Source: an uncultured Gammaproteobacteria bacterium
Lineage (GTDB): Bacteria > Pseudomonadota > Gammaproteobacteria > Legionellales > Legionellaceae
Reading direction: 5' to 3'
DNA length: 64,000 bases
Assembly: GCA_963785145.1 (NCBI GenBank)
Contig: CAWAUF010000015.1
Coordinates: forward strand, 14,120 to 78,119
Shown here: one piece after another, positions 1 through 64,000 of the stretch
Position numbering within the stretch: the stretch's first letter is position 1
Layout of the letters: each line of letters begins with the position of its first letter
Program-made: the position numbers and the translations under genes
The notes under the pieces: generated by a model
Seen by the model: only the letters and a program-made list of their open reading frames with translations
Told to the model about the DNA's origin: nothing
The model's database searches: none

Positions 1-112
1 TTTGGATAATCGCTTATTTTATCTTCAGGTATATTATTTTTAGCCATTGATACATCCTCATTTTTTATAAATTATAACACTTCCAATTGGGATTGGAATT
101 GAGAGGATTAAC

Positions 113-173
113 GCGATGCTCAACTTTTCACGGAACCATACGGGCCCGGGCCCGTGAGCGAGCCCGAGCCCGC
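113..173. repeat. Left terminal inverted repeat (about 61 bp, GC-rich) of the composite mobile element. It contains the internal perfect palindrome ACGGGCCCGGGCCCGT.
   Basis: Its reverse complement is found at 1222-1282. The same sequence recurs at 43535-43595, 62841-62896 and 63940-64000. Confidence 0.85.
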
Positions 174-184
174 CCGAGTTCCGC

Positions 185-538
185 CTAATCTGTTTTTTTT
201 GCCATTTTAGTCAACATCATAACAATGCGATTCAGTAATTCTCTTGTTAATTGATAATATTCATCATGTATAATGTTTAAACGTTTGGATACTTCCAATA
301 TCGCTGCGGTTTCTGTAGCAGAACGTTTTGCCATGCGGTAGAATCTACTTTTTTCGTTAGGGGAGAACTCTCCTGAGCCCTCAGCAATATTCAATGAGAT
401 CGATGTCCCAGCTCGTTGAAGTTGGTCGGTTAAATAAGCTCTGCCGCGAGGAAAAGCTGTAGTGATTTTATCAATGAATACCACAACCTCAATGGAGGCT
501 TGGTATACATCCAATTTTTCAAAATCGAAATAACTCAT
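185..538 (-). CDS. Four-helix-bundle protein (23S rRNA intervening-sequence protein / Avd-like family, PF05635-type)
   Basis: 117-aa ORF with the family-typical N-terminus (FxxLxVYQxSIEVVVFIDKIT...FPR) and the NIAEGSG core motif. Identical copy at 63579-63932; frameshifted copy at 43608-43962. Confidence 0.7.
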   Translation of the reverse strand: MSYFDFEKLDVYQASIEVVVFIDKITTAFPRGRAYLTDQLQRAGTSISLNIAEGSGEFSPNEKSRFYRMAKRSATETAAILEVSKRLNIIHDEYYQLTRELLNRIVMMLTKMAKKTD

Positions 539-653
539 AGTTGGATTTCCTTATAATTAAGTTTTGGACTTGAAACAATTTCCTGTTGAGTGACATAGCG
601 CTTTATTGTAATTTGGTTCGCTAAAAAGTGGGGCATTATCAGATAAACTTCAT

Positions 654-1217
654 ATGGCAGATGGATTGCCAATGCCTATTTGCCATTTTAAACGCGCGGG
701 ATTTAGTTCCATCTTTAAGGGTATTGCATCCTATGGTTACTGTGCCTCCAAGAGCGAGACCTACTACGGCTTTAAAGGCAATCTTGCCATTGGTTCCGAT
801 GGGATGATCACAGGAATCACTGTGACGCCGGCTAACATTGATGAACGTGAATCATTATGGGACATCATTGGAAACATTCGCGGTCTTTTAATCGCAGATA
901 AGGGTTTAATTGGCGAGGATTATCAAGCACAAATCAGAGAACACACACAAGTTAACTTGCAGACACCATTACGTAGCAATATGAATGACCCGAGAGGGAG
1001 GCATTTTAGTCGCTGGCTAACATCAACAAGACGACTGGTTGAAACAGTTATTGGGCAACTATCGCAGCAGTTTCACATCGAAAAAGTCAGAGCAAGAGAT
1101 CTGTGGCATTTAACAAACAGAATTGGGAGAAAAGTACTAGCGCATACTGTTTGTATGATGGTCAATAAAATATTAGGAAATCCTCCCTTACAATTTGAGT
1201 GCCTTGAAATTGTTTAA
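654..1217 (+). mobile_element. IS982-family DDE transposase, C-terminal about two thirds only (N-terminus deleted)
   Basis: 187-aa ORF with IS982-like motifs (PMPICHFKRAGF, YGYCASKSETYYGFKG, ADKGLIGEDY). The N-terminal tnp segment is missing here, but remnants of it survive in copy B at 44074 onward (MPIEDFIITVFCLIDDECKK). Confidence 0.7.
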
Positions 1218-1221
1218 AAAC

Positions 1222-1282
1222 CGGGCTCGGGCTCGCTCACGGGCCCGGGCCCGTATGGTTCCGTGAAAAGTTGAGCATCGCG
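1222..1282. repeat. Right terminal inverted repeat of the composite element
   Basis: Reverse complement of 113-173. Confidence 0.85.
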
Positions 1283-1360
1283 TAGGATTACAATTATTTT
1301 AGGTGCAAATGGATTAAGCATGTCGTATCATCGAAGGGTCTATTTTTATGGAGTAAATGC

Positions 1361-1789
1361 ATGAGAGGATGGAAATCGTTATTCGTTTTTGCAGTATCAT
1401 TCACCCCAATGACTCTGTCCGCCGCAATATCCCCTGTTGGCACCTGGACAACCATTGATGATAAAACTGGAGAAAAAAGAGCCGTGGTTCGGATTGAACA
1501 ATCTGGAAATACATTGACTGGTACTATTGTAAGAGTTTTCCCTCAAGCCGGAGACACCGGGATTTGCAACAACTGCCCTGGGGAGTTTAAAGATCAAAAA
1601 ATTCAAGGCCTGCAGTTTCTTCGCCAACTAACCGATGACGGTCACGGCGAATGGGGTGGTGGCACCATTCTTGATCCAAAAACGGGTAAAATGTACAGAG
1701 CCAAAATCACTGTTGCTGGCAATAAACTTTATGTCCGCGGATACATTGGCATATCCGCCATAGGCAGGACACAAACCTGGATACGATAA
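1361..1789 (+). CDS. DUF2147-like secreted protein (signal peptide)
   Basis: 142-aa ORF with an N-terminal signal sequence and the GxWxTIDDKTGE motif typical of DUF2147. Confidence 0.45.
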   Translation: MRGWKSLFVFAVSFTPMTLSAAISPVGTWTTIDDKTGEKRAVVRIEQSGNTLTGTIVRVFPQAGDTGICNNCPGEFKDQKIQGLQFLRQLTDDGHGEWGGGTILDPKTGKMYRAKITVAGNKLYVRGYIGISAIGRTQTWIR

Positions 1790-1793
1790 GACA

Positions 1794-3170
1794 ATGTTTG
1801 ATCTAAAACAGTCTAAAAAAACCGTTGATCCTTTAAAAAGACCTCCTCATTCCGTCGAGGCAGAGCAATCCATCATCGGTGGATTGATGTTGGATAATCA
1901 GGTTTGGGATAAAATCAGCAATAAATTGTGCGAGGCCGATTTTTATCGCATAGAACATCGAATTTTATTTCGCGCAATCGCCACCTTATCCAAAAAGGAT
2001 CAACCCTTTGACGTGGTGACTCTGCTGGATGCCCTGACTTCTTATAATGAATTAGAAGACGCCGGCGGCGAAGCGTATTTGTTTGAATTGGCCAATAACA
2101 CACCCAGTGTGGCCAATGTCACCGCTTATGCAGACATTGTCCGCGAAAAATCCGTTCAAAGACAGCTCATCGGCGTTGCCACTGAAATCGCAGATTCAGC
2201 CTATAATCCGGAAGGCCGTGAGGTACCGGAATTATTGGATTTAGCCGAAAGCAAAGTGTTTGCCATTGGCGAGCAAACTGCTGGCGACGGCGGCCCTGAA
2301 AACATCAAATCCATCTTAGTACGCGCCGTAGAAAAAATCGATGCACTCTATCACAATGGCGATGCACTCACGGGAATAGCCACAGGCTTGACTGATTTAG
2401 ACGAAATGACTTCCGGTTTGCAAGCCTCGGATTTGATCATCGTTGCTGGTCGTCCCTCCATGGGTAAAACCACCTTGGTGATGAACATGGCCGAGCACGC
2501 GGCCATTAAATCGGGCAAACCCGTGCTCGTTTTTTCCATGGAAATGCCGGCTGATTCTTTAGCCATGCGGATGATGTCTTCTTTGGGACGCATTGATCAG
2601 CACCGCATTCGAACGGGTAAATTAAACGACGAAGATTGGCCACGAGTCACCTCTGCAGTGCACATGCTGTCTGAAGCGCCCTTATACATAGACGACAGTC
2701 CGGCTTTAAGTCCTGGAGAATTGCGTACTCGGGCCAGGCGACTGGCCAAAGAACAAGGGGCCTTGGGTTTGATTGTTGTGGATTATCTGCAATTGATGAA
2801 AGCCCCGGGATTCAGTGCCGACAACAGAACGGCTGAAATCTCCGAAATCTCACGCAGCTTGAAATCCTTAGCCAAAGAATTGAGCGTACCCGTGGTTGCC
2901 CTCTCCCAATTAAACCGGAGTTTGGAGCAGCGCGCCGATAAACGTCCCGTGATGTCGGATTTAAGAGAATCGGGCGCAATTGAGCAAGATGCGGATGTCA
3001 TTTGTTTCATTTACCGAGACGAGGTGTATAATAACGACAGCCCTGAAAAGGGTGTGGCCGAAATAATCATTGCAAAGCAACGCAATGGCCCTATTGGCAA
3101 GGTTCGCGTGGCCTTTATTGGCAAATACACACGATTTGAAGATTTGGCCTTTAATGGCCAGCAAGGGTAA
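1794..3170 (+). CDS. dnaB: Replicative DNA helicase DnaB
   Basis: 458 aa with Walker A (GRPSMGKTT) and a DnaB N-terminal domain. Lies in the conserved dnaB-alr neighbourhood. Confidence 0.95.
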   Translation: MFDLKQSKKTVDPLKRPPHSVEAEQSIIGGLMLDNQVWDKISNKLCEADFYRIEHRILFRAIATLSKKDQPFDVVTLLDALTSYNELEDAGGEAYLFELANNTPSVANVTAYADIVREKSVQRQLIGVATEIADSAYNPEGREVPELLDLAESKVFAIGEQTAGDGGPENIKSILVRAVEKIDALYHNGDALTGIATGLTDLDEMTSGLQASDLIIVAGRPSMGKTTLVMNMAEHAAIKSGKPVLVFSMEMPADSLAMRMMSSLGRIDQHRIRTGKLNDEDWPRVTSAVHMLSEAPLYIDDSPALSPGELRTRARRLAKEQGALGLIVVDYLQLMKAPGFSADNRTAEISEISRSLKSLAKELSVPVVALSQLNRSLEQRADKRPVMSDLRESGAIEQDADVICFIYRDEVYNNDSPEKGVAEIIIAKQRNGPIGKVRVAFIGKYTRFEDLAFNGQQG

Positions 3171-3176
3171 ACCCAG

Positions 3177-4253
3177 GTGTCCAGACCAACCCAATTCATC
3201 ATCAAACCCAGCTCGCTCTTGCACAATGTGGCGCAAGTGAAGCGCTTTGCGCCCAACAAAAAAATCATCGCCATGGTCAAGGCCAATGCCTATGGATGCG
3301 GCGTTCGACAGGTAGCACCTACTTTAGAAGGGCATGTGGATGCCTTTGGGGTGGCCTGCATAGAAGAAGCGCTGCTGCTTCGTTCCATTGGCATTCGCAC
3401 CGAGTGTTTGATTTTCCAGGGTATCTTTCACCCCTCTGAATTGCAAATCGCAGTCGAGCAAGGCTTCAGTCTGGTACTTCATCAAACCGAACAATTGCAG
3501 TGGCTGTTAAACACACCTCTCAAAAGCCCTCTAAAACTCTGGGTCAAAGTGAACACGGGCATGAACCGCCTGGGTTTGGACATTGCTCAACTCACAGAGG
3601 TGATGCATGCCCTGCAAGGCTGTGCCTGGGTGGATAAAAACATTGGATTGATGACTCACTTAGCCTGTGCCGATGAACCCGAACGCATTGAAAATGCAAA
3701 ACAAATTGCCTTATTCAATGAGATCTCCATCTCAGGCTTTACCCAACGCAGCATGGCCAATTCAGCAGCCCTCATGGCCTTACCCCAAACGCATGCGGAC
3801 GCACTAAGACCTGGACTCATGCTCTATGGAGTATCTCCCTTTGCCCATCAAACTTCCCTGGATTTGGGTTTAAGGCCGGTCATGCATTTTATGTCTGCAA
3901 TCACCGCCATTCACTCCATCTCTGCCAGTGTCCAAGTGGGTTACACTGGCGCTTGGCAAAGCAGCAAACCCGCCATCATCGGCATTGTGGCCGCGGGCTA
4001 TGGCGATGGATACCCCAGGCACATCACAAATAACACACCCGTGTGGATACAAGGGCAGGAAGTATCCATTGTGGGAAAAGTGTCTATGGACACCTTAGCC
4101 GTGGATTTGACCCATCACCCAGAAATCAAATTAGGCGATCCGGTTGAACTGTGGGGCAATCATGTGTTGATAGAACGCATCGCCAAATCCGCAGGCACAA
4201 TTGCCTACGAATTGTTATGCCAAACCTCCAGTCGTGCACGGTATACTCTTTAA
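3177..4253 (+). CDS. alr: Alanine racemase
   Basis: GTG start. PLP motif [11 protein letters not shown]. Immediately downstream of dnaB. Confidence 0.9.
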
Positions 4254-4466
4254 CCCATTACTCTACCATTTTATCGCCGCCAAAGTTTTATCTGCCGTGA
4301 TCATTCGAATTAAATGCCAAGAAACCAATTGGGTTTGGTCTTCCAACTCCCAGCCTGATCTGACAAAGGAATTCCGAGTCTTTGAATAATTTTTCCTAGG
4401 TATGGATAATAACTAAACTTGATGATAGAATGGCAGGCGATTTGCAACGTATTAATCAGGTGACCT

Positions 4467-4904
4467 ATGATGAAAAAAATTTTGATGACTTTATCTCTAA
4501 CAGCCATGCTCGTGGGTTGCGCCAATGAAGACGTGGGTTCGGTCTCAGGTGCCATTGCTGGTGGTTTATTAGGCAGCCAATTCGGCGGCGGTTCAGGCCA
4601 AGTAATAGCAGCTGGCGTGGGAGCCCTAGCAGGTGCGTATTTAGGTGGCCAAATCGGTCGAAGCATGGATAGACAAGATCAACTGGAAATGCAACATGCC
4701 CTTGAATCAGCCCCTACAGGACGCGTTGTGGCCTGGTCCAATCCCAACGGCAACCGTTATTCTGTCAGACCAACCAGAACCTACTACGAAGACACACAAC
4801 CTTGCCGTGAATACACCACCCGTGCCTTAATCGGTGGAAAATCCCAAGAAATTTATGGTAGAGCTTGTCGTCAGGCGGATGGATCTTGGCAAGTAGTGAA
4901 TTAA
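4467..4904 (+). CDS. Glycine-zipper outer-membrane lipoprotein (17-kDa surface antigen / SlyB-like family)
   Basis: Lipobox LVGC, a Gly-rich GxxxG zipper segment and a C-terminal conserved domain. Confidence 0.65.
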
Positions 4905-4915
4905 AATTTAAATAG

Positions 4916-4948
4916 AAATCCGCAGATGCAGCCGCCTGCGGATTTTCT
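4916..4948 (+). terminator. Rho-independent terminator
   Basis: 10-bp stem AAATCCGCAG/CTGCGGATTT followed by a T-run, 12 nt after the stop codon. Confidence 0.6.
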
Positions 4949-5034
4949 TACAATTAAAACTGTATCCTCCTGGTCCCTAACCCTGTCCACACATTCCAAA
5001 TTGTGCTATATTTATACAAGGCAAAGCAATTTTC

Positions 5035-5481
5035 ATGGAGAATGAGATGGCCAATTTAATTCACAACGTGCTGCAGTCGCCTCCCCGCAAAATCATTTAC
5101 ATACATCCCAATGACACGATGGAAAAATGCATTCAATTGATGACCGAATTGGATATTGGCGCCCTAGTTGTTGTGGATAACGACGATCTTTTGGTGGGCA
5201 TAGTCAGTGAACGCGACATCGTGCGTTCTTTATACAAAGGTTCTGATCCTAAGCATACAAAGGCAAAAGAGATTGCTTTTTCCGCAGTAACCATACTCAG
5301 TCCACACGATGTGGTAGAAAAGGCCATGCAAGCCATCACCAAAACGAAAAGAAGACATCTTCTAATCTACGATAAAAAAGAACGCGTTTCGATTTTATCC
5401 ATAGGCGATTTACTTTATTACTTATTAGAGGATCAATCGCGAACGATTGAACAATTGGAAAATTACATTCATACTTACTAG
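5035..5481 (+). CDS. CBS-domain pair protein
   Basis: 148 aa with a CBS-like pattern (GALVVVDNDDLLVGIVSERDIV). Confidence 0.6.
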   Translation: MENEMANLIHNVLQSPPRKIIYIHPNDTMEKCIQLMTELDIGALVVVDNDDLLVGIVSERDIVRSLYKGSDPKHTKAKEIAFSAVTILSPHDVVEKAMQAITKTKRRHLLIYDKKERVSILSIGDLLYYLLEDQSRTIEQLENYIHTY

Positions 5482-5504
5482 CATTGCCCTTTTAAATATT
5501 TCTT

Positions 5505-6680
5505 TTGATGAAAATTCTTATACGACTTTTTTTATTCTGCATGCTTGCATCGAACAACCTCTGGTCCGAATCAACTCCCATCACTTGGTATACGCTGGAT
5601 GCAAATAAACAAGCGACAATTGCGGTTGAATTGTTTTTATCAAGCACGTGTTCGCATTGTCATAAGGCGGATGATTTTTTCAAATCCATAGAACAATCCA
5701 ATCCTTGGCTGAAAGTCCATCGCCATGTCATCAACAATGACAAGCAGGCCTTGATTTTGTTTAGCCAACTTCTAAACCAATTAGGACTCAAGGATTTCTC
5801 AGTGCCCTCCATGTTTTTTTGCAATTCCCGCTGGAGTGGCTTTGCAACTTCTCAAACCAGTGGCAGAGATCTGCTGCAGGCCTTGAAATATTGCAAGCAA
5901 CACATTGAAAAAAAAGGGGAATTAACTCAAAACACAAGCACAGTACTGCAACAACAGGCCAATTCCAACAAAGGAGTTCAAATCAAAGAACCTTCTTCCA
6001 TTAAAACCACCCTTTACATTGCAGCAATCAATCTCATGTACTCTTGCTCTATTTTCTGTATTATGACCTTTTTAAGCATCCTGTTTTTGCAGCCAAATCG
6101 CAAAGATCAACTGCTGTTAGGCCTTTTATTTATCATCACCCTAAGCCTCATGCATTTTTTCCAACAAAGGCATATGGGTATTTATTTTACACTTCTACCC
6201 TGGATGCGTATTCCGGCAGCTTTAATAGGCTTGTTATCCGTGCAGGTGGCCAGACTGCATTATCAAAATCAGGTCACAGTCTTCTTATCGTATGCAACGA
6301 CCTTTTTATTGGCCTTGATGATTGGATTGTATCAACAAACCTGCTCCACCAATTGGTTTTATCTGTTTGAACAATGGCTGACTCAACACCACTTCGATGC
6401 AGTCCAAACTGCTTTTTATGCAACCTTGTATCACTTTACCTACGTTTTACCCTTGTTGTTGGTACTGATCCTGTATTTGTTCCTGGTCAATGCAAAGCGC
6501 TTGAGAGCATTTAAAAATCGGTTAAGACCCCTAGGCATGCTATTTTTTGTCACCATCGGTTGCATTTTAATCGCATACCCCTTTGCTTTGTCTTACTTAT
6601 ATACGTCTTATTTCATACTCCTTCTCCTGCCTATCTGCGCATGGCTTATTAATCGGTTTTATTTAAAGAAAACCGAATAA
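5505..6680 (+). CDS. Thioredoxin-fold (CSHC) periplasmic domain fused to a polytopic membrane domain; unknown function
   Basis: Signal peptide, then a CxxC (CSHC) thioredoxin-like N-terminal domain. The C-terminal half is hydrophobic with about 7-8 predicted TM segments. Confidence 0.45.
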   Translation: MMKILIRLFLFCMLASNNLWSESTPITWYTLDANKQATIAVELFLSSTCSHCHKADDFFKSIEQSNPWLKVHRHVINNDKQALILFSQLLNQLGLKDFSVPSMFFCNSRWSGFATSQTSGRDLLQALKYCKQHIEKKGELTQNTSTVLQQQANSNKGVQIKEPSSIKTTLYIAAINLMYSCSIFCIMTFLSILFLQPNRKDQLLLGLLFIITLSLMHFFQQRHMGIYFTLLPWMRIPAALIGLLSVQVARLHYQNQVTVFLSYATTFLLALMIGLYQQTCSTNWFYLFEQWLTQHHFDAVQTAFYATLYHFTYVLPLLLVLILYLFLVNAKRLRAFKNRLRPLGMLFFVTIGCILIAYPFALSYLYTSYFILLLLPICAWLINRFYLKKTE

Positions 6681-6689
6681 GGGCTTGGA

Positions 6690-6950
6690 ATGAATGAGGC
6701 CGAATTCAGACACTTACTACCCATAGCCATTGAGGTGGAGCAAGGCAAAAGCTACATCTGGTGTGGCTGCGGTTTGAGTAAAAATCCACCCTTTTGTGAT
6801 AAAACCAATTGCAGCAAGGCCATCACCATTCGTGCCCAATTGAACGAGACCCTTCACTTTTGTAACTGCAAACACACTAAAAATCCACCCTGGTGTGATG
6901 GTTCTCATGCCAAATTGTTAATGGAGGCATTAAAAAAAAGAAAACCCTAA
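6690..6950 (+). CDS. CDGSH-type iron-sulfur domain protein (two motifs)
   Basis: CxC...PFCD and CNC...PPWCDGSHA motifs. Confidence 0.7.
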   Translation: MNEAEFRHLLPIAIEVEQGKSYIWCGCGLSKNPPFCDKTNCSKAITIRAQLNETLHFCNCKHTKNPPWCDGSHAKLLMEALKKRKP

Positions 6951-7000
6951 ATTCAATCTATAATATTAAAAAACAACACAAAACCACTGGAGATCGGATC

Positions 7001-7192
7001 ATGGAATGTAAATGCAGCAAATGCGGTATGAGCGTAAAAAATTTAACCTGCGGTAAATGCAATGCGGCCTTAGTTGAAGACACCATTCAAACCGGGCAAG
7101 GCGATCGCATCAAAGTGGCCAAGTGCCCTAAAGGCTGCGGAAAAATCAAATCCCCAACCTGTTGTGGACAAGACATGTCCTGTTCAGTTTAG
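7001..7192 (+). CDS. Small Cys-rich metal-binding protein (12 Cys in 63 aa)
   Basis: CxC-x2-C, CGKC and CPKGCGK...CC motifs. Confidence 0.4.
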   Translation: MECKCSKCGMSVKNLTCGKCNAALVEDTIQTGQGDRIKVAKCPKGCGKIKSPTCCGQDMSCSV

Positions 7193-7303
7193 AACTGCGT
7201 GTTTTTTTTTAAAACCAACATTGAGCATGAGGCGGTAGTCTCGAGCACCGATGTCATGCTCGATGGCATCTTGGTGTGTTCGCTATTTAAATCCCTGAAG
7301 TGT

Positions 7304-8494
7304 TTACAATCCCAACCAGCGTATGAAATGACTGGAGGGTCTAAGTCCCACGGCTGACTTTGACTCAAAGGAGATGGAGTAATGTTTGTTATCCACCACT
7401 TTCAATTCCTTGACTTTCCCAAAGGGTACAATTTTCATTTGGGTCTCGGTATAACCACGAATTATCTTAAGAACTGGGGTCACCAAATGAAGTGCATTGA
7501 GCAATTCTTGATTGTCTATTTTGTTTTTTGCCAGATTGTTGAATTCAAGCGTACTCAGAGCGATGTATTCCGCATGGTCAATTTGACGTCTTAGCATGCG
7601 TCCAAGGGGCGGTTTGGTTTGAAATATGTGCTCATACGTTTCCGCTGGTATGGTTAGAATGGCTTCTAGTTTATTTAAATCAGCAAACAAAACGTCTTCT
7701 CGCGCTTCGTTTTCTCCAAGGGCGGGTTTTATTTCGTTTTGTACTCTGGCTAAATTCACTTTGAGAGGAACTCCCTCGCAATTTAAAAACCTTGATTTCA
7801 CCAACCAATTCTCATTCGGATAATACACGACGAATAAAGAATTACCTTTTATCGTATTGATAATCGGTTGAAACAAGGCTTTGGGCACCGCAGGACATCC
7901 CCAGCTGCGGCCAGGTCTTCCGTATTTTTTTATAAAATCCTCACTCATATACCACCCACCATGCATGACTATGGAGCGATTTGCCGCATTGTCATTGAAA
8001 CTGACTTCCAAGCCAGTCAACCTCAAGGACAAACCTTCGCGGCCATAATAGGCTTGATCCGTTCTATACACCCCGATGCTGCTGGCTTTTGAGTTTTGTT
8101 TGTTTGAAAAATAATTGGTAAACAAAGTACCTGACTTAATGCCATGAGACACGTAGGTATGGAAAAGCAGCTTGTTTTCTTTGAGATCAAAAACCCACAG
8201 TCTTTTTTCATTAGATGGCAAGGAATAATCAATCACCGTTAAAATGTTGTTGTGATCCACACGATGTTCTGTGGTGCATTTCAAAGCCCTCATGACTTTA
8301 TCCAACACCAAAGGTTTGAGTGTGGAAGCCTGTTGCTGCAACATTTGCCTTATATCGTTTGGCGATTGCTGAGCCTCTTGTGTTGTAGGAGGTAAGTCTG
8401 CGGCCGCAGGGATTGTCGACGGCAATGTTGTGAATGAAAACCAAGAAAAATGATTGAATGCAACCGTTAAAAACAAGGCAAGGAATATTCCCAT
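7304..8494 (-). CDS. L,D-transpeptidase catalytic-domain family protein (Legionella EnhA-like)
   Basis: HGGWY...GRSWGCPAV catalytic motif, signal peptide, and a C-terminal extension of about 170 aa. Confidence 0.6.
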   Translation of the reverse strand: MGIFLALFLTVAFNHFSWFSFTTLPSTIPAAADLPPTTQEAQQSPNDIRQMLQQQASTLKPLVLDKVMRALKCTTEHRVDHNNILTVIDYSLPSNEKRLWVFDLKENKLLFHTYVSHGIKSGTLFTNYFSNKQNSKASSIGVYRTDQAYYGREGLSLRLTGLEVSFNDNAANRSIVMHGGWYMSEDFIKKYGRPGRSWGCPAVPKALFQPIINTIKGNSLFVVYYPNENWLVKSRFLNCEGVPLKVNLARVQNEIKPALGENEAREDVLFADLNKLEAILTIPAETYEHIFQTKPPLGRMLRRQIDHAEYIALSTLEFNNLAKNKIDNQELLNALHLVTPVLKIIRGYTETQMKIVPFGKVKELKVVDNKHYSISFESKSAVGLRPSSHFIRWLGL

Positions 8495-8638
8495 TTTTTT
8501 CCCCTAACAACTAGTCTTATTGTCCATGTAATGATTAATATAGACTAAATAAATAATAAGTGTATTAAAATAGTAATAGAAGATTTAATTATTTTCAATA
8601 AACGAGAATTACACTGATTCGGCTTTATAAAAAAAACC

Positions 8639-9967
8639 TCATTCTAAGACCTGATGGGAAGCATGTACCGTCAGTTCCACGTCTGGTTTAAATTCCAGCA
8701 CCCGCGTTTTCGCATCTTCAATAAGCCAATTTACGGCAACCAGATCGGCAACCCCCCCGCAACCGGAACCCAGCCCGCCAAACGCCGCGTCCCGGGAGCC
8801 TTTATATACCGCTAAAATCGAACCCAATCCATCTATTAATCTACCTGCCGAGCAAACTGATTTATCACCCGAAACGCCATTATCTATTTTAAAACTCCGC
8901 TGAAAAGGCGATGCATTAAAATCAGGCAAGGGGTAAAATGGGCGACCATGCTCGCAAAAGCGCTGTAATACCCATAAGACTTGGCGCTGTGCGCCCCCAA
9001 CTCCCGTGCACCAATAATCATCTCCATCATCCCAGCGTTGTTCTTCATAAAGCCTCGTGCACTTTCTATAGGCATTAATAAGTCTAAATTCTATGCGATT
9101 GTCACAATAACGTTTCCCTTGATGCACGTATTGAATGCCTTTGCGTGACAGCTCATGCTTGGTAATGCGCGCAAGCAGTGCATGCTCTTCGTCGTTGGAG
9201 CGTCGCGCGCTGTTATTTTCCATCTCATTGAATGAGGCATATAATTCGTCTAATGCCTTTTGCTCCCCTGATGAGCTTAGCTTAAGTTCCAGCGGTTCTA
9301 CCGTTTTCGTGTTTTGATTGGCATAGTATAATTGTGCCTGTTTAGTGACAGGATTTTGGTAGTAAATGATTCCGTCTGGGTTTTCAAGTAAGGGGAAGTC
9401 CACTGCTGTATGTATACCATTTACGGTGTAGGTTGTTTTAAACCGCATGATTTCTTCAAAATCAAGGCTAGTTGGGTCACGGTCCATTTTCACTAAATCC
9501 GCACCGCCGCAGTCGATTTGGGCGTATTGTTTTTCCCTAATGGCCTGTAGGTCCAGATCAACCAGCCTAATACCTCTTTGGACACGGATTGTATTGGGTA
9601 TTAATGATCTAATCCGCTCATCCATGTCGGCATCACAAAGAAACTTCACCAGCTGATAAGCAGAAACATTATAAAAAGTTGTTCCTGATGGGTCTGTTAC
9701 TTGCCCTTTTTTAAAGTAAAGCTCAGGGTTTTCGACCACCTGGTTTATTAATGCCTCAAGGTTACCTTGTACTACATTTAAAAGTAAGGGAAGAGCTTCT
9801 TTGGCCTCGTTTAATGCGGGCTTAAAATAAGCGTAATTGTTTTTCGATTGGCAAGCAAGCTCGGCCACTTTTCTTAAGGGCATATCGGGAGAATTTAAAA
9901 TAAATGGGGTTAGAATTTCCTTAGGCAATTCTGCAAGTCGACTCAATTGTGTTTTTGTTGCTGTCAT
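8639..9967 (-). CDS. Hypothetical protein with a possible N-terminal F-box-like motif (putative secreted effector)
   Basis: N-terminal LAELPKEILTPFILNSPDMPLRKVAELAC resembles an F-box. Nothing else in the protein was recognised. Confidence 0.3.
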   Translation of the reverse strand: MTATKTQLSRLAELPKEILTPFILNSPDMPLRKVAELACQSKNNYAYFKPALNEAKEALPLLLNVVQGNLEALINQVVENPELYFKKGQVTDPSGTTFYNVSAYQLVKFLCDADMDERIRSLIPNTIRVQRGIRLVDLDLQAIREKQYAQIDCGGADLVKMDRDPTSLDFEEIMRFKTTYTVNGIHTAVDFPLLENPDGIIYYQNPVTKQAQLYYANQNTKTVEPLELKLSSSGEQKALDELYASFNEMENNSARRSNDEEHALLARITKHELSRKGIQYVHQGKRYCDNRIEFRLINAYRKCTRLYEEQRWDDGDDYWCTGVGGAQRQVLWVLQRFCEHGRPFYPLPDFNASPFQRSFKIDNGVSGDKSVCSAGRLIDGLGSILAVYKGSRDAAFGGLGSGCGGVADLVAVNWLIEDAKTRVLEFKPDVELTVHASHQVLE

Positions 9968-10020
9968 GTGGCACCTTATAAAAAATCATAATGAAATTAA
10001 ATTATACGTTGCTTTTAATA

Positions 10021-10479
10021 TTAAGGCAGCCGTTGGCTAAACTGCTCTGCTGTAATTTTCAACAAAGATTTGGCTGCTAAAAAAAATCCTATGGTGCCAT
10101 TTAGCCGATACTGACCTGCACCGTATTCGCCGATGATACCAATTCTCCAAGAATCGGTGATGGCTTTTAAAAATTGTCCACTAATAAATGTGCCTGTTAA
10201 ATCACTACAGTTTAGGGCTCCGGAAATAGGGCCTGCAAGGCCAAATTGCTCAGTAGTCAAAGTGAGGGTTTCTGGTATGGGGACAGCATCCGTATTAAAC
10301 GGAGCAAGTTTTTTTTGTGAGGTATAGGGCGACAGAATTTGATTATTATTCTGATTGACCTGCAAAGGCAGGAAGCCCGCAGTTGCCATCTGCGAAAAAT
10401 TACAAAATATCAATAGAGATGCAATGAATCTTTTAATACCACTTCCTTGTAATTTACAAAAAAATAATCCTACCAACAT
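10021..10479 (-). CDS. Hypothetical secreted or membrane protein
   Basis: ORF with a hydrophobic N-terminus. Confidence 0.3.
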   Translation of the reverse strand: MLVGLFFCKLQGSGIKRFIASLLIFCNFSQMATAGFLPLQVNQNNNQILSPYTSQKKLAPFNTDAVPIPETLTLTTEQFGLAGPISGALNCSDLTGTFISGQFLKAITDSWRIGIIGEYGAGQYRLNGTIGFFLAAKSLLKITAEQFSQRLP

Positions 10480-10677
10480 TTTCTTAAAAAATAAATGACT
10501 CCCGAAATTTCCAAGAAGTCATAAAAACGATTCATCAATGAACTTGCGGACATCGGTGCATGACTCAAGTCCAGTGTGGGGGCTAGCCCTTCACTGAGCG
10601 GAAATTTCATCCGCAAACTAACTCGCCGGTTTATCCCGGCGCACGAGGAGAACCACAAAGGACTAACTAGAAAAAAA

Positions 10678-12177
10678 TTAAACCGGCTGAGGCAATAAAA
10701 GTTGACTTAACCTATCCATTTTTTCAGCATTGGATTTATGGATTAAGCATTTTTCAGGTCTAAACAGCCTATGGGAAAACTCGATTGGGATTTTTTTAGC
10801 CTCTCGAGTGGTGTATGGAGTGCAATGATTCAGAGTGCTTTTAAGGGTGTCACACAATTGACTTACGGAAGCTGTGATTTCACTTTGAGCTGTCTTGAGC
10901 TCTGATTCCAATTGTTTGGTCTCTTTTAACGTGGTTTTTGCAAGTTGAGCCAATACAATTTCTGGAACTTTATCAATGGCCATTTTACTGGAATGGATAT
11001 CATACCATTCTAAACACAGGGTATCCCTTCTTTGGCTATTGTTTTTTCTAAGCATTTGCTCATTGGAAGTAAGCCAGTTTTCGTTTTGTTGATACTTCTG
11101 TTCCAATGCTTCGCATTGATTCAATTCATTGATGTAAAATTCTCTTACTTGCGCCGCTGCAAGACGCGTTTTAAAAGTCAAGATCATGCGTTTATTGATT
11201 TGAAATTCGGGAATTTCGTAGTGACCCCCATAAAAGAACTCACGAACCGAATTGTAAATGTTGTTTTTTAGCCATATGTATTGAGAAGCCAGCGCGACGC
11301 CCAAAAGAAATGCGGGAACAAAGGCTGCGGCAAAAGCAAGCTCTGGCAAGGTGAATGGATTGAGTAAGATTGCAGTCATGATGATGGTGGCGACGATAAT
11401 CACCAGGGGCATTAAGACTCGAAACAATTTTTTTAGGCCATTGGTCTCGTAAAAGGCGATGTCTTTGTACTCAAAATAAATCGTATGAAAGGGTTTGAAT
11501 AGGCTGTATACAATCGATTTGATTTCAGAAATTTGCTTGTAACTGCGCTTATAATTGTAAATATCCAAGACTGCTAAAATGGAATTTTCATATTGAGGGG
11601 ATGAGTTGGTTGCTTGAATGAAGGCATGAGCATCGGCTATTTTGGACATCAACTCACTGGCCTGGGTCAGCGCCCGATTGTTCCATAAAAAAGACAAGGA
11701 GTCCATTTTTTCAGAATAAGTCTCTTTATAGGTCCAGTGTTGACCGTTGATGAGCGGCAATTGCTCCATGATGTGAAGCCTAAGGTTGTCTTCATACTCA
11801 TCAAACCAGGAATCCAGGTCCTGATCACTATCTGCTTGATGAGCATTCAAAATATGCTTAGCCAAATTTTCAGCAAAAACCCGGTTCACTGCATCCAGGT
11901 TCAGGTAACGAAGTCCCTTGCGAGTATGTTGTCGCAAGCAATCCAATATTAACTCATTTAAAACGCGCTCATCCACCTCATCGACCGTAGCATCATCATC
12001 TACTAGATAATGCTCCTTTAATTGATCAATTGCCTTGTGGTTGAAATGTCGCTTTCTGTAATAAAGCAAGGGGAAAAAGGCCGCCAATTCATCGGCGTGA
12101 CGGTTTAATTGCTCTGGAGACAGGGATTCAGACCAAAACAAGTTGGAGATGGCTTGGGGTAATATAAAACTAGGCAT
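10678..12177 (-). CDS. Hypothetical coiled-coil protein with a central transmembrane hairpin (LegC-like effector architecture)
   Basis: 499 aa with two adjacent hydrophobic helices in the middle and a C-terminal coiled coil. Confidence 0.4.
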   Translation of the reverse strand: MPSFILPQAISNLFWSESLSPEQLNRHADELAAFFPLLYYRKRHFNHKAIDQLKEHYLVDDDATVDEVDERVLNELILDCLRQHTRKGLRYLNLDAVNRVFAENLAKHILNAHQADSDQDLDSWFDEYEDNLRLHIMEQLPLINGQHWTYKETYSEKMDSLSFLWNNRALTQASELMSKIADAHAFIQATNSSPQYENSILAVLDIYNYKRSYKQISEIKSIVYSLFKPFHTIYFEYKDIAFYETNGLKKLFRVLMPLVIIVATIIMTAILLNPFTLPELAFAAAFVPAFLLGVALASQYIWLKNNIYNSVREFFYGGHYEIPEFQINKRMILTFKTRLAAAQVREFYINELNQCEALEQKYQQNENWLTSNEQMLRKNNSQRRDTLCLEWYDIHSSKMAIDKVPEIVLAQLAKTTLKETKQLESELKTAQSEITASVSQLCDTLKSTLNHCTPYTTREAKKIPIEFSHRLFRPEKCLIHKSNAEKMDRLSQLLLPQPV

Positions 12178-12363
12178 TTCGTTTTACCACTTAATGCAAA
12201 TTTTTTGGTCATTATATATAAATATTTCATAAATGATAAGAGGGGCTTGCACTTATTTTAAAAAAAAGTCGAGAAATCCAGAAACCTCTACTATAGTTCT
12301 ATTAATCAATAAGATCTAGAAATATTCAATTAATATATTATTTAATCAAATCAAGGAGACATC

Positions 12364-13224
12364 ATGTTAGCACGTTGCTTGGGTTTAGCTTTGTTGTTCT
12401 GCATTGTTCATACTCCATGCTTTGCAGTTGAACATCAAATTGCAATCACCATTGATGACTTGCCTTTCGTGGCTTCATCCACAGACACACCAGCCAGGCT
12501 GAAACGAACTCAAGAACGATTCATGGCTATTGTCAACACTTTGGTGGCCAACCAGATCCCAGCGACAGGCTTTGCTATCGGAGGCGCTGTGGCAAAAAAC
12601 GAATGGGATCTCCTGGAAGCCTTTCGAAAACAGGGGTTTAATTTGGGAAATCACACCTACACTCATTTTAGTTTAAACTCGACTAGCGCTGAAAAATACA
12701 TAGCGGATATTGATAAGGCGGATAAAATTCTACATCACGTCATGACCGAGCCTAAATATTTTCGTTTTCCTTATTTGGCAGAAGGCTCGGGTGCAAAAAA
12801 ACAAAAAGTGAGAGAATACCTGGATTCACATCACTACATCATCGCTCCAGTAACCATTGATACCAAAGACTATGAATTCAATGCACGATTTTACAGAATC
12901 GCTTACAGGAATCGATTAAACAGCATTAATCAATTCAAAAAGGGCTATTTGGCCTTCATTTGGAGACAAACCTTAAAAGCTGAAAAAACTGCAGCAAGGG
13001 TAGCGGATGGTCGGCCCGTGAAACACATTTTATTGATTCATGCCAATTTATTGAACAGTTTGGTATTGGGAGACATCATTCAGTTGTACAAAAAAAATGG
13101 CTATAAATTCATAAGTTTAGCCGATGCAATGAATGGAAATACTGCACCGGTGATCAACAACACTCAGATTCCCAATCCATCCAGCATACCTGCTATTCCC
13201 AGTGAGGGACAGCTGAAACAGTAA
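12364..13224 (+). CDS. Polysaccharide deacetylase (NodB-homology) family protein, secreted
   Basis: Signal peptide and the IAITIDDLPF motif. Confidence 0.7.
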   Translation: MLARCLGLALLFCIVHTPCFAVEHQIAITIDDLPFVASSTDTPARLKRTQERFMAIVNTLVANQIPATGFAIGGAVAKNEWDLLEAFRKQGFNLGNHTYTHFSLNSTSAEKYIADIDKADKILHHVMTEPKYFRFPYLAEGSGAKKQKVREYLDSHHYIIAPVTIDTKDYEFNARFYRIAYRNRLNSINQFKKGYLAFIWRQTLKAEKTAARVADGRPVKHILLIHANLLNSLVLGDIIQLYKKNGYKFISLADAMNGNTAPVINNTQIPNPSSIPAIPSEGQLKQ

Positions 13225-13302
13225 ATGAAATTTACTGCCTTGTGACTTTGCAGATGACATAATCCGGAGAGTACAGCGATCCCCGGATTTGATCAAAAGA
13301 CT

Positions 13303-14511
13303 CTAATGCACTAAATATTTTTCCAAACGGGGCAAAACTTGGTTGGGAATCAACAGCCAATAATGGCCTTTATTTTTCATGTGACTTGCGATATGCGTGG
13401 CTTCATCTCCCTCTCCCCAAAAGACATCTCCTCTGACTTTGCCACGTATCGCCCCGCCTACGTCTTGGGCTATCATCAAACGATTCATGGGGATGGAATG
13501 ATTCAGATTGATGTGATCCGGTTGCACAGTACTCAACCACAAAGGCATTCCCATTGGGATCCATTTCCTATCAACAGCCAAGGTAAAGCCCGGGGTTAAG
13601 GGAACATTTTGCGAGCCATAGGCTGCATTGTTGGGTAATTTTTGGAAAAATACAAAGGATTTGTTCTGATTGAGCACCTCAACCATTTGTTGAGGATGGG
13701 CTTCCAGGTATTTTTTTATGTTGTGCATGGATGCATTGTCTTTGGTCAAAATTCGTTTTTTTATAAGCACTGAGGCTATGGAGGTATAGGTTAAACCAGT
13801 TTGCCCATCGTAGCCTATGTACATTTTTTTACCGTCATTAAACTCGATGACGCCGGACCCTTGGATCTCCAAAATCACTCGATCCACAGGACTATGAATC
13901 CAGGCCAATACCTCAGCGGTGTCTTTGATAGCACCCTTATTGATTTCTTCACGCGTATAAAAAGGCATGACTCTGGCTTTATCGACTCTACCTACCAATT
14001 TGGTATTCTTGTATTGAGGTAAGAAGTGCCCTAAATGAACGGTCACCAAATTGGAAGGCATTTGATAAATGGGTATATTGAATTCAGGTGTTTCAGTGTG
14101 GCTGCCCTTTAATACGGGCATGTAATAGCCAGTAAACATTCCTTGAACGGGTTGATTGTTGACGTTAAATTCTACAGGAACAAACCACTTTTCAAAAAAC
14201 GATTTGGCTTCCAAATCGGTGGCTGGGTTGATTTTCAATGCCTGATGGCAAGCGGGCAGCCAATCTTTTATCTGCAAGTCGATTTTTTTTGTACCTGCCT
14301 TGTGTTCTGGATTTTGTTTAGTAAAAATACGACAAGAAATTTGAAAAGTTTGAAAGGATTTTTTAAAATCACCGGTTTGCCACCCAGGCAATTGTTCAAA
14401 AGTGACTTCTTTAAAAATTGGCTTAGGAAAAATAAGGCGCCAAAGAAAAAAGCTCAAAGCGATGATGACTATGGCCAATACCAAATAACTCAGTGTCTTT
14501 TTTATTCTCAT
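13303..14511 (-). CDS. mltA: Membrane-bound lytic murein transglycosylase A
   Basis: MltA-like with a C-terminal 3D domain (PLTPGFTLAVDRKWIPMGMPLWL). Confidence 0.55.
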   Translation of the reverse strand: MRIKKTLSYLVLAIVIIALSFFLWRLIFPKPIFKEVTFEQLPGWQTGDFKKSFQTFQISCRIFTKQNPEHKAGTKKIDLQIKDWLPACHQALKINPATDLEAKSFFEKWFVPVEFNVNNQPVQGMFTGYYMPVLKGSHTETPEFNIPIYQMPSNLVTVHLGHFLPQYKNTKLVGRVDKARVMPFYTREEINKGAIKDTAEVLAWIHSPVDRVILEIQGSGVIEFNDGKKMYIGYDGQTGLTYTSIASVLIKKRILTKDNASMHNIKKYLEAHPQQMVEVLNQNKSFVFFQKLPNNAAYGSQNVPLTPGFTLAVDRKWIPMGMPLWLSTVQPDHINLNHSIPMNRLMIAQDVGGAIRGKVRGDVFWGEGDEATHIASHMKNKGHYWLLIPNQVLPRLEKYLVH

Positions 14512-14518
14512 AATGGGT

Positions 14519-15256
14519 CTACTTTTTTTGATTTGAAAAGTGGGAATTTGAAATTAAGTGCAACACCTCATGCATGAATTTTAAACCTGGGTCTTTTTTT
14601 TCTGTACGATAATTTGAATTTTTTTCGAGCCATAGTGGGGTTCTTTTGTACTGTAAATAATCCATGTGACCAATCACTTTATCAATTGCCGGATATTTTT
14701 TCTTCAGGTAGCATATCAAAAATGCATTCGCTTTTGCTTGCTCATGGGTCAGGTCTTGTTTATCATTTACCCCGCCCACGTTTTCAATGCCGATTGCGAA
14801 ATGATTGAGCCCTATCACATGCCTTGCCATCCAATTCTCCGGCATCAGTTGATAAATGGTGCCATCTCGGTCTACTAAAAAATGACTGGAAACGTTTAAA
14901 TTACCAGGTAATTCAGGTCGTTTAAACGTACTTTCTGAAAAAGTGGGTGGATAAAGCGCCTTGTAAGTGGTCTTGAAGGTGGGGATGGACGTATAATGCA
15001 GCACGATCATTTTGGGTTCAATTTCAATGGATTTTGAAGCGATGCCGTAATGATCCAATTGATATTCACGGGTTAACTTAATCCTGTGCTCATCAAATTG
15101 TATGGGTTTTTGAATGATCGGTTGTGGATCATAACAAGAAAAAGCCAGGAGAGAAGTACTTAGAAAGCACAAAGCTGCTGTCATGATTTTCATAAGTAAA
15201 AAACTCCCTAGGCCGAGATGCGTCATACACGACTGTGACATTACACTATAACCCAC
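14519..15256 (-). CDS. N-acetylmuramoyl-L-alanine amidase (amidase_2 / AmpD-PGRP-like)
   Basis: VLHYTS...HFLVDRDGTIYQ...ARHV.GLNHFAIGIE motifs. The true start is probably the internal Met near 15193. Confidence 0.6.
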   Translation of the reverse strand: MGYSVMSQSCMTHLGLGSFLLMKIMTAALCFLSTSLLAFSCYDPQPIIQKPIQFDEHRIKLTREYQLDHYGIASKSIEIEPKMIVLHYTSIPTFKTTYKALYPPTFSESTFKRPELPGNLNVSSHFLVDRDGTIYQLMPENWMARHVIGLNHFAIGIENVGGVNDKQDLTHEQAKANAFLICYLKKKYPAIDKVIGHMDYLQYKRTPLWLEKNSNYRTEKKDPGLKFMHEVLHLISNSHFSNQKK

Positions 15257-15279
15257 TTGACCTGGATAGGGGAACCCTT

Positions 15280-15825
15280 TTATTTTGACCCATTTTCTCC
15301 TTCATCCAGGCTGGACAAATAACGCCAACTGCTGATTCCTAGGGCCACCTCTTTTTGTTCTGCCACACAAGTTTGTAAAGGAATGGCTGTGATCTCCCTT
15401 AGTTGCAATAAGGAATTAGGCTGGCCATCCGAAACCAACAGGATGGAAAGTCTGCGATGATGCGTAGAGAAAGTGTGTTTTTGGGTTTTTACTATCAAAC
15501 AGGCAAAATCCCCCAATTCCTCCAGAAGGTATTGAAACTGAAAAGCGCCATTGTCTACAGAGCACCCCTTATTATGCTCTAATTGAAGCACCGTTTGATT
15601 GGCATCATCTCCTGTTTTTACACACAAGTTGTCCTGAATTTTAACCTGCAGCAAATGCCTTGCAATTGATTCCAGGTGATAAAATCGATTGTGCTGCACT
15701 TCCATTGCCCCAATTGATTTTAAATACAATAAGTTCTGTTGCATGGCCGTGAATACCAATAAGCTGATGACAGCAACCATCAGCAAAGTCATGATGAAGA
15801 CAAAACCCTCCTCTATTGTCCTCAT
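15280..15825 (-). CDS. pilX: Type IV pilus assembly protein PilX-like
   Basis: PilX_N-like hydrophobic N-terminus (EEGFVFIMTLLMVAVISLLVFTAMQQ). Lies downstream of pilW. Confidence 0.45.
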   Translation of the reverse strand: MRTIEEGFVFIMTLLMVAVISLLVFTAMQQNLLYLKSIGAMEVQHNRFYHLESIARHLLQVKIQDNLCVKTGDDANQTVLQLEHNKGCSVDNGAFQFQYLLEELGDFACLIVKTQKHTFSTHHRRLSILLVSDGQPNSLLQLREITAIPLQTCVAEQKEVALGISSWRYLSSLDEGENGSK

Positions 15826-16574
15826 GAGCCACGCACTGCCACGATCAATGCATGGGTTTTATCTTCATCCAACCCCAAACGCACTTCAAGCAACCGCTTC
15901 CCATTGACGTAGCCTTGCTTAATGTCCAAAGAATGGATTAAGGGACTGAGTTCTTCAGTTTGTTCCAATTGATAATACAAAGCCTTCACCCCATCCGGAT
16001 TGGGTTTGATAAACCATGTTTCTTCCAACCATTCACCGACATATGTGATGTCAGGGTAGGAAAAGTGCAAGGGTTTGGTCAAAGTGACTAGATAACCAGA
16101 CTTTAAGCGAAGAATTGAAGTCAGCGTGTGAACTTCTGCATGATGACAATCGGCAATCAGCATCGGGCGTTTATCATTAGGCCGATGCGACAGTATGATT
16201 TTATTTGGACTTATGATGCCCAAAACAGAAGCAAAATTCTCGCTCATGCGATTGATTTGTAGAAATGGATGCGAGCTGCTCCCTATGCTAAGACTTGCAA
16301 TAGACCCTTTCCCCAGGCGTCTATCCACGGTTTTTAGAGCATCAAGACCTAAGCAAGGTGTAAACCCAGCACGCCGGATGCTGTCTGCAAGTAAATCATT
16401 GACCCAGAGCAAGTCAAAGCGGCTGTCCAAGAGCTTTCTCATGTTCATGTATTGGTGTTTATCATTCAAATACAATTTGGTGAGCGTCGTAAGGATCAGA
16501 CTGGCTAAAAAAAGACTGATTAAAAGTTCTGTTAAACTAAAACCCAATTGATCCTTCATGTGGATTCTCCTCAA
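15822..16574 (-). CDS. pilW: Type IV pilus minor pilin PilW
   Basis: Prepilin N-methylation motif GFSLTELLISL. 4-bp overlap with pilX. Confidence 0.6.
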   Translation of the reverse strand: MRRIHMKDQLGFSLTELLISLFLASLILTTLTKLYLNDKHQYMNMRKLLDSRFDLLWVNDLLADSIRRAGFTPCLGLDALKTVDRRLGKGSIASLSIGSSSHPFLQINRMSENFASVLGIISPNKIILSHRPNDKRPMLIADCHHAEVHTLTSILRLKSGYLVTLTKPLHFSYPDITYVGEWLEETWFIKPNPDGVKALYYQLEQTEELSPLIHSLDIKQGYVNGKRLLEVRLGLDEDKTHALIVAVRGS

Positions 16575-16879
16575 CTAATCCGCATGAACAATCGTCTAAT
16601 AGGATCTTTGGTTTGAAAGTAATTCAATTCTAAAATCAAACTTGAAGGGCTTTGCTTCACATTGAATTGATACGGTGGTGGTGGTTTGGGAAAGGCATCT
16701 CGTTTCAGCACTAAATTCTCTTCAACTTCATCTAAAAACTGAGATGCTCCAGCTTGCAGAATAAGCTGTTGCAATAATTGTCTATTTTGCTGCTGGCTGG
16801 TTAATAAGCCAAAGGCAACAGTGGCTACTAAAATCAAAGAAAACAAAACTTCCATCAAAGAAAATCCCTTTTGATTCAT
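16571..16879 (-). CDS. pilV: Type IV pilus modification protein PilV
   Basis: KGFSLMEVL prepilin motif. 4-bp overlap with pilW. Confidence 0.6.
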   Translation of the reverse strand: MNQKGFSLMEVLFSLILVATVAFGLLTSQQQNRQLLQQLILQAGASQFLDEVEENLVLKRDAFPKPPPPYQFNVKQSPSSLILELNYFQTKDPIRRLFMRIS

Positions 16880-17024
16880 CTACTTTCCTAGGTTGGACCA
16901 AGGCTTAGGCTAATGGAAAACGAGAGTTGGCGCAAGTTTTTTTATCAAATTATAAGGGTTGCAACCCATTCCAAATTCATTGACACTAGGCCTGTAGACA
17001 ATTGAAATCAAAAGGATTTACATC

Positions 17025-17792
17025 ATGTTATGGATAAACGCACTCCACCTATGGGTTGCTTTTGCAGCCACCTTATTTTTGATGGCTTTTCATTTTTTAA
17101 GCCATTGGTTTTCACAACAATTTCCTGACAATGGAAAGGCCTTTTCTTCTTTTTCAGGCGGGGTTGCGGTGTCTTATGTTTTTTTACACATGTTGCCCAA
17201 TTTAGTGGAATCCAATAAGCCCATGGGTGAATTTTTATCCGAACATCAATGGCTCACTCCCTTTACTGAATTGTTCATCTACATCATCGCCTTGGGGGGT
17301 TTTATCATTTACTATGGATTTGATCTGCTGGCAGAACGCCAAGGCACCTATAAACACAACGATCAATTGGTGTATGCTTTGCATTTAGCCATGTTTTGCC
17401 TTTATAATTTTCTAATCACCTACACCATGTCGGTGCGCGCCTATTCCAGTGCCACAGCCACGGTCTTATTTACTACAGCCATGGCCTTGCATTTCGTATT
17501 AACCGATCGTAAATTTTCACGTAGTTATAAAAAACGCTTCGATCAGGTTGGACGTTATTTGCTGATTCTTGCCTTATTCATTGGCTGGTTGTGTTCGGTG
17601 ATTTTTGATCCAGTCAATGTCCTAGTGTCCGCATTTATGGTAGCCTTTTTGTCTGGATCCGTCTTACTGAATGTGTTTCGAGAAGAGTTGCCCGCCACTC
17701 AAATCATCCATTACCTGTGGTTTACCTTTGGAGCAAGTCTGATTTCTTTGATTTTATTGTTGCAGACCTGGATAGTGGTTAAAATAAAATAA
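17025..17792 (+). CDS. Polytopic membrane protein, unknown function
   Basis: 255 aa with about 7 hydrophobic segments. Confidence 0.4.
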   Translation: MLWINALHLWVAFAATLFLMAFHFLSHWFSQQFPDNGKAFSSFSGGVAVSYVFLHMLPNLVESNKPMGEFLSEHQWLTPFTELFIYIIALGGFIIYYGFDLLAERQGTYKHNDQLVYALHLAMFCLYNFLITYTMSVRAYSSATATVLFTTAMALHFVLTDRKFSRSYKKRFDQVGRYLLILALFIGWLCSVIFDPVNVLVSAFMVAFLSGSVLLNVFREELPATQIIHYLWFTFGASLISLILLLQTWIVVKIK

Positions 17793-17859
17793 TATGTTTG
17801 GGTATGCTACACTTTTATTAAGTCCTAAACCTCGTCGTATAAACTAAAGGATTAGCGAT

Positions 17860-18987
17860 ATGCCCACCGATTTTCTAAACAGACCACATCCAGGGATACG
17901 CTCCTTAATCCCGTATAAACCTGGGAAATCCATAGACGAGCTGGCCAAAGAAAAAGGCTTAAAAGACATCATTAAATTGGCCAGTAATGAAAATCCCTTG
18001 GGCTGTAGTCCATTGGCTTTGAAGGCTTTAAAAGCCATGTCATCCCATTTAATTGCCACCTATCCCTCACCCATCAATCATTCTTTGATGCCCAAATTGG
18101 CAAGGAAACTCAAGATCGCTGAGGAACAGCTCTTTTTAAGCAATGGTTCAGACTTCATTTGCTCGCTCTTGTTGAATTGCTTTGCCCTTCACAGCAACAA
18201 ACACATCCTCACGCACGATTATGCTTTCAGCACCTATGCCATTCAAGCCAAGTCTTTTAATATTCCAGTGGTCTCGGTTGCCGTGGATTCCAATTGGGAA
18301 GTTCAGGTGGATAAATTGATTTCAACCTGTACAAATGACACGGCCTTGATTTTTTTAGCCAACCCCAATAACCCAACCGGCTTATTGATCAGTCAGGATA
18401 AGATAAAACACCTATTGGAAAACATACCTCAAACCACCCTATTAGTCCTGGATGAAGCCTATTATGAATACGTCTCCACTGTATTGAGCTGCAACAGCAT
18501 CCTCTGGTTAGCCAAACACCACAATTTAATCATCACCCGAACCTTCTCAAAAATTTATGGTTTGGCTGGTTTGAGATTGGGTTATGCCATTGCCCATCCT
18601 GACATCATTACCCTGTTAAACCGTCTGCAATTACCCTTCACGGTGAATCAAGCAGCACTTGTTGCTGCCGAAGCGGCAATAGAAGACGAGGGCTTCATTC
18701 AAAAAACTCTAAAAAACAATGAATTAGGCAAAAAACAATTGTGCACGGGTTTGGATAAGCTGCAATTGAACTATTTGCCAATCTTTTGCAATTTCATCAC
18801 CTTTAATTGCCAAGAGGACAGCATTGGTTTATATCAATTTCTTTTAAATGAAGGCATCATCCTAAGGCCCCTCCACCCTTATCAAATGAATGATTACATG
18901 CGAATGACCATAGGCACCCAGAGGCAAAATTCAAGACTGCTTCAGGCCATGAGTCAATATTATATCAAAGTAAAATTTGAGGCATGA
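17860..18987 (+). CDS. hisC: Histidinol-phosphate aminotransferase (class I/II aminotransferase)
   Basis: LASNENPLG motif, a PLP-lysine region (TFSKIYGLAGLRLGY) and a length of 375 aa. Confidence 0.6.
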   Translation: MPTDFLNRPHPGIRSLIPYKPGKSIDELAKEKGLKDIIKLASNENPLGCSPLALKALKAMSSHLIATYPSPINHSLMPKLARKLKIAEEQLFLSNGSDFICSLLLNCFALHSNKHILTHDYAFSTYAIQAKSFNIPVVSVAVDSNWEVQVDKLISTCTNDTALIFLANPNNPTGLLISQDKIKHLLENIPQTTLLVLDEAYYEYVSTVLSCNSILWLAKHHNLIITRTFSKIYGLAGLRLGYAIAHPDIITLLNRLQLPFTVNQAALVAAEAAIEDEGFIQKTLKNNELGKKQLCTGLDKLQLNYLPIFCNFITFNCQEDSIGLYQFLLNEGIILRPLHPYQMNDYMRMTIGTQRQNSRLLQAMSQYYIKVKFEA

Positions 18988-18994
18988 GGTGGTT

Positions 18995-19987
18995 TCACTC
19001 CATCTGGAGATTTGAAAATTTCAAAGTAAGCGGCGGAATGTCATCCTTCAAACGATTCTTTAATTGTTCCAAGGTGGGTCTCTTTTTAGGATCCTTTGCT
19101 AAGCAGTCCTCGATTAAGGCACTTAAATTTTCATCGGTTTCATCAAACACATCATTCATGAGTACCCCAAGAGAGTATACGTCCATTTCTCGAGTAGCCA
19201 TTACGGGAATGGGCCTCACTGACCAGCATTCCGGGGGAATGTGCTCGTAATCTATTTTATACTGTTCTACTGTGGCCTTGTTGACTTTCTGAAAGGCAAG
19301 GGGATCAATAGGCGTGTTTGCTGGGGCAGAAAGGCCTCCATCAATCAAATAGCTTTTTTTGGTAGCGGCATCAAAATAAATGTTATCCGCTTTCAATCAA
19401 ATCATGATCATCCCTTTTTGATGACACTCATGTAATGCATCTATTGCCGAGGAAAAAAGAACTCTTTGAAATTCTGGATTGTCCATTTCAAGTTTTTCAT
19501 AGGGAACATAGGGTACATAGGGTACAACCAGCCTGTAGCCGGGCTTGGTATTGAATAAGTGAGTTTGCTTGTCTGTATAGACGGTCTTAAAAAATCTTTG
19601 TTTAATAGAAGCTTCGCCTTTATCTTCAGGCAGCTTGACTGAAGATAAAACGACTACGGCTTTGCTAAAGCCAAAGCTAGAGCTTGGCCTTCTTCTTAAT
19701 CTTCTTGGGGTTGAGTGTAGGCTTGGGCTTGGGCTTGGGCTTGGGCTTGAGACTGAATTCGGTTTAGATACTGGGTTTAAGCCCAGGGCTGGGCTTGAAT
19801 CCAAGCTGGTACTTGAATTTGGGTTTTTGGTCAAGCTAGGCTTCAACTGAGGCCCAGATTGAAACAGTCTGGCACGCGCGTAGTCACCACTCCCAAGAAC
19901 CGTTACAGGATGATAGGTTGTTCCTCCATCGCTTTCATATTCTGAATCATCTAATGCTTCATTCGCTTTATTTTTATAACGTCCCAT
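18995..19987 (-). pseudogene. Atypical eukaryotic-like protein-kinase paralog, interrupted by an in-frame TGA near 19397-19399
   Basis: Split across ORFs 19397-20062 and 18995-19396, which together align with the intact paralog at 27139-28071. The break is HQKGMIMI*LKADNIYF here versus HQKGMIVVDLKADNIYY there. Also carries an (SP)n linker encoded by a (GGCTTG)5 repeat. Confidence 0.55.
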
Positions 19988-20482
19988 AACAACAACCTTA
20001 AAATAAATTGTCCATTTTTTTCTGAACAAGAATGATTTAAAAACTCCTCTATTCACATACAATAGACATCATTCTTTCTCATTAAAACAAAGTGCTCATT
20101 TAATTACTGTTAAATGGGACTATGATGTTATTTTATTGCATCAAAGTCAATTCTATTTTCACAATTAGCTTCCAAAAGAGCTCGTCTTTTAGACCCGAAC
20201 TGACAGCGTCCACATCTTGATCGCGCTTCAAAACATGTTGTGACGATTGTTTAAAATTCTGTAATTTTAAAATGTGCACCTGGGTTTAGGTGCATTATAA
20301 ACGGTTTGTCCATGGCGTATGATGGTGATTTTCGCTTTGATGTTTTTAAGTGGACCGACTTTTTCCGAGGCATGCATATGATCTAAAAGTACATTCAAAC
20401 GTTTGGTCGTAAACATTGTTTCTCCTAATCCCAAACGATGGGGGGATTATTCACTGTTTAAGCAGGTTATGCAATGGAAAAT

Positions 20483-29986: not shown

Positions 29987-31846
29987 TTATATACCTATAG
30001 ATAATTTTTTCACATTACGGCCACCATAATACCAATTCACAATGGCCCTGGTATAGGTAATCGCTGTGAGCATGGAGGTCAATAGTCCCAAAGAAAGAGT
30101 GACTGCAAATCCTCGGACTGGACCAGTTCCAACTGCAAACAAAATGATGGCCACAATCAAAGTGGTCACGTTTGCATCCAGGATGGTGGCAAAAGCCCTA
30201 TCATACCCTGCCGAAATCGCAGCTTGTGGGGACAGGCCATTGCGTAATTCTTCACGAATGCGTTCATAAATGAGCACATTCGCATCCACTGCCATGCCCA
30301 CGGTCAATACGATCCCGGCGATGCCTGGCAAAGTCAGGGTTGCATCGATGAGGGATAATAGAGCACCTAACAAAACCAAGTTAAGCAATAAGGCAATGTC
30401 GGCTACTAAGCCAAAAAATCGATAATAAAGCAACATCAATACCAAAATGAGACCCATACCCACTTGTAAAGAAACAACACCCCGACGAATATTTTCCTTA
30501 CCTAAAGAAGGCCCTACTGTCCGTTCTTCAATCGGAACCATTGCCGCCGGCAATGCACCCGCTCTGAGCAACAAAGCCAAATTACTTGCTTCTTTTTGAT
30601 CTTTAAGGCCGGTGATTTGAAAATTATTGCCTAAGGCGGATTGAATGACCGGAGCTGAGATCACTTTTTCTTCCTTACGAGTCACTCGTTTTTCAACCCC
30701 ATTGATCATTTGCATGGTGGTTTTGGTTTCTACATAAACTACGGCCATGCGTTTGCCAATGTTTTCGCGAGTCACCTTAGTAAATAAGGTTTCACCGCCA
30801 CCCCCTAATTGGATTTGCACGGCCGGACTTGCGGTTTGTTGATCGAAGCTTGAAACCGCGGAGGTAATGGAATCACCGCTTAAAACCACTTGCCTTTTTA
30901 ATAAAATCGGCTCTCCTTCCATGATGTACAGCTTAGCACTCACCGGGATGGCACCGGTTTGTTTGGCAACTTGCGGATCATTAGTATGATCCACCATATT
31001 AAACTGCAAAGTGGCAGTACCGCCTAAGATTTGCTTCGCTCGGACTGCGTCTTGAATTCCAGGTAAATCCACTGCAACCCGGGTTGCACCCTGTTGTTGC
31101 ACCACCGCTTCACCCACGCCCAATTCATTCACTCGATTGCGAAGAATACTCATGGTTTGCTCAATGGTATTTTGTCTTATCGTATTGGATTCTGTCGGAG
31201 AAAGCGATCCGAGGATGGTTAAATTGTCCTTGCCTTTGACATAAACCAATTCGGGTAATTTTTGTTTTAATTCAGTCAGTGCTTTTTCTAGGGATGGTTC
31301 GTCTCGAAAACGCAATTCAATGCCCTTTGAGGCGGTGTAACGAATACCCGAATAGCGAATACCCAGTTCACGTAAATCTTGTCCTATGGTTTTCATAAGG
31401 CCTTCATATCTACGGGCCACGACGCTGTCTACATCCACTTCCAATAGAAAATGCACCCCTCCCCTGAGATCAAGTCCCTGCTTCATCGGACTTGCATGAA
31501 ACATTTCCAGCCAATGAGGCGTACTGGGGGCTAGATTCAAAGCCACGGTATAATTCGCGCCCAGGCTGTTTTTAATCAGGTCTCGAGCCAATAATTGCGC
31601 ATCCGTGGTTTTAAAAATAACCTCAATCCCCTCGTTTTCCAGGATCACCGAGCTATATTCCAGTTTATTTTCTTTTAAAATGGTTTCTACTTGTTTTTTT
31701 AACTGATCTTTATCGGCGGGGGTTTTTTCAGCGGAAATTTGAACCACTGGATTCTCAAGGTATAAATTCGGTATGGCATAAATAAACCCAATGACCACAA
31801 TGAAAATCAGCATTAGATTTTTCCATAAAGGATATTTGTTTTGCAT
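29987..31846 (-). CDS. secD: Protein translocase subunit SecD
   Basis: 619 aa, SecD-like throughout. Confidence 0.9.
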   Translation of the reverse strand: MQNKYPLWKNLMLIFIVVIGFIYAIPNLYLENPVVQISAEKTPADKDQLKKQVETILKENKLEYSSVILENEGIEVIFKTTDAQLLARDLIKNSLGANYTVALNLAPSTPHWLEMFHASPMKQGLDLRGGVHFLLEVDVDSVVARRYEGLMKTIGQDLRELGIRYSGIRYTASKGIELRFRDEPSLEKALTELKQKLPELVYVKGKDNLTILGSLSPTESNTIRQNTIEQTMSILRNRVNELGVGEAVVQQQGATRVAVDLPGIQDAVRAKQILGGTATLQFNMVDHTNDPQVAKQTGAIPVSAKLYIMEGEPILLKRQVVLSGDSITSAVSSFDQQTASPAVQIQLGGGGETLFTKVTRENIGKRMAVVYVETKTTMQMINGVEKRVTRKEEKVISAPVIQSALGNNFQITGLKDQKEASNLALLLRAGALPAAMVPIEERTVGPSLGKENIRRGVVSLQVGMGLILVLMLLYYRFFGLVADIALLLNLVLLGALLSLIDATLTLPGIAGIVLTVGMAVDANVLIYERIREELRNGLSPQAAISAGYDRAFATILDANVTTLIVAIILFAVGTGPVRGFAVTLSLGLLTSMLTAITYTRAIVNWYYGGRNVKKLSIGI

Positions 31847-31862
31847 TTACGTTTTCCTAGCC

Positions 31863-32199
31863 TTAGATGGATTTTAAAGTGCCTTTTGGCAATACGCTAA
31901 CCACTGCATTTTTCTGCAGATTGATCTCTACCCCTTCGGCAAGGCTTACCTTCATGTATTGATCATCCAAGCTTACAATTTTAGCCAACATGCCACCGGA
32001 GGTGATGATTTCATCGCCTTTCTTGAGGCGGTTGATGAGAATCCCTTTGTTCTTTAGCTCGTTTGTTTTGAGGTCTAATCAACATAAAATAAAATAAAAC
32101 GAAGATGCCAGCTATCATGATCAGTGAGAAAGAACCATCTGATTGAGCTGCTGGGGTGTTGTTCACTGCAGCAACTGCATCGCTTATAAAAAAACTCAT
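31863..32199 (-). CDS. yajC: Preprotein translocase subunit YajC (frameshift near 32040)
   Basis: The N-terminal TM helix plus RPQNKRAKEQRD is in one frame. The remainder (GDEIITSGGMLAKIVSLDDQYMKVSLAEGVEINLQ...) reads in a second frame. Confidence 0.7.
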
Positions 32200-32455
32200 A
32201 TCATCTCCTGATTGCCATTAATTAACTTGAATTTCGTGACATCATATAGTGATTTTCAACGAAGGTAAATGCAAAGACCTAACATCCAAATTAAAATGTA
32301 ATGGATGTGCCCAAGTACATCAAAAACATCCAGTCGAATGATTTTTTATTATCCTTACAACATAAAATTTTTCTATTTTGATTGATTTGTTTCGTCTATT
32401 GCAATATATTTGCCGCCTGCAATTTTTTACAATTAACCATCCAGGAGTTTTACTA

Positions 32456-34396
32456 ATGCGACGTCACTTAGAACAAAAAATGGAACCCACAAAAGCACCA
32501 CACCTCATGTCTCATATCATTCCAGAACATCAAGCCGCCGTAGTGGTTGCAGAAATGGATAGAAAGGAAGAGGAAGAAGAGCAGTTTGCGAAATATGGGG
32601 AAAAATACGCAAAATCCAGTGATGATCATTGGTTGGATAGGCATGGTGAAAACATAGCTCCAGAATTGGCTGAATTTTGTTTAAATCCAGAACAAAGTCG
32701 ATCTTACTATACTCGAAAAACAGTAAGAGACTGGTACGATCTTCGTTTATCGGCCAACCCTGCTAGCTTAGAACCCAATACCATTTATTTAAGTGCGGAT
32801 CCGCAAAATAAGATTCAATACACCCTATTGGATATGAATGGTCATCGAGTCACCGCAAGTACTTCCATTTTGGTCGAATCTCATGAATTAACCATGCGCC
32901 AAGCCATTCGCATGAAAGACGAGGTATTGAAGGCAGCGATTCAAGCAAAGCAAATCCATGCCTCACCTTATGAATATTACGAAGGCATTCCCTGTGCAAC
33001 TTTGGTGAAATCCAGATTTGGAAATGAACCGGACATCGTTGTTCCAGAAGGACAGGTGGGTTTGGCTTATCATCAGGGCAAACCGGTATTTTTAGCACCC
33101 GGATCTTATATGCTATCCCCAGAGTATACCCTCCCAATTGAACCTCAGCCAAGGCTAGTAGCCACCACCAATAAGCACATTACGCATGGCACCATGCACA
33201 TCATCCGCGTGGAAGGTCAAGCGATGTGGCAGGTGACTGATCCGACTAAAATGGACGATTTTAGAATTTTAACTCAAGGCACGCATGTGATTGAGCTGCC
33301 CTCTGGAACGGTGAGAGAAGTTCAAGACACCAGCAAGCAAGTGTTGTGGGTAAAAAACGATGAAAAAGAAGCGGTTAAAAAGCCTGATGTCAAGCCAGAG
33401 GTGAAAGCAGAAAAGCCAAAAGAAGAAGAAAAAGTTCCTGCAGGACGTAAGCCTGGTCGAGTCATCTTTGTAAAAGTGCCCCAAGGAAAGGTAGCGGTTT
33501 GCTATGACAATGAAGGTCAATTGCGCATATTGAAGCCTGGAATGTTCTATCTCCCACCTTCTTGGACTTTCTACGATTATATTTCTTATAAAAAGAACAT
33601 TGAAAAGGTACGATTGGAAAGCATCAAATCCAAAGACAACATCACCTTCGATGTCGAAGCCCACGTCCGATATCAGATCATCGATCCATACCATGCGGTT
33701 AAAGAATTTGGTCCCAATGGGATTTATAAAGCCATCAAAGATTCCGCTGCAGAAGCCGTGAAGTTGGATTTCAATGGCAAATCCATTGTATTTAATAATC
33801 AAGCCCAATTCGATGCCTGTGTGCCTGCCCCGGCTTATCAGGATTATCAAGAACCACCACCCGATTACGATGGATCCAAAGCCGTACAAAATATGAATGC
33901 GCAATTGGAAGAAGGCAAGGTCAAAATTCATAAGGTCTCCATTATGAAATACACCCCTTCTCATCCTGCGGTTCTTAAGGCAATTGAAGAAGCCTCTGCA
34001 GTCCGTGTCAATTTAGGCAAGGCAAAAGCAGAACTGGAATCCATGAAAGTGTGGACTCAAAGCCAAGAACTTACAATTGCCTATTTGAGAAAACAAGGCG
34101 AAGTAAGAACCTTGGAATTTGCAGAGACTAAAGCCCAATGCAACCTGATGCTTGAGGTAGCGAAGGCTGCTGTAGAAACAGCAAAAATTCTCAACACCAC
34201 TCCTGGTGCACGTGAAATCTTCAACAGACAGATGCCACCCAAAACAGGACATGCTCAACTTCCAGATGCATTCTTTAATCAAGGAAATCCCCAGGCTGCG
34301 CCGCGTGCCCCAGAACAAGCGGCTGGAAATCAGGCAGTCAAGGTGCATTTACCAGACCAAGATGCCGGAAAAGGAGCCCAACAATCCTTCAGGTAA
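32456..34396 (+). CDS. Large SPFH/band-7-like domain protein, paralog 1 (effector-like)
   Basis: AGGAG RBS 10 nt upstream of the ATG. VPEGQVGLAYHQGKPVFLAPG and a second GKVAVCYDNEGQLRILKPG...ITFDVEAHVRYQIIDP segment resemble SPFH cores. Has a KPEVKAEKPKEEEK linker. Confidence 0.4.
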   Translation: MRRHLEQKMEPTKAPHLMSHIIPEHQAAVVVAEMDRKEEEEEQFAKYGEKYAKSSDDHWLDRHGENIAPELAEFCLNPEQSRSYYTRKTVRDWYDLRLSANPASLEPNTIYLSADPQNKIQYTLLDMNGHRVTASTSILVESHELTMRQAIRMKDEVLKAAIQAKQIHASPYEYYEGIPCATLVKSRFGNEPDIVVPEGQVGLAYHQGKPVFLAPGSYMLSPEYTLPIEPQPRLVATTNKHITHGTMHIIRVEGQAMWQVTDPTKMDDFRILTQGTHVIELPSGTVREVQDTSKQVLWVKNDEKEAVKKPDVKPEVKAEKPKEEEKVPAGRKPGRVIFVKVPQGKVAVCYDNEGQLRILKPGMFYLPPSWTFYDYISYKKNIEKVRLESIKSKDNITFDVEAHVRYQIIDPYHAVKEFGPNGIYKAIKDSAAEAVKLDFNGKSIVFNNQAQFDACVPAPAYQDYQEPPPDYDGSKAVQNMNAQLEEGKVKIHKVSIMKYTPSHPAVLKAIEEASAVRVNLGKAKAELESMKVWTQSQELTIAYLRKQGEVRTLEFAETKAQCNLMLEVAKAAVETAKILNTTPGAREIFNRQMPPKTGHAQLPDAFFNQGNPQAAPRAPEQAAGNQAVKVHLPDQDAGKGAQQSFR

Positions 34397-34402
34397 AAAA
34401 GT

Positions 34403-34428
34403 AGGTTGGGCCTTGGCCCAACTTTTTA
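34403..34428 (+). terminator. GC-rich palindromic hairpin GTTGGGCC-TT-GGCCCAAC followed by a T-run (probable terminator, also a dispersed repeat)
   Basis: Lies 7 nt after the stop codon. A related palindrome sits at 34436-34455, and the same core recurs at 54000-54037. Confidence 0.5.
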
Positions 34429-34486
34429 AAGAATATTGTTGGGCCAAGGCCCAATTTACTCTAAATTATTCAATTAGGAGATCTAT

Positions 34487-36928
34487 ATGCCTGGAGCGAA
34501 AATGAATCATGAGGATTTTGCAAACTATGGAAAGGATCATGCTGTCTCTAAAGACAATCATCAAGCGGCACGATTTTCGTCCTTTATAACCTCTGAAATG
34601 AGGCCTTTTTGTTTTAATCCAAAAGAAAGCGAAGCCTATTTTCGTTTTTTAACATACGACCTGGAGGTATTTCCAACTCATCAAATGGAGCCTGAGGAAA
34701 AGAAAAGTTCCTTTTCTATGGTTAAAGAACGCACACTGTATTTGTATGTATATAAAAAAACAGAGCATGCAGAAGAGCATGCCGCAAAGGCCATCGAGTA
34801 CCAAATGCAGCTGCAAGAATTCAATGCAATGATTGCAGAGAATAAAAACCAACTTGCAGAGCTCAGAGCTCAAAGAGAGGATGTAGACAGATACCTCGAT
34901 GCACACAGACCTCGTGCTCCCGAGCCTCTTTTTGAGGACCACATTCAATACACGCTGTTAGACTCTGCCGGAAAGTTGGTGCATGGTAAAACAAAATTAG
35001 GCTTAACGGGTATAAGTCCCACGTTCACTTTAAACCAATTAAAACGTTATTTTGCAGAATTTAAAGTGCAAATCATTCAAGAAGCCTTAAGAGCTGATCC
35101 CGGCCCTGCTCTTCAATCCACTTATGAAGGCATACCCATTGAAACCCAAATGCAGTGGACTGAAGCCAGAGCTCGATTAGTAGCCAATGATTCACCAGCC
35201 AGTCAGAAATGGGTAACCGTACCTGAAGGCAGTGTCGGCCTCATTTTAAATCAAAAAAAACCTCAATTCATAGGCCCTGGAGATCACATCTTTACTGCAA
35301 GAGAGCCAGGAGTAAGCTTTGTCAGAATCCAATCCTTAAACCAGATGCATTTTGCACATGGTGACAGACATGTGGTCAAGGTCTTACCTGGGCAATTGAT
35401 TTTCGTGCAGTCCTATGTCATGGGATCAGATGACTACAGGCTATTGACCTCCATGCCAGGTGTTCATGTGTTTGAATTAAGCGATGCCACCATCGTGCCA
35501 GTGAATGATCCCTTTGGTCAGGACATCACCGTGACTTTACCAAGCGGACAAAAACGCTTTTTATTTGCAAAAACCGCTCAAGGCAAAGGCGGCATTCTGG
35601 TGGACAACCCCGAGCGTCTGGTGATGCTGTCTCCAGGTGTGACGCAAATCAGTCCTATAGCACGATTTTTTGGTCGAATTTCGACTAAGAATTCTTTATT
35701 AACTCTAAGCATCAAAGAAGTGAAAGACAAATCTGGTCGACTACTTAATGTGGACAAGGATGGAGTACCCCTACACATTGAGGCCGTGCTTCAATATAGA
35801 CTGATAAAACCCTACAATGCCATCCAGGATTTTTGCAGGGAAACCAGCTATGCGGGCAAGTTAACCATCAATCCAGACAACATCTCCAAACTCATCAAAC
35901 AAGAAGCCACCAAAGAATTGGTTAAACAGATCAACAGCTTCATATCCATAAGAGGCATGGCTTTGAAAAAGGTGGATTACTCTTTTTATGAAGGGGTTAT
36001 TGTCCGAGAAGTGCTGACGGCCTTAAATGAACGCTTGGTTCTTGAAACGAAAACTAAAATCAATGGGGTCATACAAAGCCTTTTAGTCACTTTGAAAAAA
36101 TCAACCGCAGAATCTTTGATCGGTTATGTAGACGATGGCTACCATGACTCGACCATAATCAATCGTCTTAAAAGAATTGTATCTCAAGGTCAGTTTGATT
36201 CCAATAAAGTAGAGGAGCTTGTTCCCGATTTAAAGACATTGGCGAGATTAGAGCCTGAGGTTCGATACGTACGCGATAGATATCAAGCTGTACAACAATG
36301 GGAGCTGGATACGAATAAGGATGTGATTGCTCAAATCAATTCAACCATAGAGGACTTAAGGAAACCACTCAATAAAGCTTTAATAACCAGTCTCATCGAT
36401 ACCTTGAGCAATGGCATACTCAACCCAGAAACCTTAAAAAGCTTGTATAAAAAGCTCAATCAACCCAACATCACCCGCGAAGTGGTTCTTTCAATCATTG
36501 ACGATTTAAGACAGGTAGAAGGAATAGCGCATACGGTGGTTAGTAAATTGACCATCACCACTTTAAAACCCTCTGATCCGAGAATGGTAGACGAGCTCGA
36601 AAATGCCTCAGCCCAAGCCATCACCCAGCATTCCAACGATCATGTGAAAACCAGCATGGTAGGCAATGAAAAAATGGACTTGATGCTCAAGGCACAACAG
36701 CAAGAAATTGAAAGACTGAAAAGAGATTCTGAAGAACTCTCAAAAGCAGGAGCTGCTTTGTTGGCTAACACAAAAATGGAAGTGGCTAAAATGCTGGAAG
36801 GAACTCCGGGAGCTGCGCAGATTTATGCAGCCAGCCTGCCATTGGTGAGTCAAAACAAAGACACCTTTTTCTATCCTCAAGACGAGGCAGCAGAGCAAAG
36901 TCTTTTATCTTTCCAACTTGGAAGTTAA
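34487..36928 (+). CDS. Large SPFH/band-7-like domain protein, paralog 2 (effector-like)
   Basis: N-terminal 300 aa collinear with paralog 1 (FANYGKDHAVSKDNH, FCFNPKESEAYF, IQYTLLDSAGKLV, YEGIPIETQ, VPEGSVGLILNQKKPQFIGPG). Long C-terminal helical region. Confidence 0.4.
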   Translation: MPGAKMNHEDFANYGKDHAVSKDNHQAARFSSFITSEMRPFCFNPKESEAYFRFLTYDLEVFPTHQMEPEEKKSSFSMVKERTLYLYVYKKTEHAEEHAAKAIEYQMQLQEFNAMIAENKNQLAELRAQREDVDRYLDAHRPRAPEPLFEDHIQYTLLDSAGKLVHGKTKLGLTGISPTFTLNQLKRYFAEFKVQIIQEALRADPGPALQSTYEGIPIETQMQWTEARARLVANDSPASQKWVTVPEGSVGLILNQKKPQFIGPGDHIFTAREPGVSFVRIQSLNQMHFAHGDRHVVKVLPGQLIFVQSYVMGSDDYRLLTSMPGVHVFELSDATIVPVNDPFGQDITVTLPSGQKRFLFAKTAQGKGGILVDNPERLVMLSPGVTQISPIARFFGRISTKNSLLTLSIKEVKDKSGRLLNVDKDGVPLHIEAVLQYRLIKPYNAIQDFCRETSYAGKLTINPDNISKLIKQEATKELVKQINSFISIRGMALKKVDYSFYEGVIVREVLTALNERLVLETKTKINGVIQSLLVTLKKSTAESLIGYVDDGYHDSTIINRLKRIVSQGQFDSNKVEELVPDLKTLARLEPEVRYVRDRYQAVQQWELDTNKDVIAQINSTIEDLRKPLNKALITSLIDTLSNGILNPETLKSLYKKLNQPNITREVVLSIIDDLRQVEGIAHTVVSKLTITTLKPSDPRMVDELENASAQAITQHSNDHVKTSMVGNEKMDLMLKAQQQEIERLKRDSEELSKAGAALLANTKMEVAKMLEGTPGAAQIYAASLPLVSQNKDTFFYPQDEAAEQSLLSFQLGS

Positions 36929-36938
36929 TCCCTTGTAG

Positions 36939-37590
<652 letters not shown>

Positions 37591-37597
37591 TTACAAT

Positions 37598-38938
37598 CTA
37601 AAGAATGTAACGCGCCAAATCTTCATCTGCAACCAATTTGCCTAGATTTTTTTCAACATAGGCTTTATCAATGTGCACCTTTTCGCCGGATTTATCCGTT
37701 GCTTCAAAGGAAATCACCTCCAATAAGCGCTCCATGACCGTATACAACCGCCTTGCCCCGATGTTTTCCGTACGCTCGTTGACCTGCCAGGCCACTTCGG
37801 CAATGCGCCTGATTCCAGTGGCATCGTAGGTTAATTCAAGTCCTTCTGTTGCCATCAAAGCGGCATATTGTTCGGTTAATGAGGCTTTGGGTTCGGTCAA
37901 AATGCGCACAAAATCTTCTACGGACAGTGCGGATAATTCCACCCGAATGGGCAATCGACCTTGCAACTCGGCAATTAAATCCGAGGGTCTGGACACATGA
38001 AAAGCGCCGGAGGCGATGAATAAAATGTGATCCGATTTCACCATGCCGTATTTGGTGGAAACCGTAGTGCCCTCGACCAAGGGCAACAAATCGCGTTGCA
38101 CTCCCTCGCGCGAAACATCTCCACCGCCTGCGTTTTCAGCGCGCCTTGCGACCTTATCCAATTCATCAATGAAGACGATGCCGTTTTGTTCCACGCTTTC
38201 AATGGCTTTGATTTTGATGTCTTCTTCATTGATTAATTTACTGGCTTCTTCTTCGCGCACGATTTTCATGGCTTTGCCAATGGTCATTTTACGAGTTTTG
38301 GTTTTATGCGACCCCACCTGTTGGAACATGGACTGCAATTGATTGGTCATCTCCTCCATTCCCGGAGGCGCCATGATTTCAATGCCTACGGGCATGGCAG
38401 TGACATCGATTTCAATTTCTTGCTCATCCAGGGTGCCTTCACGCAACTGTTTGCGAAACACTTGCCTGGCTGCAGAGTCTTTTTCTGCCTCGGAAACGCC
38501 TCGAGCCGGAGGCAATAAAATGTCTAAAATTCGATTTTCTGCAGCATCTTCAGCCAAATGGGAGACTTTTTTCATTGCCGATTCTCGTTCTTGTTTGATG
38601 GCAATGTCTGTCAAATCCCGCAATATGGAATCCACGTCACGCCCCACATAACCCACTTCGGTGAACTTAGTGGCCTCCACTTTAATAAAAGGTGCATGGG
38701 CCAGCTTGGCTAAACGTCTTGCAATTTCGGTTTTACCCACACCGGTTGGACCTATCATCAAAATGTTTTTAGGCATGATTTCATTTCGCAAGACTGGATC
38801 TTCAATCCTCATGCGACGCCAACGATTTCGCAAGGCAATGGCAACGGCTCGCTTTGCATCGTCTTGCCCGATGATGTGTTTGTCTAATTCTTGGACGATC
38901 TCGCGGGGAGTCATCACCATGTTATTGTTTACTGTCAT
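37598..38938 (-). CDS. hslU: ATP-dependent protease ATPase subunit HslU
   Basis: Walker A ([17 protein letters not shown]) and [20 protein letters not shown]. Confidence 0.95.
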
Positions 38939-39473
38939 TGGTTAATTCTTCTATAGTTAGATGGTTGTTGGTGTAGATGCAGATCTCACCTGCGATGGCT
39001 AATGCTTTTTGAACGATGTCTTTGGCGGATAATTTGGTGTTCCTAAGCAAAGCCCTGGCCGCAGCTTGTGCATAAGGTCCACCTGAGCCGATAGCAATCA
39101 ACCCTTCTTCTGGTTCAATGACATCTCCATTGCCAGAGATGATCAAAGAAGCCTTGGAGTCGGCTACAGCCAGGATCGCTTCTAACCGGCGCAATATTTT
39201 ATCTGTGCGCCAATCTTTGGCCAGCTCCACTGCAGCACGCACCAGATGGCCCTGATGCATTTCCAGTTTGGCTTCGAAACGTTCAAACAAAGTAAAGGCA
39301 TCCGCAGTCCCGCCAGCAAAACCGGCAATCACTTGATCTTTATACAATCGCCTGACTTTGCGGGCATTGCCTTTCATGATGGTGGCCCCCAAACTAACCT
39401 GACCATCTCCACCTATGACCACATGATTTCCTCGTCGAACCGACAGAATGGTTGTACCTCGATATTGTTCCAA
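38922..39473 (-). CDS. hslV: ATP-dependent protease subunit HslV
   Basis: N-terminal TTILSVRRG with the catalytic Thr. Overlaps hslU. Confidence 0.95.
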
Positions 39474-39552
39474 TTTAAAACCTCTATTGATGCTAAAAAT
39501 GGATAAATGGGGGCAGGTTATTAAAAATCAATGGATGACAGGAGAAAAAAGA

Positions 39553-40773
39553 TTAAAGAAAAGACAACCCTTGAGACAAAGGCGATATTCCCAAATGCTC
39601 AGCAATGCTTTGACCTACGTCGGCAAAGGTATCCCGACGACCAATGAACCGTCTTTTTATTTTTGGGCCGAAAACCAATACTGGAATATGTTCTCGAGTA
39701 TGATCCGACCCTGGAAAAGTGGGATCACAACCGTGATCAGCAGCAATCACAACGAAGTCATCCATCTTAAGCAAGGCTTCCAGCTCGGGAAGCCTTGCAT
39801 CAAAGGCTTCCAATGCATGAGCATAACCTGCCACATCACGTCTGTGTCCATAAGAAGAATCGAAATCAACGAAGTTTGTAAAAACCAGCCCGCCGGCTGG
39901 AAGATGACGGAAAGTCTCCAAAGTAGCATCCATCAAGGCCTGATTGCCATCTGCTTTGATGTTTTGCGTCATGCCCTGATGCGCAAAAATATCCGCCGTT
40001 TTCCCTATGGCTATCACTTCTCTTCCCGACGCTTTTAAATGATCAAGCAAGGTTTCTTCTGGCGGAGGCGTGGAATAATCCCTACGATTCCCAGTTCGTT
40101 TAAAGGCACCCGGCTCACCGATAAAGGGGCGTGCTATCACGCGACCGATTTGATATTCGTCCACCAAAGTGCGAGCAATCTCACACAAAGAATACAAGTT
40201 TTGTAAACCAAAACGCTCCTCATGGGCGGCTATTTGAAACACGCTATCGGCCGAAGTATACATAATGGGCTGACCGGTACGAAGATGCTCTTCTCCCAGC
40301 TCTTCTAAAATAGTCGTTCCAGAGGCGTGTTTTTCACCTAGAACTCCCGATAAGTTGGCTAGTTGTATTAAGGAATCGATTAATTTTTTTGGAAAACAAG
40401 AGGGTTGGTCTGGAAAATAACCCCACTCAAATAGCACCGGTACACAAGCGAGCTCCCAATGCCCACTGGGGGTGTCTTTACCCAAGCTGCGCTCCACAGC
40501 ATAACCATACAAAGCTTCAGGCTCAGACAGTGTGGACAAATCAATGCAACTCATTCCCGAACTTGAAACCAGGGCATGATATAGCCCCAATCGACTGAGA
40601 TTAGGAAGTACCAATGGGCCCTGTCTTAGTCCTGCTTTATCCGCTTTCCCCTCCATGCAGTACTCATAGATGTGCCCCAGCGTATTTGCACCTTCATCGC
40701 CATAATGAGCCGCATCCAGACTAGCCCCAATGCCTAAAGAATCCATCAGCAAGATGCAAACTCGACCCGCCAT
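39553..40773 (-). CDS. deoB: Phosphopentomutase
   Basis: Collinear with E. coli DeoB (LDSLGIGA...GANTLGHI...DTPSGHWE...[21 protein letters not shown]...ADHGCDPT). Confidence 0.9.
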
Positions 40774-42050
40774 TAATGCTCAACCCGATTGCAATGGGTT
40801 TCTTTTAAACCCAAAGTCATTCCCAGGGCAATGATCAAACCGATGGGTAAAATCAATGCGGCATGCTGATAAGCTGCCAAATGATACACAGGAACCTCCT
40901 GAATCACATGCATGCTCCCATAACGAGTCAACAAGATGCTGAAGAGGTTTTGATACACCAGATAACCGCCTTGAGTCAAAATGGAGATGAGGCTAATCGC
41001 AGTAGCAGTCAGCAAAGGCGAGCTGCTTTCGGCAACCAATGCGTAGCTTATGACTTGAGCCGAAGTAAAAAAGCCGAGTAAAAAAAACAACACCGTCATC
41101 TTTGTCAAAGAAACAGGCAAATAGAGAATGGCAACAAGAATCAAAAAAGACAGAATGGCGCCCACTTTCATGGGCAAAACCCGTAAACCCACTTTGTCAG
41201 AAATCCAACCCACCAAAGGTGATCCAATGATGGCTCCTAAAAACAACATGCCGTTGACCATAGCGGCTTGTTCGGTTTGAATGGGTAAACGTTGTTCCAA
41301 ATAAAGGGTACCCATCATGGCACCAAAAACTGCAATGGCCATATTCATTAAACTGGTGTATAAGGCTGCGCGAAAAAATTGAGTATTTAAATAGGTGTTC
41401 CCAAAGGCTTTGGTTAGGGTCATGGAGTGGCCTGATCTTCTGGGTGCAGTGGGGTTTTCTTGGATCCAAAAAAACATGACAACCAGCATGACTAAGCCAA
41501 GCAAACCCACATCCAAAACCGCTTGACGCCAACCCACCAAAGCCACCAACTTGGTTAAGGGATATTGTGCCAACATGCCCCCTGTCATTGCCATGGTGAC
41601 GATGATTCCAGTGACCAAAGCCATGCGTTTGGGAGGAAACCATTGAGAAGCTAGGCGCACTGGGCCTAAAAAGCAAAAGGCACCACCAATACCAGTAACG
41701 AAACGACAAATCAAAGCCACGTAAAAAGAATCGGAGGTGGCTAAGAGAAAGGTGGAGGCCACACAAAGGGACATGGCAATGAGAATGGTTTTCTTAATGG
41801 AGAATCTATCGAGTATGATTCCAGCCACGAATAAAAACAGGACATTGGATAAATAATAGCTGCTGGACAGATAGGTCATCTTATCCGCTTGGATATGATA
41901 AGCCTGCATGATGTTGGATGCAATGGAAGCAAACATGTTTCCTTGAATGAATTCATAAAAGAAAAACAAGGTTGCTGCAAAACAAACCATCCAGGGTAAG
42001 TATGAAGAATAAGCCTCCGTATCTTGAATCTCATGAGCCACCGGATGCAT
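40773..42050 (-). CDS. MFS transporter (Legionella Pht phagosomal-transporter-like), tandem paralog 1
   Basis: 12-TM MFS architecture; paralogous to the adjacent gene. Confidence 0.6.
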
Positions 42051-42052
42051 TC

Positions 42053-43327
42053 CTACTCCTCAACTAGTCGCTTGCAATGGGTTTCTTTAGTCACACACAC
42101 TGCAATTAAAGCCGCAAAGGCCGCGATGGGAAACATCCACATGGCAAATTGAAAATCCACCACCGTGTAATTGGTCAGGGATGGACCCGCATGCTTGGCC
42201 ATCAACCAGCCAAATAAAACTTGTCCAACGCCTCCACCGCCCATGATGATGACAGAAGCAATCCCAGTGGCAGACCCAGTGTTTTCGCGACGATTGCTTT
42301 CAGCAATCAATGGATAAGAAATAACTTGGGTGCTGGTAAAAAATCCGAGTGCGAAGAAAATAATGCTCAAGGTGAATTGGGTCAATGCAAGGTCTAAAAA
42401 CAAAGGCATGGCGGTGACTAAAGTGGCTACAGCACCTGCTATCATGAGGGGTTTACGCTTACCACTGACATCCGACAACCAGCCAATCAAGGGACTGCCG
42501 ATGATAGACCCCATAAAAATCAAACTCACCACATTACTTGCTTGGATGAAACTTAAACGATGAGCGATTTCAAGATAATTGGTCCCCCACAAGGCGCATA
42601 AAACCATGATAGGCAAATTAAGAAAGGACGTATAACAACCGGCCAACCAATTTTGTGAATTGGTCAAAGCACGCATGAATCCTAAACTACGGCCCTTGCT
42701 GAATTGAAGCGGCAATTGGCTGGGTTGATCTTGAACAATCGAATAAATCCAAACCAACAACAAGCCACCGACAGCACCGTCAATCAACAAAGCAGTACGC
42801 CACCCATAAAGCTCATTCAAGTAGGCAAAGGGCGTATGCGCCAACATGCCTCCAATGAAAGCCATGGTCACCACGGATCCAATAACCAAGGCCTGCCTTT
42901 TCGGTGGAAACCATCGAGACACCAATACCACGCAAGATAAAAAGCAAAAGGCATTGCCTATGCCGGATAAAAAATGAAAGAAAGAAGCCAAGAGAAAGGA
43001 TTCCGTGCTGGCAAAACCGATAGTCCCTAATACACAAACGAATAAGGCGGTTAATATGACTTTTCTGGTGGAAAAACGGTCTAAAATAAGACCGGCAGGT
43101 AGAAGAAATAAAATGTCTGCCCATAAATAAGCACTGGACATCCAGCTTAATTGAGTGGCATTGATGTGATAGGCTTCGCGTAAGGGCTGGTTGATGACAT
43201 CGAAAATATTGAGTTGAAAAAACTCATACATGAAAAAGAGCCCGGCAGACAAACAGACAACCCAAGCCATGGAGTCATTCCGGGCAACAAAGTAACTGGA
43301 ATCCGCAACAGAACCTGACACTGGCAA
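42053..43327 (-). CDS. MFS transporter (Pht-like), tandem paralog 2
   Basis: 12-TM MFS. Shares motifs with 40773-42050 (RFSxxKxxxxxxxxxxxxT, WFPPKR). Confidence 0.6.
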   Translation of the reverse strand: MPVSGSVADSSYFVARNDSMAWVVCLSAGLFFMYEFFQLNIFDVINQPLREAYHINATQLSWMSSAYLWADILFLLPAGLILDRFSTRKVILTALFVCVLGTIGFASTESFLLASFFHFLSGIGNAFCFLSCVVLVSRWFPPKRQALVIGSVVTMAFIGGMLAHTPFAYLNELYGWRTALLIDGAVGGLLLVWIYSIVQDQPSQLPLQFSKGRSLGFMRALTNSQNWLAGCYTSFLNLPIMVLCALWGTNYLEIAHRLSFIQASNVVSLIFMGSIIGSPLIGWLSDVSGKRKPLMIAGAVATLVTAMPLFLDLALTQFTLSIIFFALGFFTSTQVISYPLIAESNRRENTGSATGIASVIIMGGGGVGQVLFGWLMAKHAGPSLTNYTVVDFQFAMWMFPIAAFAALIAVCVTKETHCKRLVEE

Positions 43328-43534
43328 TCCTTACAAGGCTTGAAATTTGCCGATTATTATATCAAATTACTGCAAGAATGGGTATCTTATTTTTTTATTA
43401 TTATTTTTATTCGAGTTGCATAATAAAAAATGTTTCTAAAAGAGATAACCCGATTATTTGCTACAGTAATTTTCCCTATCACCAGAAAAACGTCCATATT
43501 TCTTGTTTGATAAAGATGATCATAGATATCTTGA

Positions 43535-44460
43535 CGCGATGCTCAACTTTTCACGAAACCATACGGGCCCGGGCCCGTGAGCGAGCCCGAGCCCGCCCGA
43601 GTTCCGCCTAATCTGTTTTTTTTGCCATTTTAGTCAACATCATAACAATGCGATTCAGTAATTCTCTTATTAATTGATAATATTCATCATGTATAATGTT
43701 TAAACGTTTGGATACTTCCAATATCGCTGCGGTTTCTGTAGCAGAACGTTTTTGCCATGCGGTAGAATCTACTTTTTTCGTTAGGGGAGAACTCTCCTGA
43801 GCCCTCAACAATATTCAATGAGATCGATGTCCCAGCTCGTTGAAGTTGGTCGGTTAAATAAGCTCTGCCGCGAGGAAAAGCTGTAGTGATTTTATCAATG
43901 AATACCACAACCTCAATGGAGGCTTGGTATATATCCAATTTTTCAAAATCGAAATAACTCATAGTTGGATTTCCTTATAATTAAGTTTTGGACTTGAAAC
44001 AATTTCCTGTTGAGTGACATAGCGCTTTATTGTAATTTGGTTCGCTAAAAACAGAAATCACAAGGAGTAGCACTATGCCAATTGAGGACTTTATCATTAC
44101 GGTATTTTGCTTAATAGATGATGAGTGTAAAAAAATCGGTGGTGGTCATAGATTAACGCGATGTTCGACTTTTCCCATCCTGAATTGAACTAAATTTGAA
44201 AAACACAGCATTTTATTGTAATTTTTGGTTCGCAAAACAGAAATTACAAGAAGTTACCCTGTGTCAGTTGAAGATTTTATCATTGCTGTGTATTGTCTGT
44301 TGAATTAAGAAAGATCACTGAGGTTCATCGATTGAGAAGCCGTGGTTTTGAACTGAAATTGTCAGATGCGGAAGTGATTACTATGGATATTGTTGGATAG
44401 TTTTTAGGCAAGGATACAGATGCAGGCATTAGGAATGGTTCTTAATTGTGAATGGCAGTG
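43535..44460. mobile_element. Composite element, copy B (degenerate): left IR, frameshifted four-helix-bundle gene, two tandem remnants of the IS982-like left end and tnp N-terminus; no right IR
   Basis: The IR at 43535-43595 has one mismatch. The four-helix-bundle gene has a 1-nt insertion (ORFs 43608-43811 and 43687-43962). Tnp N-terminal fragments are MPIEDFIITVFCLIDDECKK at 44074 and VSVEDFIIAVYCLLN at 44262. Confidence 0.65.
43608..43962 (-). pseudogene. Four-helix-bundle protein gene, frameshifted copy
   Basis: Two overlapping reading frames together reproduce the 117-aa protein of copies A and C; the extra T lies near 43752. Confidence 0.6.
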
Positions 44461-44498
44461 GTGTAGTTGCTAGGGTGGAATTAGCCGAGCATTGCAAG

Positions 44499-45869
44499 CT
44501 AATTCATCAATCGGCGCCAAATTGTGCCCTCTGCTCCATCTTCCAGTTCAATTCCCTGGCTTAATAATTCATCCCGTATCCCATCCGATTTTTCCCAATT
44601 GCGGTCTTTGCGGGCTTGAACACGTTCAGCGATCAGCATCTCAATTCCAGCCACATCGTCCTGGGTAAAGCCGGTTTGTAAAAAGGAGCCCGGGCTTGCT
44701 TGTAAGAGTCCCAATTGATTGCCCAGATGTTTTAAAGTGGAGGCCAACACAGTCGAATTGGTTTTATTCAACTCTCGACTCAATTGAAACAACACCGACA
44801 ATGCGATGGGTGTGTTGAAATCGTCATCCATGGCTTGGTTGAACTGGGTTATCCAGTGCTCATCCAGTACCCCACCCGCTTTGGTTTGAGGACAGTCCTT
44901 GATGGCTTGATACAATCGAGTCAATGCTTTGTGGGCATTGAGAACGTTTTCTTCGGTGTAGTTTAAAGCACTGCGATAATGACTGCTTAATAAAAAATAG
45001 CGCAGTACTTCAGGATGATGGTCTTTTAATGCGTCTTCAATGGTCAGAAAATTACCCACCGATTTGGCCATTTTTTCATTGTTTACCTGCAACATACCCA
45101 CATGCAACCAATAATTGGCAAAGGTTTTGCCCGTGGCCGCTTCGCTTTGGGCGACTTCGTTTTCATGATGAGGAAATTGCAAATCCAAGCCACCGCCATG
45201 GATGTCGAATTGTTCGCCTAAATCATTCATGGCCATGGCCGAACATTCGATGTGCCAACCCGGTCTGCCTTCTCCCCAAGGAGAGGCCCAAGCCGGCTCG
45301 TTGGCTTTCGCTTTTTTCCAAAGTACGAAGTCGTGCGGGGAGCGTTTTTCTTGGGCAACGATGACTCGAGAACCAGAAACCAAACCCTCCAGATCTTTAT
45401 GAGACAATTTCCCATAATCGGCAAAGGTATCCACCTGAAAACACACATCGCCATCCTCACTGAGATAAGCATTTCCCTTATCCACCAAACGTTTAATCAG
45501 TCGAATGATGCCATCGATGTGCTCAGTAGCACGTGGCTCAATGTCCGGTTTTAAAATATTCAAAGCTTGAGCATCCTCATCCATGGCAGCAATGTATTGG
45601 GAGGTTAATTCAGCAATGGGTATGCCGCGTTCATTCGCCCTATGGATGATTTTATCATCGATGTCGGTGATGTTGCGCACAAAAGTGACATCAAAGCCTT
45701 GAGAACGAAGGTAACTTACGATGACGTCAAAGGCCACCATGGAACGCGCATGCCCCAAATGGCACCGATCGTATACGGTGATTCCACACACATAAATTCC
45801 AATTTTTCCAGGTCGGATGGGTACAAATTGCTCTTTTTCTCGAGTTAAAGAATTATATAAATACAACAT
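44499..45869 (-). CDS. cysS: Cysteine--tRNA ligase
   Basis: HIGH (HLGHARS) and KMSKS-like (KMAKSVGN) motifs. Start taken at MLYLYNS. Confidence 0.9.
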
Positions 45870-45880
45870 GCTTGTCCCTG

Positions 45881-47530
45881 CTATTTTGCCCAAGTGTCTT
45901 TTAAATCAACCACACGATGAAAGGCTTGTACCTGCCCATCTGTTTGTGCATTCACACAATAATAACCGAGACGTTCAAATTGAAAAACCTCGCCACAATC
46001 TTGTTTTTCCAAAGAAGGTTCACAATAAGCGGTCAGTGTTTGTAACGAATTATGATTTAAAAACTGTAAAAAATCGTCCTCTCGCGCAGGATTTGGATCA
46101 TTGAACAATCTATCGTATTGATACACAGTGACCGGCTTTGCATGCGCACAAGAGACCCAATGAATAACTCCCTTCACTTTACGCCCCTCAGGATTTTTAC
46201 CCAAGGTGTTTTCATCATAGGTACAACGCAACTCGATGATTTCCCCTTGAGGATTGCGCACAATCTCATGGCATTTGATCACATAAGCATAGCGCAAACG
46301 AACCTCTCCCCCCAGGGTTAATTTAAAAAATTTCTTAGACGCTTCTTCCATGAAATCGGAACGTTCAATGAATAATTCTCTAGAAAAAGGCAGGTCACGC
46401 TTTTCAGACTCCGGATCTTGTGGGAAAAAGGGACATTTCAGAGTTTCGGTTTTCGATTCAGGATAGTTTTCCAGGATTATTTTGAGAGGATCCATCACGC
46501 AAAAGGCACGCTTGGCGGTTTTATTCAACTCCGCACGCACGCATTCTTCGAATAAAGACATCTCAATGACTGAATCACTGCGCGATATGCCTATCATCTC
46601 ACAAAATTGTCGAATGGCAGCAGGCGGATAACCTCGTTTTCTCATGCCACGTAAAGTAGGCAATCGAGGATCGTCCCAGCCAGAGACGATGTTTTTCTCC
46701 ACCAATTCTCGCAATTTGCGTTTGGAAGTCACGGTGTGGGAGAGATTCAACCTTGCGAATTCCGTTTGAATGGGTTTTGCCGGTAAAGGCAAATGATCAA
46801 CCAACCAATCATATAAAGGCCGGTGATCTTGAAACTCAAGGGTGCATAAGGAATGCGTGATTTTTTCCAGGGCATCTGAAATCGGGTGGGCATAATCATA
46901 CATAGGATAAATGCACCATTCATCTCCAGTGCGTTGATGATGTGCATGGCGTATGCGATACAAGACTGGATCGCGCAGGTTGATATTGCCCGATTGCATG
47001 TCAATTTTTGCTCGAAGCACATGAGTGCCGTCGGAAACTCACCAGCTTTCATCCGTTTGAATAAATCCAAACTTTCGTCCATGGACCGATTGCGATAAGG
47101 ACTGTCGCGACCAGGTTCTAATAAATTGCCTCTATGGGCACGAATTTCGTCCATACTCAGACTGTCCACATAAGCCAAGTTCTTTTGAATGAGCACAATG
47201 GCCAGATCGTACAGTTCTTGATAATAATCCGAGGAATGCGTCAGTGCACGTCCATTCAAAACCCAACCAGCGCACATCATCTATGATGGCATTGACGTAT
47301 TCTTCCTCTTCTTTGATGGGATTGGTATCATCAAAACGCAACAAGCAAGTGCCTGAAAACTCTTCGGCCAAACCAAAATTGAGACAAATTGATTTTGCAT
47401 GTCCAACGTGCAAATAACCATTGGGTTCTGGCGGGAATCGGGTCACTATGGCTTTATGTTTGCAATTTGCCAAATCGTCTTTAATCAATTGTCTGATAAA
47501 ATGTGGGCGTTTTTCAATTAAGTCGGTCAT
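45881..47530 (-). CDS. glnS: Glutamine--tRNA ligase (reading frame broken twice, near 47130-47280 and 46750-47020)
   Basis: Three consecutive ORFs (47132-47530, 46747-47280, 45881-47020) are collinear with GlnS; HIGH motif HVGHAKS is present. Confidence 0.8.
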
Positions 47531-48344
47531 GCTGTTGTTCCATTGTTATCGATTGCAACTCGCATCGAGTTGATCAGAGTGACACCTGCTTGAAGTGGGT
47601 TTCCATCGCGTTCATAGCTCTCAAAAAGTTGATTGACTAAGGCTGCACCTACTATAACACCATCCGCAAAACTTGCAACCTTTGCAGCCATTTCGCCTGT
47701 TTTAATGCCAAATCCGACCATCAAGGGCAGTTTGGTTTGCGCCTTTAATTGCAGGTATTGCGATTTTAATGAGTTGATGTCCAGCGAATCGGCACCGCTG
47801 ACTCCTTTTAAGGAGACATAATAGAGATACCCTTCGGCCATTTGATTGATCAAAATCATGCGTTCTTGAGTAGTGGTGGGTGAACACAGATAGATGTTGT
47901 ACAGGTGGTGTTGTTTCCAGATTTTTGCGACCTCAGTACTTTCTTCTGGTGGGAGATCCACGAGAATGGTCCCATCGACGCCTGCATCAACAGCCTCTTG
48001 GGCAAATCCATCGTAGCCGTATTGTTCAAGGGATTCACATAACTCATGAGAATAAGGGCTGTGTGTTGATCCTGTTTGCGAAACTCTTTGACCATCTCCA
48101 AGACATCTTGGCAGCGAATGTTGTGGCTTAAAGCACGTTCCATGGCATGCTGGATAACCGGGCCTTCTGCCATGGGATCGGAAAAGGGAATGCCCAACTC
48201 TAAAACATCCGCTCCGGCTTCAACCAAGGCATGCATGATGTTGACCGTGAGGTTCGGATGCGGATCCCCTGCGGTGATGTAAGGGCTTAGCATTTTTTTC
48301 CCACTGACCTTTAATTCTGACAAAATAGTATCAATTCGATTCAT
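47527..48344 (-). CDS. trpA: Tryptophan synthase alpha chain (frameshift near 48080)
   Basis: ORFs 47856-48344 and 47527-47961 correspond to the TrpA N- and C-terminal halves. Confidence 0.75.
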
Positions 48345-48347
48345 AAT

Positions 48348-49556
48348 ACACCATCATTTAATCCAATGTAATTCCGTCAATCTCAGCTACAGTATGCATG
48401 TCTTTATCTCCTCTGCCGGATAAACAGACGATGATGTTTTCATGCTTGGACATCCTTGGAGCCAATTTCAACGCATAAGCCACCGCGTGGCTTGATTCCA
48501 GGGCTGGCATGATGCCTTCCACACGCGTTAAAGTACGAAAGGCATGCAGCGCTTCTTCATCGTTTATGGCTTCGTAGAGGACTCGGCCAGAGTCTTTTAA
48601 ATAGGCATGTTCTGGTCCTACTCCAGGATAATCCAGACCGGCGGATACGGAGTAAGTATCTTTAATTTGACCAAAATCATCGCAGAGCAGATAGGTGCGA
48701 TTGCCGTGTAAAACCCCAGGTCTTCCAGCCGTTAAGGAGGCCGAATGTTACCCGTGTTGAGACCCTTTCCCCCAGCCTCGATTCCATACATGGCAACGGC
48801 TGGATCATTTAAAAAAGGATAAAACAGTCCAATGGCATTCGAACCTCCACCCACACAGGCGACCAGGGCATCAGGTAATTTTTGGTGATTTCCAGGCATT
48901 GTTTTTTTGCCTCATCCCCAATGATTCTTTGAAAATCCCTAACCATTTGTGGGATAAGGGTGGGGTCCTGCGGCAGTTCCAATGATATAAAAAGTATTGT
49001 CTACATGGCTAACCCAATCCCGCATCGCTTCATTTAAAGCATCTTTTAAGGTTTTGGAGCCAGAAGTGACTGGAACAACGGTGGCGCCTAATAATTTCAT
49101 GCGATAGACATTGCTGGATTGTCGCTTGATGTCTTCTATACCCATGTAAACGACGCATTCCAAGCCCAGCTTCGCAGCGATGGTGGCCGTGGCCACCCCA
49201 TGTTGGCCAGCGCCGGTTTCAGCGATGACTCGGGTTTTTCCCATGCGTTTTGCCAGCAGCCCCTGGCCCACGGTGTTGTTGATTTTATGCGCACCAGTAT
49301 GGTTCAAATCTTCTCGTTTCAGATAAATTTGGGCGCCTTTTAATTGTTGACTCAATCTTTGGGCGTGATACAGCGGATTTGGTCGACCAACATAGTTGGC
49401 TAATTCTGTTTGCAATTGCGCTTTAAATAGAGGATCGTCTTTGTACTGTTCATAAGCCGCTTCCAATTGCGATAAGGCATGGACTAAGGTATCGGCCACA
49501 AACATGCCGCCATAAGGACCAAAATGTCCGCGATCGTCAGGAAGTTCATAGGTCAT
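48348..49556 (-). CDS. trpB: Tryptophan synthase beta chain (at least three homopolymer frameshifts in the 3' half)
   Basis: The N-terminal 205 aa is intact ([12 protein letters not shown] site). The C-terminal half is recoverable only by shifting frame at A-runs (for example ggtaacattcg where ggtaaacattcg is expected). Confidence 0.75.
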
Positions 49557-50182
49557 GGTTTACCCCATATTGCGTTCATAAATTCAGCCATTTTTTCATG
49601 ATCCTTGATTCCAGCAACGTGTTCAATCCCAGAACACACATCCACCGCATAGGGTTTGCACTGTTTCAGCGCATCTAGGACGTTGCATGCATTCAACCCC
49701 CCAGCCAAAAGGTAAGGTTTGGGCAGGTTTTCAGGAATAAGTTGCCAATTGAAGGGAACACCAGTACCCCCTTTTTCTGTTTGCGAGGGGGTATCCAATA
49801 ATATGGCACTAGCGGTACTGAATTGCTCCATGGCTTGTTGAATTTGAGCTGCGTGCTGCGCTTGAATCGCCTTAATAAAGGGTTTATTGAATTGCTGACA
49901 AAAGTCTGGCGACTCATCCCCTTGAAATTGAAGCAATTGAATGGGAAGCTCTTCCAAGAGTTCTCGGACGAATGCTTCATCTGGATCCACCAAAACGGCC
50001 ACTACGTCCACAAAGGGAGGCAGTGTTTTGATGAGTGGCTTGACTTGTTCCTTGGAAACATGACGCGCACTTTTAGAATAGAAGACAAAACCAATGGCAT
50101 CCACACCTAAATCAACCGCCTGCGCAATGTCTTCTAAACGAGTCATACCGCACATTTTGACCCTTAGCCGCAAAGAATTCAA
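49553..50182 (-). CDS. trpF: Phosphoribosylanthranilate isomerase
   Basis: VKMCGMT N-terminus; TrpF-like throughout. Confidence 0.85.
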
Positions 50183-50971
50183 TTATTTTACTCCAAGAAA
50201 CAGGGGACCCAGATTGTGCTTTATAATACCAAAATGTTCTGGGTAAGTCACTTGAACCAAATAAAGACCATAAGGTGGAGCGGTTTCAGCGCCCAACCGC
50301 CTGTCTGTTGCCTTTAAAACCTCCTCTACCCAGCCTACGGGATGTTTTCCTGATCCCACGGCCATGAGTACCCCGGCTATGTTTCTAACCATGTGGTGTA
50401 GAAAGGCATTGGCGGTGATGTCGAGGATAACTAAATCATCCATGCGCTTGACCTGCAAGTTTTGAATCATCCGCATCGGTGTTTTGGATTGGCATTCGAC
50501 TGAACGAAAAGAGGTGAAATCATGCTCCCCTACCAAACTTTGAGCCGCTTCCTGCATCAATCGGTGATCCAATTGCCTATACTGCCAAGTGACATTGGAA
50601 CGCAACAATCCAGGACGAATAGCCCCATTGTAAATCACATAGCGATAACGCCTGGATTGAGCCGAATAACGCGCATGAAAGTCATCCGGCATTTCCTTAC
50701 CCCATTTCACGCAGATGTCTTTGGGTAAAAAAGAATTTGCCCCATGAAACCAGGCACGTATGGAACGCGCCTTATCCGAATCGAAATGGATGACTTGATT
50801 AGTAGCATGCACGGCAGTATCGGTCCTGCCCGCACAGATTATAGAGACGTTTTGATCGGCAACATTGGATAAGGCATCTTCAACTGCTTGCTGAATTGTG
50901 TGCAAACCGGGTTGCGCCTGCCAACCATGGTATTGGCTACCATCGTATTCAATCACTAAGGCAATGCGCAT
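50183..50971 (-). CDS. truA: tRNA pseudouridine(38-40) synthase
   Basis: MRIALVIEYDGSQYHGWQ N-terminus. Confidence 0.9.
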   Translation of the reverse strand: MRIALVIEYDGSQYHGWQAQPGLHTIQQAVEDALSNVADQNVSIICAGRTDTAVHATNQVIHFDSDKARSIRAWFHGANSFLPKDICVKWGKEMPDDFHARYSAQSRRYRYVIYNGAIRPGLLRSNVTWQYRQLDHRLMQEAAQSLVGEHDFTSFRSVECQSKTPMRMIQNLQVKRMDDLVILDITANAFLHHMVRNIAGVLMAVGSGKHPVGWVEEVLKATDRRLGAETAPPYGLYLVQVTYPEHFGIIKHNLGPLFLGVK

Positions 50972-51090
50972 TAGTAATTCCTGATTAAAAGCCTAATTTA
51001 TAATAATTTAGGGGTTTTGTCTATATTTCTTCACTACAGGATTGTTGCCAGCCATTTACTTATCCTAAAAAATGATATAATATTATACAT

Positions 51091-51957
51091 ATGCTCTGTT
51101 GTTTTAATTGGATGAATGATATGTCTGAAATGAAGAATGAATTATTATCTCGCAAAATGCCCTTCGAAGCAGAAGAACTGGAGTTTAAATCGACATTTGA
51201 TGAAATAGTAAAAAAAACATCCAATGCCGAAGTCGAGCAGGCACTTATCCATTACATAAACACATACCGGAATGAAAAGGCTAAGCTTAAAGATGATCCA
51301 GACGGTTTGAAAACACTTCAAAGTAATTATAAAGCTACTGTAAAAAACATGGGTAATTATTTGGCTTGCATGGAGAATCAAGAAGCTCAGTTTTCTGATT
51401 TTGTCAAACAATCAAAGGCCTACTGCGCTCAAACCTGCAATTTCTCGTTTAAAGATACCTTCAGACCTCTCATAGGTGCTGCAATTGTGGGCGCTATAAT
51501 TGGAGCCATTGCTTTTGGTCCAATTGGACTGATATTGGGAGCCTGCATTGCCGTTGCAGGATTGACTGCATCCAAGAAACTTTATGATTCGGTCAAAGCA
51601 GGTACTCTAATGAAAGACATAAAAGGTTCGGTTTTTGATAATCCAGTTTCGGAGCTGGGAGTCTTTCCCAATGAAATGCAAAAAGCCTCTGCCAGATTAG
51701 CCAATGCACTGGTTGATTCTGCACGCCAGGTGAAGAACAATTCTGCAACTAGGGAACCAATTGAAATGGCAAACGTTTTGAATAGCACAAATCCATTTAG
51801 TCGGTTGAATGGTGGGGCTGACACAAAAAGTCCTCAACAGAATAAGCCTAAGCCTGAGCCTACTGAGCCTACTAAGCCTGAGCCTACTGAGCCTGAGCCT
51901 GCTGAGCCTATTGACTCCCAAAGTCCTCCCGTAAGTCCGCGGCCCAAAATAGGTTGA
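51091..51957 (+). CDS. Hypothetical membrane-associated protein with a Gly-zipper helix and a C-terminal (KPEPTEP)n proline-rich repeat
   Basis: GAAIVGAIIGAIAFGPIGLILGACIAVAG segment. A 9-12-bp CCTGAGCCTACT-type DNA repeat at 51841-51915. Confidence 0.4.
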   Translation: MLCCFNWMNDMSEMKNELLSRKMPFEAEELEFKSTFDEIVKKTSNAEVEQALIHYINTYRNEKAKLKDDPDGLKTLQSNYKATVKNMGNYLACMENQEAQFSDFVKQSKAYCAQTCNFSFKDTFRPLIGAAIVGAIIGAIAFGPIGLILGACIAVAGLTASKKLYDSVKAGTLMKDIKGSVFDNPVSELGVFPNEMQKASARLANALVDSARQVKNNSATREPIEMANVLNSTNPFSRLNGGADTKSPQQNKPKPEPTEPTKPEPTEPEPAEPIDSQSPPVSPRPKIG

Positions 51958-52085
51958 GGGTTTATCAAAGGGTATCGCTGATTTAGTCAGGCAAGACCTC
52001 TGTTTCCATTGATTTTATCATACCTGTAATCCATAATTCTCAAATCATGTCCTAAGGCCACGGCCTGAATATACTCTGGAATATT

Positions 52086-52946
52086 ATGTCAGCCTCATTG
52101 ATTGATGGCAGAAAGCTAGCGGCACTTCGTCGAGACGAATTGAAACAACAGGTGCAAGGACTTGTCCAAAAAGATCAGCGCGTACCCGGACTTGCTGTTG
52201 TGCTTGTTGGCTCCGATCCTGCTTCAGCCATTTACGTTAAAAACAAACGCAAAGCCTGCGAAGAAGTTGGCCTGGTCTCGCATTCCTACGATTTAGATTA
52301 CGACACGACCCAAGAACAATTGGTGCGTTTAATCGATGAATTGAATCAATCCCAAGAAATTGACGGCATCTTGATTCAATTGCCCTTACCCAAACACATC
52401 AATGAAAATCAAATCATAGAACGCATCAAACCTGAAAAAGACGTCGATGGCTTTCACCCTTACAATCTTGGAAGACTGGCGCAAAGAAATCCTTTACTTA
52501 GACCCTGTACGCCATTAGGCATTATGAATTTGTTGCAGCACTATCAATTGGAGGTCAAAAGAAAACACGCACTGGTCATTGGGGCTTCAAACATCGTAGG
52601 GCGCCCCATGAGCTTGGAATTATTGCTTGCAGGCGCAACCGTAACCGTTTGCCATAAATTCACCCCCAATCTGCAAAAATTCGTTTCCATGGCCGACCTA
52701 GTGATAGTAGCCACTGGAAAAATGGACGTCATTGACACCGATTGGCTTCAAAAAAGCCAGATTTTAATTGACGTGGGCATGCACCGGTTGCCAGATGGAA
52801 ACATACGCGGCGATGTGGATTTTAAAAAAGCAATGCATCAAGTCGCTTGGATTACCCCAGTTCCTGGTGGAGTTGGCCCTATGACCATCATTTCCTTACT
52901 GGAAAACACCTGCATGGCGGCCAAACTTAGTCATTTATCCAGCTGA
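52086..52946 (+). CDS. folD: Bifunctional methylenetetrahydrofolate dehydrogenase/cyclohydrolase
   Basis: FolD-like over the full length ([27 protein letters not shown]). Confidence 0.9.
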
Positions 52947-53137
52947 CTCCAATCGAATTCTTCGTCGTTGAAGTCATCGAATTCATCCTTAAATTCATCT
53001 CTTAGACGCTTACGCTCTAGTTTTTCTTCCAGCAAACGCTTGATTTTTTTCTTATGACTCAAGTCTTCAGGTTCGCCATAATCTTCTTCTCTGAAATCAG
53101 AATAAGAGTGAGAATGATGATCTTCATATAAACCCAT
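52931..53137 (-). CDS. Small highly charged protein (68 aa), unknown
   Basis: Supported only by the ORF. Strongly acidic and basic composition. Confidence 0.3.
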
Positions 53138-53310
53138 GATAGTCCCCTTGTTTTCACCTTATATAAAAATTATAGCTCAGGTTGTGCATTTATGTTTCTT
53201 CATAAATAAATGTTACTGACCAACGACCAACTCGGTAAAAATAAAATTTATTGACTTAAAATAATACATTGTGATAAAATGTCAGATAAATTATAACTTT
53301 GGAGAACAAT

Positions 53311-53961
53311 ATGTCGCAAGAAAAAATAGAAGAACTGGTAAGTATTTGTAATAATATCTTACTGGCTCACCGCAGATTAACCAGCGTTTACGCCCACACC
53401 ATTGAAAATGGTCAAGCTAAATTTTCACTAGATTATGCTCAAGACCTTCGATCAGTTGATTTATGCTTGGATAGGCGAAATGGTGCTGGTACTTTCCGTT
53501 TTCATACTTCCTCTGGAGTAGACCACCTCCGGATCAAAACCTGGACCCTTTCATTTAACAAGGATGCAATTACCATTAAGCATCTTAAACAAAGTATGGA
53601 TTTTGATGCTGTGAAAGAAAAAACTCTTGTACGATTTATGGGCATTCAAAATCAAATGGTGACAGAAGCTATAGAAATTAAAACAAAAGCAAGTGGTTCT
53701 AATTGGAACAATATGATTAAACGTCAAGAAAGCCATGCTCTAAATGGAGAGGATCAAAATTCTTTATGTGATGATTTCTTAGATGTCTTTATCGGATATG
53801 CTCGTAAATTAATCCAAACTGCGAAAAACTACCAAATTGAACAAGTTAATAGTTTTTTTCAAACAGTTAACACCGATGTATCCCCTACCCCTACAAATCT
53901 CGAAACCAGGCCTTCGGTCACAGAGGAGGTATCCGATATAATAATTGCCTATATGGGTTAA
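53311..53961 (+). CDS. Hypothetical protein (effector-like)
   Basis: GGAG RBS 7 nt upstream of the ATG. No motif recognised. Confidence 0.35.
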   Translation: MSQEKIEELVSICNNILLAHRRLTSVYAHTIENGQAKFSLDYAQDLRSVDLCLDRRNGAGTFRFHTSSGVDHLRIKTWTLSFNKDAITIKHLKQSMDFDAVKEKTLVRFMGIQNQMVTEAIEIKTKASGSNWNNMIKRQESHALNGEDQNSLCDDFLDVFIGYARKLIQTAKNYQIEQVNSFFQTVNTDVSPTPTNLETRPSVTEEVSDIIIAYMG

Positions 53962-53999
53962 TCAGGTTTGCTCTAAGCAGAACTCATTAAATATCTATC

Positions 54000-54037
54000 T
54001 TATATTGTAAGTTGGGCCTTGGCCCAACTTACAATAT
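54000..54037. repeat. Perfect 38-bp palindrome TATATTGTAAGTTGGGCC-TT-GGCCCAACTTACAATATA; probable bidirectional terminator and REP-like dispersed element
   Basis: Its core GTTGGGCCTTGGCCCAAC is identical to 34407-34424. A second hairpin (CAAGCAG-A-CTGCTTG) follows at 54043-54057. Confidence 0.5.
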
Positions 54038-54368
54038 AAACAGCAAGCAGACTGCTTGTAAAAGCAATTCATATATTGTAAATTCGAGATTAAACTTCGA
54101 AAATTCAAGCTAAAAAGAGGGTAAAAAAATCGGCTTTGAATTTAAATACATAGATGCTCCTAAGAGAACCCATCCATGCGCATTGCCAGTGACACCCTAA
54201 AGTTGGATCATTTATATTTAGTTTATCCTGGTCAGCATACTTTTCCACTAGCCGAAGGTATGACCGCATTAGGTATTGAGAGCTCATAAGGGTGGAGCCT
54301 GGGCCCATAGCCGTCAGTTGAGTAGGTTTGCCGGGTAACTCAACAGATCTACTCAAACCTCCAGTTCT

Positions 54369-54920
54369 TTAATGACCAAATCGAAATTCTCCCTGCTTTC
54401 CATTGGCCACTTGAAGGTCCAACTCCTCTCCGTGATGCTTGATGCCAGTAAATAAAGTCAACAGCAGTTTTTTACCGTTGTTTTTATCATCCTGCAGATA
54501 TTGGCTTATTTTAGAATTTAATTGTTGGCGTATGTCTCCTTCATCCCGAGCATTTTCGTCCAATTGCGCATAACCCAGCATTGCACTTAGCATGACTTGA
54601 CTTGAATTAGATTTAGGTTGTTTCACCTGCCCAATTGCCTGCTCCACTAAACCATCGAAAGCCTCAGCACCCATATTTTTGAGCGTCTTTTGGATGCCTT
54701 CTAACTGGGTATTGGGGATGGCTTTACTGAATCTGGATGCAAAATCAACTATGGTTTTAAACAAGGGCAAAGGAATTATGGTGATGGGAAATAGAAAAAA
54801 ATGTCCTACAGCCAAGCCAAAATTAATCACACTGTGATTGGGCAAAAGCGAAAATCCCTTGATTGCTGTACTTTTGGAATTACGCCACCATAAATGAAAA
54901 AAATAGTTTGGACTTAACAT
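54369..54920 (-). CDS. Hypothetical protein
   Basis: 183-aa ORF with a hydrophobic N-terminus. Confidence 0.3.
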   Translation of the reverse strand: MLSPNYFFHLWWRNSKSTAIKGFSLLPNHSVINFGLAVGHFFLFPITIIPLPLFKTIVDFASRFSKAIPNTQLEGIQKTLKNMGAEAFDGLVEQAIGQVKQPKSNSSQVMLSAMLGYAQLDENARDEGDIRQQLNSKISQYLQDDKNNGKKLLLTLFTGIKHHGEELDLQVANGKQGEFRFGH

Positions 54921-55078
54921 CGTGAATACCCTTATGAAGTTGTGATTGCAAAAGAAAATGGAAGTGTTTTGCCCATTATATCAAAAGAATGTTAAGAAAA
55001 AATTAAGCAACTGCCTTAGAAAAAACTCCAATTATGATCTATAATTGTACAATAAGATAAATCTTGGAGATCTGCAAC

Positions 55079-55951
55079 ATGACAAAGAAATTGTATGAAA
55101 TTTTAGGCATTAAGGATGAAACAGCAAGCCAAGAAACGCTTACTAAAGCCTTTCGCAGAAGGGCTCTGGTTATCCATCCGGATAAACCCGGCGGAGATCC
55201 AGAAGAGTTTAAACGGCTAAATCAGGCTTATGAGTTATTAAGCAATCCGCCTCAACGCATGTTATATGATCAAGGTTTAATCGATGATGATGGAAAAAAC
55301 ATCCTTGGAAAAGACTTTACCTATGAGGACTCTGAAAGCTTTGCTGAAGAAAAGGTAGAAAAACCTTCTGCTATGCCTTATGTTCAGGATTTTACAGAAG
55401 ATCAAAGAAATGAATTGACTCGCTTGTTGAATAAATTGAGGAGTAAGCCTTCTCTATTGAAAGGAAAATATGAACAAGGCATGGACAATAATATGTTGGC
55501 GAATATTATCAATGGAAAACTCTCACTTGCTGGTGCACTTAAGCAGAAGGTATGGAGGGAGGTCGACCCAGAGATTGTAACACTACTCGAAAATATGCAA
55601 AAGGCATATGCGCTTTCATTTAAAGAAAAGCAATTTGGCACCCCTCTTACTTTGGATCAATTGGTTAAAATAAATACTCTTCTTCAAACTTTAGAAAAAA
55701 AAGACGACTTAATCAGTACTTATATAAAACCAGAAAAATTGTTTCCATCCATGTCATTCTTCAAAAGAGGCCCAGACAAAATAGGGGCATTAAAACAATT
55801 AAAAGAGTTGGCAAAAACCATGGGGATTTCAGAAGCCATTAAAGAAGTTGAAAGAAATCATCCCTTAGCAAAAGAAGGAAAGAACAGTAGCACTGCAGCC
55901 TTATTCGAGGAATTATTAAAAGGTTCAAAACCTTCACCCGGTCAAGGATAA
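55079..55951 (+). CDS. J-domain (DnaJ-like) protein; the remainder resembles nothing recognised (effector-like)
   Basis: LYEILGI...HPDK...LNQAYELLSNP J-domain with the HPD motif. Confidence 0.6.
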   Translation: MTKKLYEILGIKDETASQETLTKAFRRRALVIHPDKPGGDPEEFKRLNQAYELLSNPPQRMLYDQGLIDDDGKNILGKDFTYEDSESFAEEKVEKPSAMPYVQDFTEDQRNELTRLLNKLRSKPSLLKGKYEQGMDNNMLANIINGKLSLAGALKQKVWREVDPEIVTLLENMQKAYALSFKEKQFGTPLTLDQLVKINTLLQTLEKKDDLISTYIKPEKLFPSMSFFKRGPDKIGALKQLKELAKTMGISEAIKEVERNHPLAKEGKNSSTAALFEELLKGSKPSPGQG

Positions 55952-56196
55952 AAGAAATTGTTTTTCATCTTTTCTTAAAGGGATTTGAGCTCACCCAGAA
56001 TTACTAGATTTGAAGTTCACTTCAAGTTTGTATTTTAAAATTTCAAAATGATTTTCTACAGTGCGGAATAATGACAGACCACATCAACCATTAAAAAAAT
56101 AGGATCCCTGCGACCCTACTTTAGTGAAGCGCCTACGGCGTTTGTTGGTTTTCCGTGGTCTAGACAATGGGGTCATTTCACCAATTCAGTATTGAG

Positions 56197-56466
56197 TTAT
56201 CTTCCGAATGTGAGATAACTTGCCCCATTATTATTCAAATATTCCCGTGTTGAAGGATTTAGTTTGCTGTTTGCGTCAAATAAGCCGAAGCCTCTAAACT
56301 CAGCTTCATGTAAAGCAGAACGTTGATCATGGCTAAGAGGGTGACCCTTCTTGATTGATTCCATGGCACTGTCATAATCTTTGCTTACCTGTTGTACATA
56401 TGCATTTGGGTTTGCTCCTTGGCGTCTGATATGATCCTTAAGTGTGTCATTTTTTTCGCTACTCAT
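56197..56466 (-). CDS. Hypothetical small protein
   Basis: ORF of 89 aa. Confidence 0.25.
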   Translation of the reverse strand: MSSEKNDTLKDHIRRQGANPNAYVQQVSKDYDSAMESIKKGHPLSHDQRSALHEAEFRGFGLFDANSKLNPSTREYLNNNGASYLTFGR

Positions 56467-56739
56467 AAATGTCTCCAGTGTTGTAATTTACCGCATAATG
56501 AAAATGATTCCTACTTTTAGAGATATTATACAGTATATTTTTTAATTTTAAAGCAAATTTAAATAAATTTAAACAGTGCGTGCATCATATGCTACGAAAG
56601 GGTCAGCACTGGCTCCTCATTGTTTCAGTTTTCGAGCGCTTGAACTAGTCATTATGAGGCAACTCAAATTTATGTTTCATTTGATGTGTATTCAATAAGT
56701 TCTGATATAATACAGCACGTTTCTTTCAAGATTGGTTTT

Positions 56740-57570
56740 ATGCTGAGTTATCAACACGGTTATCATGCCGGTGCTTTTGTCGATGTCATCAAACACCTGA
56801 CCCTAACGCGCCTTTTACATTACTTAACCCTGAAAGATAAGCCTCTGTTTTATCTTGAAACCCATGCTGGCAAAGGGATTTATGATTTATGGGATAAACA
56901 GGCACTCAAAACCGGAGAATATAAAGAAGGCATTGAACTGCTGTGGGCAGCTAGAAACCAGTTACCGCCTGTATTTAACCCTTACATTCAAATCATTGAA
57001 GAACTCAATCCGAAGCAAGAACTGCGCTATTATTCAGGCTCTCCTTACTTGGCAATCAGCCAATTACGCAAACAAGACAGACTGTATTTGTGCGAACTGC
57101 ATCCCCAAGAATTTGAAGCCTTGAATGCAATGCCTCGTTTTTATAAAAAAGTTCACATCAGCAACGCCGATGGCATCGGCAATCTGAAAGCACTTTTACC
57201 ACCTGCAGAGAAAAGAGCTTTGATTTTCATCGATCCCTCCTATGAGTTAAAAGAGGAATACAAACAAATCCCTGCGGCCATCAAACAAGCTTATTTTCAT
57301 TTTACAAACGGGGTGTTTTGCTTATGGTATCCTCTGGTCAACAAACGCCATACGGAGCAACTTCTGCGCGGAATGGAGGCCATTGGGGCTAAAAATTCCC
57401 TGCGCATGGAATTTTTTCTCAATTGCGCGAATAAAGAAGGAATGACTGGATGCGGTTTATGGATCATCAATCCCACCTTTAACCTGGTAGAAGAGATGAC
57501 CTCTGCGTTTGAATTGCTTAAAACCTATTTCAATCCTGGGTTGTCCTCTTATATTATTTCAAAGGCTTGA
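56740..57570 (+). CDS. rlmJ: 23S rRNA (adenine2030-N6)-methyltransferase RlmJ
   Basis: MLSYQHGYHAGAFVDVIKH...GSPYLA...FIDPSYE, collinear with E. coli RlmJ. Confidence 0.85.
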   Translation: MLSYQHGYHAGAFVDVIKHLTLTRLLHYLTLKDKPLFYLETHAGKGIYDLWDKQALKTGEYKEGIELLWAARNQLPPVFNPYIQIIEELNPKQELRYYSGSPYLAISQLRKQDRLYLCELHPQEFEALNAMPRFYKKVHISNADGIGNLKALLPPAEKRALIFIDPSYELKEEYKQIPAAIKQAYFHFTNGVFCLWYPLVNKRHTEQLLRGMEAIGAKNSLRMEFFLNCANKEGMTGCGLWIINPTFNLVEEMTSAFELLKTYFNPGLSSYIISKA

Positions 57571-57756
57571 TTCGTGGTATAATGCGTTTTTTGTTCTGAT
57601 CGCAATCCTTTATACATACGAAAAAGTCCGGATATGGTTTGTTTAATGTTTCATTACTGCCCGTATTCTGATTTTTATTTGCAAAATTAAGACTGGATAC
57701 CAGCATACAAGTCAATAATACCAAAAAACAGGAGAATAATTTAATCACAATACCTC

Positions 57757-58341
57757 CTTAGTGGTAGTCGCTTTCATTCCCCACCGATGCCCCAATGGTA
57801 GGCAATAAATCGGCTAAGTCATTGGCATGATCTTCTTCCTCTGCCAAAATCACTTCCAACAAACGTCGCGTGGTGGGATCGGCGTTTCCAAACCAATGAT
57901 CAATTTTCTATAAACCATGATCGCAATGCGTTCAGCCACCAGATCTTCTTTGATCATGGTTTGAATGTCCTTGCCACAACCAAATTGTGTGCTGGCTCTT
58001 TGCATGATGGTTGCTGGATTAAAATCAGGATTGCCGCCTAACTGATTGATGCGTTCTGCAAGTATCAGCATGTGATTTTCTTCCTGCAAAGCGTGTTCTT
58101 CAAATTCTGCGGCGATTTGAATGCTGTTGATGCCCTTGGCGATGATTTGATGATGCCTGTATCGAAGCACACACAAGATCTCGGTTGCAAGTGCTTCATT
58201 GAGTAAATGACAAGCCTGTTCTATATCCAAGGGATAATCCTGGGTCACTGCTCCATCGTCTAAGAATTTACTGGCCTCTCTTCGAATTTCATCAATATTG
58301 TAGGGAGGCTTGTCCGTTTCCACGTGTTTTGAAGATTTCAT
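57757..58341 (-). CDS. bfr: Bacterioferritin-like ferritin-family protein (frameshift near 57900)
   Basis: ALATEILCVLRYRHH...EEHALQEENHM ferritin-like motifs. The C-terminal about 45 aa read in a different frame. Confidence 0.5.
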
Positions 58342-58417
58342 TTTTTTGTCCTTAAGTAAGAATATGTATTAATTATGGACTATTTTTTTAGAAAATGAAT
58401 AAAGAATGGCAGATTTT

Positions 58418-59065
58418 TCATGGCTTAGGAATATACACATCGAAACGGATTGTTTTACCATCAAAGCTTAAACTGGGGGGCAGCAAGGGTTTTCGCTTTT
58501 GTGGCCACTTAACTACAACGCGCTGTTTGGCACGAGTGAGAGCGCATTGGATCAACTCCAAAGCATCCTCGTCCGCACCGATAAGCTTTTGCAGGGCTTG
58601 CATGTCTTTTTTAACCAAAGCGGCCTTGCTGCGTTCCGGATGCATGGGATCAATGTAAATCACATCCGGGTATTGGCAGGGCTGCAGCTCCTTTAAATAG
58701 GTTTTAGCATCCACCTCTAAAAAATCCAGATCCATGAGTGTTTTATCCTGATCACTTCTATGCTTTAAGGCATCCCGTAATAAAATGGCCATCCACGGAT
58801 GGCGTTCTAACATCAGGACTTTTGCGCCGAAACTACTCAAAATGGCTGCATCACGGCCCCACCCCGCGGTTGCATCCACAATGCGGATTCCCGGTGCGGG
58901 TTTACAAGCTCGAATCAGGCCTTGTTTTTTCCCAGCCGCCTTTCTTTTGTTCCAAGTGGCAGCGGTGAAATCAGCAAACAATGGTGAACAGTTTGGAATA
59001 TTTAAGGTCAATCTCTCTTCCAAGTGACCTGCCTTTTCATATGTTAAGGCTTTGATTTCAATCAT
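58418..59065 (-). CDS. rsmJ: 16S rRNA (guanine1516-N2)-methyltransferase RsmJ
   Basis: VDATAGWGRDAAIL and IYIDPMHPERSKAALVKKDM motifs. Confidence 0.85.
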   Translation of the reverse strand: MIEIKALTYEKAGHLEERLTLNIPNCSPLFADFTAATWNKRKAAGKKQGLIRACKPAPGIRIVDATAGWGRDAAILSSFGAKVLMLERHPWMAILLRDALKHRSDQDKTLMDLDFLEVDAKTYLKELQPCQYPDVIYIDPMHPERSKAALVKKDMQALQKLIGADEDALELIQCALTRAKQRVVVKWPQKRKPLLPPSLSFDGKTIRFDVYIPKP

Positions 59066-59597
59066 GGAGGATCTGTTTTACATAATCCATTAAGGAATGA
59101 TGCACTGGCACCTCGGGGTAATTTTTCAATTGTTCCCTATCGGTCATGGAGGACAGTATCACAATGGGAGTAGCGCCGACGGCCAATGCAACTTGAATGT
59201 CTGACACACGATCGCCAACAAAGGCAATTTTGTTCAAGGAACACTGCAGTTGCTTTGCCAAGGCAATGAGCATCCCAGGTTGTGGTTTGCGACAACAACA
59301 ATGCAACTCAGGTATGTGAATGCAGTATTCAATGGCATCAATTCGGCCTCCATGAGCCTCGACGCATTGCATCAATTTTTCATGAATGGCTTTTAAAGTA
59401 TTCTCCGTATAAAAACCTCTACCTACACCTGACTGGTTGGTTGCCACTCCAATGGAATACCCGGCCTCAGTCAATTTGGCTATGGCTTCCAGGCTTCCAG
59501 GAATCGGAATGAATTCATCCGGGGTTTTTATGTAAGCCAAGGAGTCGTAATTGATCACTCCGTCTCTGTCTAAAAGGATGAATTGTTTTGATTTCAT
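59058..59597 (-). CDS. gmhB: D-glycero-beta-D-manno-heptose-1,7-bisphosphate 7-phosphatase (HAD family)
   Basis: LLDRDGVIN HAD motif I; 179 aa. Confidence 0.8.
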   Translation of the reverse strand: MKSKQFILLDRDGVINYDSLAYIKTPDEFIPIPGSLEAIAKLTEAGYSIGVATNQSGVGRGFYTENTLKAIHEKLMQCVEAHGGRIDAIEYCIHIPELHCCCRKPQPGMLIALAKQLQCSLNKIAFVGDRVSDIQVALAVGATPIVILSSMTDREQLKNYPEVPVHHSLMDYVKQILHD

Positions 59598-61663
59598 AGT
59601 TGCAACATAGAAATATCAGCAACTCCTTGCAATACGCTTTGTAATTTGGCCAAAATGGCAAGCCGATTGCCTCTTAGAGCATTCTGTTCAACCATGACCA
59701 TTACTTTATCAAAAAACACATCGATGGGCGCCTTTAGGCTGGCCAATTGTTGGAGTATGGCGCTGTAATCTGCTTTAAGGTATAACTCATCGACTGAGGC
59801 CGAGATGTTGATCATCTCATCAAATAAAGCTTTTTCAGCATCCTCTGCCAGTAAGCGGTCCTCAATTTGAGTTGGAATCCCATCTTTTTGATTTTGAGTT
59901 AATATATTATTCACCCGTTTACAAGCCGCAGATAAAAAGCTGGCTTCAGGCATGGTGATGAAGGATTTTAAGGCATTTAAACGACTGTCCAGATCAAACA
60001 ACCATTCGTTTTGACGTGCACGAACGGCTAAAATGAGTTCGGGTGCAAATCCTTGACTTTGATAATGCGATTGCAGCCGCTCCAAAATAAAGGATTTTAA
60101 GTCTGAAATGGGATCTTTGTCCTGAACCAGGGAGGCAAAGGGGAGCAAGGCCTCCTCAATTAAAGTACTCAGATTCAAAGCAACCGGCATAGAAATCAAC
60201 AAACGCACCACGGCCAGGGCATGGCGCCTTAGTTTGAAGGGATCTTTGATGCCGGATGGTTTTTGTCCAATGGCAAATAACCCTACCAAGGTGTCTATTC
60301 TATCGGCTAAAGATAAGGCCGTTCCTAAATTGGATTGGGGCAACTCATCCGCTGCAAAACGCGGCATGTATTGTTCGTTCAAGGCTTGAGCAACCAAGGG
60401 ATTTTCACCATCATGCAGGGCATAATAATAACCCATCAACCCCTGCAACTCTGGAAATTCTCCCACCATCCCGGTCATTAAATCGCATTTGCTTAATGAG
60501 GCTGCTCTTTGGCTGTGCTCTGCAGTGATGGGGTAGATCTGACTTAAATGTTCCATCAGGGCTTGAATGCGTAGGGATTTGTCATACAGGCTACCCAATT
60601 TATTTTGAAAAACAACTTGTTGGGTTGCTGGGATGTATGCGCTTAATTTTTGATTTTTATCCTGTTTAAAAAAGAAAGCGGCATCGCTTAAACGTGCACG
60701 CATGACTTTTTCATTGCCTAAAACCACTTGAGTTGGATTGGTACTGGCTATATTGGCCGTGGTGATGAAATAAGGCAGTAAATGTCCAGACTTGTCTTTT
60801 AAGGCAAAGCATTTTTGATGCACTTGCATGGCTGCAATCAATGCTTCTGCAGGCACTTCAAGGAATTCCTTTTCAAAAGAGACTAGATAAGATTGCGGCC
60901 ACTCCACAATGGAGGTGACTTCATCCAACAAAGCTTGAGGCATTAGGGCGATGGCATCCTGAGCCTTTGCTAATTCATTCACTTGTTGTTTGATGAGTTC
61001 CTGTCTTTTAGCAAAATCCGCGACGACAAAGGCTTCCTGCAACTGCAATTCGTATTGAGCAGCGCTGGAAATGGTCAACTTTTGTGGACAATGAAAACGA
61101 TGGCCTCGGCTTTGATTCGAGGATTGAATGCCTAACAATTGACTTTCAAGGACTTCATCTCCATACATCATCAAAGCCCAATGCACGGGGCGGGCAAATT
61201 CTTCATTGCAATTTCCCCAGCGCATGGGTTTGGCAATGGCCAGGGCACTTAAGGCCTGGTTTACAAAGCCTGGCAATAAATCTTTGGTTTGAGCTCCCGA
61301 ATCTTTAGTTTCATGAACAATCCATTCGCCCTTGTCTGTTTGAAGTCGGGACAATTGAGCAGGGTCCACTTTGCAAGACAAAGCAAAACCCAATAAGGCT
61401 TGGGTGGGTTGGCCGTCAGCGGTATAAGCGGCTGAGACCGCGGGACCTCGACGCATGCTGCTTTGACTTTCTTGTTTGCTTTGCAGATCGTGGATCACAA
61501 CCGCAAGACGTCTTGGGGTAGCAAAGCGCTTTACTTCGCCGTATTGCAGTTGTGCCTTGTCCAAAACAGCCAGTAACTGACTGACAAAAGCGTCGGCTAA
61601 AGGCCAAACGCTGGCAGAAGGCAGCTCTTCACAGCCTAATTCAAATATGAAATCATGAACCAT
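59594..61663 (-). CDS. glyS: Glycine--tRNA ligase beta subunit
   Basis: 689 aa; overlaps glyQ in the conserved glyQS arrangement. Confidence 0.9.
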
Positions 61664-62558
61664 AATGCACCTTTTGCATGGGAAATCCTAAGGCTTCTCG
61701 CCTTTCGTAGTAGGCTTTAGCCACGGATTGCGACAACTTTCTCAATCTTAAAATAAACCCCTGCCTTGCCGTGACGGAGATGGCCTTGCGTGCGTCTAAC
61801 AAATTGAAGGAATGCGAGGCTTTGAGGACCATCTCATAGGCTGGGAGCGGAAGTTGTATGGCGATGAGGCGGTGTGCTTCTGACTCATAGTAATCAAATT
61901 GTTTAAAGAGTTGCTCAACGTCCGCTTGTTCAAAGTTGTAAGTGGACATCTCCACTTCGTTTTGATGAAAGACGTCGCCGTAGGTGATGAGCCCATGCTC
62001 TGTCTGGCTCCATGGCATGTCAAAAAAATTATCCACGCCTAAAATGGACATGGCCAGTCGTTCCAAACCATAGGTTAATTCGCCGGTGACCGGTTTGCAA
62101 ACCAGTCCACCCACTTGCTGAAAATAAGTAAATTGGGAGATTTCCATCCCATTTTGCCAGACTTCCCATCCCAATCCCCAAGCTCCAAGACTGGGCGATT
62201 CCCAGTTGTCTTCTACAAAGCGGATGTCATCCGCTAAGGGATCGACACCCAGTGCTCGCAGGGAATCCAGATATTTTTCCTGAATGTCTAAGGGGGAGGG
62301 TTTTAAAATGACTTGGAATTGGTAATAATGTTGCGTACGATTCGGATTTTCGCCATATCGTCCATCCGCAGGACGTCTACTGGGCTGAACATAAGCCGCA
62401 GACCAAGGCTCAGGACCAATGGCACGTAAAAAAGTGGCCACGTGAAAGGTGCCCGCCCCCACTTCCAGGTCCAGAGGTTGTAAAAGAATGCAACCCTGAG
62501 AGGCCCAATAGTTTTGTAAAATGAGAATGATGTCTTGAAATGTAGTGGGCTTTGTCAT
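61653..62558 (-). CDS. glyQ: Glycine--tRNA ligase alpha subunit
   Basis: Near-identical to E. coli GlyQ over most of its length ([11 protein letters not shown]...[19 protein letters not shown]). Confidence 0.95.
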
Positions 62559-62899
62559 ACAACTCATGAAACTCTCCAATCAACGATTTGCCCATGAAAT
62601 GGCTTTAGCCATTATAACCTTCTAATGGACTTGGAGCCAGCGATTTGAGCGCTAGGGGTGCTGATTTGTCATAGGCAGACAGTTTGATTGTTTAAAGATC
62701 AAAATCCAATGGATAACAATATGACGGTGGGTTTGGCCTGTCCTGATTTGCGAGAAAACTTACACCCAAGGATGGTAAAGGCCCAGTTAGCAAATGCAGC
62801 ACCTATACAGAAAATGAAGCGTATAAAAAGAGATTTATAACGCGATGCTCAACTTTTCACGGAACCATACGGGCCCGTGAGCGAGCCCGAGCCCGGTTT

Positions 62900-63463
62900 T
62901 TAAACAATTTCAAGGCACTCAAATTGTAAGGGAGGATTTCCTAATATTTTATTGACCATCATACAAACAGTATGCGCTAGTACTTTTCTCCCAATTCTGT
63001 TTGTTAAATGCCACAAATCTCTTGCTCTGACTTTTTCGATGTGAAACTGCTGCGATAGTTGCCCAATAAATGTTTCAACCAGTCGTCTTGTTGATGTTAG
63101 CCAGCGACTAAAATGCCTCCCTCTCGGGTCATTCATATTGCTACGTAATGGTGTCTGCAAGTTAACTTGTGTGTGTTCTCTGATTTGTGCTTGATAATCC
63201 TCGCCAATTAAACCCTTATCTGCGATTAAAAGACCGCGAATGTTTCCAATGATGTCCCATAATGATTCACGTTCATCAATGTTAGCCGGCGTCACAGTGA
63301 TTCCTGTGATCATCCCATCGGAACCAATGGCAAGATTGCCTTTAAAGCCGTAGTAGGTCTCGCTCTTGGAGGCACAGTAACCATAGGATGCAATACCCTT
63401 AAAGATGGAACTAAATCCCGCGCGTTTAAAATGGCAAATAGGCATTGGCAATCCATCTGCCAT
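62900..63463 (-). mobile_element. IS982-family transposase C-terminal fragment (copy C)
   Basis: 186 of 187 aa identical to the product of 654-1217. Confidence 0.7.
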
Positions 63464-63578
63464 ATGAAGTTTATCTGATAATGCCCCACTTTTTAGCGAA
63501 CCAAATTACAATAAAGCGCTATGTCACTCAACAGGAAATTGTTTCAAATCCAAAACTTAATTATAAGGAAATCCAACT

Positions 63579-63932
63579 ATGAGTTATTTCGATTTTGAAA
63601 AATTGGATGTATACCAAGCCTCCATTGAGGTTGTGGTATTCATTGATAAAATCACTACAGCTTTTCCTCGCGGCAGAGCTTATTTAACCGACCAACTTCA
63701 ACGAGCTGGGACATCGATCTCATTGAATATTGCTGAGGGCTCAGGAGAGTTCTCCCCTAACGAAAAAAGTAGATTCTACCGCATGGCAAAACGTTCTGCT
63801 ACAGAAACCGCAGCGATATTGGAAGTATCCAAACGTTTAAACATTATACATGATGAATATTATCAATTAACAAGAGAATTACTGAATCGCATTGTTATGA
63901 TGTTGACTAAAATGGCAAAAAAAACAGATTAG
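63579..63932 (+). CDS. Four-helix-bundle protein (copy C)
   Basis: Product identical to that of 185-538. Confidence 0.7.
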   Translation: MSYFDFEKLDVYQASIEVVVFIDKITTAFPRGRAYLTDQLQRAGTSISLNIAEGSGEFSPNEKSRFYRMAKRSATETAAILEVSKRLNIIHDEYYQLTRELLNRIVMMLTKMAKKTD

Positions 63933-64000
63933 GCGGAACTCGGGCGGGCTCGGGCTCGCTCACGGGCCCGGGCCCGTATGGTTCCGTGAAAAGTTGAGCA

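Follow-up and report, generated by a model that had tools for sequence, protein, structure and literature searches.

Two inverted repeats bracketing 61.6 kb of a Legionella-like chromosome: probable separate insertions of a defective IS982-type element

Insertion sequences (ISs) of the IS982 family have ends that begin with AC and make target duplications of 3-9 bp, according to the ISfinder family table. A canonical member is about 1 kb long and consists of one ORF, encoding a DDE transposase, between short inverted repeats (IRs). ISs that carry passenger genes are called transporter ISs (tISs) in ISfinder usage, whereas in composite transposons of the Tn5 or Tn10 type two inverted IS copies bracket a stretch of DNA. 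Non-autonomous IS derivatives, MITEs among them, keep intact ends but have lost the transposase and are mobilised in trans; in Cardinium, an IS982-derived MITE is kept up by intact parental copies (PMC9769881). Another comparable system is the intervening sequence (IVS) in the 23S rRNA genes of Coxiella burnetii and Leptospira, which encodes S23p, of the PF05635 family, within long, highly complementary IRs a few hundred nucleotides apart (PMC4990558). A passage in the latter paper cites proposals from the 1990s that these IVSs originated from transposons.

In this work, we analyse a stretch of 64,000 nucleotides (the window) from an uncultured Legionella-like bacterium, which has two long repeats, copies A and C, near its two ends. 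The positions of these copies and of their components are collected in Table 1, together with those of other related sequences in the window.

Table 1. Features of the IS982-type copies in the window and of their flanks
Feature	Position	Strand	Remarks
Left 7-bp target-site duplication of A	104..110		AGGATTA; identical to 1284-1290
Copy A	111..1283	+	1,173-bp non-autonomous derivative, with a 327-bp deletion, of a 1,500-bp IS982-family IS
Left terminal inverted repeat of A	111..172	+	62 nt; IS982-type end 111-140, starting ACGCG; GC-rich hairpin/arm 141-172
Four-helix-bundle gene of A	185..538	-	117 aa, intact
Deletion junction in A	623..627	+	327 bp missing: ribosome-binding site and transposase codons 1-101
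Remnant transposase ORF of A	654..1217	+	187 aa; covers 111-297 of the 297-aa transposase
Right terminal inverted repeat of A	1222..1283	+	62 nt; hairpin 1222-1253 and IS982-type end, also beginning ACGCG
Right 7-bp target-site duplication of A	1284..1290		AGGATTA; read from sequence
Copy B	43534..44156	+	Left 622 nt of a copy without the deletion, decayed; same direction as A
Second, diverged IS982-type remnant nested in B	44157..44430	+	Own left end ACGCGATGTTCGAC
Inner flank of C	62833..62839		ATTTATA; expected 7-bp duplication, whose partner would be 64007-64013, beyond the window
Copy C	62840..64000	-	Same 327-bp-deleted derivative, inverted with respect to A
Right (inner) terminal inverted repeat of C	62840..62895	-	One GGGCCC unit missing in the hairpin
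Remnant transposase ORF of C	62900..63463	-	187 aa; one amino-acid difference from A
Four-helix-bundle gene of C	63579..63932	+	117 aa, identical to that of A

A preliminary description of the window had reported A and C as identical elements in inverted orientation. The orientation is confirmed by a repeat search, in which arms of 1131 nt (117-1247 and 62870-64000) are 100% complementary after rounding, and by a gapped alignment, which lengthens the match to 117-1283 versus 64000-62840. Strictly, however, the copies are nearly identical rather than identical: the gapped alignment gives an identity of ~99.7%, with three substitutions (A/C positions 569/63548, 1047/63070 and 1101/63016) and one 6-bp indel, which corresponds to the unit absent from the inner IR of C. 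The two terminal IRs of A are 100% complementary over their full length. The true limits of C are 62840-64006; since the window stops 6 nt before the outer terminus of C, the outer flank of this copy lies outside the view. A 50-codon ORF that ends at the inner junction of C has no Pfam match.

From sequence comparison, both copies are assigned to the IS982 family as defective members. The transposase remnant matches NF033520 (IS982) over model positions 77-242 of 243 with E=5.5e-53 and 180 bits, where the cut-off is 130 bits, and it also matches PF13612 and PF01609. The remnant ORF is 99% identical to a full-length transposase of 297 aa (P0121), and, outside the deletion, A is 99.2-99.5% identical to the full-length copies L080, L081 and L082, among which L080 (99.5% at the nucleotide level) includes the missing 327 bp and encodes P0121. 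Another relative, L079, is a complete element of 1,499 bp that carries both genes. Four full-length copies with 97.6-99.3% identity are found in ENA sample ERZ25039595, whose contigs encode an accessory protein identical to the 117-aa protein of A and C; the transposase ORF is 297 aa long in three of these copies and 286 aa in the other.

The parent IS is 1,500 bp long and contains, from left to right, an IS982-type end, a GC-rich hairpin, an outward-reading four-helix-bundle gene, an oppositely reading gene for the 297-aa DDE transposase, a second GC-rich hairpin and the other IS982-type end. It shares the DDE transposase, the AC termini, the terminal IRs and duplications of 7-8 bp with other members of the family, such as ISAba9-like elements and a copy in Legionella santicrucis (L090) whose transposase is 78% identical to that of the parent. 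In contrast to the canonical layout, however, it is 1.5 kb long and has a second, divergent gene and hairpin-bearing IRs of 62 nt; L090 is about 1 kb long with one ORF and has neither the hairpin nor the second gene. Because the transposase and the ends are clearly of the IS982 type, we treat the two-gene form as a variant architecture and not as a reason for exclusion from the family.

In comparison with L080, L081 and L082, A and C miss the same 327 bp, and the junction in C is at 63490-63494. When A is aligned with L080 using blastn, window 282-627 corresponds to L080 1-347 and window 625-1230 to L080 672-1277, and the junction sits at a 3-nt AAA microhomology. The copies keep two-thirds of the transposase ORF, which now begins at Met111; the 5' third, which encodes the putatively DNA-binding N-terminal region, is gone. 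Having lost codons 1-101 together with the ribosome-binding site, A and C are non-autonomous. The preliminary description had already noticed that the two copies have the same internal deletion, which joins an "IS left-end region" to the middle of the transposase gene, and the full-length relatives bear this out; the left part, however, is not merely an end, since it holds the conserved four-helix-bundle gene, which is under selection (see below).

Copy A is a simple insertion, flanked by AGGATTA on both sides. By chance alone, fixed positions would match at 7/7 letters with a probability of ~6e-5. The four full-length relatives bear target duplications of 7 bp (three copies) or 8 bp (one copy), namely TAAAATTA, AAGTATA, TAGCTCA and AAAATTA, and thus the footprint of A fits the family. 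All five copies of this IS with both flanks visible in long contigs retain their duplications. The flank test does discriminate: of the 45 IS701-like copies in the metagenome-assembled genome (MAG) MFD02248, about half do not have matching flanks. The intact repeat on both sides of A shows that the present arrangement was produced neither by an inversion between A and C nor by the arrival of a composite element en bloc. A search of JGI metagenome contigs for the empty site of A (the left flank, one AGGATTA and the right flank) gave no match.

The preliminary description took the copies for a probable rearrangement breakpoint, a reading that is not supported and that the footprint contradicts for A. 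Homologous recombination between A and C would here have inverted the 61.6-kb segment. Inverted repeats of 1.17 kb with 99.7% identity would suffice for RecA, inversions caused by ISs are well documented where genomes are rich in them, and the unmatched flanks in the related MAG show that such recombination occurs in this group. However, a crossover between A and C would split the two halves of the duplication, which are perfect at A, and the flank-visible copies in long contigs argue in the same direction. GC skew drops steadily over the window with no switch, and there is no strand discontinuity inside it, but the window contains too little sequence beyond the repeats for this to bear on an inversion of the whole segment. 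We consider an inversion of this kind very unlikely: the pair is a potential substrate for homologous recombination only, and the segment has not been inverted since A was inserted.

The same evidence bears on the idea that A and C are the ends of a composite transposon of 63.9 kb that moves as a whole, which we find scarcely credible. Two inverted copies with intact terminal IRs do bracket the segment, and both outer ends are "left" ends, as in transposons of the Tn5 or Tn10 type. A composite unit would, however, have at least one IS that supplies transposase and a single duplication around its outer ends, with none around the individual copies. Here, neither copy encodes a complete transposase, and A has its own duplication, with an outer flank equal to the inner flank, which implies that it was inserted alone. 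In addition, the cargo would be 61.6 kb of essential chromosomal DNA with core housekeeping genes, and the adjacency of DUF2147, dnaB and alr is also found in L. parisiensis. The doubt already expressed about whether the segment is translocatable was, therefore, justified.

Taken together, A and C very probably represent two independent insertions of one non-autonomous IS982-family derivative into a Legionella-like chromosome. In addition to the deletion, they have in common a private substitution at alignment column 1372, so that both descend from one progenitor that was already deleted; C has three further private substitutions and an indel. Descent from an already-rearranged unit had been proposed before, under the term "duplication". 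The process is better read as transposition of a non-autonomous derivative than as segmental duplication.

The process may be outlined as follows. A deletion between AAA microhomologies in one copy removed the ribosome-binding site and codons 1-101, leaving both 62-nt ends and the four-helix-bundle gene intact. The defective copy would then have been mobilised in trans, most likely by the transposase of full-length copies, which would cut at the shared ends and make a target duplication of 7-8 bp, resulting in the two present insertions. The full-length copies presumably reside in the same genome as A and C; they are seen in the metagenome sample that contains the exactly matching accessory protein. 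On its outer side, too, C is presumably bounded as an insertion.

Related samples contain other deletion derivatives with intact ends, e.g., L083, L085/L086 and L087/L088, the last of which are 677 bp long. Both this family and the IS701-like one include many other deletion derivatives that are present in multiple copies with target duplications, which shows that defective copies are mobilised routinely. The element in the window resembles the Cardinium MITE in that it has intact ends, a lost transposase, several copies and intact parental copies. It is, however, much larger (1,173 bp), it keeps an intact accessory gene under selection, and this particular derivative is known from two copies only; the 327-bp deletion junction gave no match in JGI metagenome contigs.

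Gene conversion is another way in which A and C could have come to share a deletion. Here, A and C would be separate insertions, at least one of which was full-length on arrival, and the deletion would have been copied across with the linked SNP by non-reciprocal recombination, so that the defective element itself never transposed. The high identity of A and C, the shared deletion and SNP, and the fact that the exact junction had no match elsewhere in the JGI contigs are all consistent with such an event, and the two ends of A, which are identical over all 62 nt, point to homogenisation that is still under way. We nevertheless regard conversion as unlikely because it requires one event more than mobilisation in trans, and because so many other deletion derivatives are found in multiple copies with target duplications.

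It is also conceivable that one copy, most plausibly C, is a misjoined or misplaced repeat in the assembly. C is cut by the window end, two contigs of the likely source sample (L083 and L084) also break within copies of this IS, and the assembly contains indel errors, as is evident from glnS, secF, trpA and trpB, each of which is split by frameshifts. However, unique sequence is found on both sides of A and on the inner side of C, and the two copies differ at three sites and one indel. Furthermore, a collapsed consensus would resemble the commoner full-length copies, but C has the rare 327-bp deletion. The frameshift pattern and the contig names also point to a long-read assembly, with reads that would easily span 1.2 kb. 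An artefact is, therefore, highly improbable, and we retain two independent insertions of the deleted element as the explanation.

The accessory protein encoded in the left part of the IS matches TIGR02436 (E=5e-25, 87.8 bits; cut-off 24 bits), PF05635 (E=3e-26, 92 bits; cut-off 33.8 bits) and the PDB entry 2gsc (XCC0516; E=7.7e-12). With dN/dS values of 0.04-0.13 between IS lineages, the gene is under strong purifying selection in these ISs, and the gene is retained in transposase-less derivatives down to 677 bp. The hairpin in each 62-nt terminal IR has a stem of 14-15 bp, with a folding energy of -34 to -45 kcal/mol and a z of -3.4 to -4.6. Since they have no U-tract, the hairpins do not qualify as canonical intrinsic terminators. 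Neither the window nor copy A gave anything above background when scanned for Rfam families, tRNAs, promoters and terminators; in the window, Rfam recognised neither rRNA nor any other RNA family.

The four-helix-bundle gene together with GC-rich IRs is also found as a standalone cassette between housekeeping genes, at nine of the ten loci checked, in Chlamydiae, Verrucomicrobia, Bradymonadia and Longimicrobiales. In Legionellales, the cassette is built into the IS982 family, as in this window, and elsewhere into the unrelated IS701-like family, where the module is at the same relative position; the arms are located just inside the IS ends. We tentatively suggest, as a possibility that we would not yet call probable, that the left part of the IS is a self-contained cassette resembling an IVS, i.e., a PF05635 gene within long GC-rich (CGGGCN)n inverted repeats. 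The likeness to the IVSs that encode S23p consists of the protein family and its position within long complementary IRs; an IVS, however, is located in a 23S rRNA helix and excised by RNase III, whereas the element in the window is intergenic rather than within an rRNA gene, and its two arms, placed inside the IS ends, have the transposase gene between them. As in a tIS, the IS ends enclose a gene other than the transposase, which is carried along when they move, but here the passenger has its own flanking IRs and is not a resistance, regulatory or metabolic gene. In the literature that we searched, PF05635 genes are not described as passengers of ISs.

If this interpretation is correct, IS-borne and MITE-like forms such as the element in the window would be the long-sought means by which S23p/IVS cassettes pass from one site or genome to another, and the four-helix-bundle protein would serve the mobile element and not the host. 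With the module present in a second IS family and alone in distant phyla, the spread of S23p-type IVSs and the role of the protein become experimentally testable. The pair A and C itself is an ordinary IS pair, and the wider interest of the locus, in the four-helix-bundle cassette, is incidental to it. In a plasmid collection, the four-helix-bundle matches were distant cyanobacterial ones only; otherwise, the collection gave only an L. longbeachae plasmid with a canonical IS982 and distant matches of the ISAba9 type in Acinetobacter.

The segment between the copies contains dnaB, alr, secDF, hslUV, cysS, glnS, trpFBA, truA, folD and glyQS, in agreement with the gene content (dnaB, secDF, glnS and glyQS) given in the preliminary description. 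Stretches of low GC content (0.37-0.40) at ~25-28 kb and 52-57 kb hold orphan ORFs, a eukaryote-type protein kinase and a J-domain protein. A is inserted upstream of DUF2147-dnaB, and C upstream of glyQS. The closest named genomes show only 91% DnaB identity. L. parisiensis retains the order DUF2147-dnaB-alr-17kDa, but its upstream neighbour is an SNF2 helicase, in place of the divergent ORF (starting MAKNNIPEDK) found in the window; the distance is too great for the comparison to bear on inversion. The Logan contig L076 (7 kb), which contains an identical DnaB fragment, begins within the DUF2147 gene, short of the IS.

For annotation, this means that both repeats should be masked as defective copies of an IS, and that the block from dnaB to glyQS is ordinary chromosome and not a mobile island. 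Since the pair could give rise to an inversion, it deserves attention when assemblies from this uncultured Legionella-like lineage are compared.

Copy B, which the preliminary description did not include, begins with the left IR; its four-helix-bundle gene is frameshifted, and the transposase gene is represented by its leader and first 27 codons. Over positions 1-622, the full-length reference matches B with 98.7% identity, and a register shift of 1 nt in B separates the repeat families D1 and D2. The remnant nested in B has neither a four-helix-bundle gene nor a hairpin; apart from its own left end, it consists of a stop-riddled transposase N-terminus with 71% nucleotide and 65% amino-acid identity to the reference.

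The inverted copies A and C stand out in the window (GC content, 42.9%) as a long inverted repeat with arms at 117-1247 and 62870-64000, and a gapped alignment extends the match to 117-1283 against 64000-62840. In this alignment, three substitutions separate the two copies, together with an indel of 6 bp in which the inner end of C lacks a GGGCCC unit. The preliminary description was thus correct in reporting an inverted pair, but the copies are about 99.7% identical rather than identical.

Features of the window discussed in the text
Feature	Position	Strand	Remarks
Copy A	111-1283		discrete element with perfect 62-nt terminal inverted repeats
Terminal inverted repeats of A	111-172 / 1222-1283		62 nt, perfect
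Cassette parts in A	141-172, 185-597, 1222-1253		first and last parts are the inner halves of the 62-nt ends
Four-helix-bundle protein gene of A	185-538	minus	117 aa
Transposase remnant ORF of A	654-1217	plus	187 aa
dnaB	1794-3170		
secF	29056-29974		frameshifted into two ORFs
Copy B	43534-44156		third copy, direct orientation relative to A
Second, diverged IS982-type remnant	44157-~44430		interrupts copy B at transposase codon 27
glnS	45881-47530		frameshifted into three ORFs
trpA	47527-48344		frameshifted into two ORFs
trpB	48939-49556		truncated; spans only model positions 1-194 of 385
Copy C	62840 to projected 64006		cut by the window end 6 nt short of its outer terminus

Copy A contains two ORFs. 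The 117-aa product matches TIGR02436 (E=5e-25) and PF05635, "23S rRNA intervening sequence protein" (E=3e-26), and its nearest solved structure is XCC0516/2gsc. The 187-aa ORF matches the IS982-family transposase model NF033520 at positions 77-242 of 243 only, and a protein search finds full-length 297-aa transposases (P0121) up to 99% identical to this fragment; the parent element was recovered from the contigs that encode them. Locus L080, from a JGI metagenome, is 99.5% identical to the window element at the DNA level, and L079, from ENA, is a complete 1,499-bp element (90% identity) with the same ends, between which the four-helix-bundle gene diverges from a transposase gene of 296 aa. Measured against L080, exactly 327 bp are missing from both A and C (L080 348-674), with the junction at a 3-nt AAA microhomology, which bears out the internal deletion noticed earlier between the left-end region and the middle of the transposase gene. 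The deletion takes out the ribosome-binding site and the first 101 transposase codons, and the residual ORF begins at Met111. In a 14-member family alignment, one private substitution (column 1372) unites A and C in addition to the deletion, and C has three further private substitutions; judged from this pattern, A and C are sister copies from one deleted progenitor, as had been proposed from their common deletion.

By its transposase, termini and duplication, the window element is assigned to the IS982 family, of which the parent represents a variant architecture with 1.5 kb, two genes and 62-nt ends. In contrast, a canonical relative in L. santicrucis, whose transposase is 78% identical, has short ends and neither the hairpin nor the second gene.

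The flanking sequences indicate whether A and C have rearranged the intervening DNA. Copy A is bracketed by AGGATTA (104-110 and 1284-1290). Four full-length copies of 1,500 bp occur on contigs of ENA sample ERZ25039595, which encode an identical 117-aa protein. Their identity with the reconstructed parent is 97.6-99.3%, the transposase ORF has 297 aa in three and 286 aa in one, and all are bracketed by 7- or 8-bp duplications (TAAAATTA, AAGTATA, TAGCTCA and AAAATTA), and therefore the footprint of A is a normal product of this transposase. If the pair were an inversion junction, A would, after a crossover with C, be flanked by only one half of its original duplication and, on the other side, by half of C's duplication in reverse complement; this is not seen, and A's own duplication makes the inversion very unlikely. 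Similarly, en-bloc insertion of a composite transposon ending in A and C would leave a duplication at the two outer ends only. This reading is extremely improbable, since it is contradicted by the footprint of A, by the lack of a complete transposase in either copy and by a cargo of essential genes. The flank test has discriminating power: in a related MAG assembled from long reads, matching flanks are absent from about half of 45 IS701-like copies. From the flanks, we conclude that A is a simple insertion, with no A-C inversion since it arrived; the earlier suggestion of a rearrangement breakpoint is not supported.

The inner flank of C is ATTTATA; its partner would fall just outside the window, as does the whole outer flank, and in principle C could have recombined with some third copy. 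Neither the empty site for A nor the exact deletion junction has a match in JGI metagenomes. An ORF of 50 codons (39 from the first ATG) at 62688-62840, without a match in Pfam, overlaps C by a single base, the final A of its TAA stop codon; it may be what remains of the 5' part of a gene disrupted when C inserted.

The window DnaB is 100% identical to a protein encoded on a 78,119-nt contig and 91% identical to that of L. parisiensis, L. bozemanae and others, which points to an undescribed Legionella-like organism as the host, probably represented by a metagenome-assembled genome. Core genes between A and C include dnaB, alr, mltA-like, hisC, secD, secF, hslVU, deoB and cysS, as well as glnS, trpA/B/F, truA, folD, rlmJ, glyS and glyQ. 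Besides orphan ORFs, the low-GC stretches encode a eukaryote-type protein kinase and a J-domain protein. Another inverted repeat in the window (19218-19665 and 27305-27752; 448 nt, 73% complementary) reflects diverged paralogues; the ORF at 27139-28071 has a eukaryote-type protein kinase domain, and its partner at 19-20 kb is split into two ORFs.

Because the affected genes are essential, the splits in these housekeeping genes most likely stem from indel errors left in a long-read assembly, not from true pseudogenisation. If so, the reads would easily span the 1.2-kb repeat; it also follows that single-base differences between copies should not be over-read. That the pair is itself an assembly artefact is highly unlikely: A and C have distinct flanks and differ in sequence, and C contains the rare deletion. 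Even so, C is cut by the window end, and contigs L083 and L084 of ERZ25039595, the probable source sample, likewise have an end within a copy of this IS, so that the source contig may also terminate at this point.

Both 62-nt ends survive in the deleted element, whereas the N-terminus of its transposase, assumed to be the DNA-binding part, is gone. Mobilisation in trans by full-length copies best accounts for how the element spread; these copies would reside in the same genome, a point on which GC and tetranucleotide composition was indecisive. The deletion probably reached its second site through transposition, there being only a small chance that gene conversion carried it between copies. 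The logic is the same as for MITEs, of which an IS982-family example has been published (PMC9769881). Related samples contain further deletion derivatives of this IS (L083, L085/86 and the 677-bp L087/88). The copies in the window are non-autonomous derivatives and nothing here is new in kind; as a pair of defective IS copies, A and C are ordinary and in themselves hold little interest, and the four-helix-bundle cassette is a moderately interesting side lead.

Copy B retains the undeleted leader and the first 27 transposase codons, and its four-helix-bundle gene is frameshifted. The diverged element nested in it lacks the cassette. This debris (43534-44430) adjoins the 3' end of cysS, and both elements are cut off.

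The inner half of each 62-nt end is a GC-rich hairpin (stem, 14-15 bp; predicted energy, -34 to -45 kcal/mol); in its variants, C/U changes that face a G, read on the adjacent gene's sense strand, preserve the pairing. One GGGCCC unit has been lost independently in several copies: at the inner end of C (62866-62880) and at a single end of both L082 and L084. The losses look like slippage in the hexamer repeat and bring the predicted stability of the hairpin down to about -19 kcal/mol.

The motif is not specific to IS982. Elements of an unrelated, IS701-like (PF13546) family (L003-L045 of MAG MFD02248.bin.1.53, L011, L047 and L052) share the hairpin, together with the four-helix-bundle gene and about 60 nt upstream, at 84-86% nucleotide identity and in the same relative position. 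These elements have a second motif copy just inside the far end, and in the window's IS both cassette arms lie just inside the IS982 ends. The long-read MAG contains about 45 deletion derivatives of 0.5-1.6 kb, none of which, over the stretches examined, has an intact transposase; duplications of 4-6 bp, many of them 5 bp, flank about half, and the flanks of the other half do not match. Stand-alone loci were compared from Chlamydiae, Verrucomicrobia, Bradymonadia, Longimicrobiales and others: in nine of ten, the gene lacks a neighbouring transposase and lies within inverted repeats of 17-102 nt (all but one of the nine at 34-102 nt), 86-100% complementary, mostly of the (CGGGCN)n type and with arms 372-471 nt apart. 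On these comparisons, which include loci L031-L042, L048 and L054, the PF05635 gene and the (CGGGCN)n motif appear to behave as a cassette. The gene is under strong purifying selection across IS lineages (dN/dS, 0.04-0.13). The stand-alone loci have the same architecture, a gene within inverted repeats, as S23p-encoding 23S rRNA intervening sequences, whose origin from a transposon is an old proposal (PMC4990558). A literature search found no description of PF05635 genes as IS passengers.

On L001, a related contig, a group II intron (2492-2861; Rfam RF02001, 120 bits) takes the place of the IS982 end, its first bases, GTGCG, lying 4 nt past the cassette hairpin. Class C introns target terminator-like stem-loops, and the placement of this intron resembles such targeting.

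Follow-up and report, generated by a model that had tools for sequence, protein, structure and literature searches.

As catalogued in ISfinder, canonical members of the IS982 family are insertion sequences (ISs) of about 0.96-1.16 kb with one ORF and terminal repeats of 18-35 bp, and their target duplications are 3-9 bp. The PF05635 protein family has thousands of members across operons, cas loci and rRNA genes. Intervening sequences (IVSs) of 23S rRNA are located in helix 9, 25 or 45, and those with an ORF are found in Leptospira and Brucella as well as in Coxiella. The Coxiella IVS has complementary termini that form a 28-bp stem around the S23p (PF05635) ORF, and RNase III cleaves within this stem; tandem heptamers (GACAGAT) upstream of the ORF vary in number between strains, and the ORF has been reported to be decaying (PMC4990558). 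A mobile-element origin of IVSs is a long-standing proposal that was never demonstrated (PMC4990558). Another family member, Xcc0516, is described as a homopentamer by Lin et al. (2006), as cited in PMC4990558 and PMC3936711.

We analysed a 64-kb stretch of DNA (the window) in which a PF05635 four-helix-bundle (4HB) gene lies inside an IS982-family element, named copy A. Copy A is probably a non-autonomous, internally deleted copy of an IS of about 1.5 kb that carries an extra module, and the module itself is likely to comprise inverted hexamer arrays inside each 27-bp terminal repeat together with the 4HB gene, whose stop codon abuts one array. Because the arrays are placed just inside the 27-bp repeats, the terminal repeats are extended to 62 bp. 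Our literature search turned up no IS982 element described with such a passenger gene. The locus sets apart an IS982 lineage in which the 62-bp ends are compound and a true passenger gene is carried; annotation pipelines that assume a 1-kb one-gene IS would split or overlook it.

Structure of copy A and its IS982 relatives

Copy A occupies 1173 bp (111-1283) and ends in perfect inverted repeats, in which all 62 nt of 111-172 are complementary to 1222-1283 (100%), and it is bracketed by a 7-bp direct repeat, AGGATTA (Table 1). The element end reads ACGCGATGCTCAACTTTTCAC, and the palindrome ACGGGCCCGGGCCCGT occurs at 140-155 and 1239-1254. GC content was 67.7% for the whole 62-nt repeat, 80% for its inner 35 nt and 52% for its outer 27 nt, compared with 42.9% for the window. 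The original prediction had described GC-rich terminal inverted repeats of 61 bp, with about 75% GC in a genome of about 40% and a self-complementary GGGCCC palindrome in each. The repeats were real but 62 nt long, the GC values were roughly right, and the palindrome was found on both sides; the 62-bp repeat is indeed terminal, but its GC-rich part is an array just inside the IS982 repeat and not the terminus. The left array has an 11-nt extension (173-183) that is absent from the right side, and the 4HB and transposase genes are in divergent orientation. Five matches to the outer 19-nt motif (0.02 expected) and 13 to the 14-nt array motif (0.10 expected) were found in the window, and every one was within five element ends. 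Because the counts are far above expectation and confined to element ends, chance has no explanatory power for the repeats.

Table 1 Features of copy A and of the other related copies in the window
Feature	Position	Strand	Basis or remark
Left target-site duplication AGGATTA, copy A	104..110	.	read from sequence; identical heptamer at 1284-1290
Left inverted repeat, outer part, conventional IS982-family terminal repeat ACGCGATGCTCAACTTTTCACGGAACC	111..137	+	alignment to canonical relatives
Left GC-rich hexamer array, 80% GC	138..183	-	32-nt core 141-172; directly 3' of the 4HB stop codon
117-aa 4HB gene, intact passenger, PF05635 / TIGR02436	185..538	-	HMM
IS982 left-internal region, upstream of the transposase gene	586..627	+	ends at deletion junction 625-627, microhomology AAA
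Truncated IS982 transposase ORF, 187 aa (residues 111-297 of 297)	654..1217	+	NF033520, PF13612, alignment to full-length gene
Right GC-rich hexamer array	1222..1256	+	perfect complement of 138-172; transposase stop codon 4 nt before
Right inverted repeat, outer part, conventional IS982 terminal repeat	1257..1283	-	alignment, motif matches
Right target-site duplication AGGATTA	1284..1290	.	read from sequence, automatic scoring
Copy B, remnant	43534..44155	+	99.5% identical to full-length element positions 1-622
Copy B left repeat and array	43534-43595
Copy B 4HB pseudogene	43608-43962		1-nt insertion
Copy B IS982 promoter region and first 26-27 transposase codons	from 44075
Second IS982-family element, degenerate, left end only	44156..44440	+	ACGCGATGTTCGACTTTTC end; no array, no 4HB gene
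Copy C, inverted relative to copy A, cut by window end	62840..64000	-	carries the same 324-bp deletion
Copy C transposase fragment	62900-63463	-
Copy C 4HB gene	63579-63932	+

The 187-aa ORF matched NF033520 with 180.1 bits (cut-off 130) at model positions 77-242/243, in agreement with the predicted IS982-like transposase fragment, and because the match begins at position 77, the transposase is N-terminally truncated. A full-length relative with 99% DNA identity scored 224.8 bits over positions 1-241 against the same cut-off. BLAST against L001 showed that the fragment is due to a 324-bp internal deletion in the window copies (full-length positions 518-841, with 3-bp microhomology), which takes out the promoter and the first ~100-110 transposase residues, so copies A and C would need mobilisation in trans. 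No autonomous copy was found within the 64-kb window, and it is the relatives elsewhere that point to mobilisation in trans. The region at 586-627 is homologous to the interval between the inverted repeat and the transposase start of canonical relatives and of copy B.

Full-length copies of 1500 bp at two related loci (L001 and L002) have the same ends as copy A and contain the 4HB gene as well as a complete transposase gene (297 aa), and the IS982 transposase is their sole mobility gene. Since these relatives carry the 4HB gene inside the same ends, it is a genuine passenger, as had been predicted from its place within the unit. None of the loci checked pointed to transposition by ends other than ACGCG...CGCGT or placed the 4HB gene outside the target duplications. 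Among named carriers of this IS, Legionella sp. W05-934-2 and MAGs of Legionellaceae are the closest. Sequence comparison indicates that the element moves as a single unit by DDE transposition and produces target duplications of 7-8 bp; those of six IS982-type copies (two each at L001 and L002, one at L094 and one in the window) were each different. The original prediction proposed to look for flanking target duplications and for full-length copies with an intact transposase, both of which were found, and held that full-length copies with conventional ends and no 4HB gene would make the association coincidental; L001 and L002 carry the gene. It did not mention the AGGATTA duplication itself, the broken third copy (copy B) or the presence of the module in other IS families and solitary cassettes.

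By alignment, the outermost 27 bp are a conventional IS982 inverted repeat. At L095, L099 and window position 44156, canonical IS982 relatives without a GC-rich segment end in sequence that aligns with these 27 bp, and ACGCGATGYTCRACTTTTC is common to copy A, these three and L104. The canonical relatives are 1002 bp and have no arrays, compared with 1500 bp for the two-gene full-length element, which exceeds the canonical ~1 kb because of the inserted module. Some IS982 relatives (L094, L097/L098) have arrays at both ends and no 4HB gene, so the arrays do not depend on the gene in cis. The lineage shares with the IS982 family a DDE transposase above the cut-off, 5'-AC terminal repeats, 7-8-bp duplications and multiple copies with deletion derivatives, but instead of the compact single-ORF layout of ~1 kb it has a length of 1.5 kb, a second divergent gene and 62-bp compound repeats. 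Like MITEs and other non-autonomous derivatives, the window copies keep their ends and duplication with no working transposase, belong to a series of internally deleted copies that each have their own duplication, and have autonomous-looking relatives (L001, L002).

The four-helix-bundle protein and the GC-rich arrays

A 4HB gene had been predicted, and in profile searches its 117-aa product matched PF05635 (E 2.9e-26, 92.2 bits, cut-off 33.8) and TIGR02436 (E 5e-25, 87.8 bits, cut-off 24). The AlphaFold2 monomer (pLDDT 93.1) had four helices, at 6-27, 34-54, 60-86 and 92-116. Best Foldseek matches were 2gsc (Xcc0516; E 4e-6, TM 0.88, identity 33-34%) and 2rld (BT_0352), with TM 0.80-0.88 for the two; these closest solved structures belong to the 'S23 ribosomal protein family', whose function is unassigned, and each PDB entry contains five chains. 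Avd of diversity-generating retroelements (DGRs) came next (Bordetella phage, 4dwl and 8ub7), with TM 0.73-0.82 and a sequence identity of 7-10%. The window protein has the motif GxxRxxxSxxxNxxE as R42...S46...N50...E53, and this motif is conserved in the S23 protein family (PMC3936711). Comparison with 4HB copies in other IS backbones gave a dN/dS of 0.04-0.09, with synonymous sites saturated between backbones, and at this level the coding sequences indicate strong purifying selection on the protein. No match for it was found in PADLOC or PHROGs, and 4HB matches in the plasmid collection were limited to two distant cyanobacterial ones.

Just inside each IS982 repeat, the array follows a 32-nt template, (CGGGCN)2-CGCNCA-(CGGGCN)2-CG, which is conserved in 25 distinct elements; the fixed positions are >90% conserved in nearly all columns, and the sixth position of each unit is variable. 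When the two arms of one element were compared at the free positions, 110 agreed and 15 differed. A period of 6 was the best lag in 33 of 52 distinct 3' flanks, compared with 7 of 47 controls. As judged from this conservation and periodicity, the arrays are a real feature.

On the sense strand of the 4HB gene, the left array was predicted to form a hairpin of -46.5 kcal/mol (z -4.6), compared with -31.9 on the other strand; for the right array, the hairpin values were -36 kcal/mol (z -3.5) on the sense strand of the transposase gene and -25.4 (z -1.6) on the opposite strand. Predicted pairing of the two arms gave a perfect 62-bp stem of -146 kcal/mol, and the two ends were paired in the minimum-energy fold of the entire element. 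Mismatches between arms were 31 G-U-compatible versus 33 A-C, with no strand bias or signal of selection at the RNA level. For the Xanthomonas cassette the antisense duplex (-69 kcal/mol) was better than the sense duplex (-50.6 kcal/mol), and seven further cassettes had no consistent preference. Across five Xanthomonadaceae genomes, two-sided changes were seen at only 2 of 31 pairs between the arms. A scan of positions 1-1500 found no intrinsic terminators, because the hairpins have no T-run, and promoter-like sites in the same region were no more frequent than in shuffled sequence. Rfam at the gathering threshold had no match in the window or in 20 related cassette loci. The arms do not belong to any described RNA family, and all of these cassettes lie outside rRNA genes; the neighbours in the window are protein-coding.

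Two general explanations of the arrays were rejected. G-quadruplex formation by (CGGGCN)n does not extend to the arrays of other lineages, which have no four G-runs: Gemmatimonadota (ACGTGA), an archaeal MAG (ACGCTC), cyanobacteria (GCTAAAA) and Xanthomonas (GGGAATN). Local hairpins are lineage-specific only, and (CGGGCA)n arrays fold no better than shuffled sequence.

Occurrence of the module in other elements and operons

The distribution of the array-plus-4HB module indicates that it is portable. Its carriers included IS982, IS630 and NF041680 (IS701-like) elements, it also stood alone in operons, and in all settings examined the 4HB gene was flanked by inverted arrays of 6-7-nt repeats. 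In the three IS families the two arrays enclose the transposase gene, each directly internal to a terminal repeat, and the carriers are from Legionellales and from Babeliales-, Chlamydiales- and Verrucomicrobia-labelled MAGs. The IS630 carriers (L056 and L012-L015, the latter from separate ENA, JGI and NCBI (Babeliales-labelled) assemblies) have 68-nt repeats with an AT-rich outer part and a (CGGGCA)n inner part, and their 4HB gene lies 5 bp after the transposase gene. NF041680 elements reached at least 35 copies in MAG MFD02248.bin.1.53, with deletion derivatives of 353-1586 bp, each with its own 7-bp duplication. L086 was rejected as a fourth carrier family, since it is an IS4 element inserted in a solitary 4HB gene, and L055, in which arrays bracket an IS66 fragment, was not counted because the contig ends before the outer repeat. 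Reverse-transcriptase-related sequences at the related loci were two short RVT-domain ORFs beside the L002 element and a group II intron in L016 only.

Solitary cassettes of 470-660 bp were found in Chlamydiae, Verrucomicrobia, Gemmatimonadota and one archaeal MAG, and transposase-less derivatives (L007, L008 and L018) were 677-719 bp. The order accB-4HB-accC, with (GGGAATN)4 arms, occurred in five Xanthomonadaceae genomes of four named genera, and cas6-4HB-cas4 with (GCNAAAA)n arms in Pseudanabaena. The Xanthomonas orthologues are 84-88% identical to Xcc0516 and lie at the fixed accB/accC site with heptamer arms, outside transposons, whereas the window element has hexamer arms.

One module, a small conserved gene with cis arrays at both ends, is common to three unrelated transposase families. 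To our knowledge, transposons that exchange a common accessory module have not been described before. As in 'transporter IS' elements, a passenger gene is inside the repeats, but the 4HB passenger is not adaptive cargo such as a resistance gene, and its module has its own cis elements at both IS ends, in all three families. PF05635, a family without an assigned function, is now tied to a DNA signature, namely inverted arrays of short tandem repeats, and also to demonstrable transposition.

We infer that the module and the ORF-containing 23S rRNA IVS are one kind of entity. Both have a PF05635 protein and complementary arms around its gene, which in the window element could form a long stem; short repeats vary in number in the Coxiella arm as GGGCCC does here, and the module unit is ~0.45-0.7 kb when the transposase is absent. 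The window unit differs in being outside an rRNA gene, with bona fide transposon ends and target duplications, and in having a protein under strong purifying selection where the Coxiella ORF is decaying by report. The old proposal that IVSs are mobile-element relics becomes directly testable, as does pentamer binding of the flanking repeats, and culturable carriers are available in Xanthomonas and Legionella sp. W05-934-2.

Possible roles of the module and alternative explanations

The arrays may act as RNase III stems, as pentamer binding sites or as both. We put forward the two modes tentatively, each at somewhat below an even chance, and they are not mutually exclusive. In the first mode, read-through transcription from outside would let the two arms pair into the 62-bp stem (~-146 kcal/mol), which RNase III might cut by analogy with the Coxiella IVS; cutting would free the element RNA from host transcripts and make insertions less harmful. 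Because the two genes are divergent in the window element, both arms would be in one RNA only through read-through from outside. In Legionellales-type arrays, each arm could also form a G-U-containing hairpin at the 3' end of an outward-facing gene. In the alternative or additional mode, the arrays would be putative repeated binding sites for a ring-shaped, Avd-like 4HB pentamer.

A wider reading is possible, though we hold it to be rather doubtful: PF05635 4HB genes could be the core of an unrecognised, very widespread small cassette (array-gene-inverted array) that tolerates or exploits transcription into host RNA and rides DDE transposons of several families, with transposase-less derivatives of ~0.5-0.7 kb as the direct source of ORF-containing IVSs and a pentamer that recognises its own arrays. 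If this were true, it would explain the origin and mobility of IVSs, a question dating from about 1990, and would give a large protein family, so far without an assigned function, its first one.

It is unlikely that the arrays are instead DNA-level accessory sites, at which the 4HB pentamer, as an accessory factor encoded by the IS, would bind both ends and aid or restrain the transposition complex of any DDE transposase. Every lineage does have a conserved 5-nt core with a free spacer position (CGGGC+N, GGGAAT+N, AAAAGC+N), there are about five units per arm and the protein family is described as pentameric (Lin et al. 2006, as cited in PMC3936711), the array position just inside the terminal repeat is the same in three IS families, the arm mismatches have no RNA strand bias, and the structural relative Avd is a nucleic-acid-binding partner of an enzyme (8ub7). 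However, the array-flanked cassette is also present without any transposase, in the accB-accC and cas operons, which rules out transposition as its basic role. Deletion derivatives transposed even where their 4HB gene was truncated, IS982 relatives have arrays and no 4HB gene, and a spacing of 6-7 bp is awkward for a ring on double-stranded DNA.

Along the lines suggested by the original prediction, the GC-rich repeats could be read as the ends of a separate, larger element outside the IS982 family whose cargo would be the 4HB gene plus a dead IS982 fragment; we consider this very improbable. The part of that claim that stands is that the repeats delimit a mobile unit, with the target duplication directly outside them. 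It had also been noted, correctly, that the stretch from the transposase stop codon to the repeat has no further IS982 right end, but this is because the outer 27 bp of the repeat are themselves that end. These 27 bp are common to the canonical 1.0-kb relatives and have the target duplications outside them, the only mobility gene of the full-length copies is the IS982 transposase, and the arrays are internal and, in IS630 and NF041680 elements, follow outer repeats quite unlike these.

Still less credible is a decayed DGR, with the 4HB gene as its Avd and the inverted repeats unrelated to it. The Pfam family is common to many Avd proteins, which form pentamers and bind nucleic acid with their enzyme, and the fold is like that of Bordetella phage Avd. 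But in Pfam scans no gene called within ~5-7 kb of any of the three copies had an RVT domain, as had been predicted, no template/variable pair was among the repeats found near any window copy, and the neighbour of the window gene is a transposase. The 7-10% identity to Avd also compares poorly with the 33-34% to Xcc0516, which is not from a DGR, and at more than 100 related loci the gene is inside IS elements or operons.

That a 4HB cassette came to lie beside an IS982 fragment, between two solo IS ends, by chance or through misassembly can practically be set aside, since, although copy B does show nested and broken IS remnants in the region, the identical architecture occurs in independent ENA, JGI and NCBI assemblies, target duplications differ between copies at different sites, and two identical copies are 61.6 kb apart in the window. 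Copy B is adjoined and truncated by the element at 44156, whose own transposase N-terminus is broken by stop codons. In copy C, 1131 nt are 100% complementary to 117-1247 of copy A. The number of GGGCCC units had been predicted to vary, with one fewer in copy C, and this was seen in its transposase-side arm (62840-62895). An unrelated copy (L004) has lost the same GGGCCC unit, but in its 4HB-side arm.

The window element and its IS982 relatives

The sequence at 111-1283 (copy A) was inserted as a single unit of 1173 bp, since AGGATTA is present on both sides as a target-site duplication. The inverted repeats, the palindrome, the further copies and both genes of the original prediction were all found again, together with these flanking duplications, and HMM analysis of the 117-aa protein confirmed a four-helix-bundle (4HB) family match. 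The GC content was 42.9% for the window and 67.7% for the 62-nt repeat, rising from 52% over the outer 27 nt to 80% over the inner 35 nt. Both arms contain the palindrome ACGGGCCCGGGCCCGT, and copy C is one GGGCCC unit short in its transposase-side arm. The end motif and the motif of the array (the GC-rich 6-nt repeats just inside each terminal repeat) are confined to element ends in the window, at a frequency far above chance.

Features of the window element, its copies and other repeats and genes of the window
Feature	Position	Strand	Remarks
Inverted repeat, perfect, 62 nt	111-172 and 1222-1283		
Target-site duplication AGGATTA (heptamer)	104-110 and 1284-1290		directly outside the inverted repeat
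117-aa ORF (4HB)	185-538	minus	PF05635 (E 2.9e-26), TIGR02436 "four helix bundle protein"
187-aa ORF	654-1217	plus	IS982 transposase model, match only from position 77 of 243 onward
Copy B	43534-44155		remnant, 4HB gene frameshifted
Second IS982 element, left end	44156 onward		degenerate, without the GC-rich part
Copy C	62840 to window end		inverted
Identical stretch of copies A and C	117-1247 and 62870-64000		1131 nt, 100% identity, inverted
Split glnS (ORFs of 132 aa and 379 aa), truncated trpA (162 aa) and trpB (205 aa)	45881-47530, 47856-49556		
Diverged inverted duplication	19218-19952 and 27186-27752		448 nt + 97 nt, 73% complementary
Kinase gene, intact	27139-28071		
Kinase gene, fragmented	18995-20062		
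Perfect inverted repeat, 26 nt	25022-25063 and 26983-27023		about 42 nt with an adjoining 85%-complementary pair
Direct repeat, 278 nt	20858-21135 and 21578-21855		70% identity

An exact-protein look-up placed the identical 4HB protein on other contigs. Among the related loci fetched from genome and metagenome collections (L-numbers), L001 and L002 have 62-bp ends as in the window, with the 4HB gene and an intact, divergent transposase of 297 aa (224.8 bits against NF033520) between them in an element of 1500 bp, and the 7-8-bp duplications differ from copy to copy (TAAAATTA, TATACTT, TGAGCTA, TAATTTT). As had been proposed, the element truly ends at the long repeats and carries the 4HB gene as a passenger; the opposite case, full-length copies without this gene, is contradicted by both loci. 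Relative to the full-length element, copies A and C have a deletion of positions 518-841, marked by 3 bp of microhomology where the two sides join, and it takes out the transposase promoter and the first 100 codons. Copy B keeps the promoter and the first 26-27 codons and is then interrupted by the second IS982 element. The whole unit moves by DDE transposition, and the window copies are non-autonomous.

When the transposase was used as the query in a metagenome scan, the relatives fell into three states: canonical elements of 1002 bp whose ends are ACGCGAT...TCAACTTTT without any addition (L099, L100; also the left ends of L095 and L104), elements in which arrays lie inside both ends but the 4HB gene is missing (L094, 1154 bp; L097/L098, 1162 bp), and elements that have the gene as well as both arrays (the window, L093, L103, L107). 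The second state suggests that the gene was lost or that the protein is supplied in trans. Alignment A3 shows the conventional IS982 repeat as the outermost 27 nt of every end, with the arrays inserted directly interior to it, at matching positions left and right. The proposal of a separate, larger element bounded by the GC-rich repeats was thus not borne out: the window element belongs to the IS982 family, has compound ends and carries a conserved passenger module.

A portable and conserved module

Homologues of the 4HB protein at 60-94% identity were numerous, many of them on contigs of about 1.4-2.0 kb, a size that is expected because the elements are repeated. Their contexts sorted into four groups. 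The first (L012-L015 from separate ENA, JGI and NCBI assemblies, with one NCBI record labelled Babeliales, and the Verrucomicrobia-labelled L056) encodes a 347-aa IS630 transposase followed 5 bp on by the 4HB gene, between 68-nt inverted repeats whose outer part is AT-rich and whose inner part is (CGGGCA)n. The second, with an NF041680 (IS701-like) transposase (L009, L018-L053, L026, L068), has an outer repeat ACTGGACTTTGGACAAAC... unrelated to that of the window, and its inner array and 4HB gene (89% identity) differ little from those of the window. At least 35 such copies were found in the MAG MFD02248.bin.1.53, including deletion derivatives of 353-1586 bp, many of which have their own 7-bp duplication and were therefore mobilised in trans. 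An IS66-family element (462-aa transposase) is nested within one NF041680-type 4HB element of this MAG (L028:1809-4357).

Solitary cassettes of 470-660 bp without a transposase formed the third group, in Chlamydiae, Verrucomicrobia, Bradymonadia, Gemmatimonadota and a Thermoplasmatota MAG, with lineage-specific array units such as ACGTGA, ACGCTC and GAGCAA. In a Gemmatimonadales locus (L086:2600-4215), an IS4-family element (389-aa transposase) lies inside a solitary 4HB gene flanked by (GCAAGA)n arrays, and here the cassette is the target, not the passenger. On a Chlamydiales-labelled contig (L016:2441-2861), a 4HB gene 98% identical to that of the window is followed by the same array, and a sequence starting with GTGCGCC is inserted 5 nt past the array palindrome (...CCCGTATG|GTGCGCC...). 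By eye it resembles the 5' end of a group II intron, which we presume it to be; some bacterial group II introns insert after terminator-like hairpins.

The fourth group comprises operon inserts of cultured bacteria. Five Xanthomonadaceae genomes (two Xanthomonas, one Stenotrophomonas, a Lysobacter-type metagenome contig and one Luteimonas) hold in the accB/accC gap a 4HB gene, 84-88% identical to the crystallised pentamer Xcc0516, with (GGGAATN)4 on one side and its inverse on the other. In all these genera (L110-L116), such an insert interrupts the essential accB-accC operon; some annotations read the upstream array as the first codons of the protein (MENRES...), and in L115 the ORF continues through the downstream array into the accC start. 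On the Pseudanabaena galeata plasmid pPg_01 (L108:2270-2960), a type I-D CRISPR-cas operon carries the gene between cas6 and cas4, accompanied by long heptamer arrays that are direct as well as inverted (GCTAAAA 13 times upstream, GCCAAAA 9 times downstream, AGCTTTT units further upstream). Scattered 4HB-type genes in cas loci had already been noted (PMC3936711). The module is portable and conserved, and the array-flanked 4HB gene is common to several transposon families and solitary cassettes, a pattern for which a literature search found nothing.

Selection and possible mode of action

Among 52 distinct 3' flanks, 33 had period 6 as their strongest lag, compared with 7 of 47 control segments. 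Among 25 distinct elements, nearly all fixed positions of the 32-nt template (CGGGCN)2 CGCNCA (CGGGCN)2 CG were more than 90% conserved, the sixth position of each unit varied freely, and the two arms of one element matched at the free positions (110 agree, 15 differ); therefore both the sequence motif and arm-to-arm complementarity are maintained, and by these comparisons the arrays are a selected feature. Unit numbers changed repeatedly (window copy C, L004, L024, L028, left versus right in L098), which fits replication slippage. For the 4HB gene between IS backbones, synonymous sites were saturated and dN/dS was 0.04-0.09; the protein is functional and no decaying cargo.

A transcript crossing the element would hold both arms, for which a 62-bp stem of -146 kcal/mol is predicted, and this putative RNase III substrate may free the element RNA from host RNA, by analogy with the Coxiella intervening sequence (IVS). 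Against this, arm mismatches showed no strand bias (31 vs 33), duplex energies gave no consistent sense-strand preference, and two-sided changes were found in only 2 of 31 pairs of the Xanthomonadaceae arms, which form four 6-bp helices with conserved 1x1 mismatches between them. The array units are also candidate binding sites for a 4HB pentamer, as the conserved core with a free spacer, at about five units per arm, suggests. The RNase III stem and the pentamer sites do not exclude one another, and we propose both tentatively, each as somewhat short of probable. For the sense strand of the gene that faces outward, each array of this lineage is in addition predicted to form its own G-U-containing hairpin, at -46.5 and -36 kcal/mol (z of -4.6 and -3.5). 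Folding of the opposite strand is weaker. These hairpins may set the 3' ends of both mRNAs.

Simple insertion of the cassette into an IS, or of an IS into the cassette, predicts other arrangements than the one observed in three IS families, in which an array adjoins the inner edge of each terminal repeat and the transposase gene lies between the two arrays. A purely transposition-related role is countered by the cassette thriving without any transposase.

Relation to rRNA intervening sequences and other window features

The protein model is a confident four-helix bundle (pLDDT 93), and the nearest solved structures are Xcc0516 (2gsc) and BT_0352 (2rld), with five chains per entry each. Avd of diversity-generating retroelements (4dwl, 8ub7) comes next in structure (TM 0.73-0.82), with a sequence identity of only 7-10%. 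As originally predicted, no reverse transcriptase was found near any of the three window copies, nor was a template/variable repeat pair, and their neighbours are housekeeping genes, so retroelement identity was rejected. Comparison of the protein with defence-system and phage families gave no match.

Among described systems, the ORF-containing IVS of 23S rRNA comes closest. In Coxiella this insert measures 428-444 nt, and its termini are complementary and pair as a 28-bp stem that encloses an S23p (PF05635) ORF; RNase III cleaves inside the stem, the 5' part holds tandem GACAGAT heptamers whose number differs between strains, and the origin "remains unclear", transposition being one old hypothesis (PMC4990558). 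The array-flanked 4HB pattern matches this published layout. The transposase-less loci L007, L008 and L018 (677-719 bp) have the size and layout of an ORF-containing IVS, in the order outer repeat, array, 4HB gene, array, outer repeat, and in addition bear real transposon ends. None of the loci examined was located in rRNA. The shared pattern makes the old question of IVS origin testable.

Copies A and C flank 61.6 kb of housekeeping genes (dnaB, alr ... glyQS). Homologous recombination between them could readily invert this large segment; formally, the arrangement may also be a composite transposon. The split glnS and truncated trpA and trpB look like pseudogenes, and together with the IS load they suggest a genome in decay. 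The 26-nt inverted repeat flanks about 1.9 kb with two ORFs (458 aa and 117 aa) that have no Pfam match, and this segment may be another small mobile element; its 117-aa ORF was rejected as a 4HB homologue because it gave no tblastn match. The diverged inverted duplication consists of eukaryote-like Ser/Thr protein kinase genes. The 278-nt direct repeat lies in a 604-aa ORF with two HIT-like (PF22088) stretches and is an internal domain duplication.

Follow-up and report, generated by a model that had tools for sequence, protein, structure and literature searches.

What two large neighbouring genes of a Legionellaceae genome encode, and what such a pair might do, is the question raised by a 64-kb window (the whole stretch of DNA that was analysed, 64,000 nucleotides of contig CAWAUF010000015.1). 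A preliminary description had taken the two genes, here called A and B, for a tandem pair of large paralogous proteins resembling the SPFH (stomatin/prohibitin/flotillin/HflK-C) or band-7 type and outside the housekeeping set, and this is borne out by a Band_7 profile match and by homology between A and B along their full length.

A and B are tandem paralogues

Gene A (32456..34396, + strand) encodes the A-type SPFH paralogue of 646 aa, as read from its ORF, the Pfam Band_7 match and an AF2 model, and gene B (34487..36928, + strand) encodes the B-type paralogue of 813 aa, with the domain order of A, as read from its ORF, BLASTP and alignment; the size first given for B was correct, while that for A (647 aa) was not. 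On the + strand, the sequence reads a Shine-Dalgarno AGGAG 8 nt ahead of the ATG of A (32443..32447) and 6 nt ahead of that of B (34476..34480). An identical copy of gene A was found in the Logan assembly of run ERR11523676.

BLASTP aligned A and B with E=3e-31 and 28% identity over 362 aa and matched a further, N-terminal segment with E=6e-9, and alignment revealed that the two proteins are collinear along their full length. Judged by sequence, A and B are shown to be true paralogues, with a similarity far above chance. Compared with A, B gains mainly insertions, including a helical one close to the N-terminus (about residues 66-145) and one of ~200 aa within the SPFH region. The proteins had been credited with long divergent helical C-termini; the long helix is indeed present, but the C-termini are not merely divergent, since both proteins align at the last SPFH strand, the long helix and the end motif 'TPGA.EI[FY]...FF.P'.

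The intercistronic hairpin (34400..34460, + strand) has a 23-bp stem and a 15-nt loop, and its arms each contain the palindrome TTGGGCC(TT/AA)GGCCCAA, the first copy of which is followed by T5. It folds at -43.4 kcal/mol with a z of -8.76 (0 of 200 shuffles fold equally well) and was flagged by a terminator-like scan; a related locus, L002, has a hairpin at the equivalent position (z -5.3). Genes B and wrbA converge, and a hairpin CCCGCAU...AUGCGGG followed by AUUUUC that lies between them (36939..36967, unstranded; -18 to -20 kcal/mol, z -1.3) is a possible, weak candidate for a terminator shared by the two. The terminator-like scan and folding detected no comparable hairpin upstream of A, so that the terminators said to bound the region come down to the strong hairpin between the genes and the weaker one after B.

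The proteins combine an SPFH domain with extra beta repeats

In a Pfam profile search with Band_7 (PF01145; curated cut-off 23.6 bits), A scored 38.8 bits over residues 340-514, exceeding the cut-off, while B, at 20.5 bits (E 5e-4, residues 380-485), fell short of it on its own. A family profile searched against PDB sequences matched QmcA (1e-13), PH stomatin (2e-11) and HflC (1e-10). The AF2 model of A, built from a 40-sequence alignment, has a pLDDT of 78, with a core above 90, and as a prediction shows A to adopt the SPFH fold; the profile search and structure prediction that had been proposed as checks thus both find SPFH.

Residues 34-163 of A (32555..32944, + strand) form a family-specific N-terminal region of short helices followed by a small beta-beta-beta-alpha module, for which the model and the family alignments give the signature 'IYL..g.I.YT...G....T...P.PFT..L..K..IL..A..aGH'. 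The region had no Pfam or NCBIfam match at E<=10; the module recurs 2-4 times in three relatives (P0007, P0008 and P0009) and is also found in an accessory protein (L085:12310-13605). Next come SPFH1-like beta repeat unit 1 (residues 194-250, 33035..33205, +; 51.9 bits with a repeat-unit HMM, strands with pLDDT >90) and a degenerate unit 2 (residues 251-300, 33206..33355, +) with six modelled strands and a weak HMM match of 8 bits at 269-296. A K/E/P-rich linker (residues 301-333, 33356..33454, +), modelled at low confidence (pLDDT 53-62) and corresponding to a gap in B, leads into the SPFH (Band 7) domain (residues 334-501, 33455..33958, +), which opens with another repeat unit, the third (339-380), and has a disordered insertion at about 445-473. 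The model continues with a single 78-residue helix (residues 504-581, 33965..34198, +), the counterpart of the SPFH coiled coil or vault cap helix, and ends in a disordered tail (residues 593-646, 34232..34393, +; pLDDT <50). The tail carries a short conserved motif, 'AV.[VL]HL', common to P0002, P0006 and P0007, which we infer to be a candidate cap strand and/or secretion signal. In B, repeat unit 1 lies at residues 241-297 (35207..35377, +; 47.0 bits) and the first half of the SPFH domain, the sub-threshold Band_7 match, at residues 380-485 (35624..35941, +), aligned with A 356-436.

Both motifs quoted in the preliminary description were found again: VPEG.VGL...GKP.F..PG in A (VVPEGQVGLAYHQGKPVFLAPG, 195-216) and in B (TVPEGSVGLILNQKKPQFIGPG, 242-263), and the second, ITFDVEAHVRYQIIDP, in A at 396-411. 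The first had been read as an SPFH core; by the repeat-unit HMM it is instead an additional ~55-aa beta unit of the kind with which the SPFH domain begins, a unit counted 586 times in 153 proteins (at most 9 per protein) and also matching the SPFH start of A. The layout of each protein is an N-terminal module, two extra beta units, SPFH, one very long helix and a C-terminal motif. Neither A nor B gave a match to an enzymatic effector domain in the Pfam and NCBIfam searches.

A and B lack the anchor of other SPFH proteins

Peak 19-residue hydropathy was 0.73 for A and 1.14 for B, and the hydropathy scan detected no transmembrane segment, hydrophobic segment or signal peptide in either, so any export would require the type IV system and the label 'secreted-type' loses its footing in the sequence. 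The nearest proteins by sequence and rigid-body fold are of the stomatin/QmcA type (P. horikoshii PH1511, human stomatin and E. coli QmcA), in which, as here, a long helix follows the SPFH domain. In contrast to these, A and B are without a transmembrane segment or hairpin at the N-terminus and have no NfeD partner gene; they add two SPFH1-like repeats and a novel N-terminal region of ~130 aa, are two to three times as large, and occur as tandem paralogue pairs. HflK and HflC, the products of neighbouring genes, are anchored, whereas A and B are anchorless, have no NCBIfam HflK/HflC equivalog match and, unlike them, are not linked to ftsH or hflX. SPFH complexes are mostly heteromeric, and in HflK/HflC, flotillin-1/2, erlin-1/2 and prohibitin-1/2 two diverged SPFH paralogues build one heteromeric cage, while stomatin and the major vault protein (MVP) are homo-oligomeric (PMC12915596). 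Compared with these paired proteins, A and B have the additional repeats and the additional N-terminal module.

The domain order is that of the major vault protein

A Foldseek search with the model of A returned MVP for all of its top seven matches (E 1e-11 to 4e-10), with ~445 aligned columns against 260-330 for other SPFH proteins. Like A and B, MVP is soluble and anchorless, and its repeats are about as long as the ~55-aa unit. The order of tandem SPFH1-like beta repeats, SPFH2 'shoulder', long cap helix and C-terminal closure is that of MVP, with 2-3 repeats in A and B against 9; relatives of A and B carry up to 9. Published work on MVP equates the shoulder with SPFH2 and the cap helix with the coiled coil, and treats repeats R1-R9 as homologues of SPFH1 (PMC12915596).

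This resemblance is architectural only, and sequence similarity is marginal. Neither protein matched the Pfam profiles Vault (PF01505) or MVP_shoulder (PF11978) at E<=10, a repeat profile found nothing among PDB sequences, MVP included, and in the family-profile search of PDB sequences MVP reached only E 0.045; the SPFH domain is nearer to stomatin than to the MVP shoulder. Moreover, MVP is homo-oligomeric while here there is a tandem paralogue pair, and the vault partners vPARP, TEP1 and vault RNA are absent from the window. According to a preprint (bioRxiv 10.1101/872010), bacterial MVP homologues in Myxococcales, Cytophagales and Oscillatoriales combine a coiled coil with vault-like repeats and a domain of the band-7 type, and were recovered by BLAST with human MVP, at >50% identity by its abstract; A and B differ from them in having no detectable sequence match to vault repeats, and the phyla are others, with no tandem pairs described there.

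The pair interrupts a conserved Legionella neighbourhood and belongs to a rare family

The source genome is that of an uncultured Legionella: its HslU is 88% identical to that of Legionella species, in agreement with the Legionellales placement. The MFS-MFS-deoB-hslV-hslU block is common to about 19-24 Legionellaceae loci and wrbA to 14, and neither A nor B occurs in any of the Legionellaceae loci with this block or wrbA, which shows the pair to lie at a synteny break. The G+C of the pair (41-43%) matches its surroundings and so gives no sign of recent transfer. No dot/icm genes lie in the 64-kb window, so that the presence of the secretion system is read from taxonomy alone. A eukaryotic-type Ser/Thr kinase is encoded in the window 4 kb upstream of the pair.

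The family is rare: about 12 representatives among 1.84 billion fell below E 1e-30, and only two close relatives were found among 5.8 billion clusters. A tandem pair was present in seven of the eight loci with readable context (the window, L002, L003, L004, L086, L087/L088 and L089), only L085 having a single gene, and partners are just 24-30% identical. In a crude NJ tree without support values, L086 has its second gene grouped with A and its first with B, placing the duplication before the split of those lineages, while the two copies within each of L003 and L004 group together. A and B are an anciently diverged pair within one rare SPFH branch. Other family-bearing contigs have ordinary Gram-negative (gammaproteobacteria-like) housekeeping contexts (lpt, mla, fts-mur, flagellar). 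An ankyrin-repeat protein adjoins the L004 pair, P0023 adjoins WGR-PARP and FNIP-repeat genes, P0046 is surrounded by ORFans, and P0037 was catalogued among marine eukaryote transcripts; the wider repeat-bearing superfamily extends to protist transcripts and to contigs resembling giant viruses or protists.

Possible functions of the pair

We tentatively favour, at somewhat less than even confidence, a heteromeric SPFH/vault-like cage that serves as an accessory Dot/Icm substrate in an amoebal host. By analogy with HflK/HflC, flotillin-1/2, erlin-1/2 and prohibitin-1/2, A and B would join laterally to make a heteromeric ring or dome, walled and roofed by the long helices and shut at the top by the C-terminal motifs; the intercistronic hairpin may set the A:B ratio. 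The weaker step is translocation: with no anchor, no Sec signal, a Legionella host and a eukaryote-linked superfamily, the pair is most likely an accessory Dot/Icm substrate. The assembly would then form a scaffold or cage, located either on the vacuole membrane or in the amoebal cytosol, that organises membrane or sequesters a host factor. The C-terminus of B (...PQDEAAEQSLLSFQLGS) is acidic between -15 and -11, with hydrophobic residues at -3 and -5, which we take, by eye, to resemble a Dot/Icm signal. With Legionella Dot/Icm effectors that have eukaryote-like domains, A and B share the host, lineage-specificity and eukaryote-associated relatives, as well as large size, a coiled coil, low-complexity linkers and the lack of a Sec signal; neither experiment nor homology, however, ties them to any described effector. 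The suggested comparison with Legionellales effector sets turned up no homologue in the described Legionella sets, none named as an effector in the databases searched, and, in the searchable literature, neither a Legionella link to such proteins nor an effector with an SPFH domain. To our knowledge, a many-subunit cage formed after unfolded translocation is plausible but unprecedented among Dot/Icm substrates.

The same heteromeric assembly might instead act inside the bacterium, where it would scaffold or sequester a client protein of the bacterium, in the manner of HflK/C with FtsH and QmcA with YbbJ, either as a soluble vault-like shell or as a cage bound peripherally to the inner membrane via the N-terminal modules or a partner protein. 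We give this a smaller though substantial chance. All solved bacterial SPFH complexes among the PDB matches work in the bacterial envelope, the other loci lie amid those housekeeping genes with no secretion genes nearby, and native G+C, strong Shine-Dalgarno sites and the operon-like arrangement fit as well. At three distant loci a small protein encoded next door combines a coiled coil with a hydrophobic hairpin and could be a membrane adaptor, but the window has no such gene, and A and B lack the transmembrane segment or hairpin of HflK/C, QmcA, stomatin and flotillin. Nor does a gene for NfeD, FtsH or another known client adjoin the pair, hslVU being close by in this genome only and not at the other loci, and the extreme rarity and patchiness better fit an accessory host-interaction gene than a physiological scaffold.

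That A and B form no joint cage seems unlikely. They would then be redundant or sub-functionalised paralogues acting singly, for instance as homo-oligomers like stomatin or MVP, for which homo-oligomers are established (PMC12915596), or as monomeric adaptors, with the tandem layout a footprint of duplication. The within-locus clustering of the L003 and L004 copies in the crude NJ tree suggests repeated local duplication, L085 is single-copy, and the strong A/B hairpin with its T-run could uncouple expression. However, the retention of the pair in 7/8 loci despite such low partner identity argues for selection to keep both, the A-type and B-type clades of the same crude tree span different loci with gene order swapped, and paired SPFH paralogues are as a rule heteromeric (PMC12915596). 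We consider it very improbable that the pair is variable-island cargo in inter-genomic conflict, such as a phage-defence or abortive-infection module with an SPFH scaffold: there was no match to 5027 PADLOC defence models or to PHROGs, A and B lack an enzymatic effector domain, no integrase, tRNA or mobile-element gene adjoins the pair in the window, and neighbours vary between loci, even though those of the relatives include such typical variable-island genes as VapBC, PIN/HTH, ParE and AAA_14-DUF4143 ATPases.

Genes A and B are diverged tandem paralogues

The coding regions of gene A (32456-34396) and gene B (34487-36928) lie head to tail on the forward strand, forming ORFs of 646 and 813 aa, and each is preceded by AGGAG at normal spacing. 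A longer version of A would begin with a TTG start, from 32378; the ATG with its Shine-Dalgarno site is the likelier true start. BLASTP aligned the two products at E=3e-31 with 28% identity over 362 aa, and an extra N-terminal segment was aligned at E=6e-9. When four sequences were aligned, A and B were collinear, with the N-terminal region 'YG..YA.S.DNH' and the C-terminal motif 'TPGA.EI[FY]...FF.P' as end points. B is longer mainly through a helical insertion close to the N-terminus and through ~200 further aa inserted within the SPFH region. These results confirm the tandem paralogue pair that had been proposed in the preliminary description, and both motifs quoted there were found in the sequence. 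The G+C content of the setting was unremarkable.

Three housekeeping genes on the reverse strand, secF (29059-29986), yajC (31866-32217), and glnS (45884-47545), were each spread over two to three reading frames, indicating that the assembly may carry indel errors. Such errors are likelier than genuine pseudogenes, since two of the three genes are essential. It is for this reason important that nucleotides 32154-35281 were 100% identical in an assembly of run ERR11523676 made by another pipeline.

The 90-nt spacer between A and B contains a hairpin (34400-34460) with a 23-bp stem, a folding energy of -43.4 kcal/mol, and a z-score of -8.8, and T5 directly follows the first palindrome of the stem. 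A different hairpin (z -5.3) was observed at the same site in the closest relative, locus L002, while none was found in the spacers of more distant pairs; conservation of the hairpin across the whole family was thus rejected. The palindrome GTTGGGCCTTGGCCCAAC, counted together with a variant with an AA loop, was located at 34405-34422, 34439-34454, and 54011-54028, and the search for it returned four matches where 0.14 were expected. Recurrence of this core at 54011-54028, where it lies inside a 40-nt perfect palindrome (54001-54040) just past an ORF, points to a reused terminator-like element, and a REP-like or terminator element specific to the species is one possible identity of the palindrome. 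3' of B, towards the convergent wrbA gene, a hairpin that is weaker but also has a T-run was seen. Upstream of A, inspection by eye revealed no convincing PmrA or CpxR site.

A and B belong to the SPFH superfamily and lack a membrane anchor

The Pfam Band_7 model (PF01145, cut-off 23.6 bits) matched residues 340-514 of A with 38.8 bits. For B, the score of 20.5 bits (E 5e-4) fell short of the cut-off, and this sub-threshold region is the one that is homologous to A by BLASTP. When a profile of the family (A, B, and their homologues) was searched against all PDB sequences, it matched QmcA (1e-13), Pyrococcus horikoshii stomatin (2e-11), HflC (1e-10), and human stomatin (1e-9), as well as HflK and the erlins. 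A first AlphaFold run on A with a 3-sequence alignment gave a poor model (pLDDT 47) and was replaced by an AF2 run with a 40-sequence alignment drawn from the exhaustive HMMER search described below. The second model had a pLDDT of 78, with values >90 at residues 70-300, 335-445, and 475-570, and showed the SPFH alpha/beta fold in A. The SPFH domain is followed by a helix (504-581), and the aligned region is also present in B. The SPFH interpretation that had been based on motifs is thus supported by both the profile match and the predicted structure.

An N-terminal transmembrane helix or hairpin typifies stomatin, HflK/C, QmcA, flotillin, erlin, and prohibitin, though not major vault protein (MVP), which forms the shell of the eukaryotic vault. 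A and B differ from the anchored proteins in this respect: the maximum 19-residue Kyte-Doolittle hydropathy was 0.73 for A and 1.14 for B, and the scan revealed no hydrophobic N-terminus in either. To our knowledge, MVP is the only exception to membrane anchoring among the solved SPFH proteins matched here. Membership in HflK/C was ruled out with NCBIfam, which includes the HflK/HflC equivalog models: at E<=10, A had no match and B had nothing above noise. The neighborhood is different as well, since HflK/HflC are linked to hflX/ftsH, whereas A and B are flanked by yajC-secDF and wrbA-hslUV. A and B are a new anchorless variant inside the SPFH superfamily and not a new kind of system.

The order of domains resembles that of the major vault protein

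Many matches to the family covered only profile positions ~187-280, and did so several times within one protein. We defined the repeat unit with an iterated HMM of this segment, which converged on 55 aa with the consensus HIIRVPEGEVGLAWDNGKPVILGPGRHVLNSPTFKFVGFVSLNQEVIQHGTITIV and found 586 units in 153 proteins, with a maximum of nine in one protein. A contains units at residues 194-250 (52 bits), 269-296 (8 bits), and 339-380 (29 bits), the last of which falls on the opening strands of the region matched by Band_7, and B contains units at residues 241-297 (47 bits), 295-330 (3 bits), and 366-406 (8 bits). Given these matches, and with the third unit of A opening Band_7, the motif VPEG.VGL...GKP.F..PG is one more repeat of the beta unit with which SPFH domains begin. 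The motif is therefore present as the preliminary description stated, but as an additional SPFH1-like repeat rather than as the SPFH core that it was thought to mark.

In the AF2 model of A, residues 34-163 form short helices plus a beta-beta-beta-alpha module of small size, followed by two beta units (~172-300), a K/E/P-rich linker (301-333), the SPFH domain (334-501) with a disordered loop at ~445-473, and a single 78-residue helix that leads into a disordered tail. MVP consists of nine SPFH1-homologous repeats, a shoulder (SPFH2), and a cap helix equivalent to the coiled coil, plus a cap disk (PMC12915596). Thus, A and B have in common with MVP the order of beta repeats, SPFH shoulder, cap helix, and C-terminal closure without a membrane anchor, while the nine repeats of MVP compare with two to three units in each of A and B.

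This likeness is architectural and does not amount to family membership. Neither Vault (PF01505) nor MVP_shoulder (PF11978) matched A or B at E<=10, and neither model matched the many-repeat relatives at E<=0.01. The family profile reached the MVP sequence at an E-value of 0.045, over the shoulder and cap helix only, and true MVP membership was ruled out at this level. A profile from the repeat alignment (A5) had zero matches among PDB sequences at E<=10. The partners of MVP are vPARP, TEP1, and vault RNA; Rfam identified no RNA family in the 64-kb window, and no PARP or TROVE domain was found in ten further window ORFs that were scanned. The bacterial MVP homologues of Myxococcales, Cytophagales, and Oscillatoriales are, as described in bioRxiv 10.1101/872010, true vault-repeat proteins, unlike A and B.

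The family is rare and its members are paired

It was an exhaustive HMMER search, covering 1.84 billion representatives, that exposed the family, with 239 matches at E<=1e-3 and 12 representatives below 1e-30, and not the word-index searches. Queried with A, a word-index search over 5.8 billion clusters gave only A itself and one 47%-identical protein (P0002), and queried with B it gave only B itself; with a 16-sequence profile, low-complexity candidates dominated and known relatives were missed. No relatives were detected in genome contigs with the family alignment, in metagenome contigs with a 5-sequence alignment, or in viral contigs with the distant relative P0023 as query; from the genome-contig result it also follows that the source genome is not among the GTDB species representatives. 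The names given to family members across sources do not go beyond 'hypothetical', 'Band 7', and 'HflC-like'.

As in the window, where A is accompanied by B, two members stood together at L002 (A' with a truncated B', the counterparts of A and B), L003 (P0008 and P0007), L004 (P0010 and P0011), L086 (P0012 and a 610-aa member), L087/L088 (P0013 and a 563-aa member), and L089 (a 561-aa member and P0006), while P0009 was a single gene at L085. Pair partners were 24-30% identical. In a crude neighbor-joining tree, built without support values, A and the second gene of L086 grouped together, as did B and the first gene of that locus, while the L003 pair and the L004 pair each clustered within their own locus. 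From these sequence groupings with the L086 genes, the tree suggests that the A/B split is old and that the gene order is not fixed. What was noted of A and B at the outset is extended by two features, a vault-like architecture of repeats and conservation of the pair, and our searches of the literature yielded no account, for Legionella or elsewhere, of SPFH proteins that are anchorless, repeat-bearing, and paired.

Flanking genes were different at each family locus. Beside three distant family loci (L003:160-1134, L004:2396-3283, and L085:12310-13605) are genes for small proteins that combine a coiled coil, which is charged, with a hydrophobic hairpin rich in Cys. These proteins are weakly homologous to one another, with E-values of 1e-7 to 1e-3 when searched in a tiny database, and the one at L085 bears the N-terminal beta-beta-beta-alpha module of the family as well. 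A conserved third gene was nonetheless rejected, as the window has no counterpart.

A and B may form a heteromeric cage

By lateral assembly, SPFH proteins build rings or domes, and in most of their complexes two paralogues are combined (HflK/C, flotillin-1/2, erlin-1/2, and PHB1/2), with stomatin and MVP as homomeric exceptions (PMC12915596). Because the pairing of diverged paralogues is strongly conserved and their domain order is identical, we propose that A and B together build a ring or dome of mixed composition. The extra SPFH1-like units would lengthen the wall of this cage, and the intercistronic hairpin may set the A:B ratio.

Where such a cage would work is a weaker inference than co-assembly itself. 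A and B are probably Dot/Icm substrates that would assemble in an amoebal host, as suggested by the lack of an anchor and of a Sec signal, the Legionella host, the extreme patchiness of the family, an ankyrin-repeat neighbor at L004, relatives in a marine eukaryote transcript catalogue, and relatives on WGR-PARP/FNIP or ORFan-rich contigs of giant-virus- or protist-like character. On one contig with the look of a giant virus or protist (L090), P0023 (815 aa; L090:621-3068), with eight SPFH1-like repeats and an SPFH domain, is encoded 2.5 kb from a WGR-PARP_reg-PARP gene (L090:5601-7360) and near an FNIP-repeat protein, which recalls the partnership of MVP and vault PARP. The Dot/Icm system is conserved in Legionellales, and we assume its presence in the source organism from this conservation and the Legionellaceae origin; no dot/icm genes were among the window genes examined. 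Its C-terminal signal comprises an acidic E-block at about -10 to -17, small polar residues, and a hydrophobic residue near -3. Judged by eye only, the C-terminus of B, DEAAEQSLLSFQLGS, is signal-like, and that of A, LPDQDAGKGAQQSFR, has a partial likeness. Among the cluster names and in the searchable literature, no homologue of a described effector was found.

An effector cage is a plausible reading of these sequence features, and nearly as likely is that the same heteromeric cage works inside the bacterium. Listeria recruits host MVP via InlK to evade autophagy, showing that a bacterium living inside cells can make use of a coat of the vault type. If A and B are Dot/Icm substrates, they would be the first SPFH-type effector, as far as we have found, and a scaffold supplied by the pathogen rather than hijacked host flotillin or vaults. 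A broader scheme seems to us improbable: A and B would represent a class of SPFH proteins that spans kingdoms and has not been described before, anchorless 'mini-vaults' with 2-9 SPFH1 repeats, distributed over intracellular bacteria, giant-virus-/protist-like contigs, and protist transcripts and forming the missing intermediates from stomatin-type proteins to MVP, with the Legionella pair injected into the amoeba, where its self-assembly would yield a vault-like cage coating or compartmentalizing part of the host cell.

The SPFH cages of HflK/C, flotillin, stomatin, erlin, and prohibitin enclose membrane patches, and the vault is the sole membrane-free relative that we know of. A rare bacterial anchorless family with few SPFH1 repeats and an obligate-looking pair would offer a small, tractable model for how repeat number and heteromeric pairing relate to cage shape and for the origin of vault-like shells. 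Should neither this value nor that of an effector hold, A and B still provide a new anchorless architecture in a well-studied superfamily.

The pair is located at a synteny break

HslU of the window was 82-88% identical to that of named Legionella, Fluoribacter, and Tatlockia species. The MFS-MFS-deoB-hslV-hslU block is common to about 19-24 Legionellaceae loci, with wrbA at 14, but A and B were in none of them and yajC-secDF was not nearby, which places the pair at a synteny break. When 36958-43327 of the window was compared with loci L005-L028, the hslU-wrbA spacer varied from ~10 bp to >6 kb across species, so that the junction is a recurrent insertion site. A functional link to the adjacent hslVU protease was discarded, as hslVU was near no other family locus. 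The search with Rfam gathering thresholds detected no tRNA, riboswitch, or sRNA in the window, and readings as a defense system or phage were dropped after PADLOC and PHROGs both gave no match.

Upstream of A, the region 20614-28071 encodes a protein of 604 aa in which the HIT-like domain (PF22088) occurs twice, two ORFans without a Pfam match (811 aa, 22367-24802, reverse strand; 458 aa, 25139-26515, forward strand), and a eukaryotic-type Ser/Thr protein kinase of 310 aa (27139-28071, forward strand). This cluster looks like accessory or effector genes, and its kinase, HIT-like, and ORFan content is typical of Legionella accessory genes. At other family loci, an AAA_14/DUF4143 ATPase gene was observed two genes downstream of the SPFH genes at two unrelated loci (L085:14178-15344 and L087:12297-13517), and VapBC, PIN, and ParE toxin-antitoxin genes were seen near several pairs; such neighbors suggest variable-island settings.
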